A DNA stretch of 64,000 nt, taken from positions 1 through 64,000 of the IMG/VR virus record IMGVR_UViG_3300035498_000877. One strand, written 5' to 3'. This stretch comes from a virus. Lineage: Duplodnaviria; Caudoviricetes. How positions within the stretch are numbered: position 1 is the stretch's first letter; every line of letters starts with the position of its first letter. Under the pieces are notes generated by a model, which was given only the letters and a program-made list of their open reading frames with translations, made no database searches and was not told the DNA's origin. Shown piece after piece: positions 1 to 64,000 of this stretch. A program made the translations under genes and the position numbers.

Positions 1-836
1 GCTGGTATAACTTCTGTTATTTCATTATCACATCTAATACATTTCTTTTTCTTAAGTCCTTCAACTTCACAAGATGCTGGTGTTACTATAGTCCAATCAT
101 CAGGATAACTATGCCCTAATTTTGAAATTATTTCATTTATAGTACTATCACATCTAGAACACTTTTTGATCTTAAGTCCTTCAGTTTCACATGTTGGTTC
201 TGTTTCGACAGTCCATTCATCAGGATAATTATGTCCTAATTTAGAAATAGTATCAGTGATCTGATCTTCACCGCATCTAGTACATATTTTTATTTTTATA
301 CCATCTTCTTCACAAGTAGCTTCTTTACTGATAGTCCACTCAGATGGATAAATATGACCTAAAGCCGGTATTGCTTCAGATATTTCATTATCACACCTTG
401 TGCATTTTTTAATTTGTAAGCCATCATCTAAGCATGTAGCTTCTTGAGTTGTTGTCCAATTTTCAGGATAATTGTGACCTAATGCTGATCCTGTTTTAAT
501 TCTTGTTGATACAGCATATCCACATCCATCACATATCTCATCCTCAGTACCATCTTCAGTACATGTTGCATCATTATTATATTGATATATTAGATCTTCA
601 TGTTTGCATGTTTGTGGATTTGTATATCTTGCTTTACCTTCATATCTAATGTATACTTGTCTCCTCCAATCTACAGTATCTTTAAATTTTTCAGTATCAT
701 CTTCATATACACCATATTGAGCAGAAAGTATTTTGATATAATTTGCATTTTTTATCGCCCATTGATGAACTGCTGCTTGTAGTTCATTAAATCCTGAATT
801 TGGTTCTTCTTTAAAAATCTCAACATTGATAGCCAT
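1..836 (-). CDS. Cys/His-rich tandem-repeat protein, partial (runs off window start)
   Basis: Absent from the ORF track. ATG at 836 with AAGGAGG RBS upstream; frame open to base 1. Reads MAINVEIFKEE... then about 40-aa repeats LGHxYPxxWTxxxxA/PTCxxxGxKxKxCxRC, resembling the ATCxxxG..CxxC..IPALGH repeats of clostridial surface proteins. Confidence 0.85.
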   Translation of the reverse strand, partial: MAINVEIFKEEPNSGFNELQAAVHQWAIKNANYIKILSAQYGVYEDDTEKFKDTVDWRRQVYIRYEGKARYTNPQTCKHEDLIYQYNNDATCTEDGTEDEICDGCGYAVSTRIKTGSALGHNYPENWTTTQEATCLDDGLQIKKCTRCDNEISEAIPALGHIYPSEWTISKEATCEEDGIKIKICTRCGEDQITDTISKLGHNYPDEWTVETEPTCETEGLKIKKCSRCDSTINEIISKLGHSYPDDWTIVTPASCEVEGLKKKKCIRCDNEITEVIP

Positions 837-946
837 TAATAGACCCTCCTTCAATTACAAATTATAATAAGTATTATTTATTGAACAGTCAACAATCATG
901 ATAAATATGACTCTGTAAAAATAATATAGAAAGAGGTGTTGAATAA

Positions 947-2293
947 ATGGATTCATTAAGTCAATATTATAATGATTTAAAATCACAAGAAATTAGTCCA
1001 AGTCAACCACTTGGTGGACCAGATCTAAATATGATAAAATTTCATAAACCAGACCATCATAGAATAATAGCTGATCCAAGTGTATTGAGATGGAAGAAAG
1101 CAACTGCTACATGTAGAGATCAATTAGTAGATGGATGTAGAAAACATTTTCTATTAGATCTTTATATAAATATACTTCCACTTGATAATGATTATAAAGA
1201 TGGACATATGGGACAGATGAAAGGTGATATTAATAATATGCTAGCTAAGAAAGGCATGACAGCAACCCAATATCTTACATCTGCATATAATAATACAAAA
1301 GCTCCAATGATTGAGTTTGTATTAAGATCAACTGATAATATCGGTAAGAAGTTTGTTGAAGACACTGATAAGGTCATGAAAGATGCACAGGAGAATGAAT
1401 TATCAGTTCCAGCTCCACAAGCTCCTTCAACTGATGATAAAGAAGTATCTAATCAGTTAGTTGATATTAAAGATGACCCTGAGGTAACATCATTCTATGA
1501 TGAATTAAAAGCAAAGACTGAGAAGAAACTTGTTGATGATATCAGTAAGATTATTAATAGTAAGAAGGAAGATAACTCAATGAAGTTTTCTCCTAACTCA
1601 GGTAGTGAAGTTACAGAATCAGCAGTTGCTATCGGCCTTAACTTCTTAAATGCTAAATGCATGAAGGAATCAGTAGAGGTAAATAATGAACTTCAGGAAG
1701 AAATGCTTGGAATGTCAATAAGAGAAGCTACTCTTCATGAGATTGATTTAGTATTTAATCAAAATGGATCTGATATCAAGTCATTTGAATCAGCAATAAG
1801 ATATAATAAGGGATCAGTTATCAATGAAGCAGCTTATAAAGAATTAATAGGGAATAACAATTTTTTTCATGAAAGCGGAACCATGAAAGATGATTCCGCT
1901 GAAATAATAAAATATGTAAAACCATTAAAAGATCAGAATTCAATCGATAATTTCGCAAAAGAAAATAAAATAAAATTCCCTAAGGAATTTATAGAATTCT
2001 TTAAGAAATATAATGGTGGAAGACCCGTGAATAATGAAATTACTTTGAAGAATAAATGTAAAAAAGTAGTTAATACATTTTTATCATTTAATACTTCTGA
2101 CAAGGAAAATATTTATAAAGCATACAAAAATATTTCTAATAAGAAATTAATTCCTTTTGCAAATGATTCAGCTGGTAATTTGTATTGTTTATCAAATGAT
2201 AAAGTAGTATTTTATTTTCATGAAGATGATTCAATTACTGAAGTTGAAAGTTCATTTAAGAAATTTATATCAAAGCTTGGAATCAAACTATAA
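947..2293 (+). CDS. Putative virion (head) protein with C-terminal SMI1/KNR4 (SUKH) domain
   Basis: C-terminal about 140 aa match the SMI1/KNR4 pattern (IKFPKEFIEFFKKYNGG, LIPFANDSAGNLYCL, VVFYFHE, SFKKFISKL), starting right after FFHE-S. Other hydrophobic-X-E sites: VTES, MKES, INEA. Confidence 0.7.
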   Translation: MDSLSQYYNDLKSQEISPSQPLGGPDLNMIKFHKPDHHRIIADPSVLRWKKATATCRDQLVDGCRKHFLLDLYINILPLDNDYKDGHMGQMKGDINNMLAKKGMTATQYLTSAYNNTKAPMIEFVLRSTDNIGKKFVEDTDKVMKDAQENELSVPAPQAPSTDDKEVSNQLVDIKDDPEVTSFYDELKAKTEKKLVDDISKIINSKKEDNSMKFSPNSGSEVTESAVAIGLNFLNAKCMKESVEVNNELQEEMLGMSIREATLHEIDLVFNQNGSDIKSFESAIRYNKGSVINEAAYKELIGNNNFFHESGTMKDDSAEIIKYVKPLKDQNSIDNFAKENKIKFPKEFIEFFKKYNGGRPVNNEITLKNKCKKVVNTFLSFNTSDKENIYKAYKNISNKKLIPFANDSAGNLYCLSNDKVVFYFHEDDSITEVESSFKKFISKLGIKL

Positions 2294-2298
2294 ATATT

Positions 2299-2328
2299 AA
2301 TAGGGAGGGATTAATCTCCCTCTCTATT
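2299..2328. terminator. Intrinsic terminator hairpin (AGAGGGA/TCCCTCT family)
   Basis: AATAGGGAGGGA-ttaatc-TCCCTCTCTATT just after a stop codon. Confidence 0.6.
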
Positions 2329-2357
2329 ATAAATTTTTATTTTGGAGGTGATTATAT

Positions 2358-4067
2358 ATGGGATTGGTAAAAGATAATACTAGTAGTATATTGAAGAGTG
2401 AACTCCAAATGCTTGAAGGAATTGTAATTCAAAATCCAGAAACTGGTGCAATGTCAGAAGAAGGATCTTATTTAGGCCAATATACTAATAGAACTTTTGG
2501 AGCACCATTCCAATTCATGGATAGTGTAGATAAAAAGTTTAGTGAAATAAATCCATATCTCGGAAATGAGTATTTGAGAAATTTTACTTTAAATAGCCCA
2601 ATACTTCACATTAGACCAGGAATGCCTAAATATACTGGAGGAACTTCTTCTAGTTCATTATCATCTATAATTAGAGATATTTATTTAACTAGTAATTCTG
2701 ATGGAATGAATATGGTACAATCATTAATCCAAGGATTAGCTCAAGGAACTGTATTTAGATCAGGTTCTAAATTACAAAGAAGAATGTTTAGCTTCAGAGA
2801 AACATATTATGATTATATGCAACATGTAAATTATATGTGTAGAAGTATGGCAACATTCTTAAATTTAACAGATACAAGTAGATTTCCTACAGGAACATTT
2901 ACATCTACTTCTGGTGATGATTATGGATGGCAAGAATTCTCTTCTATTAAATGGGAAAATTACAGAATGATGGCAAACTCAGTTGTTAAGACTCCCTGGC
3001 AATATTTGAAAGAATTATGTGAATCATCACCATTAGGTTCAGCTTGGTATGGATTACAAAATGGATTAGCTAGTACTTTATTAGTAGTAACAACAGATGT
3101 AGTTAATCTTACTGAAAGTATTGCAAGTGCTGGTATGAGTGGAGTTATTAAATCATTCCAGGATTCTTTCAGTGAATCGATGAGTGGTACTTTACAGAAT
3201 AAAATTACTGCTGTAGAATTTGTTGTTGAACCTGTTGCATTTGATGAATCATATACTAATGAGACTAAAGAATCAACAATTGCATCAACAATAAATTCAT
3301 TGAGAGATTCGGTAGGTAGTGAGATTGGATTCATTACAAATGCAGCTGCTGATGATAGTATAATTGCACAAGCTGCAGAATTCTTGGGCGGTGGACTTGA
3401 ATCAATTGCAACATCATTAGCAGATTTCGTACAACCAGCAACTGGTGGATTCGTATCTAATTTATTCAGTGGAGCATTGGCATCTATTAAAGGGCAAAAG
3501 ATGATATATCCAAAGATATATGATCAATCCAATAGTTCGATGAATTATCAGTTTACTGTCAATTTATCATCACCATATGGTGATATATACAACTATTATA
3601 TGAATATAGTAGTTCCATTAATGCATCTCATTGCATTAGTTTGTCCAAGACTTGTAACATCAAATAGTGTTGCTTCTCCATATTTGGTACAAGCTTATGT
3701 TCCAGGAATGTGTACATGTAATATGGGTATTATTCAACAGATGCAAATCACAAAAAATAAAGATTCAAATCATGTATCTGTTAATGGATACCCACTAGAT
3801 GTTAAGGTTACATTCACAATTGAAGAATTATATAACGCAATGTCAATATCACCTGGAAATGATCCGGCATCATTTTTGTTCAATGATACTTTAAATGATT
3901 ATCTAGCAAATGCTGCTGGTTTAATACCATCAATTGATACTTATACAAGACAACGTAAAGCAACATTTAAGGCACTAGGAGAATACTTTAGTTCTGGTGA
4001 ATATCTCAATGACTATGTTTCAGAAACTGTTGAAGAGCTGGAAGATAGAATAAATCCATTTAGATAA
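2358..4067 (+). CDS. Putative baseplate/tail-tube-initiator-like structural protein
   Basis: C-terminal YPKIY..YQFTVNLSSPYGD..SPYLVQAYVPG..GIIQQMQITK..GYPLDVKVTFTIEEL resembles tube-fold baseplate proteins (T4 gp48/gp54-like); family by pattern only. Confidence 0.45.
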   Translation: MGLVKDNTSSILKSELQMLEGIVIQNPETGAMSEEGSYLGQYTNRTFGAPFQFMDSVDKKFSEINPYLGNEYLRNFTLNSPILHIRPGMPKYTGGTSSSSLSSIIRDIYLTSNSDGMNMVQSLIQGLAQGTVFRSGSKLQRRMFSFRETYYDYMQHVNYMCRSMATFLNLTDTSRFPTGTFTSTSGDDYGWQEFSSIKWENYRMMANSVVKTPWQYLKELCESSPLGSAWYGLQNGLASTLLVVTTDVVNLTESIASAGMSGVIKSFQDSFSESMSGTLQNKITAVEFVVEPVAFDESYTNETKESTIASTINSLRDSVGSEIGFITNAAADDSIIAQAAEFLGGGLESIATSLADFVQPATGGFVSNLFSGALASIKGQKMIYPKIYDQSNSSMNYQFTVNLSSPYGDIYNYYMNIVVPLMHLIALVCPRLVTSNSVASPYLVQAYVPGMCTCNMGIIQQMQITKNKDSNHVSVNGYPLDVKVTFTIEELYNAMSISPGNDPASFLFNDTLNDYLANAAGLIPSIDTYTRQRKATFKALGEYFSSGEYLNDYVSETVEELEDRINPFR

Positions 4068-4072
4068 AAATA

Positions 4073-4098
4073 AAGAGAGGAGAATATTCTCCTCTCTT
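4073..4098. terminator. Bidirectional terminator hairpin
   Basis: AAGAGAGGAGAA-ta-TTCTCCTCTCTT inverted repeat between convergent genes. Confidence 0.75.
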
Positions 4099-4099
4099 A

Positions 4100-4570
4100 T
4101 TATCTTTTTAATTTATGTTCAGATGGATAATTGGGAGTATAACTATTTGGACGTAAAGTATTTCTAAAATAACATCTATCAATTTTCCATGCAATATTTG
4201 GAGTCTTTGTCAGATTAAATTCCAAACGTATATTATATTTTTCCAAATGTTTGACATCGAATTCATCATCAGATTTCATTAATATGTATCCAACTTCATC
4301 AGCTGCACTAAACTCAATTTTACGCATTTCATAGTCAAGATGTTCTATTTCCATTGCTTGCATGAATCTAGCAATTATATCAATATTATCATCTAATTTA
4401 TTTCTTAAAGTTTCATCATATACACTTAATACTACCAATATCATATCAGCTGTATATTGAGCGATTGAAGTTGACCAAATTATTCTACCATGCGTAATCC
4501 TTTCTAAGTAAGATTCAATAAACTCTCTAGTGTATTTATTATGTACTTTTGATTTTTTGTGTAAAAACAT
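4100..4570 (-). CDS. Hypothetical protein
   Basis: 156-aa ORF with AAAGGAAG RBS; ATATATTA motif upstream. Confidence 0.7.
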   Translation of the reverse strand: MFLHKKSKVHNKYTREFIESYLERITHGRIIWSTSIAQYTADMILVVLSVYDETLRNKLDDNIDIIARFMQAMEIEHLDYEMRKIEFSAADEVGYILMKSDDEFDVKHLEKYNIRLEFNLTKTPNIAWKIDRCYFRNTLRPNSYTPNYPSEHKLKR

Positions 4571-4664
4571 TTTTATTTACTTCCTTTCATTTTAATTATA
4601 ATAATAATATATAAATGAAGTGTGTATCAGAAACTCAGATTTAATAAATGAAAGGAGAATTGAA

Positions 4665-6479
4665 ATGAGTTTAAATAATAAAAATACATTAATAGAATTC
4701 GAAAAAGAAAGGTACTCAACTAATTATATACCACCAGAAGGATCTAACTCTTTTTATACAGTAGGAGATGGAGAAATTAATCTATATGTAATTAGAGAAA
4801 ATAGTGAAGATTATAGGTTTAATTTATTTACACATGAAGGTACTATACATACTGGGTCAGGCATATTCTATATATCAGGAGATATATCTGACACTAGTAA
4901 ACCTTATAATGATTTAACAGTTATAAATGAAACTGAATTATTTATTGATGATGTAATTAATATCAATAAAGGAAGTATGCATGTAAGCGGTACTGTCGAT
5001 ATTAAATCTAATGGAAAGATTATATTGAGAAATAATGCTGAAGTTATATTTTATTATGATTCAATATTTAATTTGTCTAAAGATGTTGATATTGACATAG
5101 AACCAGGTTCATCAATGACTATATATGGTCAAGTAAATATTGATATATCAGTAGTTGATAAATTATTATCAGATAAAAATATTATTCTCGATACAGCTGC
5201 GGTATTAAATGTATCAGGATTAGATCAATTAGGAAGTAGAATATTTTCTCTTACTGATTATTATACTGAGTTATCAAATAAGATAATCAATACAAACACT
5301 CAAGGTGAGAAGAATTATTCTAATGGACGATTGGTATACACATGGATAGCTGGTGAACCATTGAAGAAATCTCAACTTATCAATATGAAAGTATTATATG
5401 GAACTGCTATACTTGGAGATTTTAAACTTTCTGTATTAGGACTTACTGATACTACTATAGATAATTTGCAAATTATTTCAGACCTTTTTATTTCTGAAAA
5501 TACTACTTTATATATTACTGAAAATTATAATGATCAAAAATATATCCATCCTGAATTATATTTGGGAATTATTATTGACAATAATTCAAAACCTGCCGAT
5601 TGTATTATCAATGGAACAGTTATTGTAGATGGGGAGAATTCAAAAATAACATTAGATAGACATGCGACAATGCATATTGGAGAAACAGGTAAAATATATT
5701 TACAGAATGGAGCATATATTCAAAGTGCCTATAATGAAGGAACTGAAGTTCTATATCTAGAAGGAGAGTTAATTATAGAAGATATTGAACAGATATCTAC
5801 ATTCAGTTCTGAAAATATAGTCTTTGGAGAAAAAGGTAAGATAACTATTTTGAATCCTGATAGGGGAGAGAAACGAGTACTATTTTCAACTCCTAATGGG
5901 ATTCAGAATAGTGAACTTTATAGACTATTCAAAGGACGATTAGATCATATTGAATATCATATACAGAATAATACTGGAATTGAAATTGATCAGTATTATG
6001 AATTCTATAATAGACAAATGACTGATTGGTATGATGGTAAACGAATTGAGAAGGTAGTTTTCAATAAGCAAATTATATGGCATGATGGTGGATTTATAAA
6101 TCTTAGAAGTGATATAATTCCATGGGTTAATGAGAATTGTACTCTATTGAAAGCTTCTAGATTATTCAAATCATTTGAATCATATGATATTGATATATTG
6201 CCAGAAGTAGTAAATAGATTAAAGTATGCTGGATTTGGTAATATCCTATTTAGATTTATTAATGGTAGAAAGATTGGTGAAGTAATGATGCATCTAGAAG
6301 GAATACGAATGAATTCTATTATTAATAAACCACTTACCAATACATATCAAATGAAATTATCTAATGATGGAGATTTATTCCTGAGAAATAAAGTCTATAG
6401 AGCAGATGCCTCATGTATAATAGATTATGACTCTGAACATTATCAAGTCATTGATAAACAAGTAGAATTTGAATTATAA
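4665..6479 (+). CDS. Hypothetical beta-strand-rich (possibly beta-solenoid) virion protein
   Basis: ATG 4665 follows AAAGGAG; repetitive I/V/G/N strand pattern; no catalytic motif recognised. Confidence 0.6.
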   Translation: MSLNNKNTLIEFEKERYSTNYIPPEGSNSFYTVGDGEINLYVIRENSEDYRFNLFTHEGTIHTGSGIFYISGDISDTSKPYNDLTVINETELFIDDVININKGSMHVSGTVDIKSNGKIILRNNAEVIFYYDSIFNLSKDVDIDIEPGSSMTIYGQVNIDISVVDKLLSDKNIILDTAAVLNVSGLDQLGSRIFSLTDYYTELSNKIINTNTQGEKNYSNGRLVYTWIAGEPLKKSQLINMKVLYGTAILGDFKLSVLGLTDTTIDNLQIISDLFISENTTLYITENYNDQKYIHPELYLGIIIDNNSKPADCIINGTVIVDGENSKITLDRHATMHIGETGKIYLQNGAYIQSAYNEGTEVLYLEGELIIEDIEQISTFSSENIVFGEKGKITILNPDRGEKRVLFSTPNGIQNSELYRLFKGRLDHIEYHIQNNTGIEIDQYYEFYNRQMTDWYDGKRIEKVVFNKQIIWHDGGFINLRSDIIPWVNENCTLLKASRLFKSFESYDIDILPEVVNRLKYAGFGNILFRFINGRKIGEVMMHLEGIRMNSIINKPLTNTYQMKLSNDGDLFLRNKVYRADASCIIDYDSEHYQVIDKQVEFEL

Positions 6480-6483
6480 AAAT

Positions 6484-6513
6484 ATAGAAGAGGGATATAA
6501 ATCCCTCTTCTAT
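6484..6513. terminator. Bidirectional terminator hairpin
   Basis: ATAGAAGAGGGAT-ataa-ATCCCTCTTCTAT between convergent genes. Confidence 0.8.
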
Positions 6514-6828
6514 TTATACTTCTTTTAATTCACTTTTTGCATAATTATATAAAGTATTTACATAGCTATCATTGCTACAAATTATATTAAGTACAGTATT
6601 CAATTGTGGTTTATTGATGATTTTATATTTATTCTGACTATCATAAAATACCAATATTGCATAGTTTTTATTTGCAGCAACGTGTTCTATTTGAATATCA
6701 TCACCATGCATCACTGTAGAATTTGTTGCATTCTGATATATTTCAAATTTACTAAACTTTTGAGGATATGCTGATCTATATTTGTTTATTGTTTTGATAT
6801 AGTCTAGTTGGGTTATCTTATTATCCAT
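6514..6828 (-). CDS. Hypothetical protein
   Basis: 104-aa ORF in a tightly packed minus-strand operon; GAGGAGG RBS. Confidence 0.7.
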   Translation of the reverse strand: MDNKITQLDYIKTINKYRSAYPQKFSKFEIYQNATNSTVMHGDDIQIEHVAANKNYAILVFYDSQNKYKIINKPQLNTVLNIICSNDSYVNTLYNYAKSELKEV

Positions 6829-6832
6829 AATA

Positions 6833-7075
6833 CTATTCCTCCTCTTCTTTATCTGGTATCCATTCTATATATGGATATGATTTTGGTAATAATAGTGATT
6901 TACCACATTTTGTGCATTTATGTTTTATCATAAACTTATTTCTATCTGTCGGTACATATACTCTTTCTTCATCTGTATCTACAACCATTTCTCCCTCACC
7001 GCAATAATCACAAATGTATTTAACCCCTACTGGATGAACATTAAATGATCTTTCATGTTCATTTAATTTTACCAT
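6833..7075 (-). CDS. Small zinc-ribbon protein
   Basis: CDYC...HKCTKC...YP pattern; GAGGTG RBS. Confidence 0.7.
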   Translation of the reverse strand: MVKLNEHERSFNVHPVGVKYICDYCGEGEMVVDTDEERVYVPTDRNKFMIKHKCTKCGKSLLLPKSYPYIEWIPDKEEEE

Positions 7076-7090
7076 AATATTTTACACCTC

Positions 7091-7780
7091 TTATCCTAAA
7101 ATTATCGGAAGAACTATTTTCTTTATAGACTCAAATACCTCTTCACTTGATTTATTACCATCTACTTTATACATATTAAATTTTTTGTTTGCAAGCATTT
7201 CATATGCTTTATCATATCCCTCTTTAGCAAAACTAAGGTATTCAGATTTTTCTAATGCATCTTCATTACCTAATTTTTTAACCCTGTCAATAATAGTATC
7301 TGTATCAATATCAATATATATTATAGCATCGGGATTTTTCAAATTAATAAATTCCAAATTTTTATCATATGCATAATACAACATAGATTCAGCTTTATAA
7401 CCATACTCTAGAAATTTAGAATATGATATTGCCATTGATGACATAAAACATCTGGATTGAATTATATTCATTCCTTCATTTAAATTACGAAGTATTCCCC
7501 TGTCATCACCAGCTGTTAACTGTTCATATCTATCAGCAGCAAATAAAGCTACCATTATCGCATTATTGTATTCTTTCTGTTTTAAGTAGTGATTTTCTAT
7601 CAATTTACCAATTGGATATGGAGATGGTTCTCTGGTACTCATAAATGGTATTCCCATCTTATATAACTCCTCAAACAATAATTTCATGTTAGATGTTTTA
7701 CCACATCCATTAGGTCCTTCTAATATAATATACTTGCCTTGTTTTGATTTAATAGAATTATCTTCCTTCATCAGATTCAT
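7091..7780 (-). CDS. tmk: Thymidylate kinase
   Basis: YIILEGPNGCGKT P-loop, TREPS, LFAADR, PDAIIYID motifs. Confidence 0.92.
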   Translation of the reverse strand: MNLMKEDNSIKSKQGKYIILEGPNGCGKTSNMKLLFEELYKMGIPFMSTREPSPYPIGKLIENHYLKQKEYNNAIMVALFAADRYEQLTAGDDRGILRNLNEGMNIIQSRCFMSSMAISYSKFLEYGYKAESMLYYAYDKNLEFINLKNPDAIIYIDIDTDTIIDRVKKLGNEDALEKSEYLSFAKEGYDKAYEMLANKKFNMYKVDGNKSSEEVFESIKKIVLPIILG

Positions 7781-8423
7781 TCCTTTCTTCTTTTATTAGC
7801 TCAAACTCAATATTAGTTATTTTATCATTTCGTACTTTACAGATTATTCCAATTTTTGATAATTTAGAAGCTATGTATTCAATATCTTTGTGTTTTACTT
7901 TCATAAATGTGAATTCTCTATTATTAAAATATACACATTTGACAAGATCACATATAGTAGTTCCAAGGCACCCATTCTGTTTAAAGCTATTATATACAGC
8001 TTTAATTAGCTCTTCATCTTTAAGTTTTAATTCTGCTATATCTTTGGATAAATAAGATGGATTGAATTTTATTATTTTATATTTTGATAGTTTATCATAT
8101 AGAAAAGCAATAAAATCAGATTTAGTTTTATGATAGTAAATTATATCATACCCTTCATCATTAGCAGTTACGTTAATATATGCTGCATCAGTTATTACTA
8201 TTTTTTCAGGATTTCCGGTAAGAATCAAATGATCTCTTTCCGAATCTTCGAAATAAGCATATTCATTAGGTTTTGTTTGAGCTACATATATAATAGATTT
8301 ACAAAATCCAGATCTGTTATGTATATAGATTCTTAAGTATGGCATAGTTCCAACCATAATTAAATCAGACCTATATGAATAAGGTGCAACAATGTTAACA
8401 ATTTCACCAATAGTAATATTCAT
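7758..8423 (-). CDS. Hypothetical protein
   Basis: 221-aa ORF with AGGAGG RBS, overlapping the tmk start. Confidence 0.7.
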   Translation of the reverse strand: MNITIGEIVNIVAPYSYRSDLIMVGTMPYLRIYIHNRSGFCKSIIYVAQTKPNEYAYFEDSERDHLILTGNPEKIVITDAAYINVTANDEGYDIIYYHKTKSDFIAFLYDKLSKYKIIKFNPSYLSKDIAELKLKDEELIKAVYNSFKQNGCLGTTICDLVKCVYFNNREFTFMKVKHKDIEYIASKLSKIGIICKVRNDKITNIEFELIKEERNESDEGR

Positions 8424-8543
8424 GCTAATCCCTCCTATATATTTTTATTTATAGTATTTTAGTGTTTGATTTTATTTAAATTATTAATATTTACCCAGAT
8501 ATAATGTTTAATTAAAAATATTATAATGAAAGGTGGTATATAA

Positions 8544-10814
8544 ATGAGTGTAAGTATTCTTCCTAGTGGCGAAGAATTAAAAGTGACACCAGATGAAATG
8601 TTACGTTATTTAAACCCAGATGGTGTACGACAATTATTACGCCAAGAACGTCTAAGATGGAATCTTAAACCAAATAAAGATGCTGATTATTTTGATAATA
8701 CAACATTATTCAAATATAGTGGAGAACTACATAATGAAGCGCTATATCAGAGAATGGAAATTAGAACATTCCCAGATAACAATGCTTACCCAGGATATGC
8801 TGGAATAAATGTTGATAGTGGTATGTTCGGACTCACCCACGATGTTGATAAATGGGATAAAGCATTATCAGAAGAATCAATTAATCATATTGTCAATAGA
8901 ACAACTATTGGTGCTATGGCAACAATACCTGAAAAATCAGGATATGGATTAGAAGATGATGAAACAATGTCTACAAAATCAGATAATAGAATGGCTGGTA
9001 TAGTATTTGATCCATATGATGGTAGAGCTTATTATTTATCTAATGATGATCCAAATTATGTTAATAATGAGACTAGACAAAATAGTATTAAGATACCTGA
9101 TAGAACTATTGCAAGAATTGGAGATATTCCTACTAGGGTAACTCAGTTAATTAATGACTATGATTTTGTTGCTGATCCAGATTATCGTCATACGGATAAT
9201 AACTTTACTAATTCTAATAGATATATACTTGATAATATGGATGATCGTACTTTTGTATATCCAGAAGTAGCAAAAATGAAAGATGGTACATATATCGAAA
9301 ATCTAAGAATGGGATTAGCAGGTGATTATTCATATAATGAATCAGACAATCCCAATTTTGTGGGTAATACACAAACTGATGATTATGGGGATAGAGTAGG
9401 AGCTGCATCATCTTCATATGGCCAGAATTCTGATTTCAGTGGATTACATCCAGCTAATGGATATCTCCCAGGTATATTCAAATCATATGAAGAATTATGT
9501 AAGGTTGATCTTGTTGGACAGAAGATGACCTCATTAAATAATGAAGGAGCAGTAGGTGCAAAGAGAACTACGAACTATTACATCTTTGATGGTAAATGGT
9601 CTCCTAATTGGTTTGATAGATATCAGTACAATGATTCATATTTAGCACAATCGCTTATTCCGAATAATATGGAAATAGTAATTGATGGATATGAACCTAC
9701 TCCATATTCTAAATTATCTCAAACCAATGAAACTCCTTTTAAGAGAGGAGATTTATATCAGTGGAGATATAATAGAGTGACATTGAAATATTATTCCAAA
9801 GATATAGTAATCAATATAGAAGAATCAGGCCAACAATATCAAGTTGGTGATAAATTGAGATGGTCTTTTGGAGATGATGTATTCATCTATGTGGTAAAAA
9901 CAGTTGGTCCTGATGGCCAAATTCAGAAGGGTGAATACTATTCAGAGAAAGAAAGAATATTTGAACAAGATCCATCATCTCATGGAGTTGGATTAACATT
10001 CTCTAATATGAGCAGTGTTGGTCATGATGCTAAGTTATCAATATCATGCAAAGCTACTATTGAATGTAATGCTACTCAGTTAAAGAATAATCTATATGCT
10101 TATGTTGATATAACTCCTACAGTTAGAAGTGATAATACAACATTATGGTCAGATAAAGATGAAGTTGATGATCAAAATGGAAAGATCTTTATTAGATCTA
10201 CTGCAGCTGGTCCAGCATATAGTGGAATTAACTCAGGAAGAGGAGGTCCAGCATCTTCTTCTGCAAATACAACCACATACTATGAGCATGGTGGAAATGC
10301 AACAGCTGGTGTTCATGTTCATTTATTCCGATATGTAATTAATACCATAGAACCCACCTGGACCATAGAAAATGATGTTCAAGTATTCACAGGTAAATGG
10401 GTTGATCAAGGACCTTTAGGATTGGAAAGACCATGTGATATTAAAGCATTATTATTTTCTAATCAGGATACAAATAACTTCAATAACTATTATAAATTTA
10501 TGCTTGATGCAATGTTTGATACTGTTAATAGGTCTCCTGATGGAGTTGTTACTAATAATAAGAATGCTGTATCTCAGGCATACATTCATATTGATCAAGT
10601 TGATCCAGAATCAGATCAAAAATTTACAGAGTCAAGATTTGATCCTGATACGTCAGAGTATTCAGAATATGATATAACAAATAGAGTATTATACATTAAT
10701 GCTGCTACTGGTATTATGTTTGTATACAACGATGGATATAAGAATGATCCAACATTTGGTTATGGATTGAGACCACCTGGATGGACTGTTGTAGCTGGTG
10801 CTACTACTAGGTAA
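8544..10814 (+). CDS. Putative virion structural (tail/baseplate-associated) protein
   Basis: 756 aa, G/N/D/T-rich; HTDNNFT motif seen in phage fibre proteins; RBS AAAGGTGG. Function inferred. Confidence 0.5.
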   Translation: MSVSILPSGEELKVTPDEMLRYLNPDGVRQLLRQERLRWNLKPNKDADYFDNTTLFKYSGELHNEALYQRMEIRTFPDNNAYPGYAGINVDSGMFGLTHDVDKWDKALSEESINHIVNRTTIGAMATIPEKSGYGLEDDETMSTKSDNRMAGIVFDPYDGRAYYLSNDDPNYVNNETRQNSIKIPDRTIARIGDIPTRVTQLINDYDFVADPDYRHTDNNFTNSNRYILDNMDDRTFVYPEVAKMKDGTYIENLRMGLAGDYSYNESDNPNFVGNTQTDDYGDRVGAASSSYGQNSDFSGLHPANGYLPGIFKSYEELCKVDLVGQKMTSLNNEGAVGAKRTTNYYIFDGKWSPNWFDRYQYNDSYLAQSLIPNNMEIVIDGYEPTPYSKLSQTNETPFKRGDLYQWRYNRVTLKYYSKDIVINIEESGQQYQVGDKLRWSFGDDVFIYVVKTVGPDGQIQKGEYYSEKERIFEQDPSSHGVGLTFSNMSSVGHDAKLSISCKATIECNATQLKNNLYAYVDITPTVRSDNTTLWSDKDEVDDQNGKIFIRSTAAGPAYSGINSGRGGPASSSANTTTYYEHGGNATAGVHVHLFRYVINTIEPTWTIENDVQVFTGKWVDQGPLGLERPCDIKALLFSNQDTNNFNNYYKFMLDAMFDTVNRSPDGVVTNNKNAVSQAYIHIDQVDPESDQKFTESRFDPDTSEYSEYDITNRVLYINAATGIMFVYNDGYKNDPTFGYGLRPPGWTVVAGATTR

Positions 10815-10826
10815 AATAAAATGATT

Positions 10827-10862
10827 AATAGAAGAGAGGGACTTTAATCCCTCTCTTCTATT
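10827..10862. terminator. Bidirectional terminator hairpin
   Basis: AATAGAAGAGAGGGA-ctttaa-TCCCTCTCTTCTATT. Confidence 0.8.
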
Positions 10863-10894
10863 ACATAATATTCAATTTTTATATCATCTGAATA

Positions 10895-11020
10895 TTAACC
10901 CTCTGAAACACTGTCCCATAATTCTTGTGTTTCTTCTTCAGTCAATTCTTTACTAGGTAATGCATCAACAATTAATTCGACAAGTTTCTGCAATGAATTC
11001 TTTCCAACATATTCTTTCAT
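10895..11020 (-). CDS. 41-aa microprotein similar to the N-terminus of the 21359 fibre-like protein
   Basis: Below the ORF-track cutoff. AAAGGAG RBS; MKEYVGKNSLQKLVELIVDALPSKELTEEETQELWDSVSEG. Confidence 0.7.
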   Translation of the reverse strand: MKEYVGKNSLQKLVELIVDALPSKELTEEETQELWDSVSEG

Positions 11021-11056
11021 ATTAATATCTCCTTTCTTTAATATGTTACTTTATTG

Positions 11057-11263
11057 TCAATTAAAATCATATGGTAATCCTGTCATTGTTTCATACTCAT
11101 CAGATGTAATAGTGCCATTTATTCTAAATTCATTTAATAACTCAGAACGTTCTATTGGTCTATAATTATTTTGAATATCTTCTAATTTCTTTTTATCATC
11201 ATCAGATATATTAGGTCGTGATGAAAAATCGATATAAAATTTTGATTGATCATACAGAGCCAT
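11057..11263 (-). CDS. Hypothetical small protein
   Basis: 68 aa, AGGAGG RBS; C-terminal GTITSDEYETMTG resembles XkdX-like small phage proteins. Confidence 0.65.
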   Translation of the reverse strand: MALYDQSKFYIDFSSRPNISDDDKKKLEDIQNNYRPIERSELLNEFRINGTITSDEYETMTGLPYDFN

Positions 11264-11266
11264 ATA

Positions 11267-12013
11267 TTATTCCTCCTTTATTAATTCTATAAATTTTGTG
11301 TAGTCTTTGTTAACAATTTTAATATAGTTGACTATATTATTCAGAGATTTTAAAAGATTATCTTTTATAATATCTTTTTCTCTACTCTCCTGATTTATAT
11401 TCTTAGCCGATCCATCATCTTTTATTTCTATTTCCAAATTCATTGATGGTATAAAAAAGTCTGGCATATAATAGTGAGATTTCTCTTTATATTCATAAGT
11501 ATATATATGGGGAGATGGTGCAATAATATCAGATGGTACCCAATGCAGCTGATTATCAAGATATTTTAAGAAGTCTAGTTCATATGATGATAAATAATTA
11601 AATTTATCTTTTCCATTACTCCATGTATAGATTCCTGCAATTCTTCTTCCTTGTTGCATTTTCTTCTGCATTTCCGGATCATCAAGTAAATGCACCTTAC
11701 CATATTTATCTATCATACGTTTATCACGCTCTTCTTTATATTTCTGCTTACATGCAGGATTATTACAGAATCTACTATACTTCATTGTATTCTCATTAAA
11801 ATCAGTTTCATTATGACATATAACACAACTGCCATGGTCTTTCTTAGTCAATAGGTAATAAAAAAATCTAAATCCTGTCATATCAGGAGGTATCATTTCT
11901 TTATGTTGATTTTCATAATGCAGTCCCATTTTATATTTAGCACTTTTAGTTCCTTTATCATTCTTATTTACTGTTACAGAATATTTACAAAATTGGCATC
12001 TATATACTTTCAT
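11267..12013 (-). CDS. Zn-finger plus TnsA-like PD-(D/E)XK endonuclease
   Basis: Likely start ATG 12013 (GAGGTGG RBS). CQFC..HYENQH C2H2 finger, CVIC..C...C, and nuclease core SSYE...YMPDFFIPSMNLEIEIK. Confidence 0.75.
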   Translation of the reverse strand: MKVYRCQFCKYSVTVNKNDKGTKSAKYKMGLHYENQHKEMIPPDMTGFRFFYYLLTKKDHGSCVICHNETDFNENTMKYSRFCNNPACKQKYKEERDKRMIDKYGKVHLLDDPEMQKKMQQGRRIAGIYTWSNGKDKFNYLSSYELDFLKYLDNQLHWVPSDIIAPSPHIYTYEYKEKSHYYMPDFFIPSMNLEIEIKDDGSAKNINQESREKDIIKDNLLKSLNNIVNYIKIVNKDYTKFIELIKEE

Positions 12014-12117
12014 TTTACTTAACCACCTCTTTAAATTAGAATATTTTATAATAAGTGTATTACGCACAAAAAAGTAATCAGAAGAACATATATCAATATT
12101 AAGAAGGAGGATATCCA

Positions 12118-14871
12118 ATGAATAAAAATTTTGTTATGCTATCTGATGATTTCATATCAGATGATGTCAAGAAAATGATCAATCAATCATCCAGATTCAA
12201 AAAGGAAATTTTTGATGCTGTATTAAGAGCTGATAAAATTGATTCTCAAATTGCGGCTTCATATTTGTCATTTATTAATTCATTATTACTCAAATGGGAA
12301 GAGATAGGAAATAACATTAAAGATGCTGCTGAAAGAGTAGATGGAAATAGTGTTGTAAATACATCATTTACAGTAATTGATTATAATGATGCGAAGCAAT
12401 ATATTTATGCTAATTACGACTATGCATCAGTACTTCAATTTATTGATGGTGTAATTAAGATGAGTGATAAAGAAGATACTACTGCAGATGATATTGATGA
12501 TTATTTTGAATCTGTTGTAGATAAGGCTTTTAGAGAAAGAGCAACAACTACTGCTGGATTGCTCAATGAAGTATTATCAACTAATATGAATTATCAGAAT
12601 GCAACTAAATCAGATGCTTCATACTTTAATACTACAAAGAAATATAAATTTATGAATACTAGAGATAGAGTAGAGTTATATAAAGCTATCACAAAATGTG
12701 TAGAATTCTTAGGCAATGAGAAGAATGTATCAAAATACTTTAAACAGCCAGATGGAGCAGATGGTGTTAATACTTTAATACAATCAATATTTGATTCTGT
12801 TGAATATATAACATATTCTGTTGTCGCATATATTACACGTATTTATGCATTATGGAATTATTATGGAAGATATATAGTAGTTCAAGAAAGTAGACCTGTT
12901 ATACTACCACTTCCAGAGTCTAAGGAAATAAATCTTCCTGATATAGATAAAGAGAAAATTGAACAACAGGAGATTGATATACTTAGAACATATGAAGATG
13001 ACAAAATAAAAAATTATGCTAAATCAAAAGAAACATTACAAACATTTGAAAGTTTTGTTACCATGATTGGTGCAGGTGTGATGTTATTGAATAAAGATGG
13101 ATCACAAATAAATGTAAATACTATGGGATTCCAGGATTATCATTTATTCAATAATTCATATGGAGAAAAGTTGGAAGGAAATGTTTTATTCCAGTTTATA
13201 GTAAATCAGGGTATGGTAGATAACTCATATAATCCAAGTGATTCAGATTCTGAATTAATAGCATTCCATGATAGACTTAAAGATCTCATGTATAATTCTA
13301 AACAACATTTACTTGATACAAATTCATCTAAACAAGAGTTACTTCAAGTAATAAGAGGTATTAATTATGATCTAAAAACAGTTGATTGTTGTAGAAAAGA
13401 TGCAGTTGATTTATACAAGTTTGCAATACAGACATTAATGAAATTATCAAAGATGGTTTATAGAAAAATTGAACATCATGAAACAGCAGCTAATCCAAAT
13501 GGATTTGATCCATTTATTCATGATACAACGATGTCATCATTGTCGTCTGATACAATTAGAATATTATCAGAATTATATTCTGAGATAGCTATTGCAATAT
13601 TTGAAAAAGGAAGAGACATTGAAAAGAAATATAATTCAATAAGAGTTACTGAAAATGATAAGCTTATGAATAGTTTCAAGATTAATATTGGAACTAATGA
13701 TAAGAATACAACTACTAATATCAATAATGCAGTTCCAGATACAACTAGAATGCCAGTTGATATTTCTAATCTGTATAAAATCCCTTCATATGAATCAGCA
13801 GCTGCTTATGATGATTATTTATTCAGGACTAATGAATTATATAATGAAGCTTTCTATTATGCAGAAGGAATTGATTTCACTAAATGGAAAAATAATATTA
13901 CTGCATGGCTTAAAAGTTTATGGGCATCAATGAAAGATTTCATCAATAATAGTAGCTTCAAACGAGCAGTTAAATGGGTTACTGATCATGAGAATGATTT
14001 AAAAACATTAAATCTTGCTGGAGCTGAAATGGAAGTATTACCATACATGACTACTGTTGTAGAAGGCAAAGAACAAGAAGCTTTGAATATTGGATCAGTA
14101 TATACACATCTTATCAATGGATTGAATGCATTTAATATTGATAATATTAAAACAATGGATGATGTTACTACATTTGCTAAGACTCTATATCCAAGTGAAG
14201 ATGTATATGATATGTTTAAGACTGATAAAAATGCTTCTACTAAATTTGTACGTAGTATTTGTTTTAATAAACAAGATCTTCCTACAAATCCAGAAGATCC
14301 AGTAAGAAAAATAAAAATTGATGCAAATGGAATTAGAACACATCTTGATTGGTGGATTAAAACTATTAAAGGTGCTAATGAAGCATATCAAAGTATTGAT
14401 GCAAAGAATAAACAGATATCCCAAGCAAATGATAAAATACAAGCTCAATTAGCTTCTGCTGTTAACAGAGCTAAAACTCAAGCTAATAATGCTAATAACA
14501 ACCAGCAGCAATCTCAACAGCAAGCACAAGGTGGATTTAATGTGAATGGGACATCAGAACAACAACCTCCAGCTATCACTAATCCAAACAATAATCAGAA
14601 TAATAATCAATCTGCAAAAACAGAATCTGTTTGGTTTGAAGATACAACTCCAGATAACACATCAAATTTAGTCAATACAATTGAGTCTGAAATAAATAAT
14701 GCAATGCAAAAATTATGTGGAAGCATGAAGGATATTTTTATCGAATATCATAAGAATGAATATGGTTATATTCAGGAAGCTTATAAATTGGGAACAGCAA
14801 ATCAACAGCAAACTACAACTCAACAGAATACACAACAGCAAAACAATGATCAGAATAATAATCAGCAATAA
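12118..14871 (+). CDS. Putative internal head protein with Q/N-rich linkers
   Basis: 917 aa, helical; YYAE-G followed by an amphipathic helix (KNNITAWLKSLWASMKDFI); KTES/WFED sites; QQQ/NNN tracts. Confidence 0.5.
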   Translation: MNKNFVMLSDDFISDDVKKMINQSSRFKKEIFDAVLRADKIDSQIAASYLSFINSLLLKWEEIGNNIKDAAERVDGNSVVNTSFTVIDYNDAKQYIYANYDYASVLQFIDGVIKMSDKEDTTADDIDDYFESVVDKAFRERATTTAGLLNEVLSTNMNYQNATKSDASYFNTTKKYKFMNTRDRVELYKAITKCVEFLGNEKNVSKYFKQPDGADGVNTLIQSIFDSVEYITYSVVAYITRIYALWNYYGRYIVVQESRPVILPLPESKEINLPDIDKEKIEQQEIDILRTYEDDKIKNYAKSKETLQTFESFVTMIGAGVMLLNKDGSQINVNTMGFQDYHLFNNSYGEKLEGNVLFQFIVNQGMVDNSYNPSDSDSELIAFHDRLKDLMYNSKQHLLDTNSSKQELLQVIRGINYDLKTVDCCRKDAVDLYKFAIQTLMKLSKMVYRKIEHHETAANPNGFDPFIHDTTMSSLSSDTIRILSELYSEIAIAIFEKGRDIEKKYNSIRVTENDKLMNSFKINIGTNDKNTTTNINNAVPDTTRMPVDISNLYKIPSYESAAAYDDYLFRTNELYNEAFYYAEGIDFTKWKNNITAWLKSLWASMKDFINNSSFKRAVKWVTDHENDLKTLNLAGAEMEVLPYMTTVVEGKEQEALNIGSVYTHLINGLNAFNIDNIKTMDDVTTFAKTLYPSEDVYDMFKTDKNASTKFVRSICFNKQDLPTNPEDPVRKIKIDANGIRTHLDWWIKTIKGANEAYQSIDAKNKQISQANDKIQAQLASAVNRAKTQANNANNNQQQSQQQAQGGFNVNGTSEQQPPAITNPNNNQNNNQSAKTESVWFEDTTPDNTSNLVNTIESEINNAMQKLCGSMKDIFIEYHKNEYGYIQEAYKLGTANQQQTTTQQNTQQQNNDQNNNQQ

Positions 14872-14877
14872 TAAAAT

Positions 14878-14907
14878 AATAGAGAGGGATTTAGATCCCT
14901 CTCTATT
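14878..14907. terminator. Bidirectional terminator hairpin
   Basis: AATAGAGAGGGAT-ttag-ATCCCTCTCTATT. Confidence 0.8.
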
Positions 14908-14930
14908 AATTATTTTTAAAATTCGAGTAG

Positions 14931-15245
14931 TTATGATCTAGCTGTAATTACATCATTATTGATTTCTATTGACTCATTTCCTTCTACACTTGCCTTTATT
15001 GTATTAAGGGAAGTGCTGTCAGTTGAAATCTTCACACTTAACGAACAAGGATTGGTGCTTTCATTTTCTACAACCTTTATATCTGAAATATTACTTGATT
15101 GCTCTTTACAGGTATCATAAATTTTAGAAAATGATTCATATTTATTATTTACAAAATCAGATAACTTTGATGGATTATCAGCTGGAATTACTTTACCCAA
15201 ATATTGTGGTTTATATTTGTCCATTTTAACTGATTCCTCTTTCAT
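14931..15245 (-). CDS. Hypothetical protein
   Basis: 104-aa ORF; the true start may be the internal MDKY. Confidence 0.65.
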   Translation of the reverse strand: MKEESVKMDKYKPQYLGKVIPADNPSKLSDFVNNKYESFSKIYDTCKEQSSNISDIKVVENESTNPCSLSVKISTDSTSLNTIKASVEGNESIEINNDVITARS

Positions 15246-15249
15246 TATA

Positions 15250-15452
15250 TTATAATAAGCCCAAACTCGGCTGCTCTGTCATTCTCTTACGTCGTCTTTC
15301 TACAATTTTGTTAAAAAATGATTTAGGCAAATGATTGAATATATAATCAAATGTTGGATCACCCTTAAATATTATTCCAAATTCTTCCAATAGACTTAGT
15401 TCTTCTTCAATGTGACGTTCACGCTCGACAGGCTCCGAGCTAAAATAAAAAG
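15250..15452 (-). other. Predicted -1 programmed frameshift site and about 65-codon extension
   Basis: CTTTTT at 15452-15447, 6-nt spacer, GC-rich hairpin GCTCGG-AGCCTG-TCGAGC (15440-15423); -1 frame open to TAA at 15252-15250, filling the intergenic gap. Confidence 0.7.
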
Positions 15453-17255
15453 CAACTGCATCATATCACTAATAACAATTTCACTCTTGTTATGGCATTC
15501 AGGACATACAAGATCGCGTAAAGAATATTTAATCTCATATGGTCTTATCATTAATGGAATTATTTGTTCAAGTGCTTGCCAATCTATTTCATTTAAGTTA
15601 TTAATGACTCTGATTATGTTATCTACTCCTTTGACACGTAAATATCCGCCATTTTCTTTTGGTATCAAGAATGCTTTGATAACAGTAAGCATTGCACTAA
15701 TACGTGTCTTTGATTCTATCTCAATGTCCCCTTCTTTAGCATCAACTATCATATTCTTAACTTTGTCATATACATTATATAGATACTCATATGCAGATAT
15801 ATGACCAAATACAACACTGATTCCAGATGATGGTAATTTGATTGTATTATTTGTATTTAGCATAGAAGACATATAATTTTCAGCTATTGCCTCATCACCA
15901 GATACTTCTGATGTTACCTTCATATCTTCAAGTACCTGAGGATCAATTGATTTCATATCAATTAATTCTGCTGGAGAGTATATCCAATCATAACTCTTAT
16001 TACATTTTCTTCCATTGCCAAGATCAGCATGGCATTCAATAGGAATAACTTCCTGAGACATTGATGATGCACATACAATTCTCCATAATATGTATTCAAT
16101 ATCAAGGAATGAAGTCTTTCTAAGAAAGTCTTCAAATTTAGAAACCATATGAATATTTTCCTTTGGAACATCCTTAGGAATTGAATATAATGTTGCAACC
16201 TTCTGGGTACGTTTTGTTTCAGGATCTTTGTACAAATAATATTCTTCCCATCCACCGATTGATTGATTGTACATATGTTTATAAGCTACAGTCCATTTCT
16301 TCAATTCTGTATCAAAGTTATTAATCTTATAATCATAGATATTCTCAAAGTCAATTACTTCGCTATATGATAATCCTGTAAATGTTGCTCTATATTTAGA
16401 AGCAGGAAGAGCACCAGTAACATCATTCATTTTCCTTTGATATGGAATTAATGCAGCATCAATCCAGTTATCATCAACATCTTCAATATTTGAATATTCA
16501 AGATTTGATGTTTCGACTATATTCAATTCAATAGATCTAGACTTCTTAATCTTATTAATATCTTCTGGATCCCATGCAAAATCACTAACATTCGATTTGT
16601 CAATTATTACTTTTACATTATCTGAGTTAGTAACTTCCTTAGTTTCAACTTGATCTGTATCTTCCGTCTGGATATTTTCTTCAGCAATTTCGTCATTTAA
16701 TACATCCTCTTTGATATCTTCTTGTTTATTTTCAGCATTCGTTTCTACAGGTTTTTCAATATAAGATAAAATAAAATCAGGATGAATCTCTTTAATTTCA
16801 TTGAATATCTCATCAAGTTTTGCTTGTGCTACATTTGTATCAGTATCAATTGCTGCAGTATAAATACGTAATTGATATTCACCTTCTGGAATCTGTAATT
16901 TATCAATTCCATGTCTTTTCTTAGCTGCTTCAATATTACCAAATTTTCTTTCCATTTCATTCATGGAACCCTGTGCTTCAGTAATAGCTTCATCATCCAT
17001 AAGATTCTTAAGTGGCTCTTTCTTTTCTTCATAGGTAATATCATCAGCTGCATATGTAACAGGTGCTGAGTTGAGCTCAGGTAAATCTTCCAATAGAGAT
17101 TGATTTGGTGTCCATTTCTTCTTTTCTGGTTTTATTTGTTTATCTTCTACTGGTTTTTCAACAGGCTCTTGTTTTTTGAATAAATCACTAGCATCGGTAT
17201 TACTTGAATTTGCAAGCTCTTGTACCATGTCTAGTACATCAATATCTGTATTCAT
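15396..17255 (-). CDS. Putative tail/baseplate assembly chaperone (T4 gp26-like)
   Basis: LPAS and LPSSG motifs, two Zn-ribbon-like Cys pairs (IECH..KCNK; LVCPECHNK), acidic N-terminus, predicted frameshift extension at the C-terminus. Confidence 0.5.
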   Translation of the reverse strand: MNTDIDVLDMVQELANSSNTDASDLFKKQEPVEKPVEDKQIKPEKKKWTPNQSLLEDLPELNSAPVTYAADDITYEEKKEPLKNLMDDEAITEAQGSMNEMERKFGNIEAAKKRHGIDKLQIPEGEYQLRIYTAAIDTDTNVAQAKLDEIFNEIKEIHPDFILSYIEKPVETNAENKQEDIKEDVLNDEIAEENIQTEDTDQVETKEVTNSDNVKVIIDKSNVSDFAWDPEDINKIKKSRSIELNIVETSNLEYSNIEDVDDNWIDAALIPYQRKMNDVTGALPASKYRATFTGLSYSEVIDFENIYDYKINNFDTELKKWTVAYKHMYNQSIGGWEEYYLYKDPETKRTQKVATLYSIPKDVPKENIHMVSKFEDFLRKTSFLDIEYILWRIVCASSMSQEVIPIECHADLGNGRKCNKSYDWIYSPAELIDMKSIDPQVLEDMKVTSEVSGDEAIAENYMSSMLNTNNTIKLPSSGISVVFGHISAYEYLYNVYDKVKNMIVDAKEGDIEIESKTRISAMLTVIKAFLIPKENGGYLRVKGVDNIIRVINNLNEIDWQALEQIIPLMIRPYEIKYSLRDLVCPECHNKSEIVISDMMQLLFILARSLSSVNVTLKKN

Positions 17256-17310
17256 AGTTGTAAAATCACTCCTTTAATTTATTTTTTAAAACAGTAGTTT
17301 GATAATATAA

Positions 17311-18588
17311 TTAATTATATGCATTGATCATAAATACTATATAGTTGAATGTAGCTCGTGTATATGCTATCCAAGTTGCTTCTCTTCCATAATCAGATTT
17401 AATATCACATATATCATACATCCATAATTGAAGTATGGATTTTATTTCTTTATGAATATTATCATTGGATGTACCAATAGCTCTATACAGTTTTAATGCA
17501 AAACTAACAAACTCATTTGTGCCAACTGATGTTTCAGTAGGATTCTTTGTAAAATATATAGTAATAATATCTTCTATCAATTTAGATAGTCTATTATTTT
17601 TATCAGCAAATATTCTAGATAAATATCCATTCAAATTATCTTTATCCACTTTAGAACCATCAGCAACTATCTTAACCATTGATGAATTAATTCCGTTAGT
17701 AATAAATTTGTTTATGGTATTTTCTGATACTTGAGTAATAGTAGTTGTAACACCTTGCTGATCTACTAAAGATCCATCATCAAATATGGAATCTTTAGAA
17801 TGCTGAGTATTTCCTTCTTCTATTGCTTTATAGTATTCTTTAGAAATATTTCTAAATGTTCCCATCATTTGATTCCTAATAGAATACATAAAATCGGTAT
17901 AAGCATTATCAGCACCTTGTATCAATTTGTCTTTATTTGTAAGAACTGATTTATGTGAATCATATTCAAGCAGTTCTTTTATATTTTTATATTTTCTAAT
18001 TTTATATTTATTTGAGAGATGTTCTATTGTATATTCCATAACATCTTCTTTTACTCCATATCTCCAGAACTCATGATACAATAGTGGATATTGACAGAAA
18101 GCCCATAAGTATTCTGAGCATGTGACCATATCTTCATATCCTTTTTGGAGAGCTTCTATTAAAATAGATACCAATAGTAATTTATAAGGAGCATTAGTTA
18201 CCCATCCTGTAAAAAACTTACTTATTTTTCCATAAAAGGTAACTTCTACCATCTTATTATATAACTCCAATAACTTCTCATCATTTACATTGAATAATTC
18301 ATATAAAAAAGAAGTTTCCTTAGTAGAGAATGTAAATTGATACACTGGTCCAGATGTTCCTAATTCTCTTGCATGACTATCAATAAATGCACCAACAAAT
18401 TCTATTATCTTCTCTTGATTACGTTCATTAGCTAATACTGGTTGTACATAAGGTATCTGAAGATTTTCTTTTAGATAATAATTCTCTTTATATACTGCAC
18501 TCTTATCAGATGATTTAGCAGCTTCATCATAATCGTCATCTTGATATTCATTTATGAATTCTTGAAAATAATCATAATATTTATTCAT
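17311..18588 (-). CDS. Hypothetical protein (possibly virion-associated)
   Basis: 425 aa; acidic N-terminus with FQE/INE/YDEAA sites; AAAGGTGG RBS. Confidence 0.6.
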   Translation of the reverse strand: MNKYYDYFQEFINEYQDDDYDEAAKSSDKSAVYKENYYLKENLQIPYVQPVLANERNQEKIIEFVGAFIDSHARELGTSGPVYQFTFSTKETSFLYELFNVNDEKLLELYNKMVEVTFYGKISKFFTGWVTNAPYKLLLVSILIEALQKGYEDMVTCSEYLWAFCQYPLLYHEFWRYGVKEDVMEYTIEHLSNKYKIRKYKNIKELLEYDSHKSVLTNKDKLIQGADNAYTDFMYSIRNQMMGTFRNISKEYYKAIEEGNTQHSKDSIFDDGSLVDQQGVTTTITQVSENTINKFITNGINSSMVKIVADGSKVDKDNLNGYLSRIFADKNNRLSKLIEDIITIYFTKNPTETSVGTNEFVSFALKLYRAIGTSNDNIHKEIKSILQLWMYDICDIKSDYGREATWIAYTRATFNYIVFMINAYN

Positions 18589-18687
18589 CGCAATAAATCC
18601 ACCTTTCTATTTAAAATTTATTTATATAATTGATGAGATTAAACGATATATTATCTTAGTATATAAAGAATTAGGAGGCAAAATATA

Positions 18688-21258
18688 ATGCGTGTAACAT
18701 ATTTGAAATTAGAAAATGTTGCTGGAATAATGGTAGGTTCCAATAAATCAGTCATAGAAATATCATTTGAGAATGCTAGAAATAAAATAGTTACTATAGT
18801 TGGAGAAAATGGAAAAGGTAAAAGTGTATTACTTTCATCTATATCTCCATTTTCTGGAGTTACATCAGTTGATGAAAGATCTACTTTAAATTATATTATA
18901 CCAAAGAAAGCTGGATATAAAGAAATACATTATCAGAATAATGATGACCTTTATATTATCAAGCATTATTATAAACCAAATAAAGAGGATGGTCACTCAG
19001 TAAAGAGTTACTTTAATAAAAATGGAGTAGAGCTGAATGAGAATGGTAATGTATCTTCTTTCTTAGATTTGGTTGAGATTCATTTAGGATTAACTCCTGA
19101 TATGATGAGATTAATTAGATTAGGAAGTAATCTGAATTCATTTATTAAACTAAATCCTGCTAAACGTAAAGAGTACATAAGTAATCTGATTGATGATATA
19201 GATGTATATTTAAAGATTTATAAAAATATTAATGAAGATATTAAGGTTACTAAGACTCTGATATCTACCAATACCAATAATATCTACAATTGTAGAATTA
19301 CAGATATTTTATTGGAAGAAGAAAATTTGAAATCTTTAAATAAAGAAATTATTGATCTAGAAAAAAGAAAAGATAATATAATGAAGCAACTCGGTAAAAT
19401 TCAATCACTGATGGCAAACAATGATATTATTGAATTGAGAAAAAAGAAGAATGATGCTGAGTCATCACTCAGAGACTTTGATAAACTTGAATATCAGATA
19501 AAAGAAAAATCATTATCTAAGACAAATATTGATTCATTAATATCAGAAAGGAATAATTTAAATGATAAGAAGATTGATACTCAATCGAAGATTAATTCAT
19601 ATCGAATATCAATCGATAATGAATTGAAACAGATCGAGCAAATAGAAGTGATGATTAAGAAAATTACTTCTAATAATGATATTCAATCTCTAATTAATGC
19701 AATTGAGTCATTTAGGAATAAGATATCATCTACTTCAAAGTATATTAAGGAGTTTAGTTATTTGGGATCACCATCCTCTGATATATCTAATATGATAGGT
19801 AAATTATCTTCATTCAATCAAATAGGACAAATGATTTATACATTAGGAAATAAACCACTTGATGTTTATTTAAAGCTTAAAGATGAAGATAAATCAGTTG
19901 ATGATTTTCTAAAGAAACAAGTCAAGAATATCAATTCATCATTGAATGATACAAATATCCAGATGTTATTAAATGAATTATTCAAAGATGATATAATTAT
20001 TACCCCTGCATGTGATACTGAATATCAAGAGTGTCCATATTACAGATTATCTTCTGTGATTAATAATATCAAATCTTCATTAGATGAAACATATGATTCA
20101 GAAACCCTTAGATATATCCAAGTAATATCTAATAATGTAGATAATATACTCAATGAATTGGATAGAATGAATAAGATTAATATTCCATCTGGAATAAGAG
20201 GTGAATTTAAAGAAGAGAAGATACTTAATAGAATGAAAGATAAATTACAATTATTTGATTTATCTGATCTAAGTGAGTATTTAGGTTTACTAAAAGAATA
20301 TGAAATATATGTAGATAATTGTAATAGGTTAAAACAATATGAATATCAGTTATCTATATATAAACAATCTGGAATTGAATCTCATATTAAATCAGTTAAT
20401 GATGCTAAAAGTAGAATAGAATTTTATAAGAAGAATATTTCTGTATTAACTGAAGAAATGAAATCAATAAATGATTCAATTACTGATGTTGATGAGAAGA
20501 TTTCTATCATTAGTAAATATAATGATTCTAAAAAGTATCAATCTATTATTAGATCTACATTAGATCAGACCAATAAAATATTAGGGCCATTGGAAACAGC
20601 AGAAAAAGAGAAGATGGAATATGAATTTAAATTAAGAGAGATTACTAATGCCATAAATATAAGTAGGAATAATTATAGAGCATTAGAAAATCGAATTAAT
20701 GAATATAATAGATTAACCAAAGAAGCTAATGAATTATCTGAAAGATATAATGATTTATCTATGATATTAGCAGCTTCTTCTAGTAAGAAAGGAATTCCTA
20801 TAATATATATGAAGAAATATTTAGGAAGGATTCAAAAATTATCTAATGATTTATTATACTTAATATATGAAGGAGATTTGAAACTTTCCAGATTTAATAT
20901 TACTGCTGACTCATTTGAAGTTCCATATGTTAAGAATGGCACTAAGATTGCTGATGTTAAATATGCAAGCCAATCAGAAAATGCTATGATTACAATGGCA
21001 TTATCATTTGCTCTTAGTAATAAGGCATCTGGTAATTATAACATCTTATCATTAGATGAAGTAGACGCTGGTTTAGATGAATCTAATAGATCTGCTTCAT
21101 TCTTAAAAATGTTATATAGACAAATGCAATTATTAAACTCAGAACAAGTATTTGTTATCAGTCAACATATAAGTCAAATGGTTAATGTACCAATGGATGT
21201 TATTAAATTATCAGATATTGGAGTTAAATCTAAGAATCAAAATATTATATATGAATAA
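18688..21258 (+). CDS. sbcC: SbcC/Rad50-like SMC ATPase
   Basis: Walker A GENGKGKS, long coiled coils, central Cys pair (CDTEYQECPY), SQSE signature, Walker B LSLDEVDAGLD, ISQH. Confidence 0.88.
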   Translation: MRVTYLKLENVAGIMVGSNKSVIEISFENARNKIVTIVGENGKGKSVLLSSISPFSGVTSVDERSTLNYIIPKKAGYKEIHYQNNDDLYIIKHYYKPNKEDGHSVKSYFNKNGVELNENGNVSSFLDLVEIHLGLTPDMMRLIRLGSNLNSFIKLNPAKRKEYISNLIDDIDVYLKIYKNINEDIKVTKTLISTNTNNIYNCRITDILLEEENLKSLNKEIIDLEKRKDNIMKQLGKIQSLMANNDIIELRKKKNDAESSLRDFDKLEYQIKEKSLSKTNIDSLISERNNLNDKKIDTQSKINSYRISIDNELKQIEQIEVMIKKITSNNDIQSLINAIESFRNKISSTSKYIKEFSYLGSPSSDISNMIGKLSSFNQIGQMIYTLGNKPLDVYLKLKDEDKSVDDFLKKQVKNINSSLNDTNIQMLLNELFKDDIIITPACDTEYQECPYYRLSSVINNIKSSLDETYDSETLRYIQVISNNVDNILNELDRMNKINIPSGIRGEFKEEKILNRMKDKLQLFDLSDLSEYLGLLKEYEIYVDNCNRLKQYEYQLSIYKQSGIESHIKSVNDAKSRIEFYKKNISVLTEEMKSINDSITDVDEKISIISKYNDSKKYQSIIRSTLDQTNKILGPLETAEKEKMEYEFKLREITNAINISRNNYRALENRINEYNRLTKEANELSERYNDLSMILAASSSKKGIPIIYMKKYLGRIQKLSNDLLYLIYEGDLKLSRFNITADSFEVPYVKNGTKIADVKYASQSENAMITMALSFALSNKASGNYNILSLDEVDAGLDESNRSASFLKMLYRQMQLLNSEQVFVISQHISQMVNVPMDVIKLSDIGVKSKNQNIIYE

Positions 21259-21284
21259 AGGATATCTTCAGGTTATCCTTTATT
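21254..21284 (+). terminator. Intrinsic terminator
   Basis: AATAAAGGATA-loop-TATCCTTTATT followed by a T run. Confidence 0.6.
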
Positions 21285-21358
21285 TTTTACCAATAAATAA
21301 AGCTCTATTAGTTATTATTAATAACACAAAATAAATACTAGAAAGGAGATATACTATT

Positions 21359-22645
21359 ATGAGCAATAAGAAGTACTTGGGGGGGGGTTCATTAAAATCC
21401 CTAATACAAACTATATTAACAACATTTCCAACAAGTGAAATTACTGAAGATGAAATAAATGATATGTACTATCCAGCAACTGTGTATGGATTTAGTATAG
21501 ATCAAACTGAATCTGATCCTAATAGTATAATATCATATATTAGTGGTACTACTAATGAAAACTATACACCAGCACATATGGATTATGATAATGATGTATT
21601 TGATTATGGAGATTGGGGCAATGCATTCTTTATAAAGAATCTTAGACCATGTATGTTAAATTATGATGGTACTGAGGCATGTCTATTAGATCCAAATGAT
21701 TATACTAAAACTATTAGTGGAGAGGATTCATATAATTCAGATACTACTGTTGCAGTAATGGTTGGTATACCAAAGGTATATTTTAAAATAGTACCTATAG
21801 ATGATGATCATTGTAATTTCTATTTCTCAGATAAGAAAGTAGATAATAATTATCACTGCTGGGCACATATTAACAATTATGGTGATGAAGTTCCATATTG
21901 CTATTTATCTCCATCTACCATATATACAGGTTCTTTAAATGTTTTATCTCCAGAAGTATTTGCTAATTATGCAAATAATATTAATCAAAATGGTGATAAT
22001 ATATGGAGTATATGGTGCTATAGTGATTGGTTATTAATAGCATTATTATCTCTATTAATATCTAAAACTACTGATTCTAGGACCGCATTTGGTCAAGGTA
22101 GCTATGCAAGTGGTGGTTACACACGTTTGGATCAAAAAGGATTATTCTGGGGAAGTGCAGATAGAGACTCTGATGTTAAGATATTTGGTATTGAAAACTT
22201 ATGGGGTAGTAATATGTATAGATTTATTTATGGCTTAATAGATGCTGATGGTATATTAAAAGCTAAACTTACATATGGTACCCAAGATGGTAGTACTACA
22301 GAAGGGTATAACTTTACAGGTGATGGATATATAGAAGTTGGAGAAGGTGTTATTAATTCTGGATATTTTAAATCGTTATTATTTACAAAAAATGGAATAT
22401 TTATAAAAGATTTTGGTTCTTATAATTATACTAAATCAGTATATTGTGCTTGGACAAACAATTCTAAAAGAATTGACGCAGATGGTATGCATTATTCCCA
22501 TCCACTTATAGCTTGTATTGGTGGTGAAACAGAATATACAGGAGAGTCAAATATGCTAAGTATAACTATTGAAACTGATGCTGTTTCAGGTGGTTGGTGG
22601 TCTTACAATAGTGCAATTAAATGTTTACCAAAATTAGCAAGTTAA
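21359..22645 (+). CDS. Putative tail fibre/receptor-binding protein (C-type lectin/FGE-sulfatase-like fold)
   Basis: VYGFSID..ESDP, RPCMLNYDG, VMVGIPKVYFK and FGIENLWG motifs typical of Mtd-like/CLec phage fibre proteins of Firmicutes phages. Confidence 0.6.
   Translation: MSNKKYLGGGSLKSLIQTILTTFPTSEITEDEINDMYYPATVYGFSIDQTESDPNSIISYISGTTNENYTPAHMDYDNDVFDYGDWGNAFFIKNLRPCMLNYDGTEACLLDPNDYTKTISGEDSYNSDTTVAVMVGIPKVYFKIVPIDDDHCNFYFSDKKVDNNYHCWAHINNYGDEVPYCYLSPSTIYTGSLNVLSPEVFANYANNINQNGDNIWSIWCYSDWLLIALLSLLISKTTDSRTAFGQGSYASGGYTRLDQKGLFWGSADRDSDVKIFGIENLWGSNMYRFIYGLIDADGILKAKLTYGTQDGSTTEGYNFTGDGYIEVGEGVINSGYFKSLLFTKNGIFIKDFGSYNYTKSVYCAWTNNSKRIDADGMHYSHPLIACIGGETEYTGESNMLSITIETDAVSGGWWSYNSAIKCLPKLAS
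21379..21387 (+). repeat. G9 homopolymer in codons 7-10 of the fibre-like gene
   Basis: ttGGGGGGGGGttc; the longest G/C run I noticed in this AT-rich window. Confidence 0.85.
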
Positions 22646-22646
22646 T

Positions 22647-22672
22647 AGAAGAGGGATATTAATCCCTCTTCT
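22647..22672. terminator. Bidirectional terminator hairpin
   Basis: AGAAGAGGGAT-atta-ATCCCTCTTCT between convergent genes. Confidence 0.8.
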
Positions 22673-23205
22673 TATTTTGTTTCTTCTTTTTCTTTATCTC
22701 TAAATATTCTAGGAAATTCAGTAACAAGAATTTCTAATTTATCATCATCAAGAAATGTTATAACTGGCTTAGATATAATATCATATAATGACCATGGGCA
22801 TTTTTCTGGAAACTTTCTACCACGTGCTAAGTCACAAAATGTTCTTGAATCAAAATTATAATGTCTCTGTGCAGTAGTATACATATCATTGCCATTAAAT
22901 CCTGATGTTAATTTAAATTTCATATCTTCCCATGGGAATGGTTCATTCATTTGTAATAAATCAATCAATTTTGCCTGATGTTCCATAGCATGCTCATATC
23001 TAGTTACAATTAATTTTGTAGCAACCTGCTTGTTAAATATTCCTTCAGTATATGAATAATTAATCTCCATAATATATGCAATTGTCCTAGCAGCATGAGC
23101 AAAGCATTTGTGATAAATAATATCATTCTTCTCTAATTCTTTTTCATGAGATACAATTGAATCTTTCATCTTAATAATAAATTGTGTAAATTCATAGTCA
23201 TTCAT
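22672..23205 (-). CDS. DUF29-like protein (paralog 3, divergent)
   Basis: C-terminal FPEKCPWSLYDII motif; helical. Confidence 0.55.
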   Translation of the reverse strand: MNDYEFTQFIIKMKDSIVSHEKELEKNDIIYHKCFAHAARTIAYIMEINYSYTEGIFNKQVATKLIVTRYEHAMEHQAKLIDLLQMNEPFPWEDMKFKLTSGFNGNDMYTTAQRHYNFDSRTFCDLARGRKFPEKCPWSLYDIISKPVITFLDDDKLEILVTEFPRIFRDKEKEETK

Positions 23206-23208
23206 ATT

Positions 23209-23763
23209 TTATTCTTCCTCCAAATATTCATAATGATTATTTATTATATTAGGTAAAACTGATATTAATTCTTCAATAGTATTTTCCATTAAATCATATA
23301 AGTTCCATGGACACTCATCTGGAATTAACTCTAGCCCTACTCTAAGGTCTTTATAAGTTTTACTATCTTTCTTATAGTTAGCAATTCCTGTATTATATAT
23401 CTCATTAAAATTATCTTTTAAATATTTAACATAATTTGCTTTTGGCTTATTCCTATTCCATTCAGTAATATCAATTACATCGTCAATGTGTTCAACTATC
23501 TCATCCCTCCATTTAATTTTATTTCTGTTGAATACTATTTCACTGTTACAATATGCAAGTTTAAATAAGTGCTCTATTGCAACAGCTAATTTTGAGTAGC
23601 ATTTAGTTTTTGCATCAACTTCTTCCAAGTAGACATTTTCATTCCATGATTCATTAAATGGTACTCCCTGAGCGGATGCATTTAATGCATGCCTAATCCT
23701 GTCCAATTCATCATTTAATAATTCCAGTCTTTGTAATGCTTCATCAAATTCTTTATTATACAT
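23209..23763 (-). CDS. DUF29-like protein (paralog 2)
   Basis: IEHLFKLAY...KWRDEI...IY..G...IPDECPWNLYDLM matches the DUF29 pattern (HLLK..W..SI..P..CPY/W). Confidence 0.65.
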   Translation of the reverse strand: MYNKEFDEALQRLELLNDELDRIRHALNASAQGVPFNESWNENVYLEEVDAKTKCYSKLAVAIEHLFKLAYCNSEIVFNRNKIKWRDEIVEHIDDVIDITEWNRNKPKANYVKYLKDNFNEIYNTGIANYKKDSKTYKDLRVGLELIPDECPWNLYDLMENTIEELISVLPNIINNHYEYLEEE

Positions 23764-23765
23764 AT

Positions 23766-24263
23766 CTACTTCTCCTCCTTTATTGAATAATATTGATATA
23801 ATATTGGTATTAGATATTTAATCGTTTTTGATATTAAATCTTCAGCAGTCCATGGGCATTCTTCAGGAAATCTTTTTACCTCAATACCTATATCAGGATA
23901 TTTTTCTAATTCATCTTTATAATTTCGAAGAGCACTATCATAAATATTATCCATATGATTAATGATTGTATCAAGATATGAAGTTTTCATGTTATTACTA
24001 TACCACAATAATTCATCTTTTATTATAGATTGATAATTTTTAATTTCTCTGCCCCACTTCTCTTTATTATGGTCAAATACAACATTGGAGCTAAATGCTA
24101 TTTCGAACAGTTTCTCAATAATATGAGACATCAATGTCTCACATTTTTCAATAGTGGATTTTTCAATAAAATTTTCATAGTTCATTACTTGTTTAATTTC
24201 TGAAATCTCCTTAGTTAATAAATTCAGCTTTTCTATAACCTCATTAAATTCTTTATTATTCAT
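23766..24263 (-). CDS. DUF29-like protein (paralog 1)
   Basis: Start MNNKEF after AAAGGAG; IEKLFEIAF..KWGREI..IYDSA..FPEECPWTAEDLI. Confidence 0.65.
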   Translation of the reverse strand: MNNKEFNEVIEKLNLLTKEISEIKQVMNYENFIEKSTIEKCETLMSHIIEKLFEIAFSSNVVFDHNKEKWGREIKNYQSIIKDELLWYSNNMKTSYLDTIINHMDNIYDSALRNYKDELEKYPDIGIEVKRFPEECPWTAEDLISKTIKYLIPILYQYYSIKEEK

Positions 24264-24330
24264 AATTATTCTCCTTTCATATTTAATGATGCATTTAATA
24301 TTCCTATTACATATAGAATATATAAACAAA

Positions 24331-24366
24331 AATAATAGAGAGGTGGTAATCCACCTCTCTATTATT
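24331..24366. terminator. Terminator hairpin
   Basis: AATAATAGAGAGGTGG-taat-CCACCTCTCTATTATT, perfect 16-bp stem. Confidence 0.8.
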
Positions 24367-24518
24367 TAAATAGAATTTTGTTTGATCATATCACACATAT
24401 TATTGACTTTCTCAGATATGTTAATCAACCTTATTGAACGGACTAAGGTATTGGATATAACGCATCCTAATATCACATACGGAGCAGTTTCTATTACAGA
24501 GATTGCAGTTGCTAACAT
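24366..24518 (-). CDS. 50-aa small hydrophobic protein
   Basis: Absent from the ORF track. AAAGGAAGGA RBS; MLATAISVIETAPYVILGCVISNTLVRSIRLINISEKVNNMCDMIKQNSI. Confidence 0.55.
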   Translation of the reverse strand: MLATAISVIETAPYVILGCVISNTLVRSIRLINISEKVNNMCDMIKQNSI

Positions 24519-24540
24519 ATTATATCCTTCCTTTCTGCGT

Positions 24541-27500
24541 TTATTTTGATTCTGTATCTGATATATTATCTTCTACATTATTTTCTGGTTTTTGTTCTTC
24601 AGGTTGTTTTTGTTCTAATGGAGCATTTAAAATATCTCCTTGCTTAATCATATTTTGAATGTACAAATCAAAAGTATCTCCTAATACTTCTTGTAAAGTC
24701 ACTGCACCATTTTCATCAGTAGCTCTATAAACTTTTTTATCTGATTTATTAAATACTCTTAAATCAGTTTCTGTTGCAGCAAATATCATCATTTGATCTA
24801 AGTGTGAATTTTTAGAATTCAGTGATCTCAATTCTGCTACTGGGAAGAATGTAAGATTACCACCTAATACACATAACATAGGATTTGCCAATCTATAAAA
24901 GTATCTCATCTCTTCAGGTACAAATGGATATGTAACATGGAATATATCTTTATCAAATATACTACCAAAACTATTCTTATTGTTATAAGCTTTAGCCCAT
25001 TCAATAAATGCAATATATAACTTCTTACGTCTTACACCATTTTTATCTGATTCTTCTGCATCTCTTTGTTTAGGAAGTGATACATTATTCTGTTGGGTAG
25101 CATCTCCATCTTCCATTAAATAATCAGTAATCCAATCTAAATCATCATCCATAATATCTCCTTCATATGATTCTGTTAATCCATGATTTGATAAATAATT
25201 AGCACATTTATTGCATATATCTATTAGCCTATTATCCCTATCAATTAAATCATCAAATATTCTTTGATCTAACTCATTCTTATTTTTTTCTATTACAGGT
25301 ATAAGATAATTATTTATATCCTCGGCAGTAATTTTACTTAGTTTAGATACTGTTCTATATTGATTTATGATTTGCTGTGCAGGCATATTTTGTAATATCT
25401 TAGGAGTACCATTATTCCACTTATTGATTATTAATAAAAGATCTGCAGCTCTTTGATAATCAACATCAAAAGTCATCATTTCATCAGCAAGATCTTCAAG
25501 ATAACCATTCTTTATACCGATTGCAGTAATTTTACCGGCTGCTTTCTCACGCTTTGATTGATGTTTGTGTGCAAAATTATCATGTGCACCAATATGTTTT
25601 CCTGATGCATCAATATCATCCAATTTAAATCCACGTCCATATTTTAATCGTTCAACAGCTGCCATTTTATTTTGACTAAGATCTATATCAACATCATAAT
25701 CTTCATCTCTCATTGGATCTGATTTAAATAATTTGGTAGATTTAAATGATGGACTATCGGCAGTTTCAATATCACCAACTTTAATTTTGAAAATTGATTT
25801 TTTATCATGCTCTCTAATGTTTTCCATCTCATGAGCACCAAGCATTTTTTCACCAATTCGGCTGATATAGTTATTATATAAACCAACATATTCTACTGAC
25901 TGCAATTTTTTACCAGTTACTTCATCCTTAATTGCAAGCAATTTTTCACCATATGATTGATGGTCCATATTACCTTTTTTAGATATTGTATCTTGTACAT
26001 GTTTATTTTTAGTTTGAAGCTCATTTGGATCAATATCTTTTATTCCTTTTTGGAAGCCTCCATCCACATGACCATGACCTGGATATGTTACTTTAATATC
26101 ATTTAATGAATAAATTAATAATATCATATGTCCAGTTTTCATATCATATCCCTTACGGAAATCATACTTAAGTTTACCATGAGACATTTCATCAAATTCT
26201 ACATCTTCATTCAACATATTTGAATCATCATTATTACTATCATATGATTCAAATTGAGGCTGATATATGAAATTCTTTAGTTCATTTGTATTACCACAAA
26301 AATCCATTAGTCTATCAAAATTTATAGATGCTGGATATCTTTTTGAAGTACAGGCAAAATATAATTTACCATCTTCAAGTTTAAAAATTCCACAATTTTT
26401 GCATTGATATATAGGATTTTTAAAATTATAAATTTTTAGTTTCTTACTATTAGTGATATCATTCCAATCATGATGACAACTTTTAATTTCATTAATTCGT
26501 TTATTATACAATTCAAAAGCTTTTTTATAAATCTTAGTTGGAGCACCATTGGAAGGAGTTGAATCCATATGCCTAACTTTCTTAATTGGACCATAACCAG
26601 GAATCCATGTGTATCCCTTGGCTTTAATATCATCATTGATTCGTTCCATGTCCATATTGTATTCAATCTTACCAGTTCTTTTATCAAATCCAACATTCTG
26701 TGGACTTGTTGATTTGAATGACTGAGTTGGTTCACGTTGCCCAACAACATATTTGACTGGAGTAGTTGAACGATAGTCAATACCAACAGCAGTGACAGAG
26801 TTTACATGTTCTTTAGTATCTAATTTGATAATTTGTTTCACAGTACTCTGGCTAACAAAATCAGCTTCTCCCTCTGAACGAACAACAGCTAAACGTGGTT
26901 TCTTTGGATCATAATCCCATCCAATGCCATCACTTTCTCCATTTGGATCATGTGTTCCAGCAAACTTAATATCTTCTTGTTTTAAATCAAAAATTATCTG
27001 ATATGCATTTCCATCCTTATCATATACACAACGATAGCATCTCTTCAATGTCCCATGAGAACGCTCATCAAAATAATCGTAAGATTCTCCAAATATTTCA
27101 TTAGAAACATCTCCGGTATCTACTTTAAGTTGGTTTCTGCAAAAATTCATAAATTGCTCACATGACATACTTGCATTATAGCTAGGATGAGATAATACTG
27201 ATGTGATGATTAATGGAGATTCAAAATCATTATGCGATTCTCTAAATTTTATTTTTAAATCTTTTATTAAATCGCTTAATCGATCATATTTATGTATCCC
27301 TTTGAAATCATACCATGAATGTTCAAACCAATAATATCCATCTTCCTCTTCGTATATAATACATGTATGTGTTGGACACTGTTCACCATCATTAAGTTCA
27401 AGATACAACATAGTACTTGTATATTTATGCTCTTTAAACCATTTATTTTCTAATTCAGCTTGATCCCAGCATACTCCTACATGTGAATTCAAAAGTTGAT

Positions 27501-27738
27501 TTGGTGATTGCAAACGATAATCAATTCCAAAATTATCATCACCTTCACGCTTTTTCCCATACTTGTCAACCCAGCCATATTCTATACAATCCATCCAGTT
27601 TAATAAGTCTTGAGGAGTTTTACATGTTTCATATGACAATGAATCATCATTAGCTGATTCTCGAAATTGATCATCATATATAAATCTATTCATCCAATCA
27701 AATGCTTCATTTATAGCATTTATATTATATTGATTCAT
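24541..27738 (-). CDS. Multidomain putative head polyprotein: transglutaminase-like + 2 SHG modules + SUKH-like domain
   Basis: Likely start MNQY at 27738 (AGGAGGG RBS). GVCWDQ/THT/WFE triad; ERSHG and EMSHG modules; C-terminal VPEEMRYFYRLANP..FFP..IFAA..LGDTFDLYI is SMI1/KNR4-like. Confidence 0.6.
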   Translation of the reverse strand: MNQYNINAINEAFDWMNRFIYDDQFRESANDDSLSYETCKTPQDLLNWMDCIEYGWVDKYGKKREGDDNFGIDYRLQSPNQLLNSHVGVCWDQAELENKWFKEHKYTSTMLYLELNDGEQCPTHTCIIYEEEDGYYWFEHSWYDFKGIHKYDRLSDLIKDLKIKFRESHNDFESPLIITSVLSHPSYNASMSCEQFMNFCRNQLKVDTGDVSNEIFGESYDYFDERSHGTLKRCYRCVYDKDGNAYQIIFDLKQEDIKFAGTHDPNGESDGIGWDYDPKKPRLAVVRSEGEADFVSQSTVKQIIKLDTKEHVNSVTAVGIDYRSTTPVKYVVGQREPTQSFKSTSPQNVGFDKRTGKIEYNMDMERINDDIKAKGYTWIPGYGPIKKVRHMDSTPSNGAPTKIYKKAFELYNKRINEIKSCHHDWNDITNSKKLKIYNFKNPIYQCKNCGIFKLEDGKLYFACTSKRYPASINFDRLMDFCGNTNELKNFIYQPQFESYDSNNDDSNMLNEDVEFDEMSHGKLKYDFRKGYDMKTGHMILLIYSLNDIKVTYPGHGHVDGGFQKGIKDIDPNELQTKNKHVQDTISKKGNMDHQSYGEKLLAIKDEVTGKKLQSVEYVGLYNNYISRIGEKMLGAHEMENIREHDKKSIFKIKVGDIETADSPSFKSTKLFKSDPMRDEDYDVDIDLSQNKMAAVERLKYGRGFKLDDIDASGKHIGAHDNFAHKHQSKREKAAGKITAIGIKNGYLEDLADEMMTFDVDYQRAADLLLIINKWNNGTPKILQNMPAQQIINQYRTVSKLSKITAEDINNYLIPVIEKNKNELDQRIFDDLIDRDNRLIDICNKCANYLSNHGLTESYEGDIMDDDLDWITDYLMEDGDATQQNNVSLPKQRDAEESDKNGVRRKKLYIAFIEWAKAYNNKNSFGSIFDKDIFHVTYPFVPEEMRYFYRLANPMLCVLGGNLTFFPVAELRSLNSKNSHLDQMMIFAATETDLRVFNKSDKKVYRATDENGAVTLQEVLGDTFDLYIQNMIKQGDILNAPLEQKQPEEQKPENNVEDNISDTESK

Positions 27739-28348
27739 CCAATATATCTCCCTCCTGTGAATAGTCTTCAACATCCTCATCTAACATATTACTTTCATAT
27801 ATTTTATGAGATGCATATTCTTTAGATATTATCATTAGAATATTTAAATCTTGATCAGTCATATTATATAGATCGATCAATATCTTCTCAACCCAATCAA
27901 GTGCTCTAACACAATTTCTTATATTAGTATTGATATGATCATAGTGTTCACCATCAGTATCTTTAGAATAGAATTTAGGTCTTTTAAAGATAGATCTATC
28001 AGCCTTACCACCTACTGATGTTAAATTTCTTAATTTAGATAATTTTGCTAATAGAGGATCAAGTGACTTTTGATCTTTTGAAATTCTATTTTTCTGGGTT
28101 TTCAGTCCATTCATATCTATTCCAGATGGCTTTGCTTCAAATTTAATATCTTCTTTAAACTTCTCAATATCAGATTTAAAATCAATTACTTCTGTTGGAT
28201 CTTTTCTAATTCTATTAATTATATCATCAAGCTTATCAAGAAACTTACTAGTTACAGTAATTATTGGCTCATATGATTTATATAATAGACCAATTGTTTC
28301 ATTACTCTCCATAAATATATTAGTACTTTCTATAATATAATCGTCCAT
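27725..28348 (-). CDS. Putative head protein
   Basis: Start MDDYIIES after GGGAGG; IIES/FMES/IYES sites. Confidence 0.55.
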   Translation of the reverse strand: MDDYIIESTNIFMESNETIGLLYKSYEPIITVTSKFLDKLDDIINRIRKDPTEVIDFKSDIEKFKEDIKFEAKPSGIDMNGLKTQKNRISKDQKSLDPLLAKLSKLRNLTSVGGKADRSIFKRPKFYSKDTDGEHYDHINTNIRNCVRALDWVEKILIDLYNMTDQDLNILMIISKEYASHKIYESNMLDEDVEDYSQEGDILDESI

Positions 28349-28362
28349 TAAATAGACCTCCC

Positions 28363-29640
28363 TTAATATACAAATTTGTGGAATATCCACTCAAGAATTT
28401 TATCGATAGTTTTTAATTCACCCATTTTATCTTGTAACATTAATTTAGGTAATTGATTATTATAATCTCTAATATCTTCTATATTCTCATCATATATATC
28501 TTGTACTCTCTGATGAATTTCTTCTTTCTTGGAAATAAAATCTTCTCTATCTTTTACGGTAGTTACATAGAATGCTCTAGGCATTACTGTAATATCATCT
28601 GGTCTAACTCTAGAGTAGTCAGTATGTAAATTCTTTGGATTAGATGCAGCCATTATATATGCAACGAATGAAGAACACACAAATCTTTTATCTACTTTAG
28701 ATGGAGTAGCAATAAATGCTGTTAATAAATTAGACATTGCATACTGAGTCTTATCTTTATTCATTAATGTATCCTGAACATAATCCATCATTCTTTGTTT
28801 CTCTTCCTTAGTAACAAACATAACACAAATGTACACAGAATCTGTTCCTAAGAAAGATTCATCAGTCATCATATTATCAACAACAAATCCAATATTATCA
28901 TATGAATACATCTTAGTCATTGATTCATCGAATGATACTAATGAATGTGAATATAAATCACCATTAGTAAGTTTGGTAATCATTCCTTTGAACATCATTG
29001 ATGATATTTCAGCATGTGATTTAGGATCACCATTATTACGTAATTTAGAAGTTGAATAAGATTTCGATATTCCAAATACTGGAACAAATTCAGCATCTTC
29101 TTTATCATCTGAAGTTACAAATCCAATCTTGTCCTCATCATTATCAAACTTCCAGCTATCTTCCTCAGTTAAAGGAACATCATCACGTAAATCAATATCA
29201 GCTGATTCTAATAAGAAATTATAGATATCATTAAAATTAGATTCTATCTTATAATCAGATGATTCTTTAAATATTTTTTCAAATTGATCTTCAATTCCCA
29301 ATTCTTTGATATGTCTTTTTAAATGTGATTTAATATCATCTGATAAAACTCCTTGCTGACATGCTCTACTATATGCAGCTTTTATCCCTGGAATAGATAC
29401 TACTAATTTTCCATCTTTCAAAACATGATGGGGATATTTACATTTTGAATTGCTGTATGGAGTTTTAGTTCTTGGATTATTAGTAATATTTTTTACAGGA
29501 GCAATTAAATATGCTTCCTTTAAACAATCTTCCCAATTAGATTCTTTTAATAATTTATCATAGAAATCAGCTCCTGGTTTTTCCCACTTGCCATCAGTAA
29601 TAGCTGATTTCTTTGAATTGTCAATTTTTAATTCACTCAT
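28363..29640 (-). CDS. Putative virion protein with permuted papain-like (YiiX/NlpC-P60-type) domain
   Basis: YSHS His precedes FVCSSFVA Cys (permuted order); N-terminal KYPHH..GKLVVSIPGIKAA domain; FKES/LLES/LTEE linker. Confidence 0.65.
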   Translation of the reverse strand: MSELKIDNSKKSAITDGKWEKPGADFYDKLLKESNWEDCLKEAYLIAPVKNITNNPRTKTPYSNSKCKYPHHVLKDGKLVVSIPGIKAAYSRACQQGVLSDDIKSHLKRHIKELGIEDQFEKIFKESSDYKIESNFNDIYNFLLESADIDLRDDVPLTEEDSWKFDNDEDKIGFVTSDDKEDAEFVPVFGISKSYSTSKLRNNGDPKSHAEISSMMFKGMITKLTNGDLYSHSLVSFDESMTKMYSYDNIGFVVDNMMTDESFLGTDSVYICVMFVTKEEKQRMMDYVQDTLMNKDKTQYAMSNLLTAFIATPSKVDKRFVCSSFVAYIMAASNPKNLHTDYSRVRPDDITVMPRAFYVTTVKDREDFISKKEEIHQRVQDIYDENIEDIRDYNNQLPKLMLQDKMGELKTIDKILEWIFHKFVY

Positions 29641-29754
29641 TTTTAGATCTCCTTTCTATATATAATGTATAAAAATAAGTTTAATACAATTATTAAGCGG
29701 TGAATTTATTAATATTTTTAAAGTTATGGATATATACTATATATTAATCCTTAA

Positions 29755-30660
29755 TAATTCGAATGACAGCTTCTTTTTATTTCGGATGGTGTAACTAATC
29801 TTTCTTATTTGCGTAATGGGTTGTAATAATTTGATTTTTACAATTCATGGTAAAAACTTCTTTCACAATTGTGCTACATGGGGACTGGCTGCCATAGGGA
29901 GGGCAGTCGGTCTTTGTGTACTCAAAAATAAAAATATTAAAAAATATTTAAGTATATACATATATAATAAATTTTTGCTAGATGGAATTTTTTGATAATC
30001 AAATAAATAGGTTTGTTGGTCCTCTATTTTGATATTCAAATAAAATTTCATATATAATTGATGTTTGAAACCAAGTCATCAAATTCATCAATCACACAGA
30101 CAAGATAATGTGAGTACATGGTAACTATTCAAGTGTCAATATCAGTCACAATCGGATGGTACAGATATTTGTCATTACTGAATACCGACAAACTACCAGC
30201 TCCAACATCAAATATTAATTTATTTTGTCAAGGATTCATATGGATAGTTCTAATTCTGTCAGAGGTTTTAGAATGATAAATTTTATAATAATTTCATCTA
30301 GCGAAAATTTGTATACATCATTTTCAATGATGATCTCATTTATATTAATTTTTTTCAATTGTAGCGGGTCTATTTCAAGAGATCGCTCATAGACGTTAAA
30401 CTTTAAAGCTACTCATATATGGTAAATATCCGGGGAATGTCAATGGTAATTTTGTGGAATAATCAAATGAATAGGGAAGGTCACCCCTTTAAACATTATC
30501 GGACGAAGTGTTATGGTTATTATTTCCCCGGACTTGCCATGTAATATAAACAAACTATGACAATTTCATTATTCGTAATTCATATACTTATCTTGTTAAA
30601 AATTGTGATGATTGGTACCGGGTTCCCCTATAACCCTGTATCGGTCATTGCAATTTTTAT
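29755..30660 (+). ncRNA. Candidate large structured non-coding RNA (about 900 nt; ends approximate)
   Basis: No credible ORF. Helices 29816-26/29838-48, 29875-93/29902-20, 29969-89/30290-310, 30416-37/30524-43, 30597-624/30632-59 contain many G-U pairs in + orientation; complementary loops AUAGGG and CCCUAU. Confidence 0.7.
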
Positions 30661-30717
30661 CGCTTTTTTAAGAACGATTTGATAAATTACATTGAAACAA
30701 TGAGGTGATTATTAAAT

Positions 30718-33249
30718 ATGAAAATTATAAAAGAACGTACTAGATTAATCTTTACCGAGTTCAATGATATGGAGAAAAAGAAGATAGAGGACTTGGTTGG
30801 TACAATGGATAAAGTCTTTGCTTATGAAGATGAAGATAATGGTATTATTGCATTTCCTCCTGGAATGGAAAAATGGGTCAGAGCAACATTTCCAAATATT
30901 CGTATAATAGATAATAGTAAATCATATTGGGATTATGCTGCTATTACTCCAGTAGAGCATAATGCCCAACCTAGAAATCAATTACAAATAGATTTCATTA
31001 AATTTGTATTAGAGCAAGCTAATAAGAAAGAAAAGGTTGCTGGTATATTGAGTCCTGGTACTGGTAAAGCTCAACCTATTAGTACAATAATGCCTACTCC
31101 ATATGGAGAGAAAGTTCTTAAATATTTAAAAAAAGGAGATATAATATTTGGGGCTGATGGTAAACCAACTACTGTTAGTGCAGTATTTGACAGAGGAGTA
31201 CTTGATGTTTATAAAGTAACATTTAGTGATGGAAGAACTGCAATATGTGCAAAAGATCATTTATGGGAAGTCAATAACCATAAAAACTATGGAATGCATC
31301 AAGTTATATCTCTTGGAGATATAATGGAAGATTATAAACGATTAGTTCCATATGGTAATGCAGCTCAATTTGAAGATTATGAATATAAATATTCAATTCC
31401 ATTTATATATGCACCAGTTCAATATGAAACAAAAGCAATTGAATATGATCCTTACTTATTAGGATTACTGGCTGGAAATATTGACAAGAATATAGAATTT
31501 TCATTTGAAGAAATTAAGATTACTTCTAGAAACAAATATATCTCTGAATATATTGGAAAAACATATGATATTGAAGTAATTAGATATCCAATTACTGGTA
31601 ATACATATTTTAGGAAGAGAAATAGATTAATAACATTTGATGATATAAATTTAGTTAATAATTGCGAATTAAATGTATCATCATTATCAAGAGGATTATT
31701 TAATCCAATATATACTAGAAATTCAGAAGAAGTTAGATTATCATTATTACAAGGATTAATGGATGCTAATGGCCATATAAAAGATGATAATGACTTATTT
31801 CCAGTATATTATAAAAGCAAGCATGGAACTCTGATTGATTGTGTTAGAAAGTTAATAATTGGATTTGGATATATTGCAAATATTGATAAGCATAATAAAT
31901 ATAAATTGATTATAGATGTTCCTAATATGTTTAAAGCAAAATTATTTAAAGAACCTAAAAAGAAAGCGATTGCATATAAAGCTTCAAGTAGGATAGATCC
32001 TGATAGAAACAGATGGACATATAATTACATAACGAAGATTGAATATGCAGGACAAGAAGAATGTAGATGTATTCAAGTAGAAGCTGCAGATCAATTATAT
32101 TTAACTACTGATTGTGTAGTAACTCACAATACATTTATGGCATGCTATTCAGCTATCAAAGTAGGATTGAGAACATTAATTATCGTACCTACCAGTGGTA
32201 TTAAACAACAATGGATAGATACTCTAACTGATATGTTTAATGTTGATCCATCTAGAGTTAAAGCAGTCAATAAACCATCTGATTTCATTAATGTTAAAGC
32301 TGACTTTGTTGTAGTGTCACAAGCATCATTGTCAGTATTAAATAAACAATACAATCTTGAGAAGATAATGAAAGATAATAAGTTTGGAATTAAAGTAATT
32401 GATGAAGTACAAATGTGGTTCCATAATATTATCAAGGTAGATGGTAATTCTAATATATGCCATAACTGGTATCTTACTGGAACATTTGGTAGATCAGGTC
32501 AAGAAGAAAATGATTTATATCAAAAGATGTTTGGAGATCTACAGATATTCAGAGAGAAGAATAAGAAATCTACTATATTCAATCCAAGACCAGGAAATAT
32601 ATATGGTATGAAACCATATATGCATGTAAAGATGATGTGGACTAAATCAGGATTATCTAAAGAAGAAATTCAATCAGTAATGGGTTCAATGAGATATTCT
32701 GAACGTGCAGAGAAATGGGTTAGATATGGTATTAGTGTACCTGCATATACTAACTTAGTAATTCCACCTGACGGTACAATGACCAAACATCTTGGTCACA
32801 TATTAAAGACAATTAAAATGGCTGATAAAGAAGTAACATATGGAAGAATGTTAGTACTTGATTCTACAATAGCAGCTACAGAAATAATTGCAGATAAATT
32901 GAAGAAAATGTTTCCAAATAAAAAGATATATACATATCATTCTAAACATACCAAAGAAGAGAATGATATAGCTAAAGCAGAAGCTGATATATTAGTGTCA
33001 ACTGTTAAGTCAGCAGGTACTGGTTTTGATATGAAAGATCTATCTAAACTAGTAGTATCAGCTCCATTTTGCAGCTGGATTTTATCTGACCAGATAAGTG
33101 GTAGGTTACGAAGAAGACCTGATGACAAAGACGTATATATGTGGGATATTGTTGATGCTGAGATCAAACAACTACGTTCATGGGCTAATACTCGAGCTGA
33201 CTGCTATAAGAGAAAATGTAAAACATTCAAAGTTGTTGATATGGATTAA
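30718..33249 (+). CDS. SF2 (UvsW-like) DNA helicase containing an intein
   Basis: SPGTGK|T Walker A split by the intein; IDEVQ, LTGT, GTGFD, QISGRLRR motifs; extein about 489 aa. Confidence 0.88.
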   Translation: MKIIKERTRLIFTEFNDMEKKKIEDLVGTMDKVFAYEDEDNGIIAFPPGMEKWVRATFPNIRIIDNSKSYWDYAAITPVEHNAQPRNQLQIDFIKFVLEQANKKEKVAGILSPGTGKAQPISTIMPTPYGEKVLKYLKKGDIIFGADGKPTTVSAVFDRGVLDVYKVTFSDGRTAICAKDHLWEVNNHKNYGMHQVISLGDIMEDYKRLVPYGNAAQFEDYEYKYSIPFIYAPVQYETKAIEYDPYLLGLLAGNIDKNIEFSFEEIKITSRNKYISEYIGKTYDIEVIRYPITGNTYFRKRNRLITFDDINLVNNCELNVSSLSRGLFNPIYTRNSEEVRLSLLQGLMDANGHIKDDNDLFPVYYKSKHGTLIDCVRKLIIGFGYIANIDKHNKYKLIIDVPNMFKAKLFKEPKKKAIAYKASSRIDPDRNRWTYNYITKIEYAGQEECRCIQVEAADQLYLTTDCVVTHNTFMACYSAIKVGLRTLIIVPTSGIKQQWIDTLTDMFNVDPSRVKAVNKPSDFINVKADFVVVSQASLSVLNKQYNLEKIMKDNKFGIKVIDEVQMWFHNIIKVDGNSNICHNWYLTGTFGRSGQEENDLYQKMFGDLQIFREKNKKSTIFNPRPGNIYGMKPYMHVKMMWTKSGLSKEEIQSVMGSMRYSERAEKWVRYGISVPAYTNLVIPPDGTMTKHLGHILKTIKMADKEVTYGRMLVLDSTIAATEIIADKLKKMFPNKKIYTYHSKHTKEENDIAKAEADILVSTVKSAGTGFDMKDLSKLVVSAPFCSWILSDQISGRLRRRPDDKDVYMWDIVDAEIKQLRSWANTRADCYKRKCKTFKVVDMD
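31069..32130 (+). mobile_element. Class 3 intein (354 aa) with LAGLIDADG domain
   Basis: Starts AQP, ends THN|T; block B DHLW, block F CRCIQV, block G VTHN; LLQGLMDANG motif. Confidence 0.92.
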
Positions 33250-33253
33250 TATA

Positions 33254-33274
33254 AGGGAGGTATTTTACCTCCCT
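33254..33274 (+). terminator. Terminator-like hairpin
   Basis: AGGGAGGTA-ttt-TACCTCCCT after the helicase stop. Confidence 0.55.
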
Positions 33275-33336
33275 AAAAATATTAATTGTTATAACTAATC
33301 TCAATAATAATTTTAAAAGGGAAGGATACTATAAAT

Positions 33337-33609
33337 ATGAATTATTCACAAATATCAAAAGAGAAATTAAATAGTTTAATTGAATCATCGGAATCTTATA
33401 TTATCACTGTATTGGATGATAGTATTAAATCAAATTTTATTAAAGGTGGATTTGATAATATTAAAGATAATATTAATATTCCTTTATATTATGCATATGA
33501 TTCTTTCTATAAAGGCAGTATTATAATTGGATTATCAGGTTCTAGGATGATATTAAATAATTTTAATTTAAATGATATTTTTGAAATAATTAAAGAGTAC
33601 TGTAATTGA
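33337..33609 (+). CDS. Hypothetical protein
   Basis: 90-aa ORF with RBS. Confidence 0.6.
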   Translation: MNYSQISKEKLNSLIESSESYIITVLDDSIKSNFIKGGFDNIKDNINIPLYYAYDSFYKGSIIIGLSGSRMILNNFNLNDIFEIIKEYCN

Positions 33610-34160
33610 TAAATTTAAGAAAGGAAGAGTGTATTTTTATGGTTAAATTTATTAAATCGAGTAAAGTATGGGATGTTATGAGTGAAGCATTGGTAACTAC
33701 TAAGGATCCAATGATATTATTTGTTTTAACATCAGCTGATGATTATGAATGTACTGAGTTAGTAAAAAATATGAGAATAAAATATGAAACTAAAAATATC
33801 AATATTTGTTATACATATTTATCAACTATCCCATCAAATGTATTTTATAAATATTTAATGGGACCAAATTATCCAGCAACATTTCTTATTAATTTTAAAG
33901 ATAGTGATAATTGCTCAGAAGATAATTTAAAGAGTGGATATCTTAATTCTGAATATATACATACTTACTTGTATTATGCAATTGATCAAATGGTTTCAAA
34001 TAAATCACTTGGATCAATATATAAAACTAATCATAAATCATTTTTCCGAAAAGAAACAATTAGTAAAATAAAATTCTTAGATCATGTAGATCTGTATAAT
34101 ATGTGGGCATTTGCAAAAATAAATATAGGAAGGAAAAAAGAAAATGGAAACAGAGAATAA
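33606..34160 (+). CDS. Hypothetical protein
   Basis: 184-aa ORF (likely start at internal MVKF) within an operon. Confidence 0.65.
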   Translation: MINLRKEECIFMVKFIKSSKVWDVMSEALVTTKDPMILFVLTSADDYECTELVKNMRIKYETKNINICYTYLSTIPSNVFYKYLMGPNYPATFLINFKDSDNCSEDNLKSGYLNSEYIHTYLYYAIDQMVSNKSLGSIYKTNHKSFFRKETISKIKFLDHVDLYNMWAFAKINIGRKKENGNRE

Positions 34161-34434
34161 ATTACCAGTTGGAATATGTAAACAAGCTGTAATGAAATTA
34201 GAATCAGCAATGGCTGACATTAATGAGATTGCAGAAGATGAAGATATTGATGAAAATCAGAAACAATTATTCTCATCTTTGGCTGAGAGTACTGGCACAA
34301 TGATTGCATGTATTGTTAATGAAGTATCTGCTGAGATGGGCGAAGAAGAATTTGTTAATGAACAAATAGACATGGATGAAATACAACCATGGCCAGAAAA
34401 TGATACTGGAGATATATTAGAAGAAGAATTATAA
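34144..34434 (+). CDS. Hypothetical acidic protein
   Basis: 96 aa, strongly acidic. Confidence 0.65.
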   Translation: METENKLPVGICKQAVMKLESAMADINEIAEDEDIDENQKQLFSSLAESTGTMIACIVNEVSAEMGEEEFVNEQIDMDEIQPWPENDTGDILEEEL

Positions 34435-34440
34435 ACAAAA

Positions 34441-34468
34441 AGAAAGGAAGGTCCATGCCTTCCTTTCT
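34441..34468. terminator. Bidirectional terminator hairpin
   Basis: AGAAAGGAAGG-tccatg-CCTTCCTTTCT between convergent genes. Confidence 0.75.
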
Positions 34469-34470
34469 CA

Positions 34471-34806
34471 TTATATCTTACCCTTAGCGGGTATAGTAAT
34501 ATCATCACCTCCTGTGAACTCTCTCAGCTCTTCTATAAGTACTAATTTTATGTTGAACTTGAAGAACTTGAAAGTATCTTCTTCAGGCATGTTGCCCATT
34601 ACAAAGAATCCTATCAATCTAGACTTCCGGTCAAAAGCCCACTCAAACCACGGTGTCTCCCAAGAATCCTCTATGATGTCATCATCGATAATGTCAATAT
34701 TTACATGGTCGAATGCATGCTCAATTCTTTCAGGACTAATACATCTTTTAATCATACACTTTATCATTCGTGTAACTTCAATTGTTGTCATTTCTACTGT
34801 TCTCAT
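34471..34806 (-). CDS. Hypothetical early-type protein
   Basis: AAGGAGG RBS; preceded by the conserved promoter motif. Confidence 0.65.
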   Translation of the reverse strand: MRTVEMTTIEVTRMIKCMIKRCISPERIEHAFDHVNIDIIDDDIIEDSWETPWFEWAFDRKSRLIGFFVMGNMPEEDTFKFFKFNIKLVLIEELREFTGGDDITIPAKGKI

Positions 34807-34862
34807 AAACACTCCTCCTTTATATGTTTTATAATAAAAATTATGAGTTACATTTCTTTTAT

Positions 34863-34904
34863 TACATTATTAAAATATATTATTAATACTGAGGAATATG
34901 CGAT
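34863..34904 (-). promoter_or_regulatory. Putative phage promoter ATCG-N20-ATATATTT-N5-ATGTA
   Basis: One of four copies with identical spacing. Confidence 0.65.
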
Positions 34905-34910
34905 TAAATA

Positions 34911-34947
34911 AAAGAAAAGAGAGGATTTTACTCCTCTCTATTCTTTT
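34911..34947 (-). terminator. Terminator hairpin
   Basis: AGAGAGGA-ttttac-TCCTCTCT with flanking A/T runs. Confidence 0.7.
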
Positions 34948-35881
34948 ATGCTTCCAGTGATTGCCTACAAGCTTCGATTACATCTTCTTCTGTCTCTGCT
35001 ACCATATAGAATCCTGATGCATGAACGAATTCCAGATTTAATCCAGAAATTTGTTGCAACTCGCTATTTCTTAATCCTCTCCATGATTCTTTGAAAGGAG
35101 TTTTGAGCCCAAAGCTCATGGGTTCTATTGGCACTGCCTGGCAACACCATTTACCATCTCGTTGCCAATATACAAACTTAGCATCCGATGGTATTAATAC
35201 TTCCTGCCATGGGCAGAACTGATCTAATTTAACAATCGTTCCATCTGAATTTTCCAAGTATTTCTTGACCAAATCATTGGCTTCTGATTTTGACCACATT
35301 TCCTTCACTTCATTATAGATGATATCTACTGCAATGTCCATAGCCCTGTTCATTCTACCTTTTATGTGTACAGGATTTTCATTCCAGCAATAATTGAAAC
35401 CAGATACTAATGTTGAAAACTGACACTGAGTACCTTCAACACCATTATCAGCAGCATCAATTGGATCAAAGATTGTTTTTGCTACATATGAAACGTATTT
35501 TTCATCGACAATCTCATCACCAATGATGGCCCATATCAGACCACAGCTTGCATATGGTATAGTTCCATCTTCGTGATATGCTTTCTGCTCATTAGGAAAA
35601 TGATGATCAAGGAAAGATAGATCAACATCAATATGCAGTACCTGAGGTTCTGTCTCTAGATTTCTAGCTCTTGTAAAAGTAATAGGACTAATGTTTTCTA
35701 GTCCGCTATTATTGAGGATCTTTCTATAGACCTCTAATAAGGCCAATGCAAAAACTTCATCAGCATGGAACACTGGTCCATCGTGTACAACAACTTTACC
35801 AAATTTCATACCTTCAATAATTTTCTGTTTTGCAGATTCTTTTGTTAAACCAAAACCTTCTAAAAACTTTTCTAATGTCAT
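34946..35881 (-). CDS. MYG1-family exonuclease/hydrolase
   Basis: HDGPVFHADEVFA, DHH, YASCGLIW, DAADNG, FVHASGF motifs. Confidence 0.88.
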   Translation of the reverse strand: MTLEKFLEGFGLTKESAKQKIIEGMKFGKVVVHDGPVFHADEVFALALLEVYRKILNNSGLENISPITFTRARNLETEPQVLHIDVDLSFLDHHFPNEQKAYHEDGTIPYASCGLIWAIIGDEIVDEKYVSYVAKTIFDPIDAADNGVEGTQCQFSTLVSGFNYCWNENPVHIKGRMNRAMDIAVDIIYNEVKEMWSKSEANDLVKKYLENSDGTIVKLDQFCPWQEVLIPSDAKFVYWQRDGKWCCQAVPIEPMSFGLKTPFKESWRGLRNSELQQISGLNLEFVHASGFYMVAETEEDVIEACRQSLEA

Positions 35882-35957
35882 AACTATTTCCTCCTAATAT
35901 TATAAAATTTTTATAGATCCTATATTCAGTTGTATGTAATAATGAACTTACCTTTAT

Positions 35958-35999
35958 TACATTATTAGAATATATTATCATTGTTATTAAATATGCGAT
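35958..35999 (-). promoter_or_regulatory. Putative phage promoter ATCG-N20-ATATATTC-N5-ATGTA
   Basis: Conserved tripartite motif upstream of the MYG1 gene. Confidence 0.7.
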
Positions 36000-36000
36000 A

Positions 36001-36031
36001 ATAAGAGAGGAATAATTTATTCCTCTCTTAT
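36001..36031 (-). terminator. Terminator hairpin
   Basis: ATAAGAGAGGAATAA-t-TTATTCCTCTCTTAT inverted repeat. Confidence 0.75.
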
Positions 36032-36036
36032 ATTAT

Positions 36037-36450
36037 TTACTTATTTTTATTATCAGAATCTGGTATGATTTTTGTTTTTAACTCATTAATTTCATGCAGT
36101 TGTTTATTATAAAACTCATTAACAACCTTAATAGATTCATCAAATAATTGTGATGATGTATCACCATATCCACTTATATCTGATATTGCAGGTATACATA
36201 ACCTATTAGTTCTCTGAGTGATATATTCATTAACTGCATTAATATCATTATTATACTGAATATTATCAATAGTATCATCAACTATATCAGCAACATTATC
36301 AATATTATCAGCAATTTTTATTAATTCAGCTGCATAGTTTTTTAATTCAACTGATATATTATGCAAATCATTCGCAATTATGGATACATTCAATCTAGCC
36401 TCTGTTCTACTATATAGTGATTTTAATTTTTCCAATCTTTCTGTATTCAT
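36037..36450 (-). CDS. Hypothetical coiled-coil protein (paralog of 39433..39867)
   Basis: Shares DLH.I.V.L.NY..EL and TxRLxIPAI...GYG with 39433..39867. Confidence 0.75.
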   Translation of the reverse strand: MNTERLEKLKSLYSRTEARLNVSIIANDLHNISVELKNYAAELIKIADNIDNVADIVDDTIDNIQYNNDINAVNEYITQRTNRLCIPAISDISGYGDTSSQLFDESIKVVNEFYNKQLHEINELKTKIIPDSDNKNK

Positions 36451-36464
36451 TATATTATCTCCTT

Positions 36465-37334
36465 TTATGAATTTATTATATCCAATATCTTAAATATATT
36501 ATTGGAAGTTGAATCTGTATTTTTGAAATTATATGCCCAATCTGTATATCTTTCATTTGTGAACATTCCCAAATATCTTCTGAATGTCATTAATGTTATA
36601 AAGTTGCATGCTCTATTGAAACATTCATTATGATGTTTCAAGAATTCATTAGTGACTTTACTATTATCATGATATGGTATCAATATATCATTTTGATATT
36701 TGATAAATGGATCATCAACTGATAATGTATATTGTTTATAATCCCCATATAAGTCAGTAATAATTGCTTCATGGTTAATTATATTTAATTTGAGTATGCT
36801 ATATTGAGTTGCATCTGGATTGAATGGATCATATTCTCTGAACATATATTCCATATCATCTGGTCTACTATTCCTATATATTCTCAATTGAGTTTTATCA
36901 TTAGCTTGTACATATGGTACTTGTAGATATTCCATATCATTGATGACAATAAATGGATCAATAAACTTATCAAAAGAATCAATGATTACATATTCTTTTA
37001 CTCTGATTGCCATTTCCAGAAATTTGATAAACATTGAATCAATTGCTTTTGAATTTTCATCTAATTGTATATCATCATTAATAGAATGAGTTTCAAGACT
37101 ATATTTATTAAATGATACCATCTTCCTGATTATACAATTATCATTAATAAAATTATATTCTCTTACCATTAATGAAAACTTCTTATTTACTACTGATATT
37201 TTATACAGAGTATCCGATTCAGCTTTAATATAGAAAGAATAACCATTAACCTCTCCAATGTATGTGGATGGTTCTAATAGATTTATAATGCTTCCATTTA
37301 CTGCCAAATCAATTAAATCTTTATAAGTTGTCAT
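36465..37334 (-). CDS. Hypothetical protein (possible distant member of the TYxDL family)
   Basis: 289 aa, AAGGAGG RBS, begins MTTYKDLID. Confidence 0.7.
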   Translation of the reverse strand: MTTYKDLIDLAVNGSIINLLEPSTYIGEVNGYSFYIKAESDTLYKISVVNKKFSLMVREYNFINDNCIIRKMVSFNKYSLETHSINDDIQLDENSKAIDSMFIKFLEMAIRVKEYVIIDSFDKFIDPFIVINDMEYLQVPYVQANDKTQLRIYRNSRPDDMEYMFREYDPFNPDATQYSILKLNIINHEAIITDLYGDYKQYTLSVDDPFIKYQNDILIPYHDNSKVTNEFLKHHNECFNRACNFITLMTFRRYLGMFTNERYTDWAYNFKNTDSTSNNIFKILDIINS

Positions 37335-37388
37335 TTTTATTTCCTCCTTGTGTTTGTTATAATTGTTATATTAAAAGAATATATAATT

Positions 37389-37422
37389 AAAAGAATAGAG
37401 GATTAATATCCTCTATTCTTTT
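37389..37422 (-). terminator. Terminator hairpin
   Basis: AAAAGAATAGAGGAT-taat-ATCCTCTATTCTTTT. Confidence 0.75.
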
Positions 37423-37827
37423 TTATTCTCCTTCATAATTTGGATCTTCTTCATTAGGATCTCGATGCTTAAATAAATCTAAATGTTTATTCCAATATGC
37501 TTCTTTTAGGTTTATCGTACTTTGTAATATTTCACATCTTCTTTTATTCCATTCCATAGCATGTTTCATCCATTCATCAACATCTTTTCTATATGATAAT
37601 TTTCTACATATTTCATCCATTTCGTCATGTAATTTTTGAGCATTTTCAATTACTTCATTTCTTTGTTTTTTACCTTCTTCTTCACTAATTCTACCTTTAT
37701 AGACATCTTGTTCAATATCCATTATCTTCATAATGTCAATATAATCTGATATTGGACTATACATAAAACTCTGAATAAATTCTTTGTATACCTTAATTTC
37801 AACATATGTACTATATCTACCAGCCAT
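37423..37827 (-). CDS. Hypothetical helical protein
   Basis: 134-aa ORF with AAGGGGG RBS. Confidence 0.7.
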   Translation of the reverse strand: MAGRYSTYVEIKVYKEFIQSFMYSPISDYIDIMKIMDIEQDVYKGRISEEEGKKQRNEVIENAQKLHDEMDEICRKLSYRKDVDEWMKHAMEWNKRRCEILQSTINLKEAYWNKHLDLFKHRDPNEEDPNYEGE

Positions 37828-37882
37828 AATTAATACCCCCTTAAAGTATTTATATTAATTATCGGTGAAAAAAAGAGAGAGG

Positions 37883-38674
37883 TTAATCCTCTCCCTTAAG
37901 TTCTTCTAATGCATCATCATCCCAAGCATTGGTGATAGATGCAATAGCAATTGAATTTACGTCATCATACGGATTTTCCCCAATTTCAAAGAAATCTCCA
38001 AGACTGTTAATGATTCCAATAGCATTATCAGCATTAAGCTTAGCTTTGTTCAGTGTATTAAAGTCACTGACAGATTTATCAATCAACTCTTCATCTGGCA
38101 TCAAGTTAATTGTATTCTCTAATGTTTTTGCCACTGATAATAATATTGAATGGATCGCCTGTAACTGAATCTTAGAATAATTCTTTGTTGTCATTGATTT
38201 TGGAGTATCTGACTTTGCCTCTGATTTCTTAACTTCCTCATTGGCAAGCTTTCCTGCCACCCATGGTGATAAGAAGTCTCTGACCATCTCAAGAACTGAA
38301 GGATGATTTCCACCATGCCATGTAGCTTCTGGGCCATCAATAAAACTATTTGTGATCGGGACATTAATCAATTCACCATTCTTGATATTGCCAAGTGAAT
38401 CGGCAAATCGAATGAATACAGCATCGAATTCCTGCTCAAAGAAAAACTTAACCAACTGCTGATAATTGCCAATCATGTTCTTTGTAAGAATATACAAACT
38501 ACATGTACTATTGGTTTTATCAGTATTAGCACATGCGATATAGTCATAATTGTCATGGAATAATGTAGTTTGTTTTGATGACAGGTATTCAAAATCCTTG
38601 GCAATGACATCATCTGATGCATTTGAAAGTTCTAATGTGTAGTAGAAAAGATCAATCATTCTTAAATTACTCAT
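37883..38674 (-). CDS. Hypothetical early-type protein (DLxxYTxEL family)
   Basis: LRMIDLFYYTLEL; LYILTKNMIGNYQQLVKFFF aligns with 38805..39338. Confidence 0.75.
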   Translation of the reverse strand: MSNLRMIDLFYYTLELSNASDDVIAKDFEYLSSKQTTLFHDNYDYIACANTDKTNSTCSLYILTKNMIGNYQQLVKFFFEQEFDAVFIRFADSLGNIKNGELINVPITNSFIDGPEATWHGGNHPSVLEMVRDFLSPWVAGKLANEEVKKSEAKSDTPKSMTTKNYSKIQLQAIHSILLSVAKTLENTINLMPDEELIDKSVSDFNTLNKAKLNADNAIGIINSLGDFFEIGENPYDDVNSIAIASITNAWDDDALEELKGED

Positions 38675-38744
38675 ATTATTATCCTCCTTAGATAATTTAA
38701 AATTTTTTCAGTATTCAGTTGTATGTAATAAACTTATTATTTAT

Positions 38745-38786
38745 TACATCATTAGAATATATCGTTAATTATTTAAAATATTCGAT
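38745..38786 (-). promoter_or_regulatory. Putative phage promoter ATCG-N20-ATATATTC-N5-ATGTA
   Basis: Same motif and spacing as the other copies. Confidence 0.7.
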
Positions 38787-38804
38787 AAAAAGAAAAGAGG
38801 GTTG

Positions 38805-39338
38805 TTAACCCTCTTGACTTCTTTCATCATAATATGGTGATATCTCTGTAATAGCCTGAGGTAATTTTCTAGATTTCTTCGCTGCAATCTTATTCATTTT
38901 CCATTTACATAATACTGCAGCAATGGCTTTGCGTGTCATGAATCCAGATGCAACATCATCAGCATCCCATTCCTCTTGTGAGTTTGTAAATAAATAGTCA
39001 ATTGAGAAATTTTCAATTACCATTACACCATAATCATTAGCACCAATATCGTTCATAAAATGAATATCTAACGTGCCATCTGATGGAACAAATACAAATT
39101 TTGTAATCTCCTGATATTCATCTATTATATTTTTCATATATAAATGAAGAATATAGCAAGGTTTTTTAGCAGCATCATAGTATGCAGATATCGCAGATGC
39201 TGCATATTCATCAGAATCATCAAACAATTTGATTTGTTCACCTGGTTTATTATTAACTAACTCTTTTGTATATAGATATAAATCAGCAAATGTTAAATCA
39301 AATAAAGTATCTGATAATTCATTTTTAACAACTTTCAT
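38805..39338 (-). CDS. Hypothetical early-type protein (DLxxYTxEL family)
   Basis: LTFADLYLYTKEL; LHLYMKNIIDEYQEITKFVF. Confidence 0.75.
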   Translation of the reverse strand: MKVVKNELSDTLFDLTFADLYLYTKELVNNKPGEQIKLFDDSDEYAASAISAYYDAAKKPCYILHLYMKNIIDEYQEITKFVFVPSDGTLDIHFMNDIGANDYGVMVIENFSIDYLFTNSQEEWDADDVASGFMTRKAIAAVLCKWKMNKIAAKKSRKLPQAITEISPYYDERSQEG

Positions 39339-39375
39339 ATTTTTACCTCCTTAGGTTTAAATATTATTTATTAAC

Positions 39376-39417
39376 TACATATATAGAATATATAATCTGA
39401 GGGAAAATAAATACGAT
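39376..39417 (-). promoter_or_regulatory. Putative phage promoter ATCG-N20-ATATATTC-N5-ATGTA
   Basis: Same motif and spacing as the other copies. Confidence 0.7.
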
Positions 39418-39422
39418 AAAAA

Positions 39423-39448
39423 AGAAGAGGGTTTAATAGCCCTCTTCT
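39423..39448 (-). terminator. Terminator hairpin
   Basis: AGAAGAGGG-tttaatag-CCCTCTTCT overlapping a stop codon. Confidence 0.65.
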
Positions 39449-39867
39449 ACTGCCTTTTCTTCTATAGTATTATCTACTTTTATGTGTTCTTGTAACCATT
39501 TACAATCAGTTACTTGATCATTATAGAATATATTTATATTTTCAAGTGCATTATCATATTCACCAGTTGTTTTATTTCCATATCCATCCATATTATTTAT
39601 AGCTGGAATTTCCAATCTCTTTGTACGTTTTGAGATATATTCCTTTGCGATAATAACATTTTCTGGTGATTGAATTTTTCCAACCATTTCATCAATATCA
39701 TTTGCAACATCATCAAACTTTGTTGCTAATTCTGCTAAAGCAGATGAATAGTTTGCTAAATCTACAGCAATATCATGCATATCACTGGCAACTACTGCAA
39801 CATCCAATTTTGTATTTAACATTTCTGACATACATTGCAATCTCGTAATTCTTCCTTGATCAATCAT
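39433..39867 (-). CDS. Hypothetical coiled-coil protein (paralog of 36037..36450)
   Basis: DMHDIAVDLANYSSAL...TKRLEIPAINNMDGYG. Confidence 0.75.
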   Translation of the reverse strand: MIDQGRITRLQCMSEMLNTKLDVAVVASDMHDIAVDLANYSSALAELATKFDDVANDIDEMVGKIQSPENVIIAKEYISKRTKRLEIPAINNMDGYGNKTTGEYDNALENINIFYNDQVTDCKWLQEHIKVDNTIEEKAVEEGY

Positions 39868-39880
39868 TTTATTATCCCCC

Positions 39881-40408
39881 CTAATATAGAATAGTTGCTC
39901 TAGGAACTATATCAATATCAAAACCACCTGCTTCTTGCCATGACTTTAACATTTCCTCAATGACAGATCTAAGTTTCTTATTGTATGGCTCTCTAAGGAA
40001 AGTATCCCATTTAGCTCTTGCCCCATTTATTTCACCATAAATATTTTTAAGTCTCTTACTATACTCTCTACTATATGCATATTCTGTCGACATTGGATAA
40101 ATACCTTCTTTGGTTGGTATACAAAGAGTTCCATATATAGATCCTGATTCTGTATCACATAAGAATACTATTACACAGATTTCTTTAAATGAATCATTAA
40201 CTCTATCATTTACATAGATTGCAAGTATGTAAGTTGCTTCATGATCATTTTTATAATCTACAGTAGCCCATGTCCCAAATTCATCATTTCCATTTAGAAA
40301 TGGTATTGGATTATTTTTAGTATGATCTTGAATAGAACCAGATGTTTCATAAGATAACATATTCTTTGTGTAATCAAGTAAGTCCTTCCAAGTTAGATTT
40401 TTAGTCAT
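39881..40408 (-). CDS. Hypothetical early-type protein (DLxxYTxEL family)
   Basis: Start MTKNLTWKDLLDYTKNML after AAGGAGG. Confidence 0.7.
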   Translation of the reverse strand: MTKNLTWKDLLDYTKNMLSYETSGSIQDHTKNNPIPFLNGNDEFGTWATVDYKNDHEATYILAIYVNDRVNDSFKEICVIVFLCDTESGSIYGTLCIPTKEGIYPMSTEYAYSREYSKRLKNIYGEINGARAKWDTFLREPYNKKLRSVIEEMLKSWQEAGGFDIDIVPRATILY

Positions 40409-40439
40409 ATTTATTTCCTCCTTAATATGTAATATATTT

Positions 40440-41699
40440 TTATTTCTTATGCTTGGATAATATATCATCAAAATCAATATTGCAATTAAAGTTTATTTCT
40501 ATTTCTTCAGGCGAACTACTATCTTGCAATATTGTATTGCTTGTTGGCATTATTTCAGTAAGTCCATAATATCTGCCTTCTTTATCCTTAGCTATTAACA
40601 TATCATCATTTGTCATTCCAATGATTTTATATTCCTCTGTATTATTAGAATTATCCATATTACTTTTTGCCCCTTTACTTTTTGCATCTAATTCTTGAAT
40701 ATACAATTTATCCAAAAACCTTTTAAATATCTCAATAGCATGAGATCTTGATTTTAATGCATCATTATATCTATAAATATATCTAGGGCCTGTATCTCTA
40801 ACATGTATTGGTAAATCATAAGCATCAATAATATCATTAAAACTATAAACTCCTGGTAATGGTATAAATTTACTATCACCATCAGTTTCAGAATATGGGT
40901 CATATGCAGCTATATAAGTATATATAGAATCAGTTGCATAATGAAATGATATTTTAGCATCAATTTTATATTTTTCATCTTGTCTTCTTTTAGACAATGC
41001 TTCAAGAACTATTATGCCACTATGTATGTTTAACTGATATGCTGCATATACATAATCACAATCATTATATCTAAAATGATACTGATGATCACTATAATGC
41101 GATGTAACCATATGAGGTTTGGAATTTAATAATTCCTCAGTTTGATTGAATAGATCAAGATAAGTATATTTTTTCATTCTATTATTTATCTCCTTATATT
41201 CATTATAATATCTTAATAGTCTTGGCAATTGTTTATGTATGAAATATCTCATATCATTCCCATCTATCCATAGACACCTTATTTCATCAACCATATCTAC
41301 ATTATGGAATTCGCCTAATTTACCAATTTCAACAAATTTGAATTTATTAGAGGATAAATAATCTACTAAATAAACAAACATTCTATTGGTTTTATGATGA
41401 AATGAAAATCTAACCATTGGTACATATTTATCAGAATAAATTTCTTTATATATCTCTAAAACAATTGAATTCATTGGCATTACATATGCAATTGCTAGAT
41501 ATTTTATTCGTTCATGTTCTGATTCATTAATATTATCCGAAATTAATTCAAGTTGTTTATCACTAATATGATCAATAACTTTATGAGATTTTGATACTAG
41601 CAATTCTTTTGTGAAATTATATAAATCTCCATAAGTAAAAGGTTTAAAATCTTTTGTAAGGGTATATTTATCTGCTGCATCTATTTTGTGTTTCTTCAT
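40440..41699 (-). CDS. Hypothetical protein with two tandem DLxxxTxEL domains
   Basis: FTYGDLYNFTKELL.SK.H.V..H.SD.Q and YTYLDLFNQTEELL.SK.H.V..H.SD.Q, each followed by IVLE..SFH. Confidence 0.75.
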   Translation of the reverse strand: MKKHKIDAADKYTLTKDFKPFTYGDLYNFTKELLVSKSHKVIDHISDKQLELISDNINESEHERIKYLAIAYVMPMNSIVLEIYKEIYSDKYVPMVRFSFHHKTNRMFVYLVDYLSSNKFKFVEIGKLGEFHNVDMVDEIRCLWIDGNDMRYFIHKQLPRLLRYYNEYKEINNRMKKYTYLDLFNQTEELLNSKPHMVTSHYSDHQYHFRYNDCDYVYAAYQLNIHSGIIVLEALSKRRQDEKYKIDAKISFHYATDSIYTYIAAYDPYSETDGDSKFIPLPGVYSFNDIIDAYDLPIHVRDTGPRYIYRYNDALKSRSHAIEIFKRFLDKLYIQELDAKSKGAKSNMDNSNNTEEYKIIGMTNDDMLIAKDKEGRYYGLTEIMPTSNTILQDSSSPEEIEINFNCNIDFDDILSKHKK

Positions 41700-41715
41700 T
41701 ATAATAGTTTCCTCC

Positions 41716-42240
41716 TTAATCTGTATATACCCTTACATATCTATATTTCCATTTATCACATTTATATTTATCTCCTTCACATGATAGAATTGTATAATCA
41801 CAATACCACTTATCAGAATCATATGGTTTTATTTGATATCCCTCATTTGCTAAGTATGACATAAATTCATCTTTAGTAATTTCTCTATCAAATGTGAATG
41901 TAGTATCATCATATCCATCCCCATAATATATTGGTTTATGATAACACTTCTTATCAATACATTTAAATGATAAACTTTCTTCATGTTTTGTTGGGATATA
42001 TTTGATAATATCTGCTAATTCATATACTGAACCACTTTCTGTATGTAATGTTAGCAAATTATCATCTCTTGTTGTCTCCATAATACGAGTAGTTATCAAT
42101 AATACATTATCAGTAGATATATCAATATATACTGCTCTCTTATCTTCTGTGAGAGATATATGGAATATCTTACCATTTAATATATCTCCTCTAAATCCTT
42201 CCATTGGTTTTGTTAGTGTGTACAATCTCATTATTTGCAT
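41716..42240 (-). CDS. Hypothetical protein
   Basis: 174-aa ORF downstream of the helicase gene. Confidence 0.7.
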   Translation of the reverse strand: MQIMRLYTLTKPMEGFRGDILNGKIFHISLTEDKRAVYIDISTDNVLLITTRIMETTRDDNLLTLHTESGSVYELADIIKYIPTKHEESLSFKCIDKKCYHKPIYYGDGYDDTTFTFDREITKDEFMSYLANEGYQIKPYDSDKWYCDYTILSCEGDKYKCDKWKYRYVRVYTD

Positions 42241-42253
42241 TTCCTTTCATTAT

Positions 42254-44011
42254 TTATTCTTCATCATCATATTCAACAAAATCAGATTGTTGAATAAGTT
42301 TGATTCTCTTAGTTGCATTGGCTTTTTCTTTACCTATTATATCTATATCTGAAACTAATGATTGTAATGATAATACCTTATCAAGATTCATATCATCAAT
42401 CAATCTTAATCCATTATTCTTTGCAAATGGATGTGCTAAATATGTAAACTTAGCAAACTCAGCTTCAGATTGATCTATACGTCTTCTTTTAACTACACTT
42501 AGTTCCATAAACTTATCATCAGTTCCTGGTTTATATGTAATATTACACAGACATACGAAATCTGCTGTTTCGCATACTTCCCATGCTGTACCGATATGCT
42601 CACGTCCAACTTGTTTTAATGGATCTGCTTTACCTAATCTAACAACATTATCCATTATTCCTGCAGCTGCTCTATTTAATTGATGAGCTGTAATTACTGG
42701 AATATCCAATATTACAGCTAAAGCTTTTAATTCATTTGAAATATGATTCAATTCCAATTTCTCATTATCGGGAGTTGGAACTGCAGGTGCAATTCGTTTC
42801 ATATAATCTAATACAATTGCACATACTTCCATATTCTCATCTCTTAGATCTTGTACTAATGTAAATAGATCATCTGTTGATATTTCTCTATATGAAAAGT
42901 ATTTCATTACAATTTCTATATTAGATTTATTTTTAGGCTCTTTTATTAATTGAGCTTCTAATGAATTACTATTCTCATCTTTTACAGTTACATCTTCCTT
43001 CAATACCTTTGTGATACCTAATACATCACAAATCATATCAGTTGCTTCTTCTTCTGAATAATTTGTCATAGGTTCATCAAATTCCATATTCCATAATCTT
43101 TCAATAACTTCAGTAAAGAAATTTTCCATTGTAATATATAATACACATGGTTTCATTCCTGGAGTTCTTGGTTGATAATCTGGATTATATTTTCGAATAT
43201 CGATAGCAGTTTTCTGCAACATTATTGATTTACCAGAACCTACTGCTCCTGCATATACATATAATCTTCCATTCATATAAGCTGGTGATAATAATGTATT
43301 TAATCTTCGAATACCTACTTTGAGAAGATTGCTAGATGCTGTTAGTGATTGCATTGTTTGAGATATGGAAGTTCTAACACTATCTGGATCACTAGTATTG
43401 AATGTTATCTTATTAGCTACCAAATTTGTGTTATGTTGAATATCAAGTAATGATTTAGATACTAAGAATAATCTATCAACTATTTCTTTGAATGCTCCTG
43501 GCTTGTCCATATCAATATCATCAAGTAAATCTATATACTGATCTTTCAGTGCAGTTATATATCCATATTGAAGTGCTTCTGCAATTAAATCATATATTGA
43601 TTTTACTTCAGGAGATGTGATAATATTTGGATCATTAATAGACGAATTAATAATATCAGCCTTAATGTTATCATACTCAGGTTCTCTTTTAGCAATTTCT
43701 GCTATAAGTTCAGGAGTTGTATATCCATCTAGCCATTTTTTAGATACATATTTAATACACCATATGTATGATAACAATTCCTGGTTGTTAGAATATTTAG
43801 TTACGTCGATATTATTAAATAGGATATTAATATTTTTTACTGCTTTATATGACCGGAATCCTGGATGTTCCATTAATAATATCTTCATTATATTTTTTAA
43901 AATCGGTCTTTTAAAGAATACAGATATTTTATCTAATTTAATATCTCCTACTTTTTTAAGATCGGACTTTTGTTTTTTAGTTGCCATGATGCTACTACTT
44001 CCTTTCACCAT
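42254..44011 (-). CDS. dnaB: DnaB-like replicative helicase
   Basis: AGAVGSGKS Walker A, LYITMEN, IVLDY, PVITAHQLNR motifs. Confidence 0.88.
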   Translation of the reverse strand: MVKGSSSIMATKKQKSDLKKVGDIKLDKISVFFKRPILKNIMKILLMEHPGFRSYKAVKNINILFNNIDVTKYSNNQELLSYIWCIKYVSKKWLDGYTTPELIAEIAKREPEYDNIKADIINSSINDPNIITSPEVKSIYDLIAEALQYGYITALKDQYIDLLDDIDMDKPGAFKEIVDRLFLVSKSLLDIQHNTNLVANKITFNTSDPDSVRTSISQTMQSLTASSNLLKVGIRRLNTLLSPAYMNGRLYVYAGAVGSGKSIMLQKTAIDIRKYNPDYQPRTPGMKPCVLYITMENFFTEVIERLWNMEFDEPMTNYSEEEATDMICDVLGITKVLKEDVTVKDENSNSLEAQLIKEPKNKSNIEIVMKYFSYREISTDDLFTLVQDLRDENMEVCAIVLDYMKRIAPAVPTPDNEKLELNHISNELKALAVILDIPVITAHQLNRAAAGIMDNVVRLGKADPLKQVGREHIGTAWEVCETADFVCLCNITYKPGTDDKFMELSVVKRRRIDQSEAEFAKFTYLAHPFAKNNGLRLIDDMNLDKVLSLQSLVSDIDIIGKEKANATKRIKLIQQSDFVEYDDEE

Positions 44012-44056
44012 TTAATAATTTTATAATAAAATTTTTTAGAAAAGAGGTTATGAGAT

Positions 44057-47000
44057 ATGAAAGATATTAGTTCTTTATTTCTCACTGCGAAAGCAAGTGG
44101 ATCTCAAAAGGATGCTCTTGCATATTCTGAATGTATTCAAGACTTGTATCAGAATAAACCTAGTGAATATATCACAAAACTAGAATATATAATTCAATCT
44201 AATACTGGTTTAAATACATTCGATTCTTTCATTGAGAAATATGGTCTTCCAATATGTGCATATGATCATGTTATGCAGTGCTTTGAGAAATGTATAGATA
44301 AATGTAAGACTAATAAGAAAGATTCTTCTAAATATGAAGAAGAAAAAGAAAAACTTGAATCTTTCAAGAAGCAATATAAGAACTGCTTCTTGATGTATGA
44401 ATATTATCAGGATAAGTTAGATCCAAAATACTTCGATACTTACTATGGATTCAATGAGAATGGAATTCAGAAAAAGAAACTTATGGCTGGTATGATAAAT
44501 CAATTTGGAGAATCTGCAATTCCTGATATAATAATTACTGCTGATAAGATTGGCGATACTGCAATATATCAAACAGTTAAATATATTGAGTCATCTGATA
44601 AACTTGATGGTATTGCACATGAATTGATATCAGAATCATTTAAAGATATCAATATTAAATCAGATGCAATTACTGAGAAAGCACTTTCTCCAGTAGTAAT
44701 GAACATGATTCAGAGACATAATGCTCAGTTTACTGAAGCAATGGCTGTTCGAAATGATAATGCTGAGTATGATTATACTGAATCAGAAATAAATGCTATT
44801 CAGGATTTGATTTCATTATATGAATATCAAGTATTATGTCTTGAGGATGCTGATGAGAAACAGAAGTTGCAGAATACTATTTATTCTTTATATGAAGAGC
44901 TTGATGGTGTAATTGATGAATGTGGAAATATTATCAATTATAATGAAGGAAAGATTCTAGATAAAATCAAAGAGGTTCATAAAAAGAATAAGGAAAAACG
45001 TGGAGTAAAAAGTGAAGTATATGACCGTTTCCAGGATCTAGTAGATCATATTGCTCATATTGTAAAAGGCGAGATTAATTATGAGATAAAAGGATTTAAT
45101 AACAAAGCTAGATATTTTGATAGACTTCCAACTGATCCAAGTATAACAGTTACTGTAGGAAATGATCGTGAAGATATTTATGGTCTTAGTGCAGCAAGAA
45201 CATTAGTCGATGTTATGATGGCTGATAAATCTGAAGGAGATTTCTTTGAAAATTTATTCTTATTTATAAATATTGAATTCAAAACTAAGAGTTCATTAAC
45301 CAGAGGACAGAAAACTGATATCAGAAAAATTCTTGTTGATTCAATAAAGGAATCATGTACTCAATTAGTAAATAATAAAAAGATAGCATTGGATTTATCT
45401 CCTGAAGTTCATTCAGCAATGAATGATGATGTTAGTGGTAATAAAAGAACCACTACAAATACAACAACAAAAACTGATGCTGATGGAAATGTAGTAGATA
45501 AAAAAGTAGACATAGTAAATGAATATAAAACTACATGGACCTACAAGATATATGTCAATAAGAGCATTAAAGATGATATTGATTTTTCGGTATTTGAATC
45601 ATCTGATATAGATGAAGAAACTGCTGATTCAGTAATACCAATGTTACCAGCTAATGAGTCTGAATCATTGAGGCATGTCAATACTAGAAATAAGTTTTCT
45701 GGAGAAGCCCCGACATATTTGTCAAGTAATCACAATCTGAAATATGGTGAAGACGATTCAGATGAAGATAAAACTCTTGATGATTATAGAAGAGCATCAG
45801 CTGATGATAGACCTGAATCAGATGATGATCAAGTGGATGAACCTGATGTAGAACTTGATGATACTGATGGAGATACTGATACCGATGATAAGATTAAAAC
45901 AAATGATGATGACAATAGGGCTATTAATAATTACTATTATTATACCTATACCAATTCATTGAATAGGGTTAGCAATTCACATAATCAGGCTAATAGAGAT
46001 AATCATTCAGTTACAAGTTCTGATGATCATTCAATGAATAAAGGATCTAATAGAGATAATAATAGAAATAATAGATATGGAGAAGATACTCTAACTGAAG
46101 GATTATTTGATATATTTAATCGTACACATAATCAGGGAGATCCAGCATTTAGCAAAGCTAATGCAAATGCTCAGAATGAAATCAATCAGTTAAAATCAAA
46201 AGGTATATCTGATAAAATAATCAGAAAGCTAACTAATGATGTTCCAAATCATATTGAGATGTTAATAGATGATTGGAAAGTAGATGATGCCAATGATTAT
46301 CTCAAATTGCAATTTGATGTAGTTCCTGGAAAAGTATATGATGATTCAGGTACTAATATAGGACGTGATTTCCAGTATGTACCAATGGCAGCATATTATT
46401 TTTCTGATCAAATTTCTCCGTATGTTGGTAATATTATCTATGGTGGAAAACAATATCCTGATATTCCAGAGACAGAAGCATATATTGGCTTTGTAGAACC
46501 ACTTCAGCAATACATTAATTCATATGCTGGTGAATTAGATGATAAACCAACTGGAAATATATTAGCTGATATTAGAAAATATAATATCAAAGGTAAAAAG
46601 ATATATCTGAAATCTAATGGTCAGATTGGATTTGAACTTGATAGTGATATTGATCCTGAACATGAGATTGGTATTAACTATGATGGAAATAATCCTGAGC
46701 ATAGATGGACAGTTGGTCAAGGTGATACTGCATTTGAATCAGTTGCATTTAAAGAAGACGCTTCTGATCAAAAACCTGAATCAGATCATCCAATTAAAGA
46801 TACTGCAATGGATATTGATAGATCTCTTGGAAAAGTTCAGCAAGGAGCTAAGAGAAAAGTACAGAATGTGATCAATGCTGGTACTGCAATTACTAAACCA
46901 GTAAAACGAACATACCAATGGATTACAAAACTCGTATATGATTATAAAGATAAAGATGAAAATCGTATCAAAGAAGATATGGCCGATCCTAAGAAACGTA

Positions 47001-47353
47001 GCGGATTAATGAAAGCATTTCGTGAAGCTATAAGAATAGGAGCACTTGCTAAAGCAGGGCTTTTGCTAAATCCAGTATTTATGTATCTTAATATATCTAA
47101 TAAGATGAAAAAGAATGATAAAGAAAAAAGAATTCGAAGAGAGATTATTGGAGAATTAAGAACAGAATTAGATATCATGGATGAGAAGATCGAATATGCT
47201 AGAAGTCATGGTGATCAAAAGAATCAATATCAACTTATGCGTCTGAAGAATGAATTGCAAAAGAAACTTGTTCGTGTAAGTGGAGACGATTCTGGTGGAG
47301 TACCTAGTATGTGGAGAGCAGGAAGTCATAGACGTTTCAGTGAATTAGTCTAA
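44057..47353 (+). CDS. Large putative head polyprotein with inserted domains
   Basis: 1098 aa; many hydrophobic-X-E sites; D/N-rich linker; insert TLTE-GLFD...AFES contains IGFELDSDIDPEHEIGI (EHG-motif, DUF6985/DUF2004-like). Confidence 0.55.
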   Translation: MKDISSLFLTAKASGSQKDALAYSECIQDLYQNKPSEYITKLEYIIQSNTGLNTFDSFIEKYGLPICAYDHVMQCFEKCIDKCKTNKKDSSKYEEEKEKLESFKKQYKNCFLMYEYYQDKLDPKYFDTYYGFNENGIQKKKLMAGMINQFGESAIPDIIITADKIGDTAIYQTVKYIESSDKLDGIAHELISESFKDINIKSDAITEKALSPVVMNMIQRHNAQFTEAMAVRNDNAEYDYTESEINAIQDLISLYEYQVLCLEDADEKQKLQNTIYSLYEELDGVIDECGNIINYNEGKILDKIKEVHKKNKEKRGVKSEVYDRFQDLVDHIAHIVKGEINYEIKGFNNKARYFDRLPTDPSITVTVGNDREDIYGLSAARTLVDVMMADKSEGDFFENLFLFINIEFKTKSSLTRGQKTDIRKILVDSIKESCTQLVNNKKIALDLSPEVHSAMNDDVSGNKRTTTNTTTKTDADGNVVDKKVDIVNEYKTTWTYKIYVNKSIKDDIDFSVFESSDIDEETADSVIPMLPANESESLRHVNTRNKFSGEAPTYLSSNHNLKYGEDDSDEDKTLDDYRRASADDRPESDDDQVDEPDVELDDTDGDTDTDDKIKTNDDDNRAINNYYYYTYTNSLNRVSNSHNQANRDNHSVTSSDDHSMNKGSNRDNNRNNRYGEDTLTEGLFDIFNRTHNQGDPAFSKANANAQNEINQLKSKGISDKIIRKLTNDVPNHIEMLIDDWKVDDANDYLKLQFDVVPGKVYDDSGTNIGRDFQYVPMAAYYFSDQISPYVGNIIYGGKQYPDIPETEAYIGFVEPLQQYINSYAGELDDKPTGNILADIRKYNIKGKKIYLKSNGQIGFELDSDIDPEHEIGINYDGNNPEHRWTVGQGDTAFESVAFKEDASDQKPESDHPIKDTAMDIDRSLGKVQQGAKRKVQNVINAGTAITKPVKRTYQWITKLVYDYKDKDENRIKEDMADPKKRSGLMKAFREAIRIGALAKAGLLLNPVFMYLNISNKMKKNDKEKRIRREIIGELRTELDIMDEKIEYARSHGDQKNQYQLMRLKNELQKKLVRVSGDDSGGVPSMWRAGSHRRFSELV

Positions 47354-47390
47354 TGATTTCTAATATAATATGAAAGGAGGTGAATTAGGA

Positions 47391-47972
47391 GTGCCAACAG
47401 ATAATATATTTGAAAGATTTTTATTTGAAGCTCCAGATGATGATCCACCTGATGATGGAGGAGCTCCGCCAGATCTTGATGATACTATGGATATGGGAGA
47501 TACATCTGATGCATCTAATGATGATCCACCACCAGATATTGACGATGGAGCCGGAGGAGAAGGATTTGATACATTTGATGATCAATCTGATGATATGGGC
47601 GATCAAGGTGGAGATGATCAACCAAGTGAAGAAGATCAATTAAACAATATGAAGTTAAATGAAAAGATATCTGCGATAATGAATATGAATCTTTATCAAA
47701 GATATCTTTCACTATTGAATAATATATCAAATCAACTTACTATGATAAAGGATAATAATGACTTACTGTCATCAATCTCAAGTGAATCTTTAGATGTAGT
47801 AGAAGCACTGAATAAACTCGACGAGAATATTCATCTATATTTAAAGAATAACTTTATGAATGAGGACTATAGTAAGAATTTACTATTCTTTAATAAGTGC
47901 ATAAACTTATTAAAACTTTTGAATGATTCTTTTAATGACAAAGTACATAAAGGAATTAGATCAATAAAGTAA
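47391..47972 (+). CDS. Acidic Pro/Asp-rich protein upstream of the capsid gene (scaffold/core-like)
   Basis: GTG start after AAAGGAGGTG; FLFE-A site, DDPP repeats, helical C-terminus. Confidence 0.6.
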   Translation: MPTDNIFERFLFEAPDDDPPDDGGAPPDLDDTMDMGDTSDASNDDPPPDIDDGAGGEGFDTFDDQSDDMGDQGGDDQPSEEDQLNNMKLNEKISAIMNMNLYQRYLSLLNNISNQLTMIKDNNDLLSSISSESLDVVEALNKLDENIHLYLKNNFMNEDYSKNLLFFNKCINLLKLLNDSFNDKVHKGIRSIK

Positions 47973-48057
47973 CCATATGTTAAAAATCTACAAATCTACA
48001 ATCCAAACAAAATTGTGTTAGGTAGTAAAATATTTTAGTAAAGGAGATAATAAAGAT

Positions 48058-49914
48058 ATGAACAGACAGGGAAATGTCAGCTGGTTCTATGAATCAGCAG
48101 CTAACAATGGCAACAATGCCTATGTTGCACCAACTTCATCATTTGGTGCTTATCAGCAAGATAGCAATTTCAAGTCATTTGATGAAAAATTCAATGATCT
48201 TTGTAATGAGTATAAGGAGAGTGCTGGTATTGATATCAAGAAGGATATCACAGCAATGCTGTCAGATAAGGGATTCATGGAGGAGTATAAGCAGAGTTTG
48301 CTTGAGCCTGTATTTGAAGCTTATCTTGAGCAGTGCCCAAATGATCCTCATGCTAAGTCAGTAATTGATAATGTAGAGAGATTCTGGGATACAAAGGTTA
48401 AGTCATATACTGAGTCTGCTTCAATCACTGGTTTCCTTCCAATTGCTACATTGGAGTTCCCAGTTCTTGTTAAGCAGTTCTTCTCTTCAATTATGAAGGA
48501 TATCATTGAGGTTGAGTCTGTAAAGACACCTAATATCACAAAGCATGTTAGAACAACATACATGGTTGATAATCAGACAGGTGAAGAGTATGAATATCCT
48601 AGGTGCATGTTTGATGGTACATGGGAAAAGCTTTGGGAAGCATCTAAGGGTCATAAGATTCGTGAAGAGGTAGTTCCTCTTGATAATGGTAAGCTCTATA
48701 AGTTCCCTATTGTTGAGAAGCTTACAGATGGTGTTCCTGGAATTGATAAGCTTTCTTTCAATTTCAAGATCATTGCTATTCAGGTAGGTGGAGAAGTTGT
48801 AAATCTTCCTGGAAATGGAATCACAGTTGAGTTCTCTACAAATGGTACTCTTGTTAATGGTGATCTTAACTTCGAGCATGATGGAACTCAGATTGAGGAT
48901 ACAATTGCTGGTCAGGTTGATTTCAAGAATGGTACAGTTTCACTTGCAGCTACGAATGGTCAGGTTACAGGTGTTGTATTCCAGGGTTATCTTTCAAATG
49001 AGAAGAACCTTAGAAGTATCTCAGTTCGTGAGAAGAGAGATATTTTGAGATTCACAATTGAAGATGGTCCACGTTGGAACATGCCATTCTCTATTGAAGA
49101 GATTGAAGACGCAGCTGCTCTTCTTGATATTAATTACTACAATAGAATGGTAGATGAGATTACTCGTACACAGGAAATGCAGGAGTGCATGACTGTTATC
49201 AAGTTCTTGAATGATGAGTTTGCTAAGTTCAATGGTGTTAAGACTGATACATATAAGCTTGAGTCTCTTGCTAATACATATACAGTTGATATCAAGGCAC
49301 CGGATTACTTCGCAGGTGATCCATTTGATTACATTTCAAAAGCTATTCAGTTTAGAATGAAAGCTATTATTCATCAGATTGAAGAGACAACAAAGTTGGA
49401 TGATCTCTCATTTGTTGTATCTGGTAACCCAATGGCTTGCCAGTTAATAGCTCCATTCACAAGCTGGAAGATTTCTCAGGGTACATCAATTGGTGGTATC
49501 TCTGTAAATGGATCATATGGATTTGCTACAGATATGGGAGCAAATGTTCGTGTAGTTGCATCTAACCTTTATGATGCATATACAGTTGATCCTACAGATG
49601 AGACAGGTAAGCGTGAGCTTGTTCTTAACATCTATGCTTATCCTACATCACCTGATAGAATTACATTCCGTCATCTTAAGTATACATCACACTTGATGAC
49701 ATCTCAGAACCAGACGGCATATCAGTCAACACAGGCTCCTGGTGGTGCATATAACATTGTAACTGCTACATCAAGATTTAAGGATATGAGCATTCAGGGT
49801 ATTCAGGCTAGACTTGTTATCCTTAACTCTGATAAGGTTTATGGTTTAGCTCCAGAGATTCCTCCTATTGTTGGATCTCCATGGCTTGAGCCTACAGCAG
49901 CTGCACAGCCTTAA
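48058..49914 (+). CDS. Putative major capsid protein precursor
   Basis: 618 aa; codon usage typical of very high expression (AAG/GAG/CAG/TTC); N-terminal propeptide with FYES and YTES sites; strong downstream terminator; head-gene context. Confidence 0.65.
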   Translation: MNRQGNVSWFYESAANNGNNAYVAPTSSFGAYQQDSNFKSFDEKFNDLCNEYKESAGIDIKKDITAMLSDKGFMEEYKQSLLEPVFEAYLEQCPNDPHAKSVIDNVERFWDTKVKSYTESASITGFLPIATLEFPVLVKQFFSSIMKDIIEVESVKTPNITKHVRTTYMVDNQTGEEYEYPRCMFDGTWEKLWEASKGHKIREEVVPLDNGKLYKFPIVEKLTDGVPGIDKLSFNFKIIAIQVGGEVVNLPGNGITVEFSTNGTLVNGDLNFEHDGTQIEDTIAGQVDFKNGTVSLAATNGQVTGVVFQGYLSNEKNLRSISVREKRDILRFTIEDGPRWNMPFSIEEIEDAAALLDINYYNRMVDEITRTQEMQECMTVIKFLNDEFAKFNGVKTDTYKLESLANTYTVDIKAPDYFAGDPFDYISKAIQFRMKAIIHQIEETTKLDDLSFVVSGNPMACQLIAPFTSWKISQGTSIGGISVNGSYGFATDMGANVRVVASNLYDAYTVDPTDETGKRELVLNIYAYPTSPDRITFRHLKYTSHLMTSQNQTAYQSTQAPGGAYNIVTATSRFKDMSIQGIQARLVILNSDKVYGLAPEIPPIVGSPWLEPTAAAQP

Positions 49915-49984
49915 TTAGCTTTTTAATAATTCCAATCATCCTCCATTGGATATTATTATGCCTATACGATTCGGAAACTTGCCG

Positions 49985-50020
49985 TAGTGTAAGAGGGTGC
50001 TTCGGTACCCTCTTACATTA
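49985..50020 (+). terminator. Strong terminator with cUUCGg tetraloop
   Basis: TAGTGTAAGAGGGTGC-TTCG-GTACCCTCTTACATTA, then GCTTTT. Confidence 0.85.
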
Positions 50021-50088
50021 GCTTTTGCCTAATTACTATTTTATAATTAGTAAAAAATCTTAGATTATAATAAAGGAGGAAACTCGAT

Positions 50089-53000
50089 ATGGCTAAATCA
50101 AAAGGATTAGTTAAAGATGTATTTATGACTGATCTTCCAGAAGATATTCAATATATAATTACTGATGTCAATAAGATGATATCAAATATAATTGATAATA
50201 CATTGAATAATAAAAAAGCATATGATGATTTGAAGAGTTCTAGTTGGGCTATGAGTTGCTTAAAAGATTTCAAAACAGCTCCTTCTGCTAAAGGAGATGT
50301 TGGATCTGCTAGAATATATAAAAGAGGAAATAAATATGATACTATGATACAGGTTACTGGTCATTTCAGAAACCATCAGTATGGATGGATTGAAGAATTA
50401 CTTCATGATTTTGTACGAGATGTTCATCAGTCTGTAAAGACAGAAGTACGTAAACGTCATAAGCTGACAATTAAAGATGAAGGTACTGGTGGAGATAGTA
50501 ATGAAGGATTTGATTTGTATCTAAGTAATAAACAGTCAAAAGAGTTATGGGATAAATTTGAAGATAGAAAAGCTAAATTTATTTCTGAATCATTTGATCT
50601 TATTGATAGTGATGATGAGGATGATGACATTACTAATTTTAATGAGAAGTCACATGGTAAACTAAAGTTTGATTATCGTAAAGGATATGATGTAGATACT
50701 GGTCATAAGATAATGATTGTGTATTCACTTGATAATATCAATATTACATTTCCTGGTCATGCACATGGGTTAGACTATAGTGATGTTAAAGATAAACTAG
50801 ATGATCCTGAAATTCAGAAGTTAAATAGAGAAGCTGAACAGAATATTGCTAAGAAAGGAAATCTTGATCATCAATCATATGGTCAGAAGATATTGGCTAT
50901 CAAAGATTTAGTTACTAATAAAACTCTTAAGAGTTGTAGATATGTAGGATTATTTGATCCTGATCACAAACATCCTGAAGCAATGAAGTTAACTGATGAG
51001 CAGATTAAATATGCTCAATCACATTTCCATATCTTTTCTATTAAAGTGGGAGATGTTGAGACAGAAGATCAGAAGAATTTCAAATCTTCTAAAGCATATA
51101 AGATGAATATTGTTGGTAATGATAATCTGAATGAACCTAAGATTACAATTGGTGAGAAACATCTTAAATCAGGTAGAGGTGCTAAGTTGGATGATATTGA
51201 CCCAACCAAGAAACCAATAACATACAATCATCCATCTGCAAAGGATCTTAAAAAGAATCCTGATCACTACACAAAAGAAGATGTAGATCTTATATTAGAT
51301 GCAATTAATTCTCAAGCTTTCAATAATGAAGAATTTGATGAAAAATCACATGGAAAGTTGAAATATTCATTCAGAATGTCAGTGAATTACAAAAATGGTC
51401 ATTTTATAAAAATTGTATTTGATTTGAAACCAGAAGATATATCACAAGTAGGTACTTTTGATGATCAAGACTATAAAAATTTTAATTCATTTTTAAAAGA
51501 TAAAGAAATAATTAAAAATATAAATAAAAATGGATCAACTAATTTTTCTGGTACTGGAACTGTAATGGGAATTGTTGATATGGATACACATGAGAATTTA
51601 AAAACTGTATCGACTATAGGAATACTTGGCGGATCTCAAACCACATTTGAAAAATATCTACCAAAATCAAAATATTATGACAGAAGCAAAAATAATTTTG
51701 GTGAATATTTAAGAGCTGATAGAGAGAAAATTGCTGCTGAGCTTAATTTAAATCCACCAGATGCAATCACATATACAGTTGGTGAGAAATGTAAAGTTCC
51801 TGTTTATAGATCAACATTGGCATCAAATACTATAAATGCTGTATTCAATAATGAACATTCTCCATATGGCAAAGGAGTTAAAGGTGGCTCTTATCCTAAA
51901 TCTAGCGTTATAAAAAGCAATAATTGGCATGGAAGAAATAGCGATATATCTGTTAATACTGCTATTAAACAATTAGAGAAAGAATTTGATAACGTTAAAG
52001 CAATTGCTACTAAATATCCTGATTTACAAGGAGATGTGGATAAAGTTGAAAAAGATTTTGATTATGTAAAAAAGGAAATATCTAAAAATGTTGATGAAAA
52101 ATATGGACAATCAATATCAAATCCAACATATAAATATTATCATTACTATTTAAAGAACGACATAGATAATTTAAAATTATCTATAAATCATAAAAAAGGA
52201 ATATGGGAATCAATAGATATAAATTTATATGAAAAAGATAATATTGATTTTGAAGAATCTGCTGATAATTCACCAGCTGTTCATAATCAGGGTAAGAGAA
52301 TGTTAGCTGCTCTATCCAAGGAATATATTGGAGAGAATGCTAAAAAGATTAACCAGTATGGTGCTAATACATTTGCTAATATCATTACCAAGAATCTATT
52401 ACCATCATGGGGTGGAGCTTTTAGAAAGTTATCTATACAAATAGATACTAAATCAAATGGTATTGTTGAGTTTAAGATTCCTACAATGTCAATTGATTTC
52501 ATCTCTAGATATATTAATGGTAGAGAACCACTGGAAGCATTTCTTCACAGAGTACCCGAAATTAAAATACGTATGTCAGCTGATGTATTCAATACAATGA
52601 AAGACCCTAATGATGCTTATAACTTTTTCTTAGCAGCTGTTAAGTATTATGATATTAAAGTAAATAAATATGCTAATAAATTAATGGCTGAAGCAATGAG
52701 AATGGATACAGCTATGAAGCATCTTATATCAACTACTAAACTCAGTGGATTAGTATCATATTCATTACAGTTATTATTTATATTTGATAAAGTGGATATG
52801 AGTAATAATAAGACATTTGAAATAGATAAATCTGATATTGATACTGTAAATAAGTTCTTTAGGAATATCTATACATCTTATGCTGACCCTGAGAAAGAAA
52901 AGAATAAGGTACTTAAAGATCTCAAAGATATGGTTAGTTCATTGACTGAATCATGTGAATGGGATGATAATATTAAAACCATATCATATCTTCCAGAAGA

Positions 53001-53436
53001 AGTTGGTAAATTGTTTGATGGAAAGTATAATGAAATGATAAAACATTATACTGATTTATGGTACAATGAACAAATCGACTGGCAAGATATGAGAACTACT
53101 GAAGGACAGTTAAAATACATTAGAGAAAAATTTGGTGTTAAGAAATTGAAAAAGATTCCTAAGGATATAGTTGCATATATTCAAATTGAAACTGAAGCAA
53201 TTGAAACATCAAATGATAAAATGATGATTGCTTCTTATTGTTTATCTAAATTGGAGATTGTTGAATGGTATATCGAATTGATAGATACAGATAATAAGAA
53301 GTATATAGTTCCACATACACGTGCATATCTTGTTGATGTTAGAACTCAATTACTGAAATGCTACAAAGAAATTATGGATACTAAGATTGATAAGAATGCT
53401 GGTAAAATAAAAGTAAGTGATGAGTATTATATTTAA
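50089..53436 (+). CDS. Large putative head polyprotein with 2 SHG modules
   Basis: FNE-KSHGKLKFDYR and FDE-KSHGKLKYSFR modules homologous to those in 24541..27738; flanked by ISES and IWES/FEES sites. Confidence 0.6.
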   Translation: MAKSKGLVKDVFMTDLPEDIQYIITDVNKMISNIIDNTLNNKKAYDDLKSSSWAMSCLKDFKTAPSAKGDVGSARIYKRGNKYDTMIQVTGHFRNHQYGWIEELLHDFVRDVHQSVKTEVRKRHKLTIKDEGTGGDSNEGFDLYLSNKQSKELWDKFEDRKAKFISESFDLIDSDDEDDDITNFNEKSHGKLKFDYRKGYDVDTGHKIMIVYSLDNINITFPGHAHGLDYSDVKDKLDDPEIQKLNREAEQNIAKKGNLDHQSYGQKILAIKDLVTNKTLKSCRYVGLFDPDHKHPEAMKLTDEQIKYAQSHFHIFSIKVGDVETEDQKNFKSSKAYKMNIVGNDNLNEPKITIGEKHLKSGRGAKLDDIDPTKKPITYNHPSAKDLKKNPDHYTKEDVDLILDAINSQAFNNEEFDEKSHGKLKYSFRMSVNYKNGHFIKIVFDLKPEDISQVGTFDDQDYKNFNSFLKDKEIIKNINKNGSTNFSGTGTVMGIVDMDTHENLKTVSTIGILGGSQTTFEKYLPKSKYYDRSKNNFGEYLRADREKIAAELNLNPPDAITYTVGEKCKVPVYRSTLASNTINAVFNNEHSPYGKGVKGGSYPKSSVIKSNNWHGRNSDISVNTAIKQLEKEFDNVKAIATKYPDLQGDVDKVEKDFDYVKKEISKNVDEKYGQSISNPTYKYYHYYLKNDIDNLKLSINHKKGIWESIDINLYEKDNIDFEESADNSPAVHNQGKRMLAALSKEYIGENAKKINQYGANTFANIITKNLLPSWGGAFRKLSIQIDTKSNGIVEFKIPTMSIDFISRYINGREPLEAFLHRVPEIKIRMSADVFNTMKDPNDAYNFFLAAVKYYDIKVNKYANKLMAEAMRMDTAMKHLISTTKLSGLVSYSLQLLFIFDKVDMSNNKTFEIDKSDIDTVNKFFRNIYTSYADPEKEKNKVLKDLKDMVSSLTESCEWDDNIKTISYLPEEVGKLFDGKYNEMIKHYTDLWYNEQIDWQDMRTTEGQLKYIREKFGVKKLKKIPKDIVAYIQIETEAIETSNDKMMIASYCLSKLEIVEWYIELIDTDNKKYIVPHTRAYLVDVRTQLLKCYKEIMDTKIDKNAGKIKVSDEYYI

Positions 53437-53440
53437 TATT

Positions 53441-53469
53441 AGAAAGGGAGATAAAATATCTCCCTTTCT
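53441..53469 (+). terminator. Terminator hairpin
   Basis: AGAAAGGGAGATA-aaa-TATCTCCCTTTCT. Confidence 0.7.
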
Positions 53470-53498
53470 TATATAATGAAACTAAAGGAGGTATTACA

Positions 53499-55217
53499 AT
53501 GGAAATATCTTTTGAAGACATTAATTATTTGGAAAATTTCCAATATACTAGGGACTACTTCGAAATGCAACAAGCAATAGCACAATATAATCTATATAGT
53601 ATGTATTTAGAATCACTTCAGTTTGGTACCAATAATTCTGATAATGAAGCTATTACTGGATCAACTTATTTTGTAGAAGATATTAGTAATTTAATAGATA
53701 AAGCAAAAGCTGTAGGTAAAAGGATATCTGATGCATTTTTCAAAGTAGTAGATTGGTTTAAAAGTATATGTAGTCGATTTGTAAATTGGATAAAGAATGT
53801 AGTTGGTAAAAATAAAACTAACACAAAGGAAGAAACTGTAACACAAGCTAAAAATATTATTAATAAGATGGATAAAAATACATCTATAAAATGGAATACT
53901 ACTAATAATGATGATGGTGTTGATATGGACAAAGTTGAAAAGTATATTGATAAAATATTAAATTCAATGTATGATAAAGCAATAAAATATAATCCAAAGG
54001 GATCTAAAGCCAGTGATATTCTCATTAATGCATGTGAATTGATTAATAATAACATTATGCCACAGAGTAAAATGATATTATCAAGTATTTATTATAGGCT
54101 AGAAGAAAAAACTTTGGCTGGTGATTTGTATAAAATTTCTGATAACAAGGAAGCATTTTATGATGCAGATATTCTATCTAAAATACAATCTCAATTTCAA
54201 TTTAAAGTTTCTGATGGGATTAAGTCTAATTATAATACATTCGGGAAAACCATAGATATTGATAAATCTATTAAAGAATATTTAGCTAATATAAAATCTG
54301 ATTTATTTAAATGGATTAATGAAATTAGAGCATTTTATAAAGATGAAATACAGAAATTGGAAGCTGGCTTTAATAATGATTCAACTAATACTCAATCATC
54401 TGATAATAACAATTCGACAAAGAACAAGAAATCAGTAGCCATGCAATTATATGATATTCATATGGAAGCTAATGAAGATTTGAATATTCCATTTAAAGTT
54501 AATAATCTCAGTAAAAAGCATTTTTATAAATACCCTTTCAATTTTACTGAAGCCGAACTTGGGAAAATTACTGAGGAATTTTATAATGATATGCAATTTA
54601 TAGCAAATGAGATATATGATAGCGATGGTAAACTTAATGAAAATGAAATAATTGGATCTAACTCACTAATTGCTGTATTACATGGAAATATGTATTTAGA
54701 AAAATCAGCAATACCATCTGAATATATTGATTATATATCAACACTTGGATTAGATTTAGGAATTAAATATGCAACTAGATTATTAGATTCTTATTTAACC
54801 ATAGTAACATTAAGAGATATGCAATATGTAGAATCATTACGCCAACAGATATCTTCAATATATGCATACCACAACATTAATGAAGGTGATGATGGTATAC
54901 CATTATCAATTAATTATGTGGAATCCACAAAAGATTTTGATAAAATCAAAAATGATATGTTCGCAAATATACCTGAATTGCGAAATCAATGGGATTCTTT
55001 TAAAGATACTAGAGATAGTGTTTGGATAGAATTGAATAAAAATCCACCATCACGAAATGGCTCAAGTATTAATATTGATTCAGAGCAATCATTAATTAAT
55101 TATATTACCAAAGTTGGTGAATGTACATCTATATTGGCAAAATTAGTTAATAAATATAAAATTTACTGCCATAAATATATGAAACTAGTTAATATTTACA
55201 TACAAAATAATTATTAG
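53499..55217 (+). CDS. Putative internal head protein
   Basis: Acidic propeptide ending YFVE-D, then an amphipathic helix (KRISDAFFKVVDWFKSICSRFVNWIK), as in processed inner-head proteins of giant phages. Confidence 0.5.
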   Translation: MEISFEDINYLENFQYTRDYFEMQQAIAQYNLYSMYLESLQFGTNNSDNEAITGSTYFVEDISNLIDKAKAVGKRISDAFFKVVDWFKSICSRFVNWIKNVVGKNKTNTKEETVTQAKNIINKMDKNTSIKWNTTNNDDGVDMDKVEKYIDKILNSMYDKAIKYNPKGSKASDILINACELINNNIMPQSKMILSSIYYRLEEKTLAGDLYKISDNKEAFYDADILSKIQSQFQFKVSDGIKSNYNTFGKTIDIDKSIKEYLANIKSDLFKWINEIRAFYKDEIQKLEAGFNNDSTNTQSSDNNNSTKNKKSVAMQLYDIHMEANEDLNIPFKVNNLSKKHFYKYPFNFTEAELGKITEEFYNDMQFIANEIYDSDGKLNENEIIGSNSLIAVLHGNMYLEKSAIPSEYIDYISTLGLDLGIKYATRLLDSYLTIVTLRDMQYVESLRQQISSIYAYHNINEGDDGIPLSINYVESTKDFDKIKNDMFANIPELRNQWDSFKDTRDSVWIELNKNPPSRNGSSINIDSEQSLINYITKVGECTSILAKLVNKYKIYCHKYMKLVNIYIQNNY

Positions 55218-55248
55218 AATAGAAGAGGGATTAAATCCCTCTTCTATT
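55218..55248. terminator. Bidirectional terminator hairpin
   Basis: AATAGAAGAGGGAT-taa-ATCCCTCTTCTATT. Confidence 0.8.
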
Positions 55249-56346
55249 TTATAATCTTTCATTCAGGAAATCTATAATATTGCTAATAAGCAAATCGACT
55301 ACTGATTCTTTGATTCTACATCCAGCAGCTTTTGGATGTCCGCCTCCACCAATAGGAGCAGCTATCTCAGTACCTATATTGAAATCATCTTTTACAGATC
55401 TCATCTCAATTGTTTGTGAATCATTGTAGAAAGATACTTGGAATATGATATCATACTCAGGATGATTTGCCAAGAAGCTATTTCCTATTTCAGATATATT
55501 AGCTCCAATGATTGGGAAGATTAATAAACACTTCTTTCCTTTTACATCAAATTTATACATATCTTCTGGAACTAGCTGTGATATAATATTCTTTTCTTTT
55601 TCGATTTTTCTGTTGATAATAAACTTAACATCATTACTGCATTCAAGATAGTAGTCTGGTTCAGATGTATCATGACTTTTCAATGTTGATTTTTCATAAT
55701 TATCACAGAATAAATCCATCTCTAATAATATGAATAATTGAAATAATTTCTTTGCGGCAATATTGTTAGTCTGTTTCCACTCATATGTATCATATGATCT
55801 AATCAGATCTACTATATAAGCAAGCCAATCATTTTTCTCGAATATTCTTTGTCTTCTTTCTGATGGATAGAAGTGATCCATTTCATCTATCTTTTTACCT
55901 GATTTTAATGCTAATTCACCTATTGAAAGTAACTCACAGAAATGCTGATATAATAATGATGTACCAGATTGCATAATTCCCAATTCGTTTTCTGGCACAA
56001 TGTGAGCATTCTCTATAATATGCTCAGCAAAGAAATTAGACCTATGATGATCATAGATAATAATCGAATTTGCCAAGAATGGAAATTCATTTATAATCTT
56101 TAATAATGTTTCCCTATTTGGAGATATATCAGCAAAATAAATATTTGTTTTTGCACTTATTTTCTCTGATGCAAGTGATTCTACAATTGTATTATATGCC
56201 ACTTCATCAATATTGCCATTGCTGCAATTTAATACATCATAGTCAAGACCTTTAAGATACTTAAGTGAGTCATACCACAAATCAAATACAATTCTGCATC
56301 CTGCTCCATCCAAATCGTCATGTGTAAATAAAATAGCTTTTAACAT
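55249..56346 (-). CDS. DHH/DHHA1-family phosphoesterase
   Basis: THDDLDG, FADIS, YDHH, GGGHPKAAG motifs. Confidence 0.9.
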   Translation of the reverse strand: MLKAILFTHDDLDGAGCRIVFDLWYDSLKYLKGLDYDVLNCSNGNIDEVAYNTIVESLASEKISAKTNIYFADISPNRETLLKIINEFPFLANSIIIYDHHRSNFFAEHIIENAHIVPENELGIMQSGTSLLYQHFCELLSIGELALKSGKKIDEMDHFYPSERRQRIFEKNDWLAYIVDLIRSYDTYEWKQTNNIAAKKLFQLFILLEMDLFCDNYEKSTLKSHDTSEPDYYLECSNDVKFIINRKIEKEKNIISQLVPEDMYKFDVKGKKCLLIFPIIGANISEIGNSFLANHPEYDIIFQVSFYNDSQTIEMRSVKDDFNIGTEIAAPIGGGGHPKAAGCRIKESVVDLLISNIIDFLNERL

Positions 56347-56433
56347 TTTTTATTATCCTCCTTTAAATTATGAAATACTTGTTTGTTTTTACTTTCTATA
56401 TAAATAATATATAAATGAAAGGAGGAATTATAG

Positions 56434-57240
56434 TTGTCCGACATAAAAAAGATAAATGGTAAGTATTATGACTTCGGATGTTCTAATGAAAGTTTCTTAT
56501 TGACAGCAAAAGAATTAAAACAATTAGGTGTTAAGAATTATTATTTCATGCTAAGAATAGATAATCCTAGAGTTGCTGATATAGATCCTTTTAAGAAAGA
56601 TATAACTAGACAAGAAATAGAAGCACTACTCCAAGAGTTCAAAGGAAATATGTGGTCATTTATGAGAATGGCAGTTAGAATGAGAACTGATAAAGGAATA
56701 GTTCCATATGGACTTCATAGAGGATTAGCAGCTGCATGTTGGTGTTTTGAAAGATCACAAGATAACTGTTTATGTGAGCCACGACAAACATGGAAAACAA
56801 CTGGTATTATAGCGGGTCCTATTCAATGGGCTTTCCAATTATCTACTAACTTGAAAGGTCATTTCTTTGGAAAGGAAACTGATAATACAAAACGAAACTT
56901 AGCTACATTAAAAGATGATATTGATCTACTTCCAGAATGGTTAAATTTTAAACGCTTTATGGATGATGATGGCAAGATGAAAAAAGCCAGACAAGCAACT
57001 GAAGCATTACAAAATAATTTATTCCATAATAGTATAGAGATACATCCTAAACCAACATCACTATCTCATGCTCAAGGTATGGGACGTGGTGGTTCTGGTG
57101 CAATATTGTATTTTGATGAAATTGAACATACACCATTCGTTGGAGAAATTATTTCCAACTCGGCTCCATTATATAAAACAGCATCCGAGAATGCTGCAGC
57201 TGCAGGTAAGGCTCACTGCCGTCTGTTCAGTTGCACACCT
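56434..57240 (+). CDS. terL: Terminase large subunit, exon 1 (ATPase)
   Basis: TTG start after AAAGGAGG; PRQTWKT Walker A, GRG, LYFDEIEH Walker B, FSCTP coupling motif ending at the 5' splice U. Confidence 0.85.
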
Positions 57241-58806
57241 AAAGTGAAATTTGAATTATTTTATAAATTACTTGTGTAAAAAGTCAACCGTGAGGTCACC
57301 ATTGAAATAAAATATGATAATATGAAAGGTGATTCTTATGGAAAATAAAACTTCATTCAAAAAGATTACATACCCTGGAGTACCAGAAAACAAATATCTT
57401 ATATCTGAGAAAGGTGATGTATTTAGTACATTTTTAAATAGATGCTTAAAACCTGATACTGATAAAGATGGATATTTCAAAGTTTACCTCGGGGGCAAAC
57501 ATTACATAGTTCATCGTCTTGTTGCATGGGAATTTTATCCAAAAACAAGGGATTTGAAACTATGTGTTGATCATATAGATGGCAATAAGCAAAATAATTA
57601 TTACAAAAATCTAGAATGGGTCACTATTAAAGAAAATACCAGAAGAGCAGAAGCAATGGGATTACGAAATGTTCGTGGAGAAGCTAATGGACATACTAAA
57701 TATAGTGAAGAATTAGTTCATGATATTTGCAAGTTATTAGAAGAAGGATATAATGAAATCGAAGTTTGGCGCAAAATAAATGATACCAATAGGCCTCTTA
57801 AAACTAGAGATGATTATTCATTATATCATTTAATTTATCGACTTAAAAAAGGAACTATATGGCCTGATGTTATTAAATTATATAAAATTGATAAAGATGC
57901 TAATCATAAATCAAAATGTAACTTTATACCAAACCAAAATAGTCGATTCACAGAAGAACAAATTCATTATATATGCAAATCAGCTTTAGAAGAAAAAACT
58001 CCATATGAAATTTTAAAATCAATGGGTATTGATAAAACTAATAAAGATTTTAAAAGATATGCTGGGGCCATACATTCAATATTGAGAGGTACAAATTGGA
58101 GAATTATTAGTGATCAATATTTTGATTTTGATAATATGAATAAGAAACATCCAACAAAATATGATATCGATAATGCTGTTATATATTCATCTATTGATAT
58201 GGGCATGGACTTCAAATCAATAATAAAAATGTATGGAATTAATAAAAAACAAGATGATCCCAATTTATATAGAGCTCTTAGACGAAGATATCATAATTAT
58301 ACTGTTATGAAAAAATTGAAGAATGAAGATGTTGTAGAAATATATGATATGGATGATGAAAATACATGGACTATCATCCAATAAAATAATTCAAAGACTG
58401 GGTGGCTATTCAGTAATGAATAGTACCAATCCAAAGTGAATTGCGGGGAGTTCCTTAGAGCTTTATGTACCAAACTATCATAGTGATATAGATAGTGGAT
58501 GAAGTAATTACTCATGTATGGTAAAAAGCATAAAGATTGGATAATCACGCAGCTAAGTATCTCAAATGAGATAAAAGTTCAACGACTATCCCTCGGGCCT
58601 AACAAGCCAACAGGAGTACGGCCACAAGTTAACGGTGGCGGGTGAGATTCCCTTAATTGGAAGCGCTTGCTCCATATTAATGATGGATGAAGATATAGTC
58701 TCGGCTGTAGAAATACACTTCATACTTGAAATAGTATGTCGTCTACCGAGAGGTAGAGAAGTTCATAAGAGAACTGCATAGTGTTGCGAACTATGTGAAG
58801 GATACG
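57241..58806 (+). mobile_element. Group I intron (1566 nt) in terL
   Basis: Exon ends CACCU; terminal G at 58806; core elements AAUUGCGGGGA (P), AAUCACGCAGC (Q), GUUCAACGACUAU (R), AAGAUAUAGUC (S); splicing restores CTP-GNLDT in frame. Confidence 0.9.
57338..58384 (+). CDS. Intron-encoded HNH homing endonuclease (NUMOD4/HNH, I-HmuI-like)
   Basis: YLISEKG, VHRLVA, VDHIDGNKQNNYYKNLEWVT..EN; repeated C-terminal HTH-like units. Confidence 0.92.
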   Translation: MENKTSFKKITYPGVPENKYLISEKGDVFSTFLNRCLKPDTDKDGYFKVYLGGKHYIVHRLVAWEFYPKTRDLKLCVDHIDGNKQNNYYKNLEWVTIKENTRRAEAMGLRNVRGEANGHTKYSEELVHDICKLLEEGYNEIEVWRKINDTNRPLKTRDDYSLYHLIYRLKKGTIWPDVIKLYKIDKDANHKSKCNFIPNQNSRFTEEQIHYICKSALEEKTPYEILKSMGIDKTNKDFKRYAGAIHSILRGTNWRIISDQYFDFDNMNKKHPTKYDIDNAVIYSSIDMGMDFKSIIKMYGINKKQDDPNLYRALRRRYHNYTVMKKLKNEDVVEIYDMDDENTWTIIQ

Positions 58807-60147
58807 GGAAACTTGGATACCCGTGAAGGTAAAGAGTCGCTCCCAATTATTAAATCTATGATACCATGGAGTGAAAAGATTTATGATATGACAGATGAAC
58901 AAATAGCTGAATATAAATCAGCTTTCAAAGATGAATATCATAATTCTCCTGAGCAACATACTCGTGAAGTAATTGATGTATTCTATATTGAATATCAATA
59001 TTTCCAAGTAAGAAAAACATATCAGTGGGTAATGGAACAATATGCATTATCTGGTGATAAGATGGCAATCAGACGTGAGATTTTATTACAAAGACTTAGG
59101 GGTTCCGATAAATCTCCTATTGATCCAGAGGATCTTGAGTATTTAATTGCTAATATGACTAAATCAACTGATGATATTATTATCAATAATAAATGGCTAT
59201 TCAAATTATATGAACATGGACAAGGATTGACAAATGGTATCAAGAAAGCATTTGATGAGAAGATTCCATACATTGTTGGTATTGATCCATCAGCTGGTGG
59301 TGGTGGAGATAACTTTGCTATTGAAATTGTTAATCCTTATAACTTGAAAATTGCTGCTGAATTCAAATCTCCATACTTAACAGCTATTCAAGCATGTAAA
59401 TTATTAATTTCACTAGTAGAGAATTATATTCCAAGAGCAGTACTTATTCCTGAAAAAAATAGTATGGGTATATATCTAATTCAAATGATATGTGAGACTT
59501 CAATTAAAGGAAACTTATATTGGTCTGAAAAAGGACAAGAACTTGAAGAAATGGTATCTGAAAATGCTAATGACGCTGAACTTCAAAAATTATCAGTTCA
59601 ATACAAGAAATATGGAACTTATTTAACTAAGAAAATCAGAGATGCTATGTTTGAATTATTATTTACTCATGTTAGGGAGTGTAAAGATATATTGAATACC
59701 GAATATCTGGTAGAGGATATTTGTAAGTTACAGAAATCATCTACAGGTAAAATTGCTGCACTTGATGGTGAACATGATGATTCATTGATGGCATATCTTC
59801 ATGCAATTTATTTATATTATACTGGAGATAATCTTCCTAGATTTGGTATTATTAAAAATGATCATCCTATCTTTGGAAAGATTGAAGAAGATACTGATGA
59901 TAAAATCGAAAATCAATCTGGCTTGTCACAAATGTTCTCAGTAGAGCAATGTTCATTTGATGAATTTGTAATGCAGGATGCTGCTAGAGTTGAGAATGAA
60001 ATAAAAGATATGGTATCATCATTAAGCTTTGTAAATAATGATGTATATAATAAAGATAATAGCAATAATATAAATGAATATGATGATACAGCATCATTAC
60101 CAGCACATTTTTTTGATGTCATTAATGACTTAGATTACACATATTAA
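58807..60147 (+). CDS. terL: Terminase large subunit, exon 2 (nuclease)
   Basis: YIVGIDPSAG..D, IPEKNSMG, HDDSLMA RNase H-like motifs; spliced protein about 715 aa. Confidence 0.88.
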   Translation, partial: GNLDTREGKESLPIIKSMIPWSEKIYDMTDEQIAEYKSAFKDEYHNSPEQHTREVIDVFYIEYQYFQVRKTYQWVMEQYALSGDKMAIRREILLQRLRGSDKSPIDPEDLEYLIANMTKSTDDIIINNKWLFKLYEHGQGLTNGIKKAFDEKIPYIVGIDPSAGGGGDNFAIEIVNPYNLKIAAEFKSPYLTAIQACKLLISLVENYIPRAVLIPEKNSMGIYLIQMICETSIKGNLYWSEKGQELEEMVSENANDAELQKLSVQYKKYGTYLTKKIRDAMFELLFTHVRECKDILNTEYLVEDICKLQKSSTGKIAALDGEHDDSLMAYLHAIYLYYTGDNLPRFGIIKNDHPIFGKIEEDTDDKIENQSGLSQMFSVEQCSFDEFVMQDAARVENEIKDMVSSLSFVNNDVYNKDNSNNINEYDDTASLPAHFFDVINDLDYTY

Positions 60148-60165
60148 AATAGAAAGGAGATAAAT

Positions 60166-60879
60166 ATGAGTGCATTTTATGCTAAGGAAGGAAAGATATA
60201 TGCTTCTGACTATATTGAGATATTTGTTCCAGTATCATTCATTTCAAATGGAATAGCATTGAATAAAGGAGATTCTCTTGAAGTAGTTGGATTATTATAT
60301 GCTCAGCCATATGTAAATGGATCTGCTAAAAACATTCAATTCTTTAATATTCCGACTATTATAAATTTGATGATCTATAATTATACTGAGAGAACTGTTG
60401 ATATTGAAGGAATGAATATCAAATGTATGGTATTAGAATATATGAAAGATGCTTATGTAATGCATCAATCAATAACACAGGGACGAGAAGTTGCTGAAAC
60501 ATTCTTACAGATGGTATTGGCTGGAAAAGTTCCTAAAACAATTTCATACATGAAGTTAATTGATATTTGGTGGAAGAATTTATCTATATCTGGAGTTAAT
60601 TTCAAAGTACCTTCTAAGATATATGAGATGATACTTGCTTCCATCTATAGAAGTCCTAATAATCCAAAAGAAAGATATGGTCAATATATTGGAAGACAGA
60701 ATAATACAACTGGATTGGATTATAAAACTAATAATGTTCGAGAAGTTGTTAAGAATTTATCAACATTCAGTGGAATGGTTTTTGAAGATATGAATGCTAT
60801 GATTACTAATGGAATTAATAATTCAATTAATAATATAGAAGAGCAAGAATCCCCACTTGAAAAGATTATTCACTACTAA
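60166..60879 (+). CDS. Possible RNA polymerase beta-prime C-terminal fragment
   Basis: KVPSKIYEMILASIYR...STFSGMVFEDMNAMITNGI...ESPLEKII parallels beta-prime region H (KHIEVIVRQM...SFISAASFQETTRVL...GLKENVI); by-eye match only. Confidence 0.4.
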   Translation: MSAFYAKEGKIYASDYIEIFVPVSFISNGIALNKGDSLEVVGLLYAQPYVNGSAKNIQFFNIPTIINLMIYNYTERTVDIEGMNIKCMVLEYMKDAYVMHQSITQGREVAETFLQMVLAGKVPKTISYMKLIDIWWKNLSISGVNFKVPSKIYEMILASIYRSPNNPKERYGQYIGRQNNTTGLDYKTNNVREVVKNLSTFSGMVFEDMNAMITNGINNSINNIEEQESPLEKIIHY

Positions 60880-60960
60880 TTAACTATTGTAACACTTTAT
60901 TAAAGAGATACTATAGAAATATGAACTCTAAAAATATTAAGTAAAGGAGTGTATAAAAAT

Positions 60961-63453
60961 ATGAGTAATACAGATTCTACAGCTCAGATCATACCATACT
61001 ATTCTCATCCTCACGTTTATACCGTGATTAATGATAATACGTATTATGACGAAACAGTCAATACTGATGTAGCATCAGATACTTCATTACCATATTCAAC
61101 CATGGTAGTCACAGGTGCCGATAAAGGTATTGATAATACTTTTATTAGATTACAAAATCTATCAACAAAGCAAGCTTTATTTGGAGTAGGAAACTTTGCT
61201 AAATATGGTCAGTCTTCTATACAAGCAGATGTATTGTTTAATGGATATACAAATGTTTGGTTCTGCAGAGTATTACCTGATAATGCAACATATGCTAACT
61301 TAGTAGTAGTTGCTTATTATCGTAAAGGAAAGATTCTTGATGAACTTGGACAGGAAACTGGTAAGTCTCGTCTTGAAATTAAGTTTGGTACAGTTAGTGC
61401 TGGTAAACCAACTCTTGAAGAAGGATCTAAGTCAGATGATGATATTGATGCATTTGCCAGATCTTTAGTAACAACAACTGCTGATCCACAGACAGGATAC
61501 ATGTGTGTTCCTTTGTTCTATATAAGAGCAATTGGACGTGGAAAGTATGGAAATAATCTATCAATGAGATTTGGTAGAGATACTGATGCAGAGAAAGAAT
61601 ACAATGGAAAAATGTATGATTTCTATCTCATTAATAATGAGAGTGCAACGGTTGTTTCAAATGTTTTTGCAGGATCATTATATCAGACAACAAAGTATGA
61701 TACATCAACATTGATTGATGATGTTGTATCACAGTATGCAACTGGATCATCTCCTATTGCAGCTAAGACATATGATGAATATCTTGAGAAGATATTTGAG
61801 TATTATCATGAAATAGCTGTTGAGAATTACAACTATATTCAGCAGTCTGGTGCTGCTGAAGCTGATGTTGAAGAAGTTACAGCTGCATTAGCTATTACTG
61901 ATGAACAGTTTGATATCTTATTTGGTAAGGTATTAAATACAAGAACTTCTGAAGAGATTCCTTATTATAGGAATTATACACAGGATCCAGATAATGTATG
62001 GGTTGACCCAGATCTTGAGATACCTGCAACTGAGAGTGCTTCAAAACCACTTAATATTTCTGATTGGACAACAGCATTTGTTGGTGCCAGAGTATTAGTA
62101 GCTTCAGATTCACTCAATGATGGTAAGAGAATGATCTATAAGATTATTTCAATTGATTCTGAAACTGGAAATATCCTTTATGATGAAGGAACAGAAACAG
62201 CTATAGATGCTAACCAGTATGATGGAATTGATTTGACACAGTCTGTTGGCTGGGCTCTTACAAATGGTAGTGATGGTGATTTTGAATCAATTACCGTAAA
62301 TGGTGAGACAAGAGAGCCTTCATCTGCTGAAATGAAATTACTTCTTTCTCGTGAGTATGTTAAAGCTATTCGTGGTGAGAAAGATAGAAGAATCCTTAGT
62401 CCTGCACGTATTGATCTTGATTTCATATTTGATGCAAATTACAATATGACATCTACAGATAGTGTAGCACTTGATACAACTACAATTCCTCTGTATGATA
62501 ATTCGACTGTACTTACTAACCAGGATGCTCAACAGTTAGCAATTCTTGGAACAACTTCAGATTCAACCTTATCATTCTCTGATCTCAATGTTAAGCAAGC
62601 TCTTTATGATCTTAATGAGTTCAGATGTATTAATGGTATGACAGTTGCTAAGCCAAATGTTGGTAGTGCAGGATGCTCATTATATCTTGATTGTGGATTA
62701 GTTGGATCAAAGACTCTTGAAGTTAATTCAGAGTTGAATGCAATCATAGATATGTTTGCAGACTATACAGGAAGACAGACATCAATTGATCTTGGATATT
62801 ATCAGATGTTTGATCCTCTTACAAAGAAGAAAATCAATGTAACAGTTGATTATCTAATTGCACAGGGATTGATTCCTCACATAATCAAGTATGGTTTGAA
62901 TAAGCCATTCGTATATAATTATGCACAGGTAACATCTGTACAGAAGGATACTTCTACAACATCTTCAGGTGCAATGATCAGAGATTCATTTGTACCAGAT
63001 ATTGATCTTATAGATTGGGATGTTAAGGAGAAATTATATACTTCAAGAATTAATTATTGGCTTTCAAAGGATGAAGGTAGAACAGTTCAAAGAGCAGTTC
63101 AGAACACTCGTCAGACAGAAGCTTCTGCACTTCTTGAAGAGAATAATGTTCGTGTACTTAATACTCTTAAGAAAGAGATGGAAGAGGCTTGTAGAGGATA
63201 TCTGTATTCTTGGAATGAACAGGAAGTTCGTAAAGGATTTACAGATGCCCAGATGAAGAAGTTCAGTCCTTGGATTGGAACAATGGTTCAGGATATTGAT
63301 ATCTCATTCGAAGCAAATGAGTGGGAACAGGAACGTATGATCATGCATTGCTATGTATCAGTTAAGTTCCGTGATATAGTTAAGAGAATAATTCTTGAGA
63401 TTAATATTAATCGTCCAGATTATTCGTCATCAAGTGATGGAGGTGAATCATAA
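60961..63453 (+). CDS. Tail sheath protein
   Basis: About 830 aa; C-terminal RINY..QNTRQ..SALLEENNVRVL..VKFRDIVKRIILEINI is sheath-like; followed by a tube-like gene. Confidence 0.8.
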   Translation: MSNTDSTAQIIPYYSHPHVYTVINDNTYYDETVNTDVASDTSLPYSTMVVTGADKGIDNTFIRLQNLSTKQALFGVGNFAKYGQSSIQADVLFNGYTNVWFCRVLPDNATYANLVVVAYYRKGKILDELGQETGKSRLEIKFGTVSAGKPTLEEGSKSDDDIDAFARSLVTTTADPQTGYMCVPLFYIRAIGRGKYGNNLSMRFGRDTDAEKEYNGKMYDFYLINNESATVVSNVFAGSLYQTTKYDTSTLIDDVVSQYATGSSPIAAKTYDEYLEKIFEYYHEIAVENYNYIQQSGAAEADVEEVTAALAITDEQFDILFGKVLNTRTSEEIPYYRNYTQDPDNVWVDPDLEIPATESASKPLNISDWTTAFVGARVLVASDSLNDGKRMIYKIISIDSETGNILYDEGTETAIDANQYDGIDLTQSVGWALTNGSDGDFESITVNGETREPSSAEMKLLLSREYVKAIRGEKDRRILSPARIDLDFIFDANYNMTSTDSVALDTTTIPLYDNSTVLTNQDAQQLAILGTTSDSTLSFSDLNVKQALYDLNEFRCINGMTVAKPNVGSAGCSLYLDCGLVGSKTLEVNSELNAIIDMFADYTGRQTSIDLGYYQMFDPLTKKKINVTVDYLIAQGLIPHIIKYGLNKPFVYNYAQVTSVQKDTSTTSSGAMIRDSFVPDIDLIDWDVKEKLYTSRINYWLSKDEGRTVQRAVQNTRQTEASALLEENNVRVLNTLKKEMEEACRGYLYSWNEQEVRKGFTDAQMKKFSPWIGTMVQDIDISFEANEWEQERMIMHCYVSVKFRDIVKRIILEININRPDYSSSSDGGES

Positions 63454-64000
63454 TGGCTATTCCTGGAGTAATTACAGCTCAGACTGGTGGTCGTCAATTT
63501 GATGCCCCTGATTTGACAAAATATTCTATGTTTGTGGGTGGTACAAATGCAACTCATCATGCATTAAAGAATTATTCTCCATTGCTTAATGGCTTTGGTA
63601 GATTATTCATGGTTAGACCACCTTATGCTATTCTTAAAATGTTTGCTGGCTCAGATGCCAACTTATATTCATCAGATAATCTGTTTATACAGTTTAAGCA
63701 TATGATGGAGTATATGAATAAGTCTGTAACTGGTTTTGGTGATAAAACACTTGAAAATGCTTCTACAGCTATTCAAGGTGGATTTGCTGGTAGATCATTT
63801 AATACTCCTACAGTAACTAAGGAGACAACACAGGAAATTACAATTGGTTTGTATGAAATGGTTGGTGCTCCTGTATATACAGTTATTGATGGTTGGATGA
63901 ATGCTATTGGTGATGAGAATTCAGGTCTTGCTACTTATGGTGGATTCATCTCAGGTGGTCAAGATTCTAATGGTCTTGAGAAGAGATTATATATGAGATC
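63453..64000 (+). CDS. Tail tube protein, partial
   Basis: ATG overlaps the sheath TAA; GGAGGTG RBS; MAIPGVITAQ...GFGRLFMVRPP...EITIGLYEMVG.PV...WMNAIGDENSGLATY; open to window end. Confidence 0.7.
   Translation, partial: MAIPGVITAQTGGRQFDAPDLTKYSMFVGGTNATHHALKNYSPLLNGFGRLFMVRPPYAILKMFAGSDANLYSSDNLFIQFKHMMEYMNKSVTGFGDKTLENASTAIQGGFAGRSFNTPTVTKETTQEITIGLYEMVGAPVYTVIDGWMNAIGDENSGLATYGGFISGGQDSNGLEKRLYMR

Follow-up and report, generated by a model that had tools for sequence, protein, structure and literature searches.

The prohead protease gp21 of bacteriophage T4 has the specificity L/I-x-E. Cleavage of T4 proteins after a glutamate following a short motif, e.g. LIE-9, has been described (PMC9026906), and the capsid protein of SPN3US is cut at ATE-130 (PMC5694885). 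The general concept of processed internal head proteins was published for T4 and phiKZ/SPN3US (PMC9026906, PMC10052503) and also as 'polyvalent proteins', for which Iyer et al. 2017 suggested embedded MPTase peptidases as the releasing enzymes and in which autoprocessing MPTase domains are documented (PMC5512222).

Here we describe an uncultured jumbo phage with a 289-kb genome (IMG/VR record IMGVR_UViG_3300035498_000877), of which positions 1 to 64,000, a stretch of 64,000 nucleotides, are referred to as the window. The phage is related to the AR9/phiKZ jumbo phages and belongs to the same broad lineage, as its capsid protein is AR9-like. Judged from sequence, several of its large proteins are probably head-internal and are put together from exchangeable enzyme and binding modules that meet at conserved hydrophobic-x-Glu sites (Phi-x-E), which look like cutting sites of the phage's own T4-type head protease. 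With slightly more than even confidence, we regard the products of g947, g24541, g28363, g44057 and g50089 as polyvalent virion proteins, most likely of the internal head, which the prohead protease would cut. The principle is already known from T4 and phiKZ; the modules and connectors of this phage are undescribed. The best reading of the whole is a variant of the T4/phiKZ internal-protein system.

As for the T4 proteins IPI-III and Alt, whose capsid-targeting sequences are cut by gp21, a gp21-family protease is present in the window phage, and capsid and scaffold-like proteins bear sites of the same type (PMC9026906). The predicted cleavage after Glu, the hydrophobic P3 residue and short N-terminal leaders ending at the site also agree with T4 (PMC9026906), and by analogy the cargo enzymes would travel inside the head and be ejected from it. 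Unlike in T4, the cargo is enclosed by conserved N and C frames within long multi-module polyproteins; each chain has internal connectors and numerous predicted cuts, and none resembles T4 IPs or Alt in sequence. Comparison with the inner-body and ejection proteins of phiKZ, 201phi2-1 and SPN3US (gp175/gp245 processing) shows further common features: the capsid propeptide is long and has a site around residues 120-130, the protease C-terminus carries candidate self-trimming sites, and head-protein families are paralogous and variable (PMC10052503, PMC5694885). In contrast to this group, the predicted P3 residue is hydrophobic as in T4 instead of S/A/G or A, the five genes have no Pfam match to the phiKZ internal-head family PF12699, the module designated SHG is unrelated by sequence and without fold match, and the cargo comprises recognisable enzyme and immunity domains. 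Like polyvalent proteins, the chains hold two to many effector-type domains, their genes adjoin virion genes, architectures vary strongly among relatives, and GNAT, NUDIX and zincin domains recur (PMC5512222). Unlike polyvalent proteins with their embedded MPTase (PMC5512222), the pattern here implicates the prohead protease and portable cassettes of connector plus site.

Capsid protein, scaffold-like protein and prohead protease

The major capsid protein (Table 1) is 24-26% identical to those of AR9, PBS1 and Staphylococcus jumbo phages. Both propeptide sites noticed in a sequence-only reading of the window (FYES and YTES) are present and retained in all six orthologs; ILQE↓S of AR9 and ILME↓S of PDB 7x30 align with YTE↓S (arrows mark predicted cuts). 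AR9 gp115, which resembles the scaffold-like protein in position and composition, carries FLKE↓D. Conserved V[IL]xE↓x sites at the protease C-terminus are as expected if this enzyme trimmed itself in analogy to SPN3US gp245 (PMC10052503). Capsid protein, scaffold-like protein and protease C-terminus all retain sites of this type, and the protease presumably cuts the capsid protein after E119 and also the scaffold-like protein.

Table 1. Positions of genes, modules and candidate cleavage sites
Feature	Nucleotides	Strand	Residues	Remarks
g947	947..2293	+		conserved frame (~309 aa) and appended SMI1/KNR4 (SUKH) domain
g947 frame end	1859-1876			NFFHE309↓S
g947 SMI1/KNR4 (SUKH) domain	1925-2278		327-444	Pfam PF09346, 67.3 bits
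g24541	24541..27780	-		probable start Met15, nt 27738
g24541 C-terminal SUKH-like domain	24601-25068	-	905-1060	conserved
g24541 SHG-A	25441-26196	-		after EFDE531↓M
g24541 SHG-B	26221-27072	-		after YFDE239↓R
g24541 transglutaminase-like module	27076-27639	-	48-235	
g24541 leader (L2 connector)	27658-27714			27 aa, ends in QFRE41↓S
g27725	27725..28390	-		221-aa ORF between g28363 and g24541
g28363	28363..29640	-		leader, connector/linker, papain module
g28363 permuted papain, C-terminal	28456-29088	-	185-395	YiiX-like, His232 before Cys322
g28363 helical connector with L1, disordered linker	29089-29280			FKE126↓S, LLE145↓S, PLTE159↓E
g28363 CKYPHH N-leader domain	29281-29640	-	1-120	
g44057	44057..47353	+		frame protein upstream of scaffold-like gene
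g44057 N frame			1-288	
g44057 window-specific insert			289-516	ends in SVFE515↓S
g44057 Asn/Tyr-rich linker			517-680	conserved, ends in TLTE681↓G
g44057 cargo module			681-896	ends in AFE895↓S; 'EHG-motif domain' of the sequence-only reading
g44057 C frame			897-1098	hydrophobic segment and coiled coil
g47370, scaffold-like protein	47370..47972	+		acidic N-terminal half, helical C-terminal half
g47370 N-terminal site	47418-47435			FLFE20↓AP; Phi-x-E↓A in 6/6 orthologs
Major capsid protein	48058..49914	+		phrog_20655, E 2e-28
Capsid candidate propeptide site	48082-48099			WFYE13↓SA; 6/6 orthologs
Capsid candidate propeptide site	48403-48420			SYTE119↓SAS; 6/6 orthologs
g50089	50089..53436	+		frame protein downstream of capsid gene
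g50089 N frame			1-166	ends in FISE167↓S; acidic linker next
g50089 SHG-A	50638-51318	+		after NFNE186↓K
g50089 SHG-B	51334-52233	+		after EFDE418↓K
g50089 C frame	52255-53433	+		after DFEE722↓S
T4 gp21-type prohead protease (serine)	G000 231895-232755			phrog_3014, E 1e-26; Pfam S77, 24.5 bits

Module exchange between conserved frames

The sequence-only reading had proposed that discrete domains of the five genes start and end at Phi-x-E sites. Its twelve example sites were all found in the genes named, and most keep their position at module junctions in orthologs; exceptions are YLME↓D and the SUKH-like domain start, where Phi-x-E is not conserved. The check it suggested, whether inserts vary exactly between these sites in orthologs, was positive for the g50089, g44057, g947 and g28363 families, and module swapping between fixed frames was seen in four gene families. 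Modular architecture, positional conservation of the sites and presence of the protease are direct observations. The interval 24541-53436 assigned to the system does hold module genes but also includes unrelated replication genes.

In six related phages, the two capsid-flanking genes keep their N- and C-terminal frames; the middle is either missing or made up of a zincin or of one or two SHG modules. Phi-x-E at the frame edges is retained in 5-6 of the 6 relatives. Orthologs of g50089 (592-1115 aa) share an N frame of ~170 aa and a C frame of ~390 aa, with nothing, ~100 aa, one SHG or two SHG in between, and both edge sites occur in 6/6. The frame-edge sites of the g44057 family are retained in 6/6, 5/6 and 6/6 orthologs; Phi-x-E↓G is kept in five and Phi-x-E↓[ASK]-VGDADD in all six aligned sequences. 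Where its cargo slot is not empty, it is occupied by the window-specific module or by a zincin (HEHGH/HEYGH), and the orthologs of phages L006 and L007 contain an inserted SHG.

The SMI1 domain after FFHE↓S of g947 was confirmed by its Pfam match and occurs within this family only in the window phage, whereas the frame-end Phi-x-E↓S is present in 3/3; the ortholog of G001 terminates at NYFKE↓S and that of G002 continues from SYLIE↓S into a short tail. In g24541 orthologs, the C-terminal domain is kept (65-77% identity) and all else is swapped (zincin, HAD, GNAT, SHG and two further repeated domains). The assignment of this domain as SUKH-like is a lead: its language-model neighbours were all SMI1/KNR4 at 0.91, but hhalign gave a probability of 7%. 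The transglutaminase predicted after QFRE↓S is weak in the window (DUF553, 16.8 bits, cut-off 20.5) and clear in homologs. In G002, a homolog of g27725 forms the fused N-terminal part of the g24541-type protein (42% identity by BLASTP to residues 1-185 of 1485 aa).

For g28363, the predicted permuted papain was corroborated by the order of its histidine and cysteine and by agreement of the three best fold matches (VIA), i.e. YiiX (Z 6.0), the Bacillus cereus cysteine peptidase 3kw0 (Z 5.6) and TseH (Z 5.2); the Foldseek top hit was PPPDE1 (E 0.24). AF2 pLDDT values were >92 for residues 1-120, <50 at 153-176, where PLTE↓E is located, and mostly 75-97 in blocks of 181-390 with dips at 221-230, 301-320 and 331-350. 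Homologs carry nothing, a transglutaminase, GNAT, P-loop kinase or two SHG between leader and papain.

Taken over all families, the conserved frames comprise N and C domains of the capsid-flanking genes, the CKYPHH leader and the SUKH-like C-terminal domain. Cargo in the window comprises a transglutaminase-like cysteine peptidase fold, YiiX-type permuted papain, SMI1/SUKH and SHG, and in relatives zincin, GNAT, NUDIX, HAD and P-loop kinase. Pfam matches of the five genes were limited to SUKH models and a sub-threshold RNaseH_C hit; SHG module, CKYPHH leader and L1/L2 connectors matched no model in the library used.

Junction sites and the SHG module

Two junction types were distinguished, acidic linkers and short recurrent helical connectors (L1, ENFxxIxxxIxE-xTGINLF; L2, IxE[SA]hDWIxxFVxDxxFRE-[SN]), both with Phi-x-E sites. 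HExxH zincins inside orthologs from G001, G002, L004 and L006 and two cysteine-peptidase folds in the window (transglutaminase-like and papain-like) raise a rather unlikely alternative, namely that any processing of these polyvalent proteins is done by peptidases embedded in them, as documented for autoprocessing MPTase domains (PMC5512222). Phi-x-E would then merely reflect acidic, amphipathic linker helices, and E-x-SHG the fold or active site of the module. This alternative agrees with the lack of overall enrichment, which also speaks against cutting by the prohead protease. Phi-x-E is common everywhere, and the loose motif of the sequence-only reading proved without diagnostic value: [FYILV]-x-E occurs 24.0 times per 1000 aa in module genes vs 22.7 in others. 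The four-residue form reaches 14.2 vs 8.6 per 1000 aa, having been defined on the same genes in which it was counted. Ortholog-conserved Phi-x-E is no denser in module genes, with 5.9 against 6.1 per 1000 aa; fully conserved sites have a background of only ~6 per 1000 aa, and an automated insertion-boundary test was marginal (39/85 hits vs 29 expected).

Against embedded peptidases argue the g28363-family linkers, where 94 Phi-x-E in 1330 aa compare with 58.6 +/- 5.9 in composition-preserving shuffles, a 1.6-fold excess, and the mirror motif (58) stays at the composition-expected level; these counts, like those of SHG copies, come from related sequences and are hence not independent observations. 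In favour of the prohead protease, SHG cores are depleted of Phi-x-E (149 vs 200.6 +/- 12.2 expected; mirror motifs 247); against it, the other folded modules of the window do not avoid the site (57 vs 44.8 expected). Further evidence against embedded peptidases is that the window phage has no zincin in its module proteins and junction sites are kept nonetheless, and that Phi-x-E↓[SA] is also conserved in capsid protein, scaffold-like protein and protease, none of which has an embedded peptidase.

The SHG modules noted earlier are real, with four copies in the genome (two each in g24541 and g50089), and constitute a new family of 132 clusters without fold match. Its N-terminal sequence was compared across 144 copies, drawn from 131 cluster representatives (50% identity). 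P1 is Glu in 143 and P3 hydrophobic in all 144, and P2 varies freely (D, T, E, N, Y, S, L and others), which again speaks against embedded peptidases; this pattern matches the gp21 specificity L/I-x-E. The glutamate is followed by K/A/R and then by Ser (141/144), His (125/144) and Gly (115/144). First-domain copies have an acidic, hydrophobic leader that ends at the junction Glu and is mostly 13-47 aa long, with a single one of 6 aa; these stand-alone leaders resemble the 10-aa capsid-targeting sequence of T4 (PMC9026906). Among 43 homologs of SHG proteins, GNAT, NUDIX and transglutaminase domains each occur in 6-7.

The invariant E-x-SHG could also belong to the module's own function. Highly improbable in our view is that SHG cleaves itself by a Ser-His N-to-O acyl shift at its own N-terminus, in the manner of SEA, GPS and Nup98-type autoproteolysis and independently of the prohead protease. 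The nearly invariant Ser and His right after the junction would suit this chemistry, as would the L003 ortholog (QPMTHD), in which Glu, Ser and Gly are lost together and only His is kept. The chemistry requires neither an invariant Glu two residues upstream nor a hydrophobic P3, however, junctions without any SHG carry the same Phi-x-E, and fold searches gave no similarity to known autoproteolytic domains.

Probable head location and proposed mechanism

Synteny, a weak match to AR9 gp114 and a shared N-terminal domain suggest that the module proteins are located in the head. Genes g44057 and g50089 have the same orientation as the scaffold-like and capsid genes and make up one block with them, in an order kept in six relatives and AR9; with AR9, gene order is shared from gp114 to gp125. 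The C frame of g44057 resembles gp114, a virion protein of AR9, with E 9e-4 in BLASTP and E 9.5e-4 at 22% probability in hhalign. Searches of 50,697 cultured-phage records by tblastn with g44057, the g50089 C frame and the SHG module as queries gave no hits, which leaves this weak match as the sole MS-verified virion homolog. The CKYPHH leader also occurs in ~550 aa proteins encoded between portal and probable capsid gene of 60-100 kb phages, i.e. in the protease/scaffold position. The gene following g947 (2358-4067) matches a PHROG virion structural protein.

Block order, gp114 match, CKYPHH leader and the targeting-like SHG leaders argue against unpackaged, multidomain cytoplasmic anti-defence or takeover proteins that are merely encoded near structural genes and whose sites are linker features. 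We consider this improbable; it would be compatible with the indirect assignment to the virion, with frames lacking a hit to any PHROG head family, and with GNAT, NUDIX and SUKH domains acting from the cytoplasm in other systems too.

The earlier interpretation as a loading system is partly supported, by swapping between sites in orthologs and by the presence of the protease; packaging, cleavage, ejection and effector roles of the modules we infer by comparison. Frames and leaders would carry the polyproteins into the prohead core, the T4 gp21-type serine protease would then cut after Glu at Phi-x-E junctions, and the released modules would remain in the head, exit with the DNA and act on the host.

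The AR9/PBS1 block gp114-gp117 encodes virion protein, acidic scaffold-like protein, capsid protein and zincin in the same gene order, gp114 and gp115 resembling the g44057 C frame and g47370, respectively, and the capsid site being aligned. The AR9 proteins are small and single-domain, whereas the window clade has proteins of 590-1270 aa with extra modules at the same positions; the zincin stands alone in AR9 and is embedded as cargo in L004 and L006.

Phage genome, prohead protease and capsid sites

The window covers the initial 64 kb of one viral contig of 289,234 bp (~29% G+C). No cultured phage matched the locus at the DNA level (megablast), and the gene order up to the tail sheath parallels gp114-gp125 of phage AR9. 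Outside the window the contig encodes a prohead protease of the T4 and phiKZ kind, which is related to AR9 gp113 (phmmer, 1.9e-8) and scores 24.5 bits against Pfam family S77 (PF03420), just under the 27-bit cut-off. About 31 residues before its C-terminus the motif V[IL]xE/x is conserved (a slash marks the candidate cut throughout), recalling the self-trimming of gp245 (PMC10052503). Coordinates are collected in the table.

The capsid protein of the window is 24-26% identical to those of the Bacillus phages AR9 and PBS1 and of Staphylococcus jumbo phages. Orthologs were compared in six IMG/VR loci with capsid proteins 69-74% identical to it. The two capsid sites named in the sequence-only reading, WFYE/SA and SYTE/SAS, are present and kept in six of six orthologs. 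The second, YTE119/S, aligns with ILQE/S of AR9 and ILME/S of PDB 7x30 and marks a candidate mature N-terminus; a literature search on 7X30 for this N-terminus found no relevant paper. The capsid protein of SPN3US is cut at ATE-130 (PMC5694885). The scaffold-like protein encoded by g47370 (genes are named by nucleotide position) carries FLFE/AP in all six orthologs, and its AR9 counterpart gp115 reads FLKE/D.

Two genes directly upstream of the protease both encode a positionally conserved Phi-x-E/[AS] (Phi-x-E, hydrophobic-x-Glu) near the N-terminus. The 364-aa product shows Y-[TM]-E/A at about residue 27 in three of four orthologs and I-x-E/[GS] in mid-protein in all four. The 643-aa gene, two genes upstream of the protease, is a better positional candidate for the portal than g50089, which was rejected in this role.

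Features of the phage genome with their coordinates
Feature	Coordinates	Reference	Match or remark
Prohead protease, T4 gp21 / phiKZ gp175 kind	231895-232755	contig, outside window	phrog_3014 head maturation protease, E 9.8e-27
Genes of 643 aa (possibly portal) and 364 aa	228848-231889	contig	upstream of protease
Major capsid protein	48058-49914	window	match to phrog_20655
Acidic low-complexity linker of g44057, aa 517-680	45605-46096	window	
Large terminase gene, split	56434-60147	window	
Terminase, N part	56434-57279	window	
HNH endonuclease ORF	57329-58384	window	between terminase parts
Group I intron core	58382-58720	window	between terminase parts; Rfam RF00028, 55.8 bits, above gathering score
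Terminase, C part	58795-60147	window	
"Tail protein" paralog	21359-22645	window	PHROG
Five further "tail protein" paralogs	67970, 107775, 168014, 281702, 287934	contig	PHROG
Three small tandem paralogs	22672-24329	window	
843-aa ORF	30718-33249	window	terminase-like and helicase PHROGs

Frequency and conservation of the Phi-x-E motif

All sites listed in the earlier reading exist in the sequence. The motif as originally written occurs 59 times in the five large genes g947, g24541, g28363, g44057 and g50089 and is too loose to mean anything alone. Its core, Phi-x-E, is no more frequent in these genes than elsewhere (24.0 versus 22.7 per 1000 aa), and an excess of the bare motif over non-structural proteins, expected from that reading, is therefore absent. 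After three related genomes had been fetched whole and 138 ortholog groups aligned, sites conserved in all group members proved as dense outside these genes as within them (6.1 and 5.9 per 1000 aa, respectively). Testing insertion boundaries automatically gave a marginal, uninformative result (39 of 85 on sites, 29 expected). Linkers of the g28363 family hold 94 Phi-x-E in 1330 aa, the expectation from shuffled sequences being 58.6 +/- 5.9 and the count of the mirror motif 58. The candidate junction sites are conserved in position across orthologs in the g50089, g44057 and g947 families, at the Phi-x-E-x-Ser-His-Gly starts of the SHG module, in the capsid protein and in the protease.

Cargo modules between conserved frames

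The scaffold-like and capsid genes lie between g44057 and g50089, and g947 adjoins the gene of a PHROG virion structural protein. Members of the g50089 family, encoded after the capsid gene, range from 592 to 1115 aa; an N frame of ~170 aa and a C frame of ~390 aa are conserved and enclose nothing, ~100 aa, one SHG or two SHG modules. The N frame ends at [IMFY]-x-E/[SA] and the C frame begins after [MFI]-x-E/[ASK], each in six of six proteins. The g44057 family (674 to 1270 aa), encoded before the scaffold-like gene, has junctions of the forms Phi-x-E (6/6), Phi-x-E/G (5/6) and Phi-x-E/[ASK]-VGDADD (6/6). The slot between them is empty, filled by a zincin (HEHGH) or, in the window phage, by a module of its own that has no family assignment; two relatives have SHG modules inserted outside this slot. 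In the g947 family an SMI1/KNR4 (SUKH-1) domain (aa 330-442; PF09346, 67.3 bits, Pfam gathering cut-off 25.4) is found in the window phage only, appended after a site kept in three of three. The proposed variation of inserts between Glu sites is borne out in these three families and in that of g28363.

Neither the g44057 nor the g50089 frames matched anything in Pfam, PHROGs or NCBIfam, and g44057 and the C frame of g50089 had no tblastn match in cultured phages. Nothing usable was obtained for this C frame in the ESM Atlas or for g50089 in a PDB sequence search. At E <= 0.01 the five large genes matched only SUKH models and a sub-threshold RNaseH_C in Pfam, and none matched PF12699 (phiKZ-type internal head proteins).

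Within g44057 the acidic linker bears odd motifs strongly conserved in six of six orthologs, namely NTRNKxTGxxPxYIxxNHDLxYGEDD, LDDYRRPSA and an Asn/Tyr run, NNYYYYTYxNSLNKN..NSFN. One ortholog (L003:42-2673) is interrupted immediately ahead of the conserved C frame, leaving two ORFs of 681 and 191 aa.

The genes g28363, g27725 and g24541 all belong to one shuffled system, of which they are pieces. The modules of g24541 are transglutaminase-like, two SHG and SUKH-like, and g28363 consists of a leader and a putative permuted papain. In the related genome G001 one protein of 937 aa links the leader of g28363 with a zincin, a transglutaminase-like module and the C-terminal domain of g24541. Three further genomes combine leader, HAD, GNAT, transglutaminase and C domain in series (G005), two GNAT with SHG and the C domain (G003), or two SHG modules between leader and papain module (G002). 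In wider g28363 homologs the same frame encloses a transglutaminase, a GNAT or a P-loop kinase domain, or nothing at all. The domains swapped in among orthologs and homologs comprise zincin, GNAT, HAD, kinase and NUDIX. Domain architecture is therefore far from invariant among relatives.

In the AF2 model of g28363 the N-leader (residues 1-120) is predicted with very high confidence, residues 153-176, which hold PLTE/E, are disordered, and the C domain is again confident. The best VIA fold matches of this C domain were 2if6 (YiiX; Z 6.0, rmsd 3.9, 123 aligned), 3kw0 (Z 5.6) and 6v98 (TseH; Z 5.2), followed by a next-best match of 3.8; a Z of ~6 is middling. Of these, 3kw0 is a Bacillus cereus cysteine peptidase and TseH a type VI effector. 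These matches of the model support the earlier assignment as a permuted papain (YiiX type, C92). The motif YSH232S precedes FVC322SS, and both are kept in the family consensus; the module had no Pfam match.

The transglutaminase-like module of g24541 (aa 54-155) remained below threshold for DUF553 (16.8 bits, cut-off 20.5; E 0.0049), and its homologs reach PF01841 or PF04473. For the C-terminus of g24541 all language-model neighbours were SMI1/KNR4 at 0.91, yet the hhalign probability was 7%. This region had no Pfam match and no significant hhalign similarity to the SMI1 domain of g947, and PDB sequence searches with g24541 and the SUKH-like profile returned nothing usable.

The SHG module

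The window-phage genome contains four SHG copies of two subtypes. When 1.84 billion cluster representatives were searched with a profile, 132 homologous proteins were retrieved, mostly of 800-1900 aa with one to four copies; the ten looked up were all metagenomic and had no informative name. Among 144 starts, the Glu column is occupied by Glu in 143 and the position two residues ahead of it is hydrophobic in every case (F 70, L 26, I 23, Y 14, M 8), with a freely varying column between. Glu is followed by K/A/R, Ser (141), His (125), Gly (115), any residue, Leu (139) and Lys (122). Where SHG is the first domain, the preceding leader, mostly 13-47 aa (6 aa in one case), ends at that Glu. The AF2 model has a core pLDDT of ~90 and less confident first ten residues. 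Foldseek matched it to no PDB entry (lowest E 0.41), VIA scored at most Z 2.6, and the BFVD returned only a weak likeness to MORN-repeat proteins (E 0.014, TM 0.27). The sequence matched nothing in Pfam, PHROGs or NCBIfam and had no tblastn match in cultured phages; scanning IMG/VR with a pattern from the SHG alignment recovered one locus only. Because the complete relative G001 lacks SHG while the window phage and G002 have four copies each, SHG is accessory cargo and not a structural necessity.

Phi-x-E is under-represented inside SHG cores, with 149 occurrences against 200.6 +/- 12.2 expected and 247 for mirror motifs, in sequences that are related to one another. This depletion would fit an avoidance of internal cuts; the test was mixed, as other window modules showed none.

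Connectors and the CKYPHH leader

Two short helical connectors recur between modules: L1, ENFxxIxxxIxE-xTGINLF, and L2, IxE[SA]hDWIxxFVxDxxFRE-[SN], with 29 and 22 instances, respectively, among 255 collected proteins. The previously listed site QFRE-S closes an L2 element, which makes up the first 27 residues of g24541, given a probable start at Met15.

The N-leader domain of g28363, termed CKYPHH, matched nothing in our Pfam, PHROGs and NCBIfam searches. It also occurs in ~80 proteins of ~550 aa (L062:6001-7719; P0176-P0255), followed by an acidic coiled coil, with the precomputed assignments PF27290 and phrog_3313 ("unknown function"). Family members come from phages of 60-100 kb, and at locus L062 the gene lies between the portal and a probable capsid gene, the usual slot of protease or scaffold. 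The ~550-aa proteins are probably an unannotated scaffold or protease-scaffold family. Three undescribed sequence families merit curation, namely the SHG module, the L1/L2 connectors and the CKYPHH leader.

Processing and possible delivery of the cargo

Prohead proteases of the T4 and phiKZ types cleave behind Glu, releasing internal head proteins for later ejection (PMC9026906, PMC10052503, PMC5694885), and "polyvalent" multi-effector proteins are carried in phage capsids (PMC5512222). The simplest account of the window proteins joins the two; among papers of the searched library that contained at least four of five terms, none linked polyvalent proteins to processing by a prohead protease. 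Like polyvalent proteins, window polypeptides such as the g24541 product carry several unrelated effector-type domains, in architectures variable among relatives, and genes of the set (g44057, g50089, g947) lie beside virion genes. The window proteins have no HExxH zincin, whereas orthologs in G001, G002, L004 and L006 have one; a zincin-like MPTase domain is frequent in polyvalent proteins, not obligatory (Iyer et al. 2017; PMC5512222). Such domains, and the putative papain and transglutaminase-like folds of the window, would favour the main rival explanation, processing by peptidases embedded in the proteins themselves. On the other side, the same phage encodes an S77-type protease, and candidate Glu sites are conserved in position. 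We infer that the cargo proteins are packaged, cut by the prohead protease and ejected. The system would differ from the published ones in a predicted T4-like hydrophobic P3 (third residue before the cut) in an AR9-like phage, in cargo set between conserved frames instead of N-terminal tagging, in portable connector cassettes and in its three undescribed sequence families. Overall, the observation of the sequence-only reading is confirmed in part, and its interpretation is partly supported.

It is possible, albeit doubtful, that a large clade of uncultured jumbo phages uses a portable "load-and-cut" grammar, with the widespread SHG module as a dedicated, previously undescribed internal-head or ejection protein. 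The L1 and L2 connectors and capsid-targeting-like leaders, each ending in Phi-x-E, would let any domain enter head-frame proteins; once each domain had been cut free by the prohead protease, injection would deliver a strain-specific cocktail of them. SHG would then owe its function to the N-terminus newly exposed by cleavage. That this X-Ser-His N-terminus, formally of the ATCUN type, binds metal is pure speculation.

If the cuts are real, frame, connector and Phi-x-E would constitute a readable rule for the proteins that a giant phage carries into the cell, seen in comparative genomics as the swapping of peptidases, acetyltransferases, NUDIX hydrolases and SUKH immunity-type domains among close relatives. 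It would become possible to predict from sequence the "first-minute" arsenal that uncultured jumbo phages of gut or rumen inject, the T4 capsid-targeting idea would be widened from short N-terminal tags to internal cassettes, and parts for protein delivery in engineered phages would be gained.

Other features of the genome

The large terminase gene is split around an HNH endonuclease ORF and a group I intron core; in two relatives (L004 and L005) it is one uninterrupted ORF of 717-718 aa, and the annotation of AR9 assembles its terminase from five pieces. The six "tail protein" paralogs are 45-68% identical and scattered through the genome. Only ORFs of 427-488 aa match the 843-aa ORF in L004/L002 and L021, the one in L021 covering residues 1-118 and 397-842, which points to a fusion or an insertion in the gene of the window phage.

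What the first reader, a model, noticed from the sequence alone, without database searches (positions are those of the whole stretch)
29755..30660. Candidate novel about 900-nt structured ncRNA with complementary terminal loops
Seen: the largest gene-free gap in the window (about 1.08 kb, between divergent genes) can be paired by hand into many long helices. These include a 19-bp hairpin 29875-29920 (6 G-U), a 21-bp long-range helix 29969-89/30290-310 (2 G-U) enclosing about 300 nt of sub-hairpins, a multibranch domain closed by 30416-37/30524-43, and a 27-bp hairpin 30597-30659 (5 G-U, one mismatch). Nearly every non-Watson-Crick position is G-U on the + strand (A-C on the - strand), which points to selection on an RNA rather than on DNA palindromes. 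The loop of the 19-bp hairpin (AUAGGGAG, 29894-901) is complementary over 6 nt to the loop of the last hairpin (CCCCUAU, 30625-31), about 730 nt away. An ATATATTA promoter-like motif lies at 29739-46. Known: some phages carry large ornate RNAs (GOLLD, ROOL), and phi29 pRNA oligomerises through loop-loop pairing. Inference: a large phage RNA that closes on itself or multimerises through kissing loops. I could not match it by eye to tmRNA, RNase P or an intron core.
Basis: partly seen in the sequence, partly recalled or inferred. Interest (0 to 1): 0.9.

Follow-up and report, generated by a model that had tools for sequence, protein, structure and literature searches.

The report
Hairpin-rich non-coding RNA region before helicase
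A 1.08-kb gene-free stretch in an uncultured 289-kb phage carries several unusually long hairpins that form only in RNA copied from the plus strand. It looks like an enlarged, lineage-specific version of a short hairpin-ended non-coding unit that related phages keep in front of their helicase gene, not a new giant folded RNA with kissing loops.

Summary
The gap 29641-30717 has no ORF, no coding signal and no recoded frame. It contains uninterrupted plus-strand helices of 23, 22 and 19 bp, while the minus strand reaches only 13 bp. Dinucleotide shuffles never give more than one helix above 16 bp. RNA folding gives z -5.6 on the plus strand and -1.1 on the minus strand. Rfam finds nothing.

The reading as one ornate 900-nt RNA closed by kissing loops is not supported.
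- The 27-bp hairpin (30597-30659) is the local copy of a hairpin that nine related phages carry 48-83 nt upstream of the helicase start. Stems and loops differ in all of them, and wobble mismatches are 22 G-U on plus against 3 on minus.
- In the only diverged variant (88% identity, 5' 420 nt only), the 19-bp hairpin stem is kept, with two changes that both create G-U. Its AUAGGGAG loop becomes AUAUUA.
- Smaller predicted helices are not conserved. The middle of the gap folds no better than shuffled sequence.
- Relatives have gaps of only 70-340 nt at this site, and no homologue exists beyond strain level.

Best reading: one or more plus-strand non-coding transcripts ending in terminator-like hairpins, expanded in this lineage, probably tied to helicase-operon expression. 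Function unproven. Moderate-to-low interest.

The parts
29641..30717 (.). ORF-free gap between divergent genes, 1077 nt
   Evidence: ORF list. Coding potential equals shuffled background. No long ORF with TAG, TGA or TAA reassigned. No Pfam or PHROG hit in six read-through frames. The variant L018 has indels of 2, 5, 2, 2 and 5 nt.
29687..29701 (-). 15-nt motif CAATTATTAAGCGGT, the only DNA shared with the gap of relative L003; lies in the upstream region of the minus-strand 425-aa gene
   Evidence: blastn-short between the gaps.
29739..29748 (+). ATATATTAAT promoter-like element; candidate start of plus-strand transcription near 29753
   Evidence: ATATATT[AC]TA is enriched in intergenic DNA: 27 of 44 copies lie in 8.7% of the genome. 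The element is conserved in L018 while its neighbours vary. No transcript data.
29816..29848 (+). 11-bp hairpin
   Evidence: Mean pair probability 0.96. A hairpin still forms in L018, with a changed top.
29875..29920 (+). H1: 19-bp hairpin with 6 G-U pairs and loop AUAGGGAG; terminator-like orphan hairpin
   Evidence: In L018, 36 of 38 stem positions are unchanged. The two changes (A-U to G-U, C-G to U-G) are tolerated only on the plus strand. The loop and flanks are rewritten. It is the third-longest plus-strand hairpin of the genome.
29967..29989 (+). 5' arm of the 23-bp long-range helix
   Evidence: P 0.96. Longest uninterrupted helix in the region. L018 has one change (G to A at 29981) and a 5-nt deletion at the inner end; its partner arm was not seen.
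30029..30058 (+). Sigma-70-like promoter match TTGATA-18-TATAAT (11 of 12), inside the long-range helix
   Evidence: Consensus scan. Kept in L018 as TTGATA-17-TACAAT. A consensus match only.
30058..30082 (+). 10-bp hairpin
   Evidence: Three of four L018 changes keep pairing through plus-strand wobble.
30290..30312 (+). 3' arm of the 23-bp long-range helix
30416..30543 (+). 128-nt unbranched long hairpin with about 37 bp and internal loops
   Evidence: P 0.84-0.95. Local z -2.4 on plus against -0.3 on minus. No comparative data.
30597..30659 (+). 27-bp hairpin with loop CCCCUAU; local version of the clade-wide hairpin upstream of the helicase; probable terminator or insulator of the upstream unit
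   Evidence: Longest plus-strand hairpin of the genome. Nine relatives carry a 16-23-bp hairpin 48-83 nt before the helicase ATG, each with different sequence and loop. Wobble mismatches are 22 on plus against 3 on minus. The layout matches the terminator-plus-promoter cassettes of this phage.
30660..30672 (+). T-rich tail; the ATCGC word spans 30659-30663 and starts on the last hairpin base
   Evidence: 7 T in the 12 nt after the stem.
30673..30685 (+). AACGATTTGATAA box, conserved between hairpin and ribosome-binding site in most relatives
30702..30720 (+). Helicase ribosome-binding site GAGGTGA and ATG
   Evidence: The N-terminus aligns from residue 1 with homologues.

Best explanation
The gap is a plus-strand, non-coding transcription region, not a single ornate RNA.

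**Clade-wide unit.** Phages of this clade keep a short non-coding unit between the divergent gene and the helicase. It consists of a plus-strand promoter, 100-250 nt of RNA, and a long G-U-containing hairpin about 50-80 nt before the helicase start. A conserved AACGATTTGATAA-type box and the helicase ribosome-binding site follow.

**Expansion in this lineage.** Here the unit has grown to about 0.9 kb by gaining extra long-helix modules: H1, the 23-bp long-range helix and the 128-nt hairpin.

**Likely transcripts.** By analogy with the rest of the genome, where hairpins of 17-24 bp sit at gene ends, I infer at least two hairpin-ended RNAs:
- about 170 nt, from the ATATATTA element (29739) to H1;
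- a longer RNA ending at the 27-bp hairpin.

**Inferred function.** The last hairpin stops or attenuates upstream transcription before the helicase promoter and ribosome-binding site. The perfect 19-27-bp helices give stability or serve as double-strand-specific (RNase III-type) processing sites. The RNA thereby modulates expression of the helicase (replication) operon.

**Shown:** absence of coding, plus-strand specificity of the helices, conservation of the H1 stem, and the clade-wide hairpin.
**Inferred:** promoters, transcript ends and function.
For: - **Non-coding:**, and the non-3n indels in L018.
- **Plus-strand RNA helices:** z -5.63 against -1.11. Helices of 23/22/19 bp on plus against at most 13 bp on minus, beyond 150 shuffles.
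- **H1 stem conserved:** 36 of 38 positions unchanged, with two plus-strand-only wobble changes, between a rewritten loop and rewritten flanks.
- **Clade-wide hairpin:** present before the helicase in nine relatives, all with different sequences; 22 G-U on plus against 3 on minus.
- **Genome habit:** long hairpins elsewhere lie 0-30 nt after stop codons.
- **Cassette layout:** hairpin, T-run and ATCG word as in this phage's promoter cassettes.
- **Promoter-like element:** the 29739 element belongs to an intergenic-enriched motif and is conserved in L018.
- **Lineage-specific expansion:** relatives have 70-340-nt gaps at the same site with conserved flanking genes.
Against: - There are no transcript data, so promoters, ends and the number of RNAs are inferences.
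- H1 lacks a U-tail. Many gene-end hairpins here lack one too.
- The 23-bp long-range helix and the 128-nt hairpin are not explained by a terminator role, and no variant covers them.
- Predicted small helices are not conserved. The gap diverges faster (12% plus indels) than fourfold sites of the adjacent gene (7 of 125). That pattern fits weak constraint or recombination.
- With DNA energy parameters both strands fold about equally well.
- The sigma-70-like promoter at 30029-58 lies inside the long-range helix. If it is used, that helix could not form in its transcript.
Confidence: 0.5

Rival explanations
1. One reading: one large (~900 nt) structured phage RNA of a new class. It circularises or multimerises through kissing between the H1 loop (AUAGGGAG) and the last hairpin loop (CCCCUAU), in the manner of GOLLD or ROOL nanocages or phi29 pRNA rings.
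For: - All long helices lie on one strand within one promoter-to-terminator span.
- The loops have 6-nt Watson-Crick complementarity.
- A second AUAGGGAAGG copy at 30471 could pair with the same loop.
- No known family matches.
Against: - The H1 loop is AUAUUA in the only variant.
- The last hairpin's counterparts in nine relatives all have different loops, and those relatives lack the rest of the element.
- There is no excess structure in 29900-30400 and no conservation of the smaller helices.
- The architecture is a string of plain hairpins with no multi-stem junctions or pseudoknot evidence.
- No homologues exist beyond strain level, so there is no covariation.
- By my estimate, a 6-nt match between some pair among about 12 loops has roughly a 1-in-10 chance.
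Confidence: 0.1
2. Decayed small-gene cassettes. Small plus-strand genes, each with its own promoter and long-stem terminator, once sat upstream of the helicase. Their ORFs have eroded, leaving orphan promoters and terminators and no present function.
For: - The site is variable, and some relatives carry small plus-strand ORFs there that run into or end at the hairpin: 63 aa in L019-L022 and 77 aa in L025.
- Hairpins of this kind end genes elsewhere in the genome.
- Divergence is fast and indels are not multiples of three.
- The region is lineage-specific.
Against: - No residual coding signal.
- No similarity to any ORF of eleven related loci or to Pfam or PHROGs.
- The H1 stem is kept intact while its surroundings change.
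- A 23-bp long-range helix and a 128-nt hairpin are not expected from eroded genes.
- The gap is identical in four independent assemblies.
Confidence: 0.2
3. DNA-level element: a replication origin or single-strand initiation region next to the replication helicase, with strand-specific hairpins in single-stranded DNA and repeated binding sites.
For: - It lies at a divergent junction directly upstream of a helicase in a replication module; relatives have DnaB within 5 kb.
- With DNA parameters both strands fold better than shuffles, z about -4.2.
- A TTGATAATCAA-type word occurs three times: near 29993, 30030 and 30457.
That note is untested here.
Against: - Six G-T pairs in 19 would make H1 a poor DNA hairpin.
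- The asymmetry appears only when G-U pairing counts (against 66, 67).
- Variant changes add further wobble pairs.
- Complete relatives lack the region, which is odd for an essential origin.
- Cumulative GC skew shows no turning point here.
- The region is not more AT-rich than the genome.
Confidence: 0.1
4. The whole gap is a long 5' leader of the helicase mRNA. Transcription starts near 29753, reads through the hairpins, and the structures control helicase translation or mRNA stability.
For: - In most relatives a CCUCC word lies 20-50 nt upstream of the hairpin. In L003 and L028 it pairs with the helicase ribosome-binding site in the MFE fold, which puts the hairpin inside a leader there.
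- U-tails after the hairpins are weak in several relatives.
Against: - In this phage no CCUCC lies near the hairpin, and the ribosome-binding site pairs only locally.
- The hairpin is followed by TTTTT-ATCGC-TTTTTT and a partial copy of the phage's promoter cassette.
- A 27-bp stem with a T-run would be a strong block to read-through.
Confidence: 0.1

Closest known systems
Terminator-promoter cassettes and gene-end hairpins of phage transcription units (this phage's own cassettes at 34863-34949, 35958, 38745, 39376; more generally the intergenic hairpins mapped in jumbo phages by ONT-cappable-seq, e.g. PMC11512511)
   Same: A long stem followed by a T-rich tract and then a promoter word (ATCG...). 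The stem length falls on the genome's own distribution of 15-24-bp gene-end hairpins. G-U pairs lie on the sense strand.
   Different: H1 and the 27-bp hairpin end no gene. The 27-bp stem is the longest plus-strand hairpin in the genome. The unit between promoter and hairpin is about 0.9 kb without an ORF.
RNase III processing helices: the T7 early-region sites, and the long-range stems flanking 16S and 23S rRNA (my own knowledge)
   Same: Uninterrupted 19-27-bp double-stranded RNA segments. One long-range helix (29967-89/30290-312) encloses about 300 nt, as rRNA processing stalks do.
   Different: No cleavage data and no flanking cistrons to separate. The host and its RNase III are unknown. 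Only helix length was tested here.
GOLLD (RF01998) and ROOL (RF03087) large ornate RNAs of phages and prophages, which form RNA-only cages (PMC12286853)
   Same: Large, ORF-free, phage-borne, and from a gut- or rumen-type phage clade.
   Different: No covariance-model match even at E up to 10. No tRNA genes in the genome. No multi-stem junctions. No conservation across species.
phi29 pRNA
   Different: No Rfam match. The loop is not conserved. This is a jumbo phage with a different genome organisation, and there is no link to a packaging motor.

Membership tests
GOLLD / ROOL / OLE (Rfam large ornate RNAs) | Match to the family covariance model (conserved multi-stem core) | tested here: not met
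   cmscan of the window at gathering threshold gave 0 hits. The gap at E up to 10 gave only five unrelated matches with E of 1.1 or more.
GOLLD / ROOL | Frequent association with tRNA genes in phages or prophages | tested here: not met
   ARAGORN found no tRNA in the window or in the whole 289-kb genome.
GOLLD / ROOL / OLE | Structure conserved with covariation across many species | tested here: not met
   No homologue in GenBank phages, in seven related phage records, three of them complete, or in 15 related loci by nhmmer. The only copies are identical ones and one strain-level variant.
Group I intron | Match to Intron_gpI and location inside a gene | tested here: not met
   No hit in the gap. 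The same model does find an intron elsewhere in this genome. Both flanking genes are complete from residue 1.
phi29-type pRNA, tmRNA, RNase P, 6S RNA | Match to the Rfam model | tested here: not met
Intrinsic (hairpin plus U-tract) terminator, for 30597-30676 | Stable stem directly followed by a U-rich tract on the transcribed strand | tested here: inconclusive
   A 27-bp stem is followed by TCGCTTTTTT, with 7 T in 12 nt, and the context matches other terminator-promoter cassettes. The consensus scanner did not list it, and termination was not measured.
RNase III substrate | About two turns (20 bp or more) of uninterrupted double-stranded RNA | tested here: met
   Helices of 23, 22 and 19 bp. 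This shows geometry only; cleavage cannot be tested with these tools.
Protein-coding gene or pseudogene | Open frame, codon bias, or similarity to proteins | tested here: not met

The most novel reading that the evidence does not exclude
The ~0.9-kb plus-strand transcript is a real, lineage-specific large phage RNA. Its long helices are processed into stable pieces. Its exposed Shine-Dalgarno-like loops (AUAGGGAGG) and C-rich loops (CCCCU) act in trans, on each other to form multimers or on ribosome-binding sites or the 16S rRNA 3' tail. That would be a new RNA-based way for a jumbo phage to control replication-gene or host translation.
Probability: 0.1. Interest if true: 0.65.

Novelty: new member of a known kind. 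Interest (0 to 1): 0.3.

Why it matters
If the region is transcribed as proposed, this clade of roughly 270-300-kb gut/rumen-type phages keeps a non-coding, hairpin-ended RNA unit in front of its replication helicase. That unit can expand from about 0.2 to 0.9 kb by gaining long-helix modules. It would be a tractable case for how phage regulatory RNAs grow, and a candidate control point for replication-gene expression.

The result also warns against reading every hairpin-dense phage gap as a GOLLD-like RNA. Strand-specific G-U helices are real here, but the comparative data point to ordinary terminator, leader or processing elements.

Tried and rejected
- **Known RNA families:** Rfam at gathering threshold and at E up to 10, plus the whole genome. 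Nothing in the gap.
- **Recoded gene:** TAG, TGA or TAA reassigned gives no long frame.
- **Pseudogene:** six read-through frames against Pfam and PHROGs, small ORFs against PHROGs, 799 ORFs of related loci by tblastn, and codon-usage score. Nothing. One 48-nt blastn match to relative G001 lies in a 120-aa gene there, but it does not extend at protein level.
- **Repeat or mobile element:** no second copy in the genome, no tandem array, and no significant internal duplication apart from one 35-nt word pair.
- **Homologue hunts, all empty:**
  - GenBank phages by blastn.
  - Two DNA-pattern scans of metagenome contigs and one of viral contigs.
  - Blastn of seven related phage records.
  - nhmmer on all fetched loci.
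  - 90% clusters of the two small ORFs called inside the gap.
  - Short N-terminal helicase fragments at contig ends.
- **Replication-origin signal:** cumulative GC skew is uninformative.
- **Whole-genome RNAfold and RNALfold scans:** timed out. I replaced them with a stem scanner.
a ~590-nt RNA upstream of a helicase in a 270-kb phage. The ~270-kb relatives seen here have gaps of only 68 and 341 nt at this locus.
- **Not built:** no covariance model was made, because only two distinct sequences exist and they cover only the 5' 420 nt.

Full report
**Context.** The window is the first 64 kb of a 289,234-bp IMG/VR phage record of about 29% G+C, estimated complete. The finding lies in the 1077-nt gap 29641-30717. 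On its left is a minus-strand gene of 425 aa (28363-29640). On its right is a plus-strand 843-aa SF2-type helicase (30718-33249; Pfam ResIII/DEAD, PHROG DNA helicase). It is the largest gap in the window and the second largest in the genome.

- RNAfold reproduces each named helix with high pair probability:
  - 29875-93/29902-20: 19 bp with 6 G-U.
  - 29967-89/30290-312: 23 bp with 3 G-U.
- 30416-30543: a 128-nt hairpin.
  - 30597-30659: 27 bp with 5 G-U and one mismatch.
- The plus strand folds to -224.1 kcal/mol (z -5.63). The minus strand folds to -170.4 kcal/mol (z -1.11).
- A simpler statistic gives the same answer. Uninterrupted WC+GU helices are 23, 22 and 19 bp on plus and at most 13 bp on minus. 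In 150 dinucleotide shuffles the longest helix averaged 14.2 bp and the second-longest never passed 16 bp.
- The 27-bp hairpin is the longest plus-strand hairpin in the whole genome, and H1 is the third.
- Three cautions apply.
  - The excess structure is concentrated in these few helices, and 150-nt windows between 29900 and 30400 score near zero.
  - Other intergenic gaps of this phage also score z -2 to -6.
  - With DNA parameters both strands score about -4.2. The asymmetry therefore rests on G-U pairing, which fits RNA.

**Is it non-coding?** Yes.
- No ORF exceeds 62 aa.
- Reassigning TAG, TGA or TAA opens no long frame.
- A codon-usage score stays at the level of shuffled sequence across the gap and jumps at both flanking genes.
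- Six read-through frames hit nothing in Pfam or PHROGs.
- 799 ORFs from eleven related loci find nothing inside the gap.
- The one diverged variant carries indels of 2, 5, 2, 2 and 5 nt, which rules out a conserved frame.

**Known RNA families.** Rfam gives no hit at gathering threshold and only noise at E of 1.1 or more in the gap. The genome has no tRNA or tmRNA. The only Rfam hit in the whole genome is a group I intron at 279921-280329, inside the other large gap.

**Relatives.**
- Four independent assemblies carry the gap with 100% identity (L013-L016).
- One variant, L018, is 88% identical over 29641 to about 30116, where its contig ends. Its flanking gene differs by only 2.8% (7 of 125 fourfold sites). 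The gap therefore evolves faster than the gene or was exchanged by recombination.
- Within the gap, conservation is patchy. The H1 stem keeps 36 of 38 positions while its loop (3 of 8 unchanged) and its flanks (25-63% identity) are rewritten.
- Both stem changes (A-U to G-U and C-G to U-G) keep pairing only on the plus strand. Three of four changes in the 30058-82 hairpin do the same.
- Taken together, however, positions paired with P above 0.5 change as often as unpaired ones: 20% against 20.7%. The smaller predicted helices carry no comparative support.
- More distant relatives (helicase 51-74% identical) keep the neighbourhood: the 448-aa homologue in L003 is 54% identical and also divergent from the helicase. 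Yet they have only 70-340 nt before the helicase.
- Nothing resembling the gap is found by blastn in seven related records, three of them complete, by nhmmer, in GenBank phages, or by pattern scans.
- The roughly 800 nt between about 29760 and 30590 are thus specific to this phage species.

**The last hairpin is not specific to the element.**
- Every relative examined with a gap of 250 nt or more has a hairpin of 16-23 bp lying 48-83 nt upstream of the helicase ATG.
- It is followed by a T-rich stretch and, in most, by a box of the form AACG(A/T)TTTGAT(T/A)AA. Here the box is at 30673-85.
- Stems and loops all differ, so the helix has been maintained through sequence turnover. Loops include ATAA, AGAGTG, GAAAT and TTAATT.
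- Its non-Watson-Crick positions are 22 G-T on the plus strand against 3 A-C.
- This is the best comparative evidence in the study. It shows a clade-wide plus-strand RNA hairpin in front of the helicase, of which 30597-30659 is the local and longest version.
- In this phage the hairpin is followed by TTTTT-ATCGC-TTTTTT. That is the same order as in the phage's repeated terminator-plus-promoter cassettes, although the downstream promoter word is only a partial match.

**What long hairpins mean in this genome.** Almost all other hairpins of 17-24 bp lie 0-30 nt after a stop codon on the sense strand, and many lack a T-tail. H1 and the 27-bp hairpin are the exceptions, because they end no gene. 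Read by the genome's own rules, they mark the ends of plus-strand transcription units that carry no ORF.
- An ATATATTAAT element at 29739 belongs to a motif strongly enriched in intergenic DNA (27 of 44 copies in 8.7% of the genome). It is conserved in L018.
- That element would give an RNA of about 170 nt ending at H1.
- A second unit would end at the 27-bp hairpin. It might start from read-through or from the sigma-70-like match at 30029-58.

**The kissing-loop idea.**
- The 6-nt complementarity is real. But the H1 loop is AUAUUA in L018, and the partner hairpin's loop differs in every relative.
- One loop is Shine-Dalgarno-like and the other C-rich. The genome's only other full AUAGGGAGGG copy outside the gap (2300) lies in a terminator stem, and a shorter AUAGGGAGG (113737) is a ribosome-binding site.
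- With about a dozen loops, I estimate roughly a 1-in-10 chance that some pair matches over 6 nt.
- Co-variation of the two loops could not be tested.

**Conclusion.**
- Best reading (0.5): a plus-strand non-coding region made of hairpin-ended RNA units. It is a lineage-specific expansion of a short unit that the clade keeps before the helicase. Its long helices act as terminators or insulators and probably as stability or double-strand processing elements, and it is linked to expression of the helicase operon.
- Rivals:
  - eroded small-gene cassettes (0.2);
  - one large self-associating RNA (0.1);
  - a DNA-level origin-type element (0.1);
  - a single long helicase leader (0.1).
- It is not a member of any described RNA family.
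- It is also not shown to be a new family, because no independent homologues exist.

Noticed in passing
window 30718-33249: The helicase probably carries an intein. Homologues come in forms of about 630 aa and about 845 aa, and the long forms carry PF14528 (LAGLIDADG_3) or Hom_end hits. An invariant His-Asn-Thr lies at residues 470-472 of the alignment. This probably also explains the 'terminase large subunit' PHROG hits to residues 103-474.
   Followed up: partly
L045:15921-16329 (genome 279921-280329, + strand): A group I intron (Rfam RF00028, 55.2 bits, E 3.7e-11) lies in the genome's largest gap, 279102-280320. The host gene was not identified.
   Followed up: no
window 30673-30685; L003, L019, L025, L030, L031 upstream of the helicase: A conserved box AACG(A/T)TTTGAT(T/A)AA lies between the hairpin and the helicase ribosome-binding site. 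In L003 and L031 it forms the perfect palindrome TCAAACGTTTGA. It is a candidate operator or promoter element of the helicase operon.
   Followed up: partly
L003, L019, L023, L028, L029, L031, 20-50 nt upstream of the pre-helicase hairpin: A plus-strand CCUCC word, which resembles the 16S rRNA 3' tail, recurs in most relatives. In the MFE folds of L003 and L028 it pairs with the helicase Shine-Dalgarno sequence. This suggests a leader that masks the ribosome-binding site. No clear counterpart lies near the hairpin in this phage.
   Followed up: partly
window 34873, 35968, 38755, 39386 (- strand); genome 138061, 179995, 191862, 194738, 232783, 249631, 253139: A promoter class with fixed 32-nt geometry, ATCG-N-AT(A/T)T ... 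(G)ATATATTC, occurs in about 11 intergenic copies, each 79-253 nt before a gene and often right after a hairpin.
   Followed up: partly
whole genome, e.g. 270290-270338, 217564-217604, 150529-150584, 53436-53474: Gene-end hairpins are unusually long (17-24 bp). Many lack a T-tail, which suggests a non-canonical termination signal in this phage.
   Followed up: partly
window 29540-29790 against L018 and L012: There is a sharp rise in divergence at the start of the 425-aa gene: 11 of its 36 differences fall in the first 100 nt. The rise continues into the adjacent gap, whereas the rest of the gene is about 98% identical. This looks like a recombination boundary or a hypervariable promoter region.
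   Followed up: partly
window 28363-29640: Homologues of the 425-aa protein occur alone or fused to transglutaminase-core, DUF553 or acetyltransferase domains, within proteins of 700 to more than 1500 aa in related phages. Its function is unknown.
   Followed up: no
window 29987-30020 and 30449-30485: A word of about 35 nt (TTTTG..ATAATCAAAT(A/G)AATAGG..GGTC) occurs twice in the gap (self-alignment z 3.95). The first copy is largely kept in L018. It contains the near-palindrome TTGATAATCAA.
   Followed up: no
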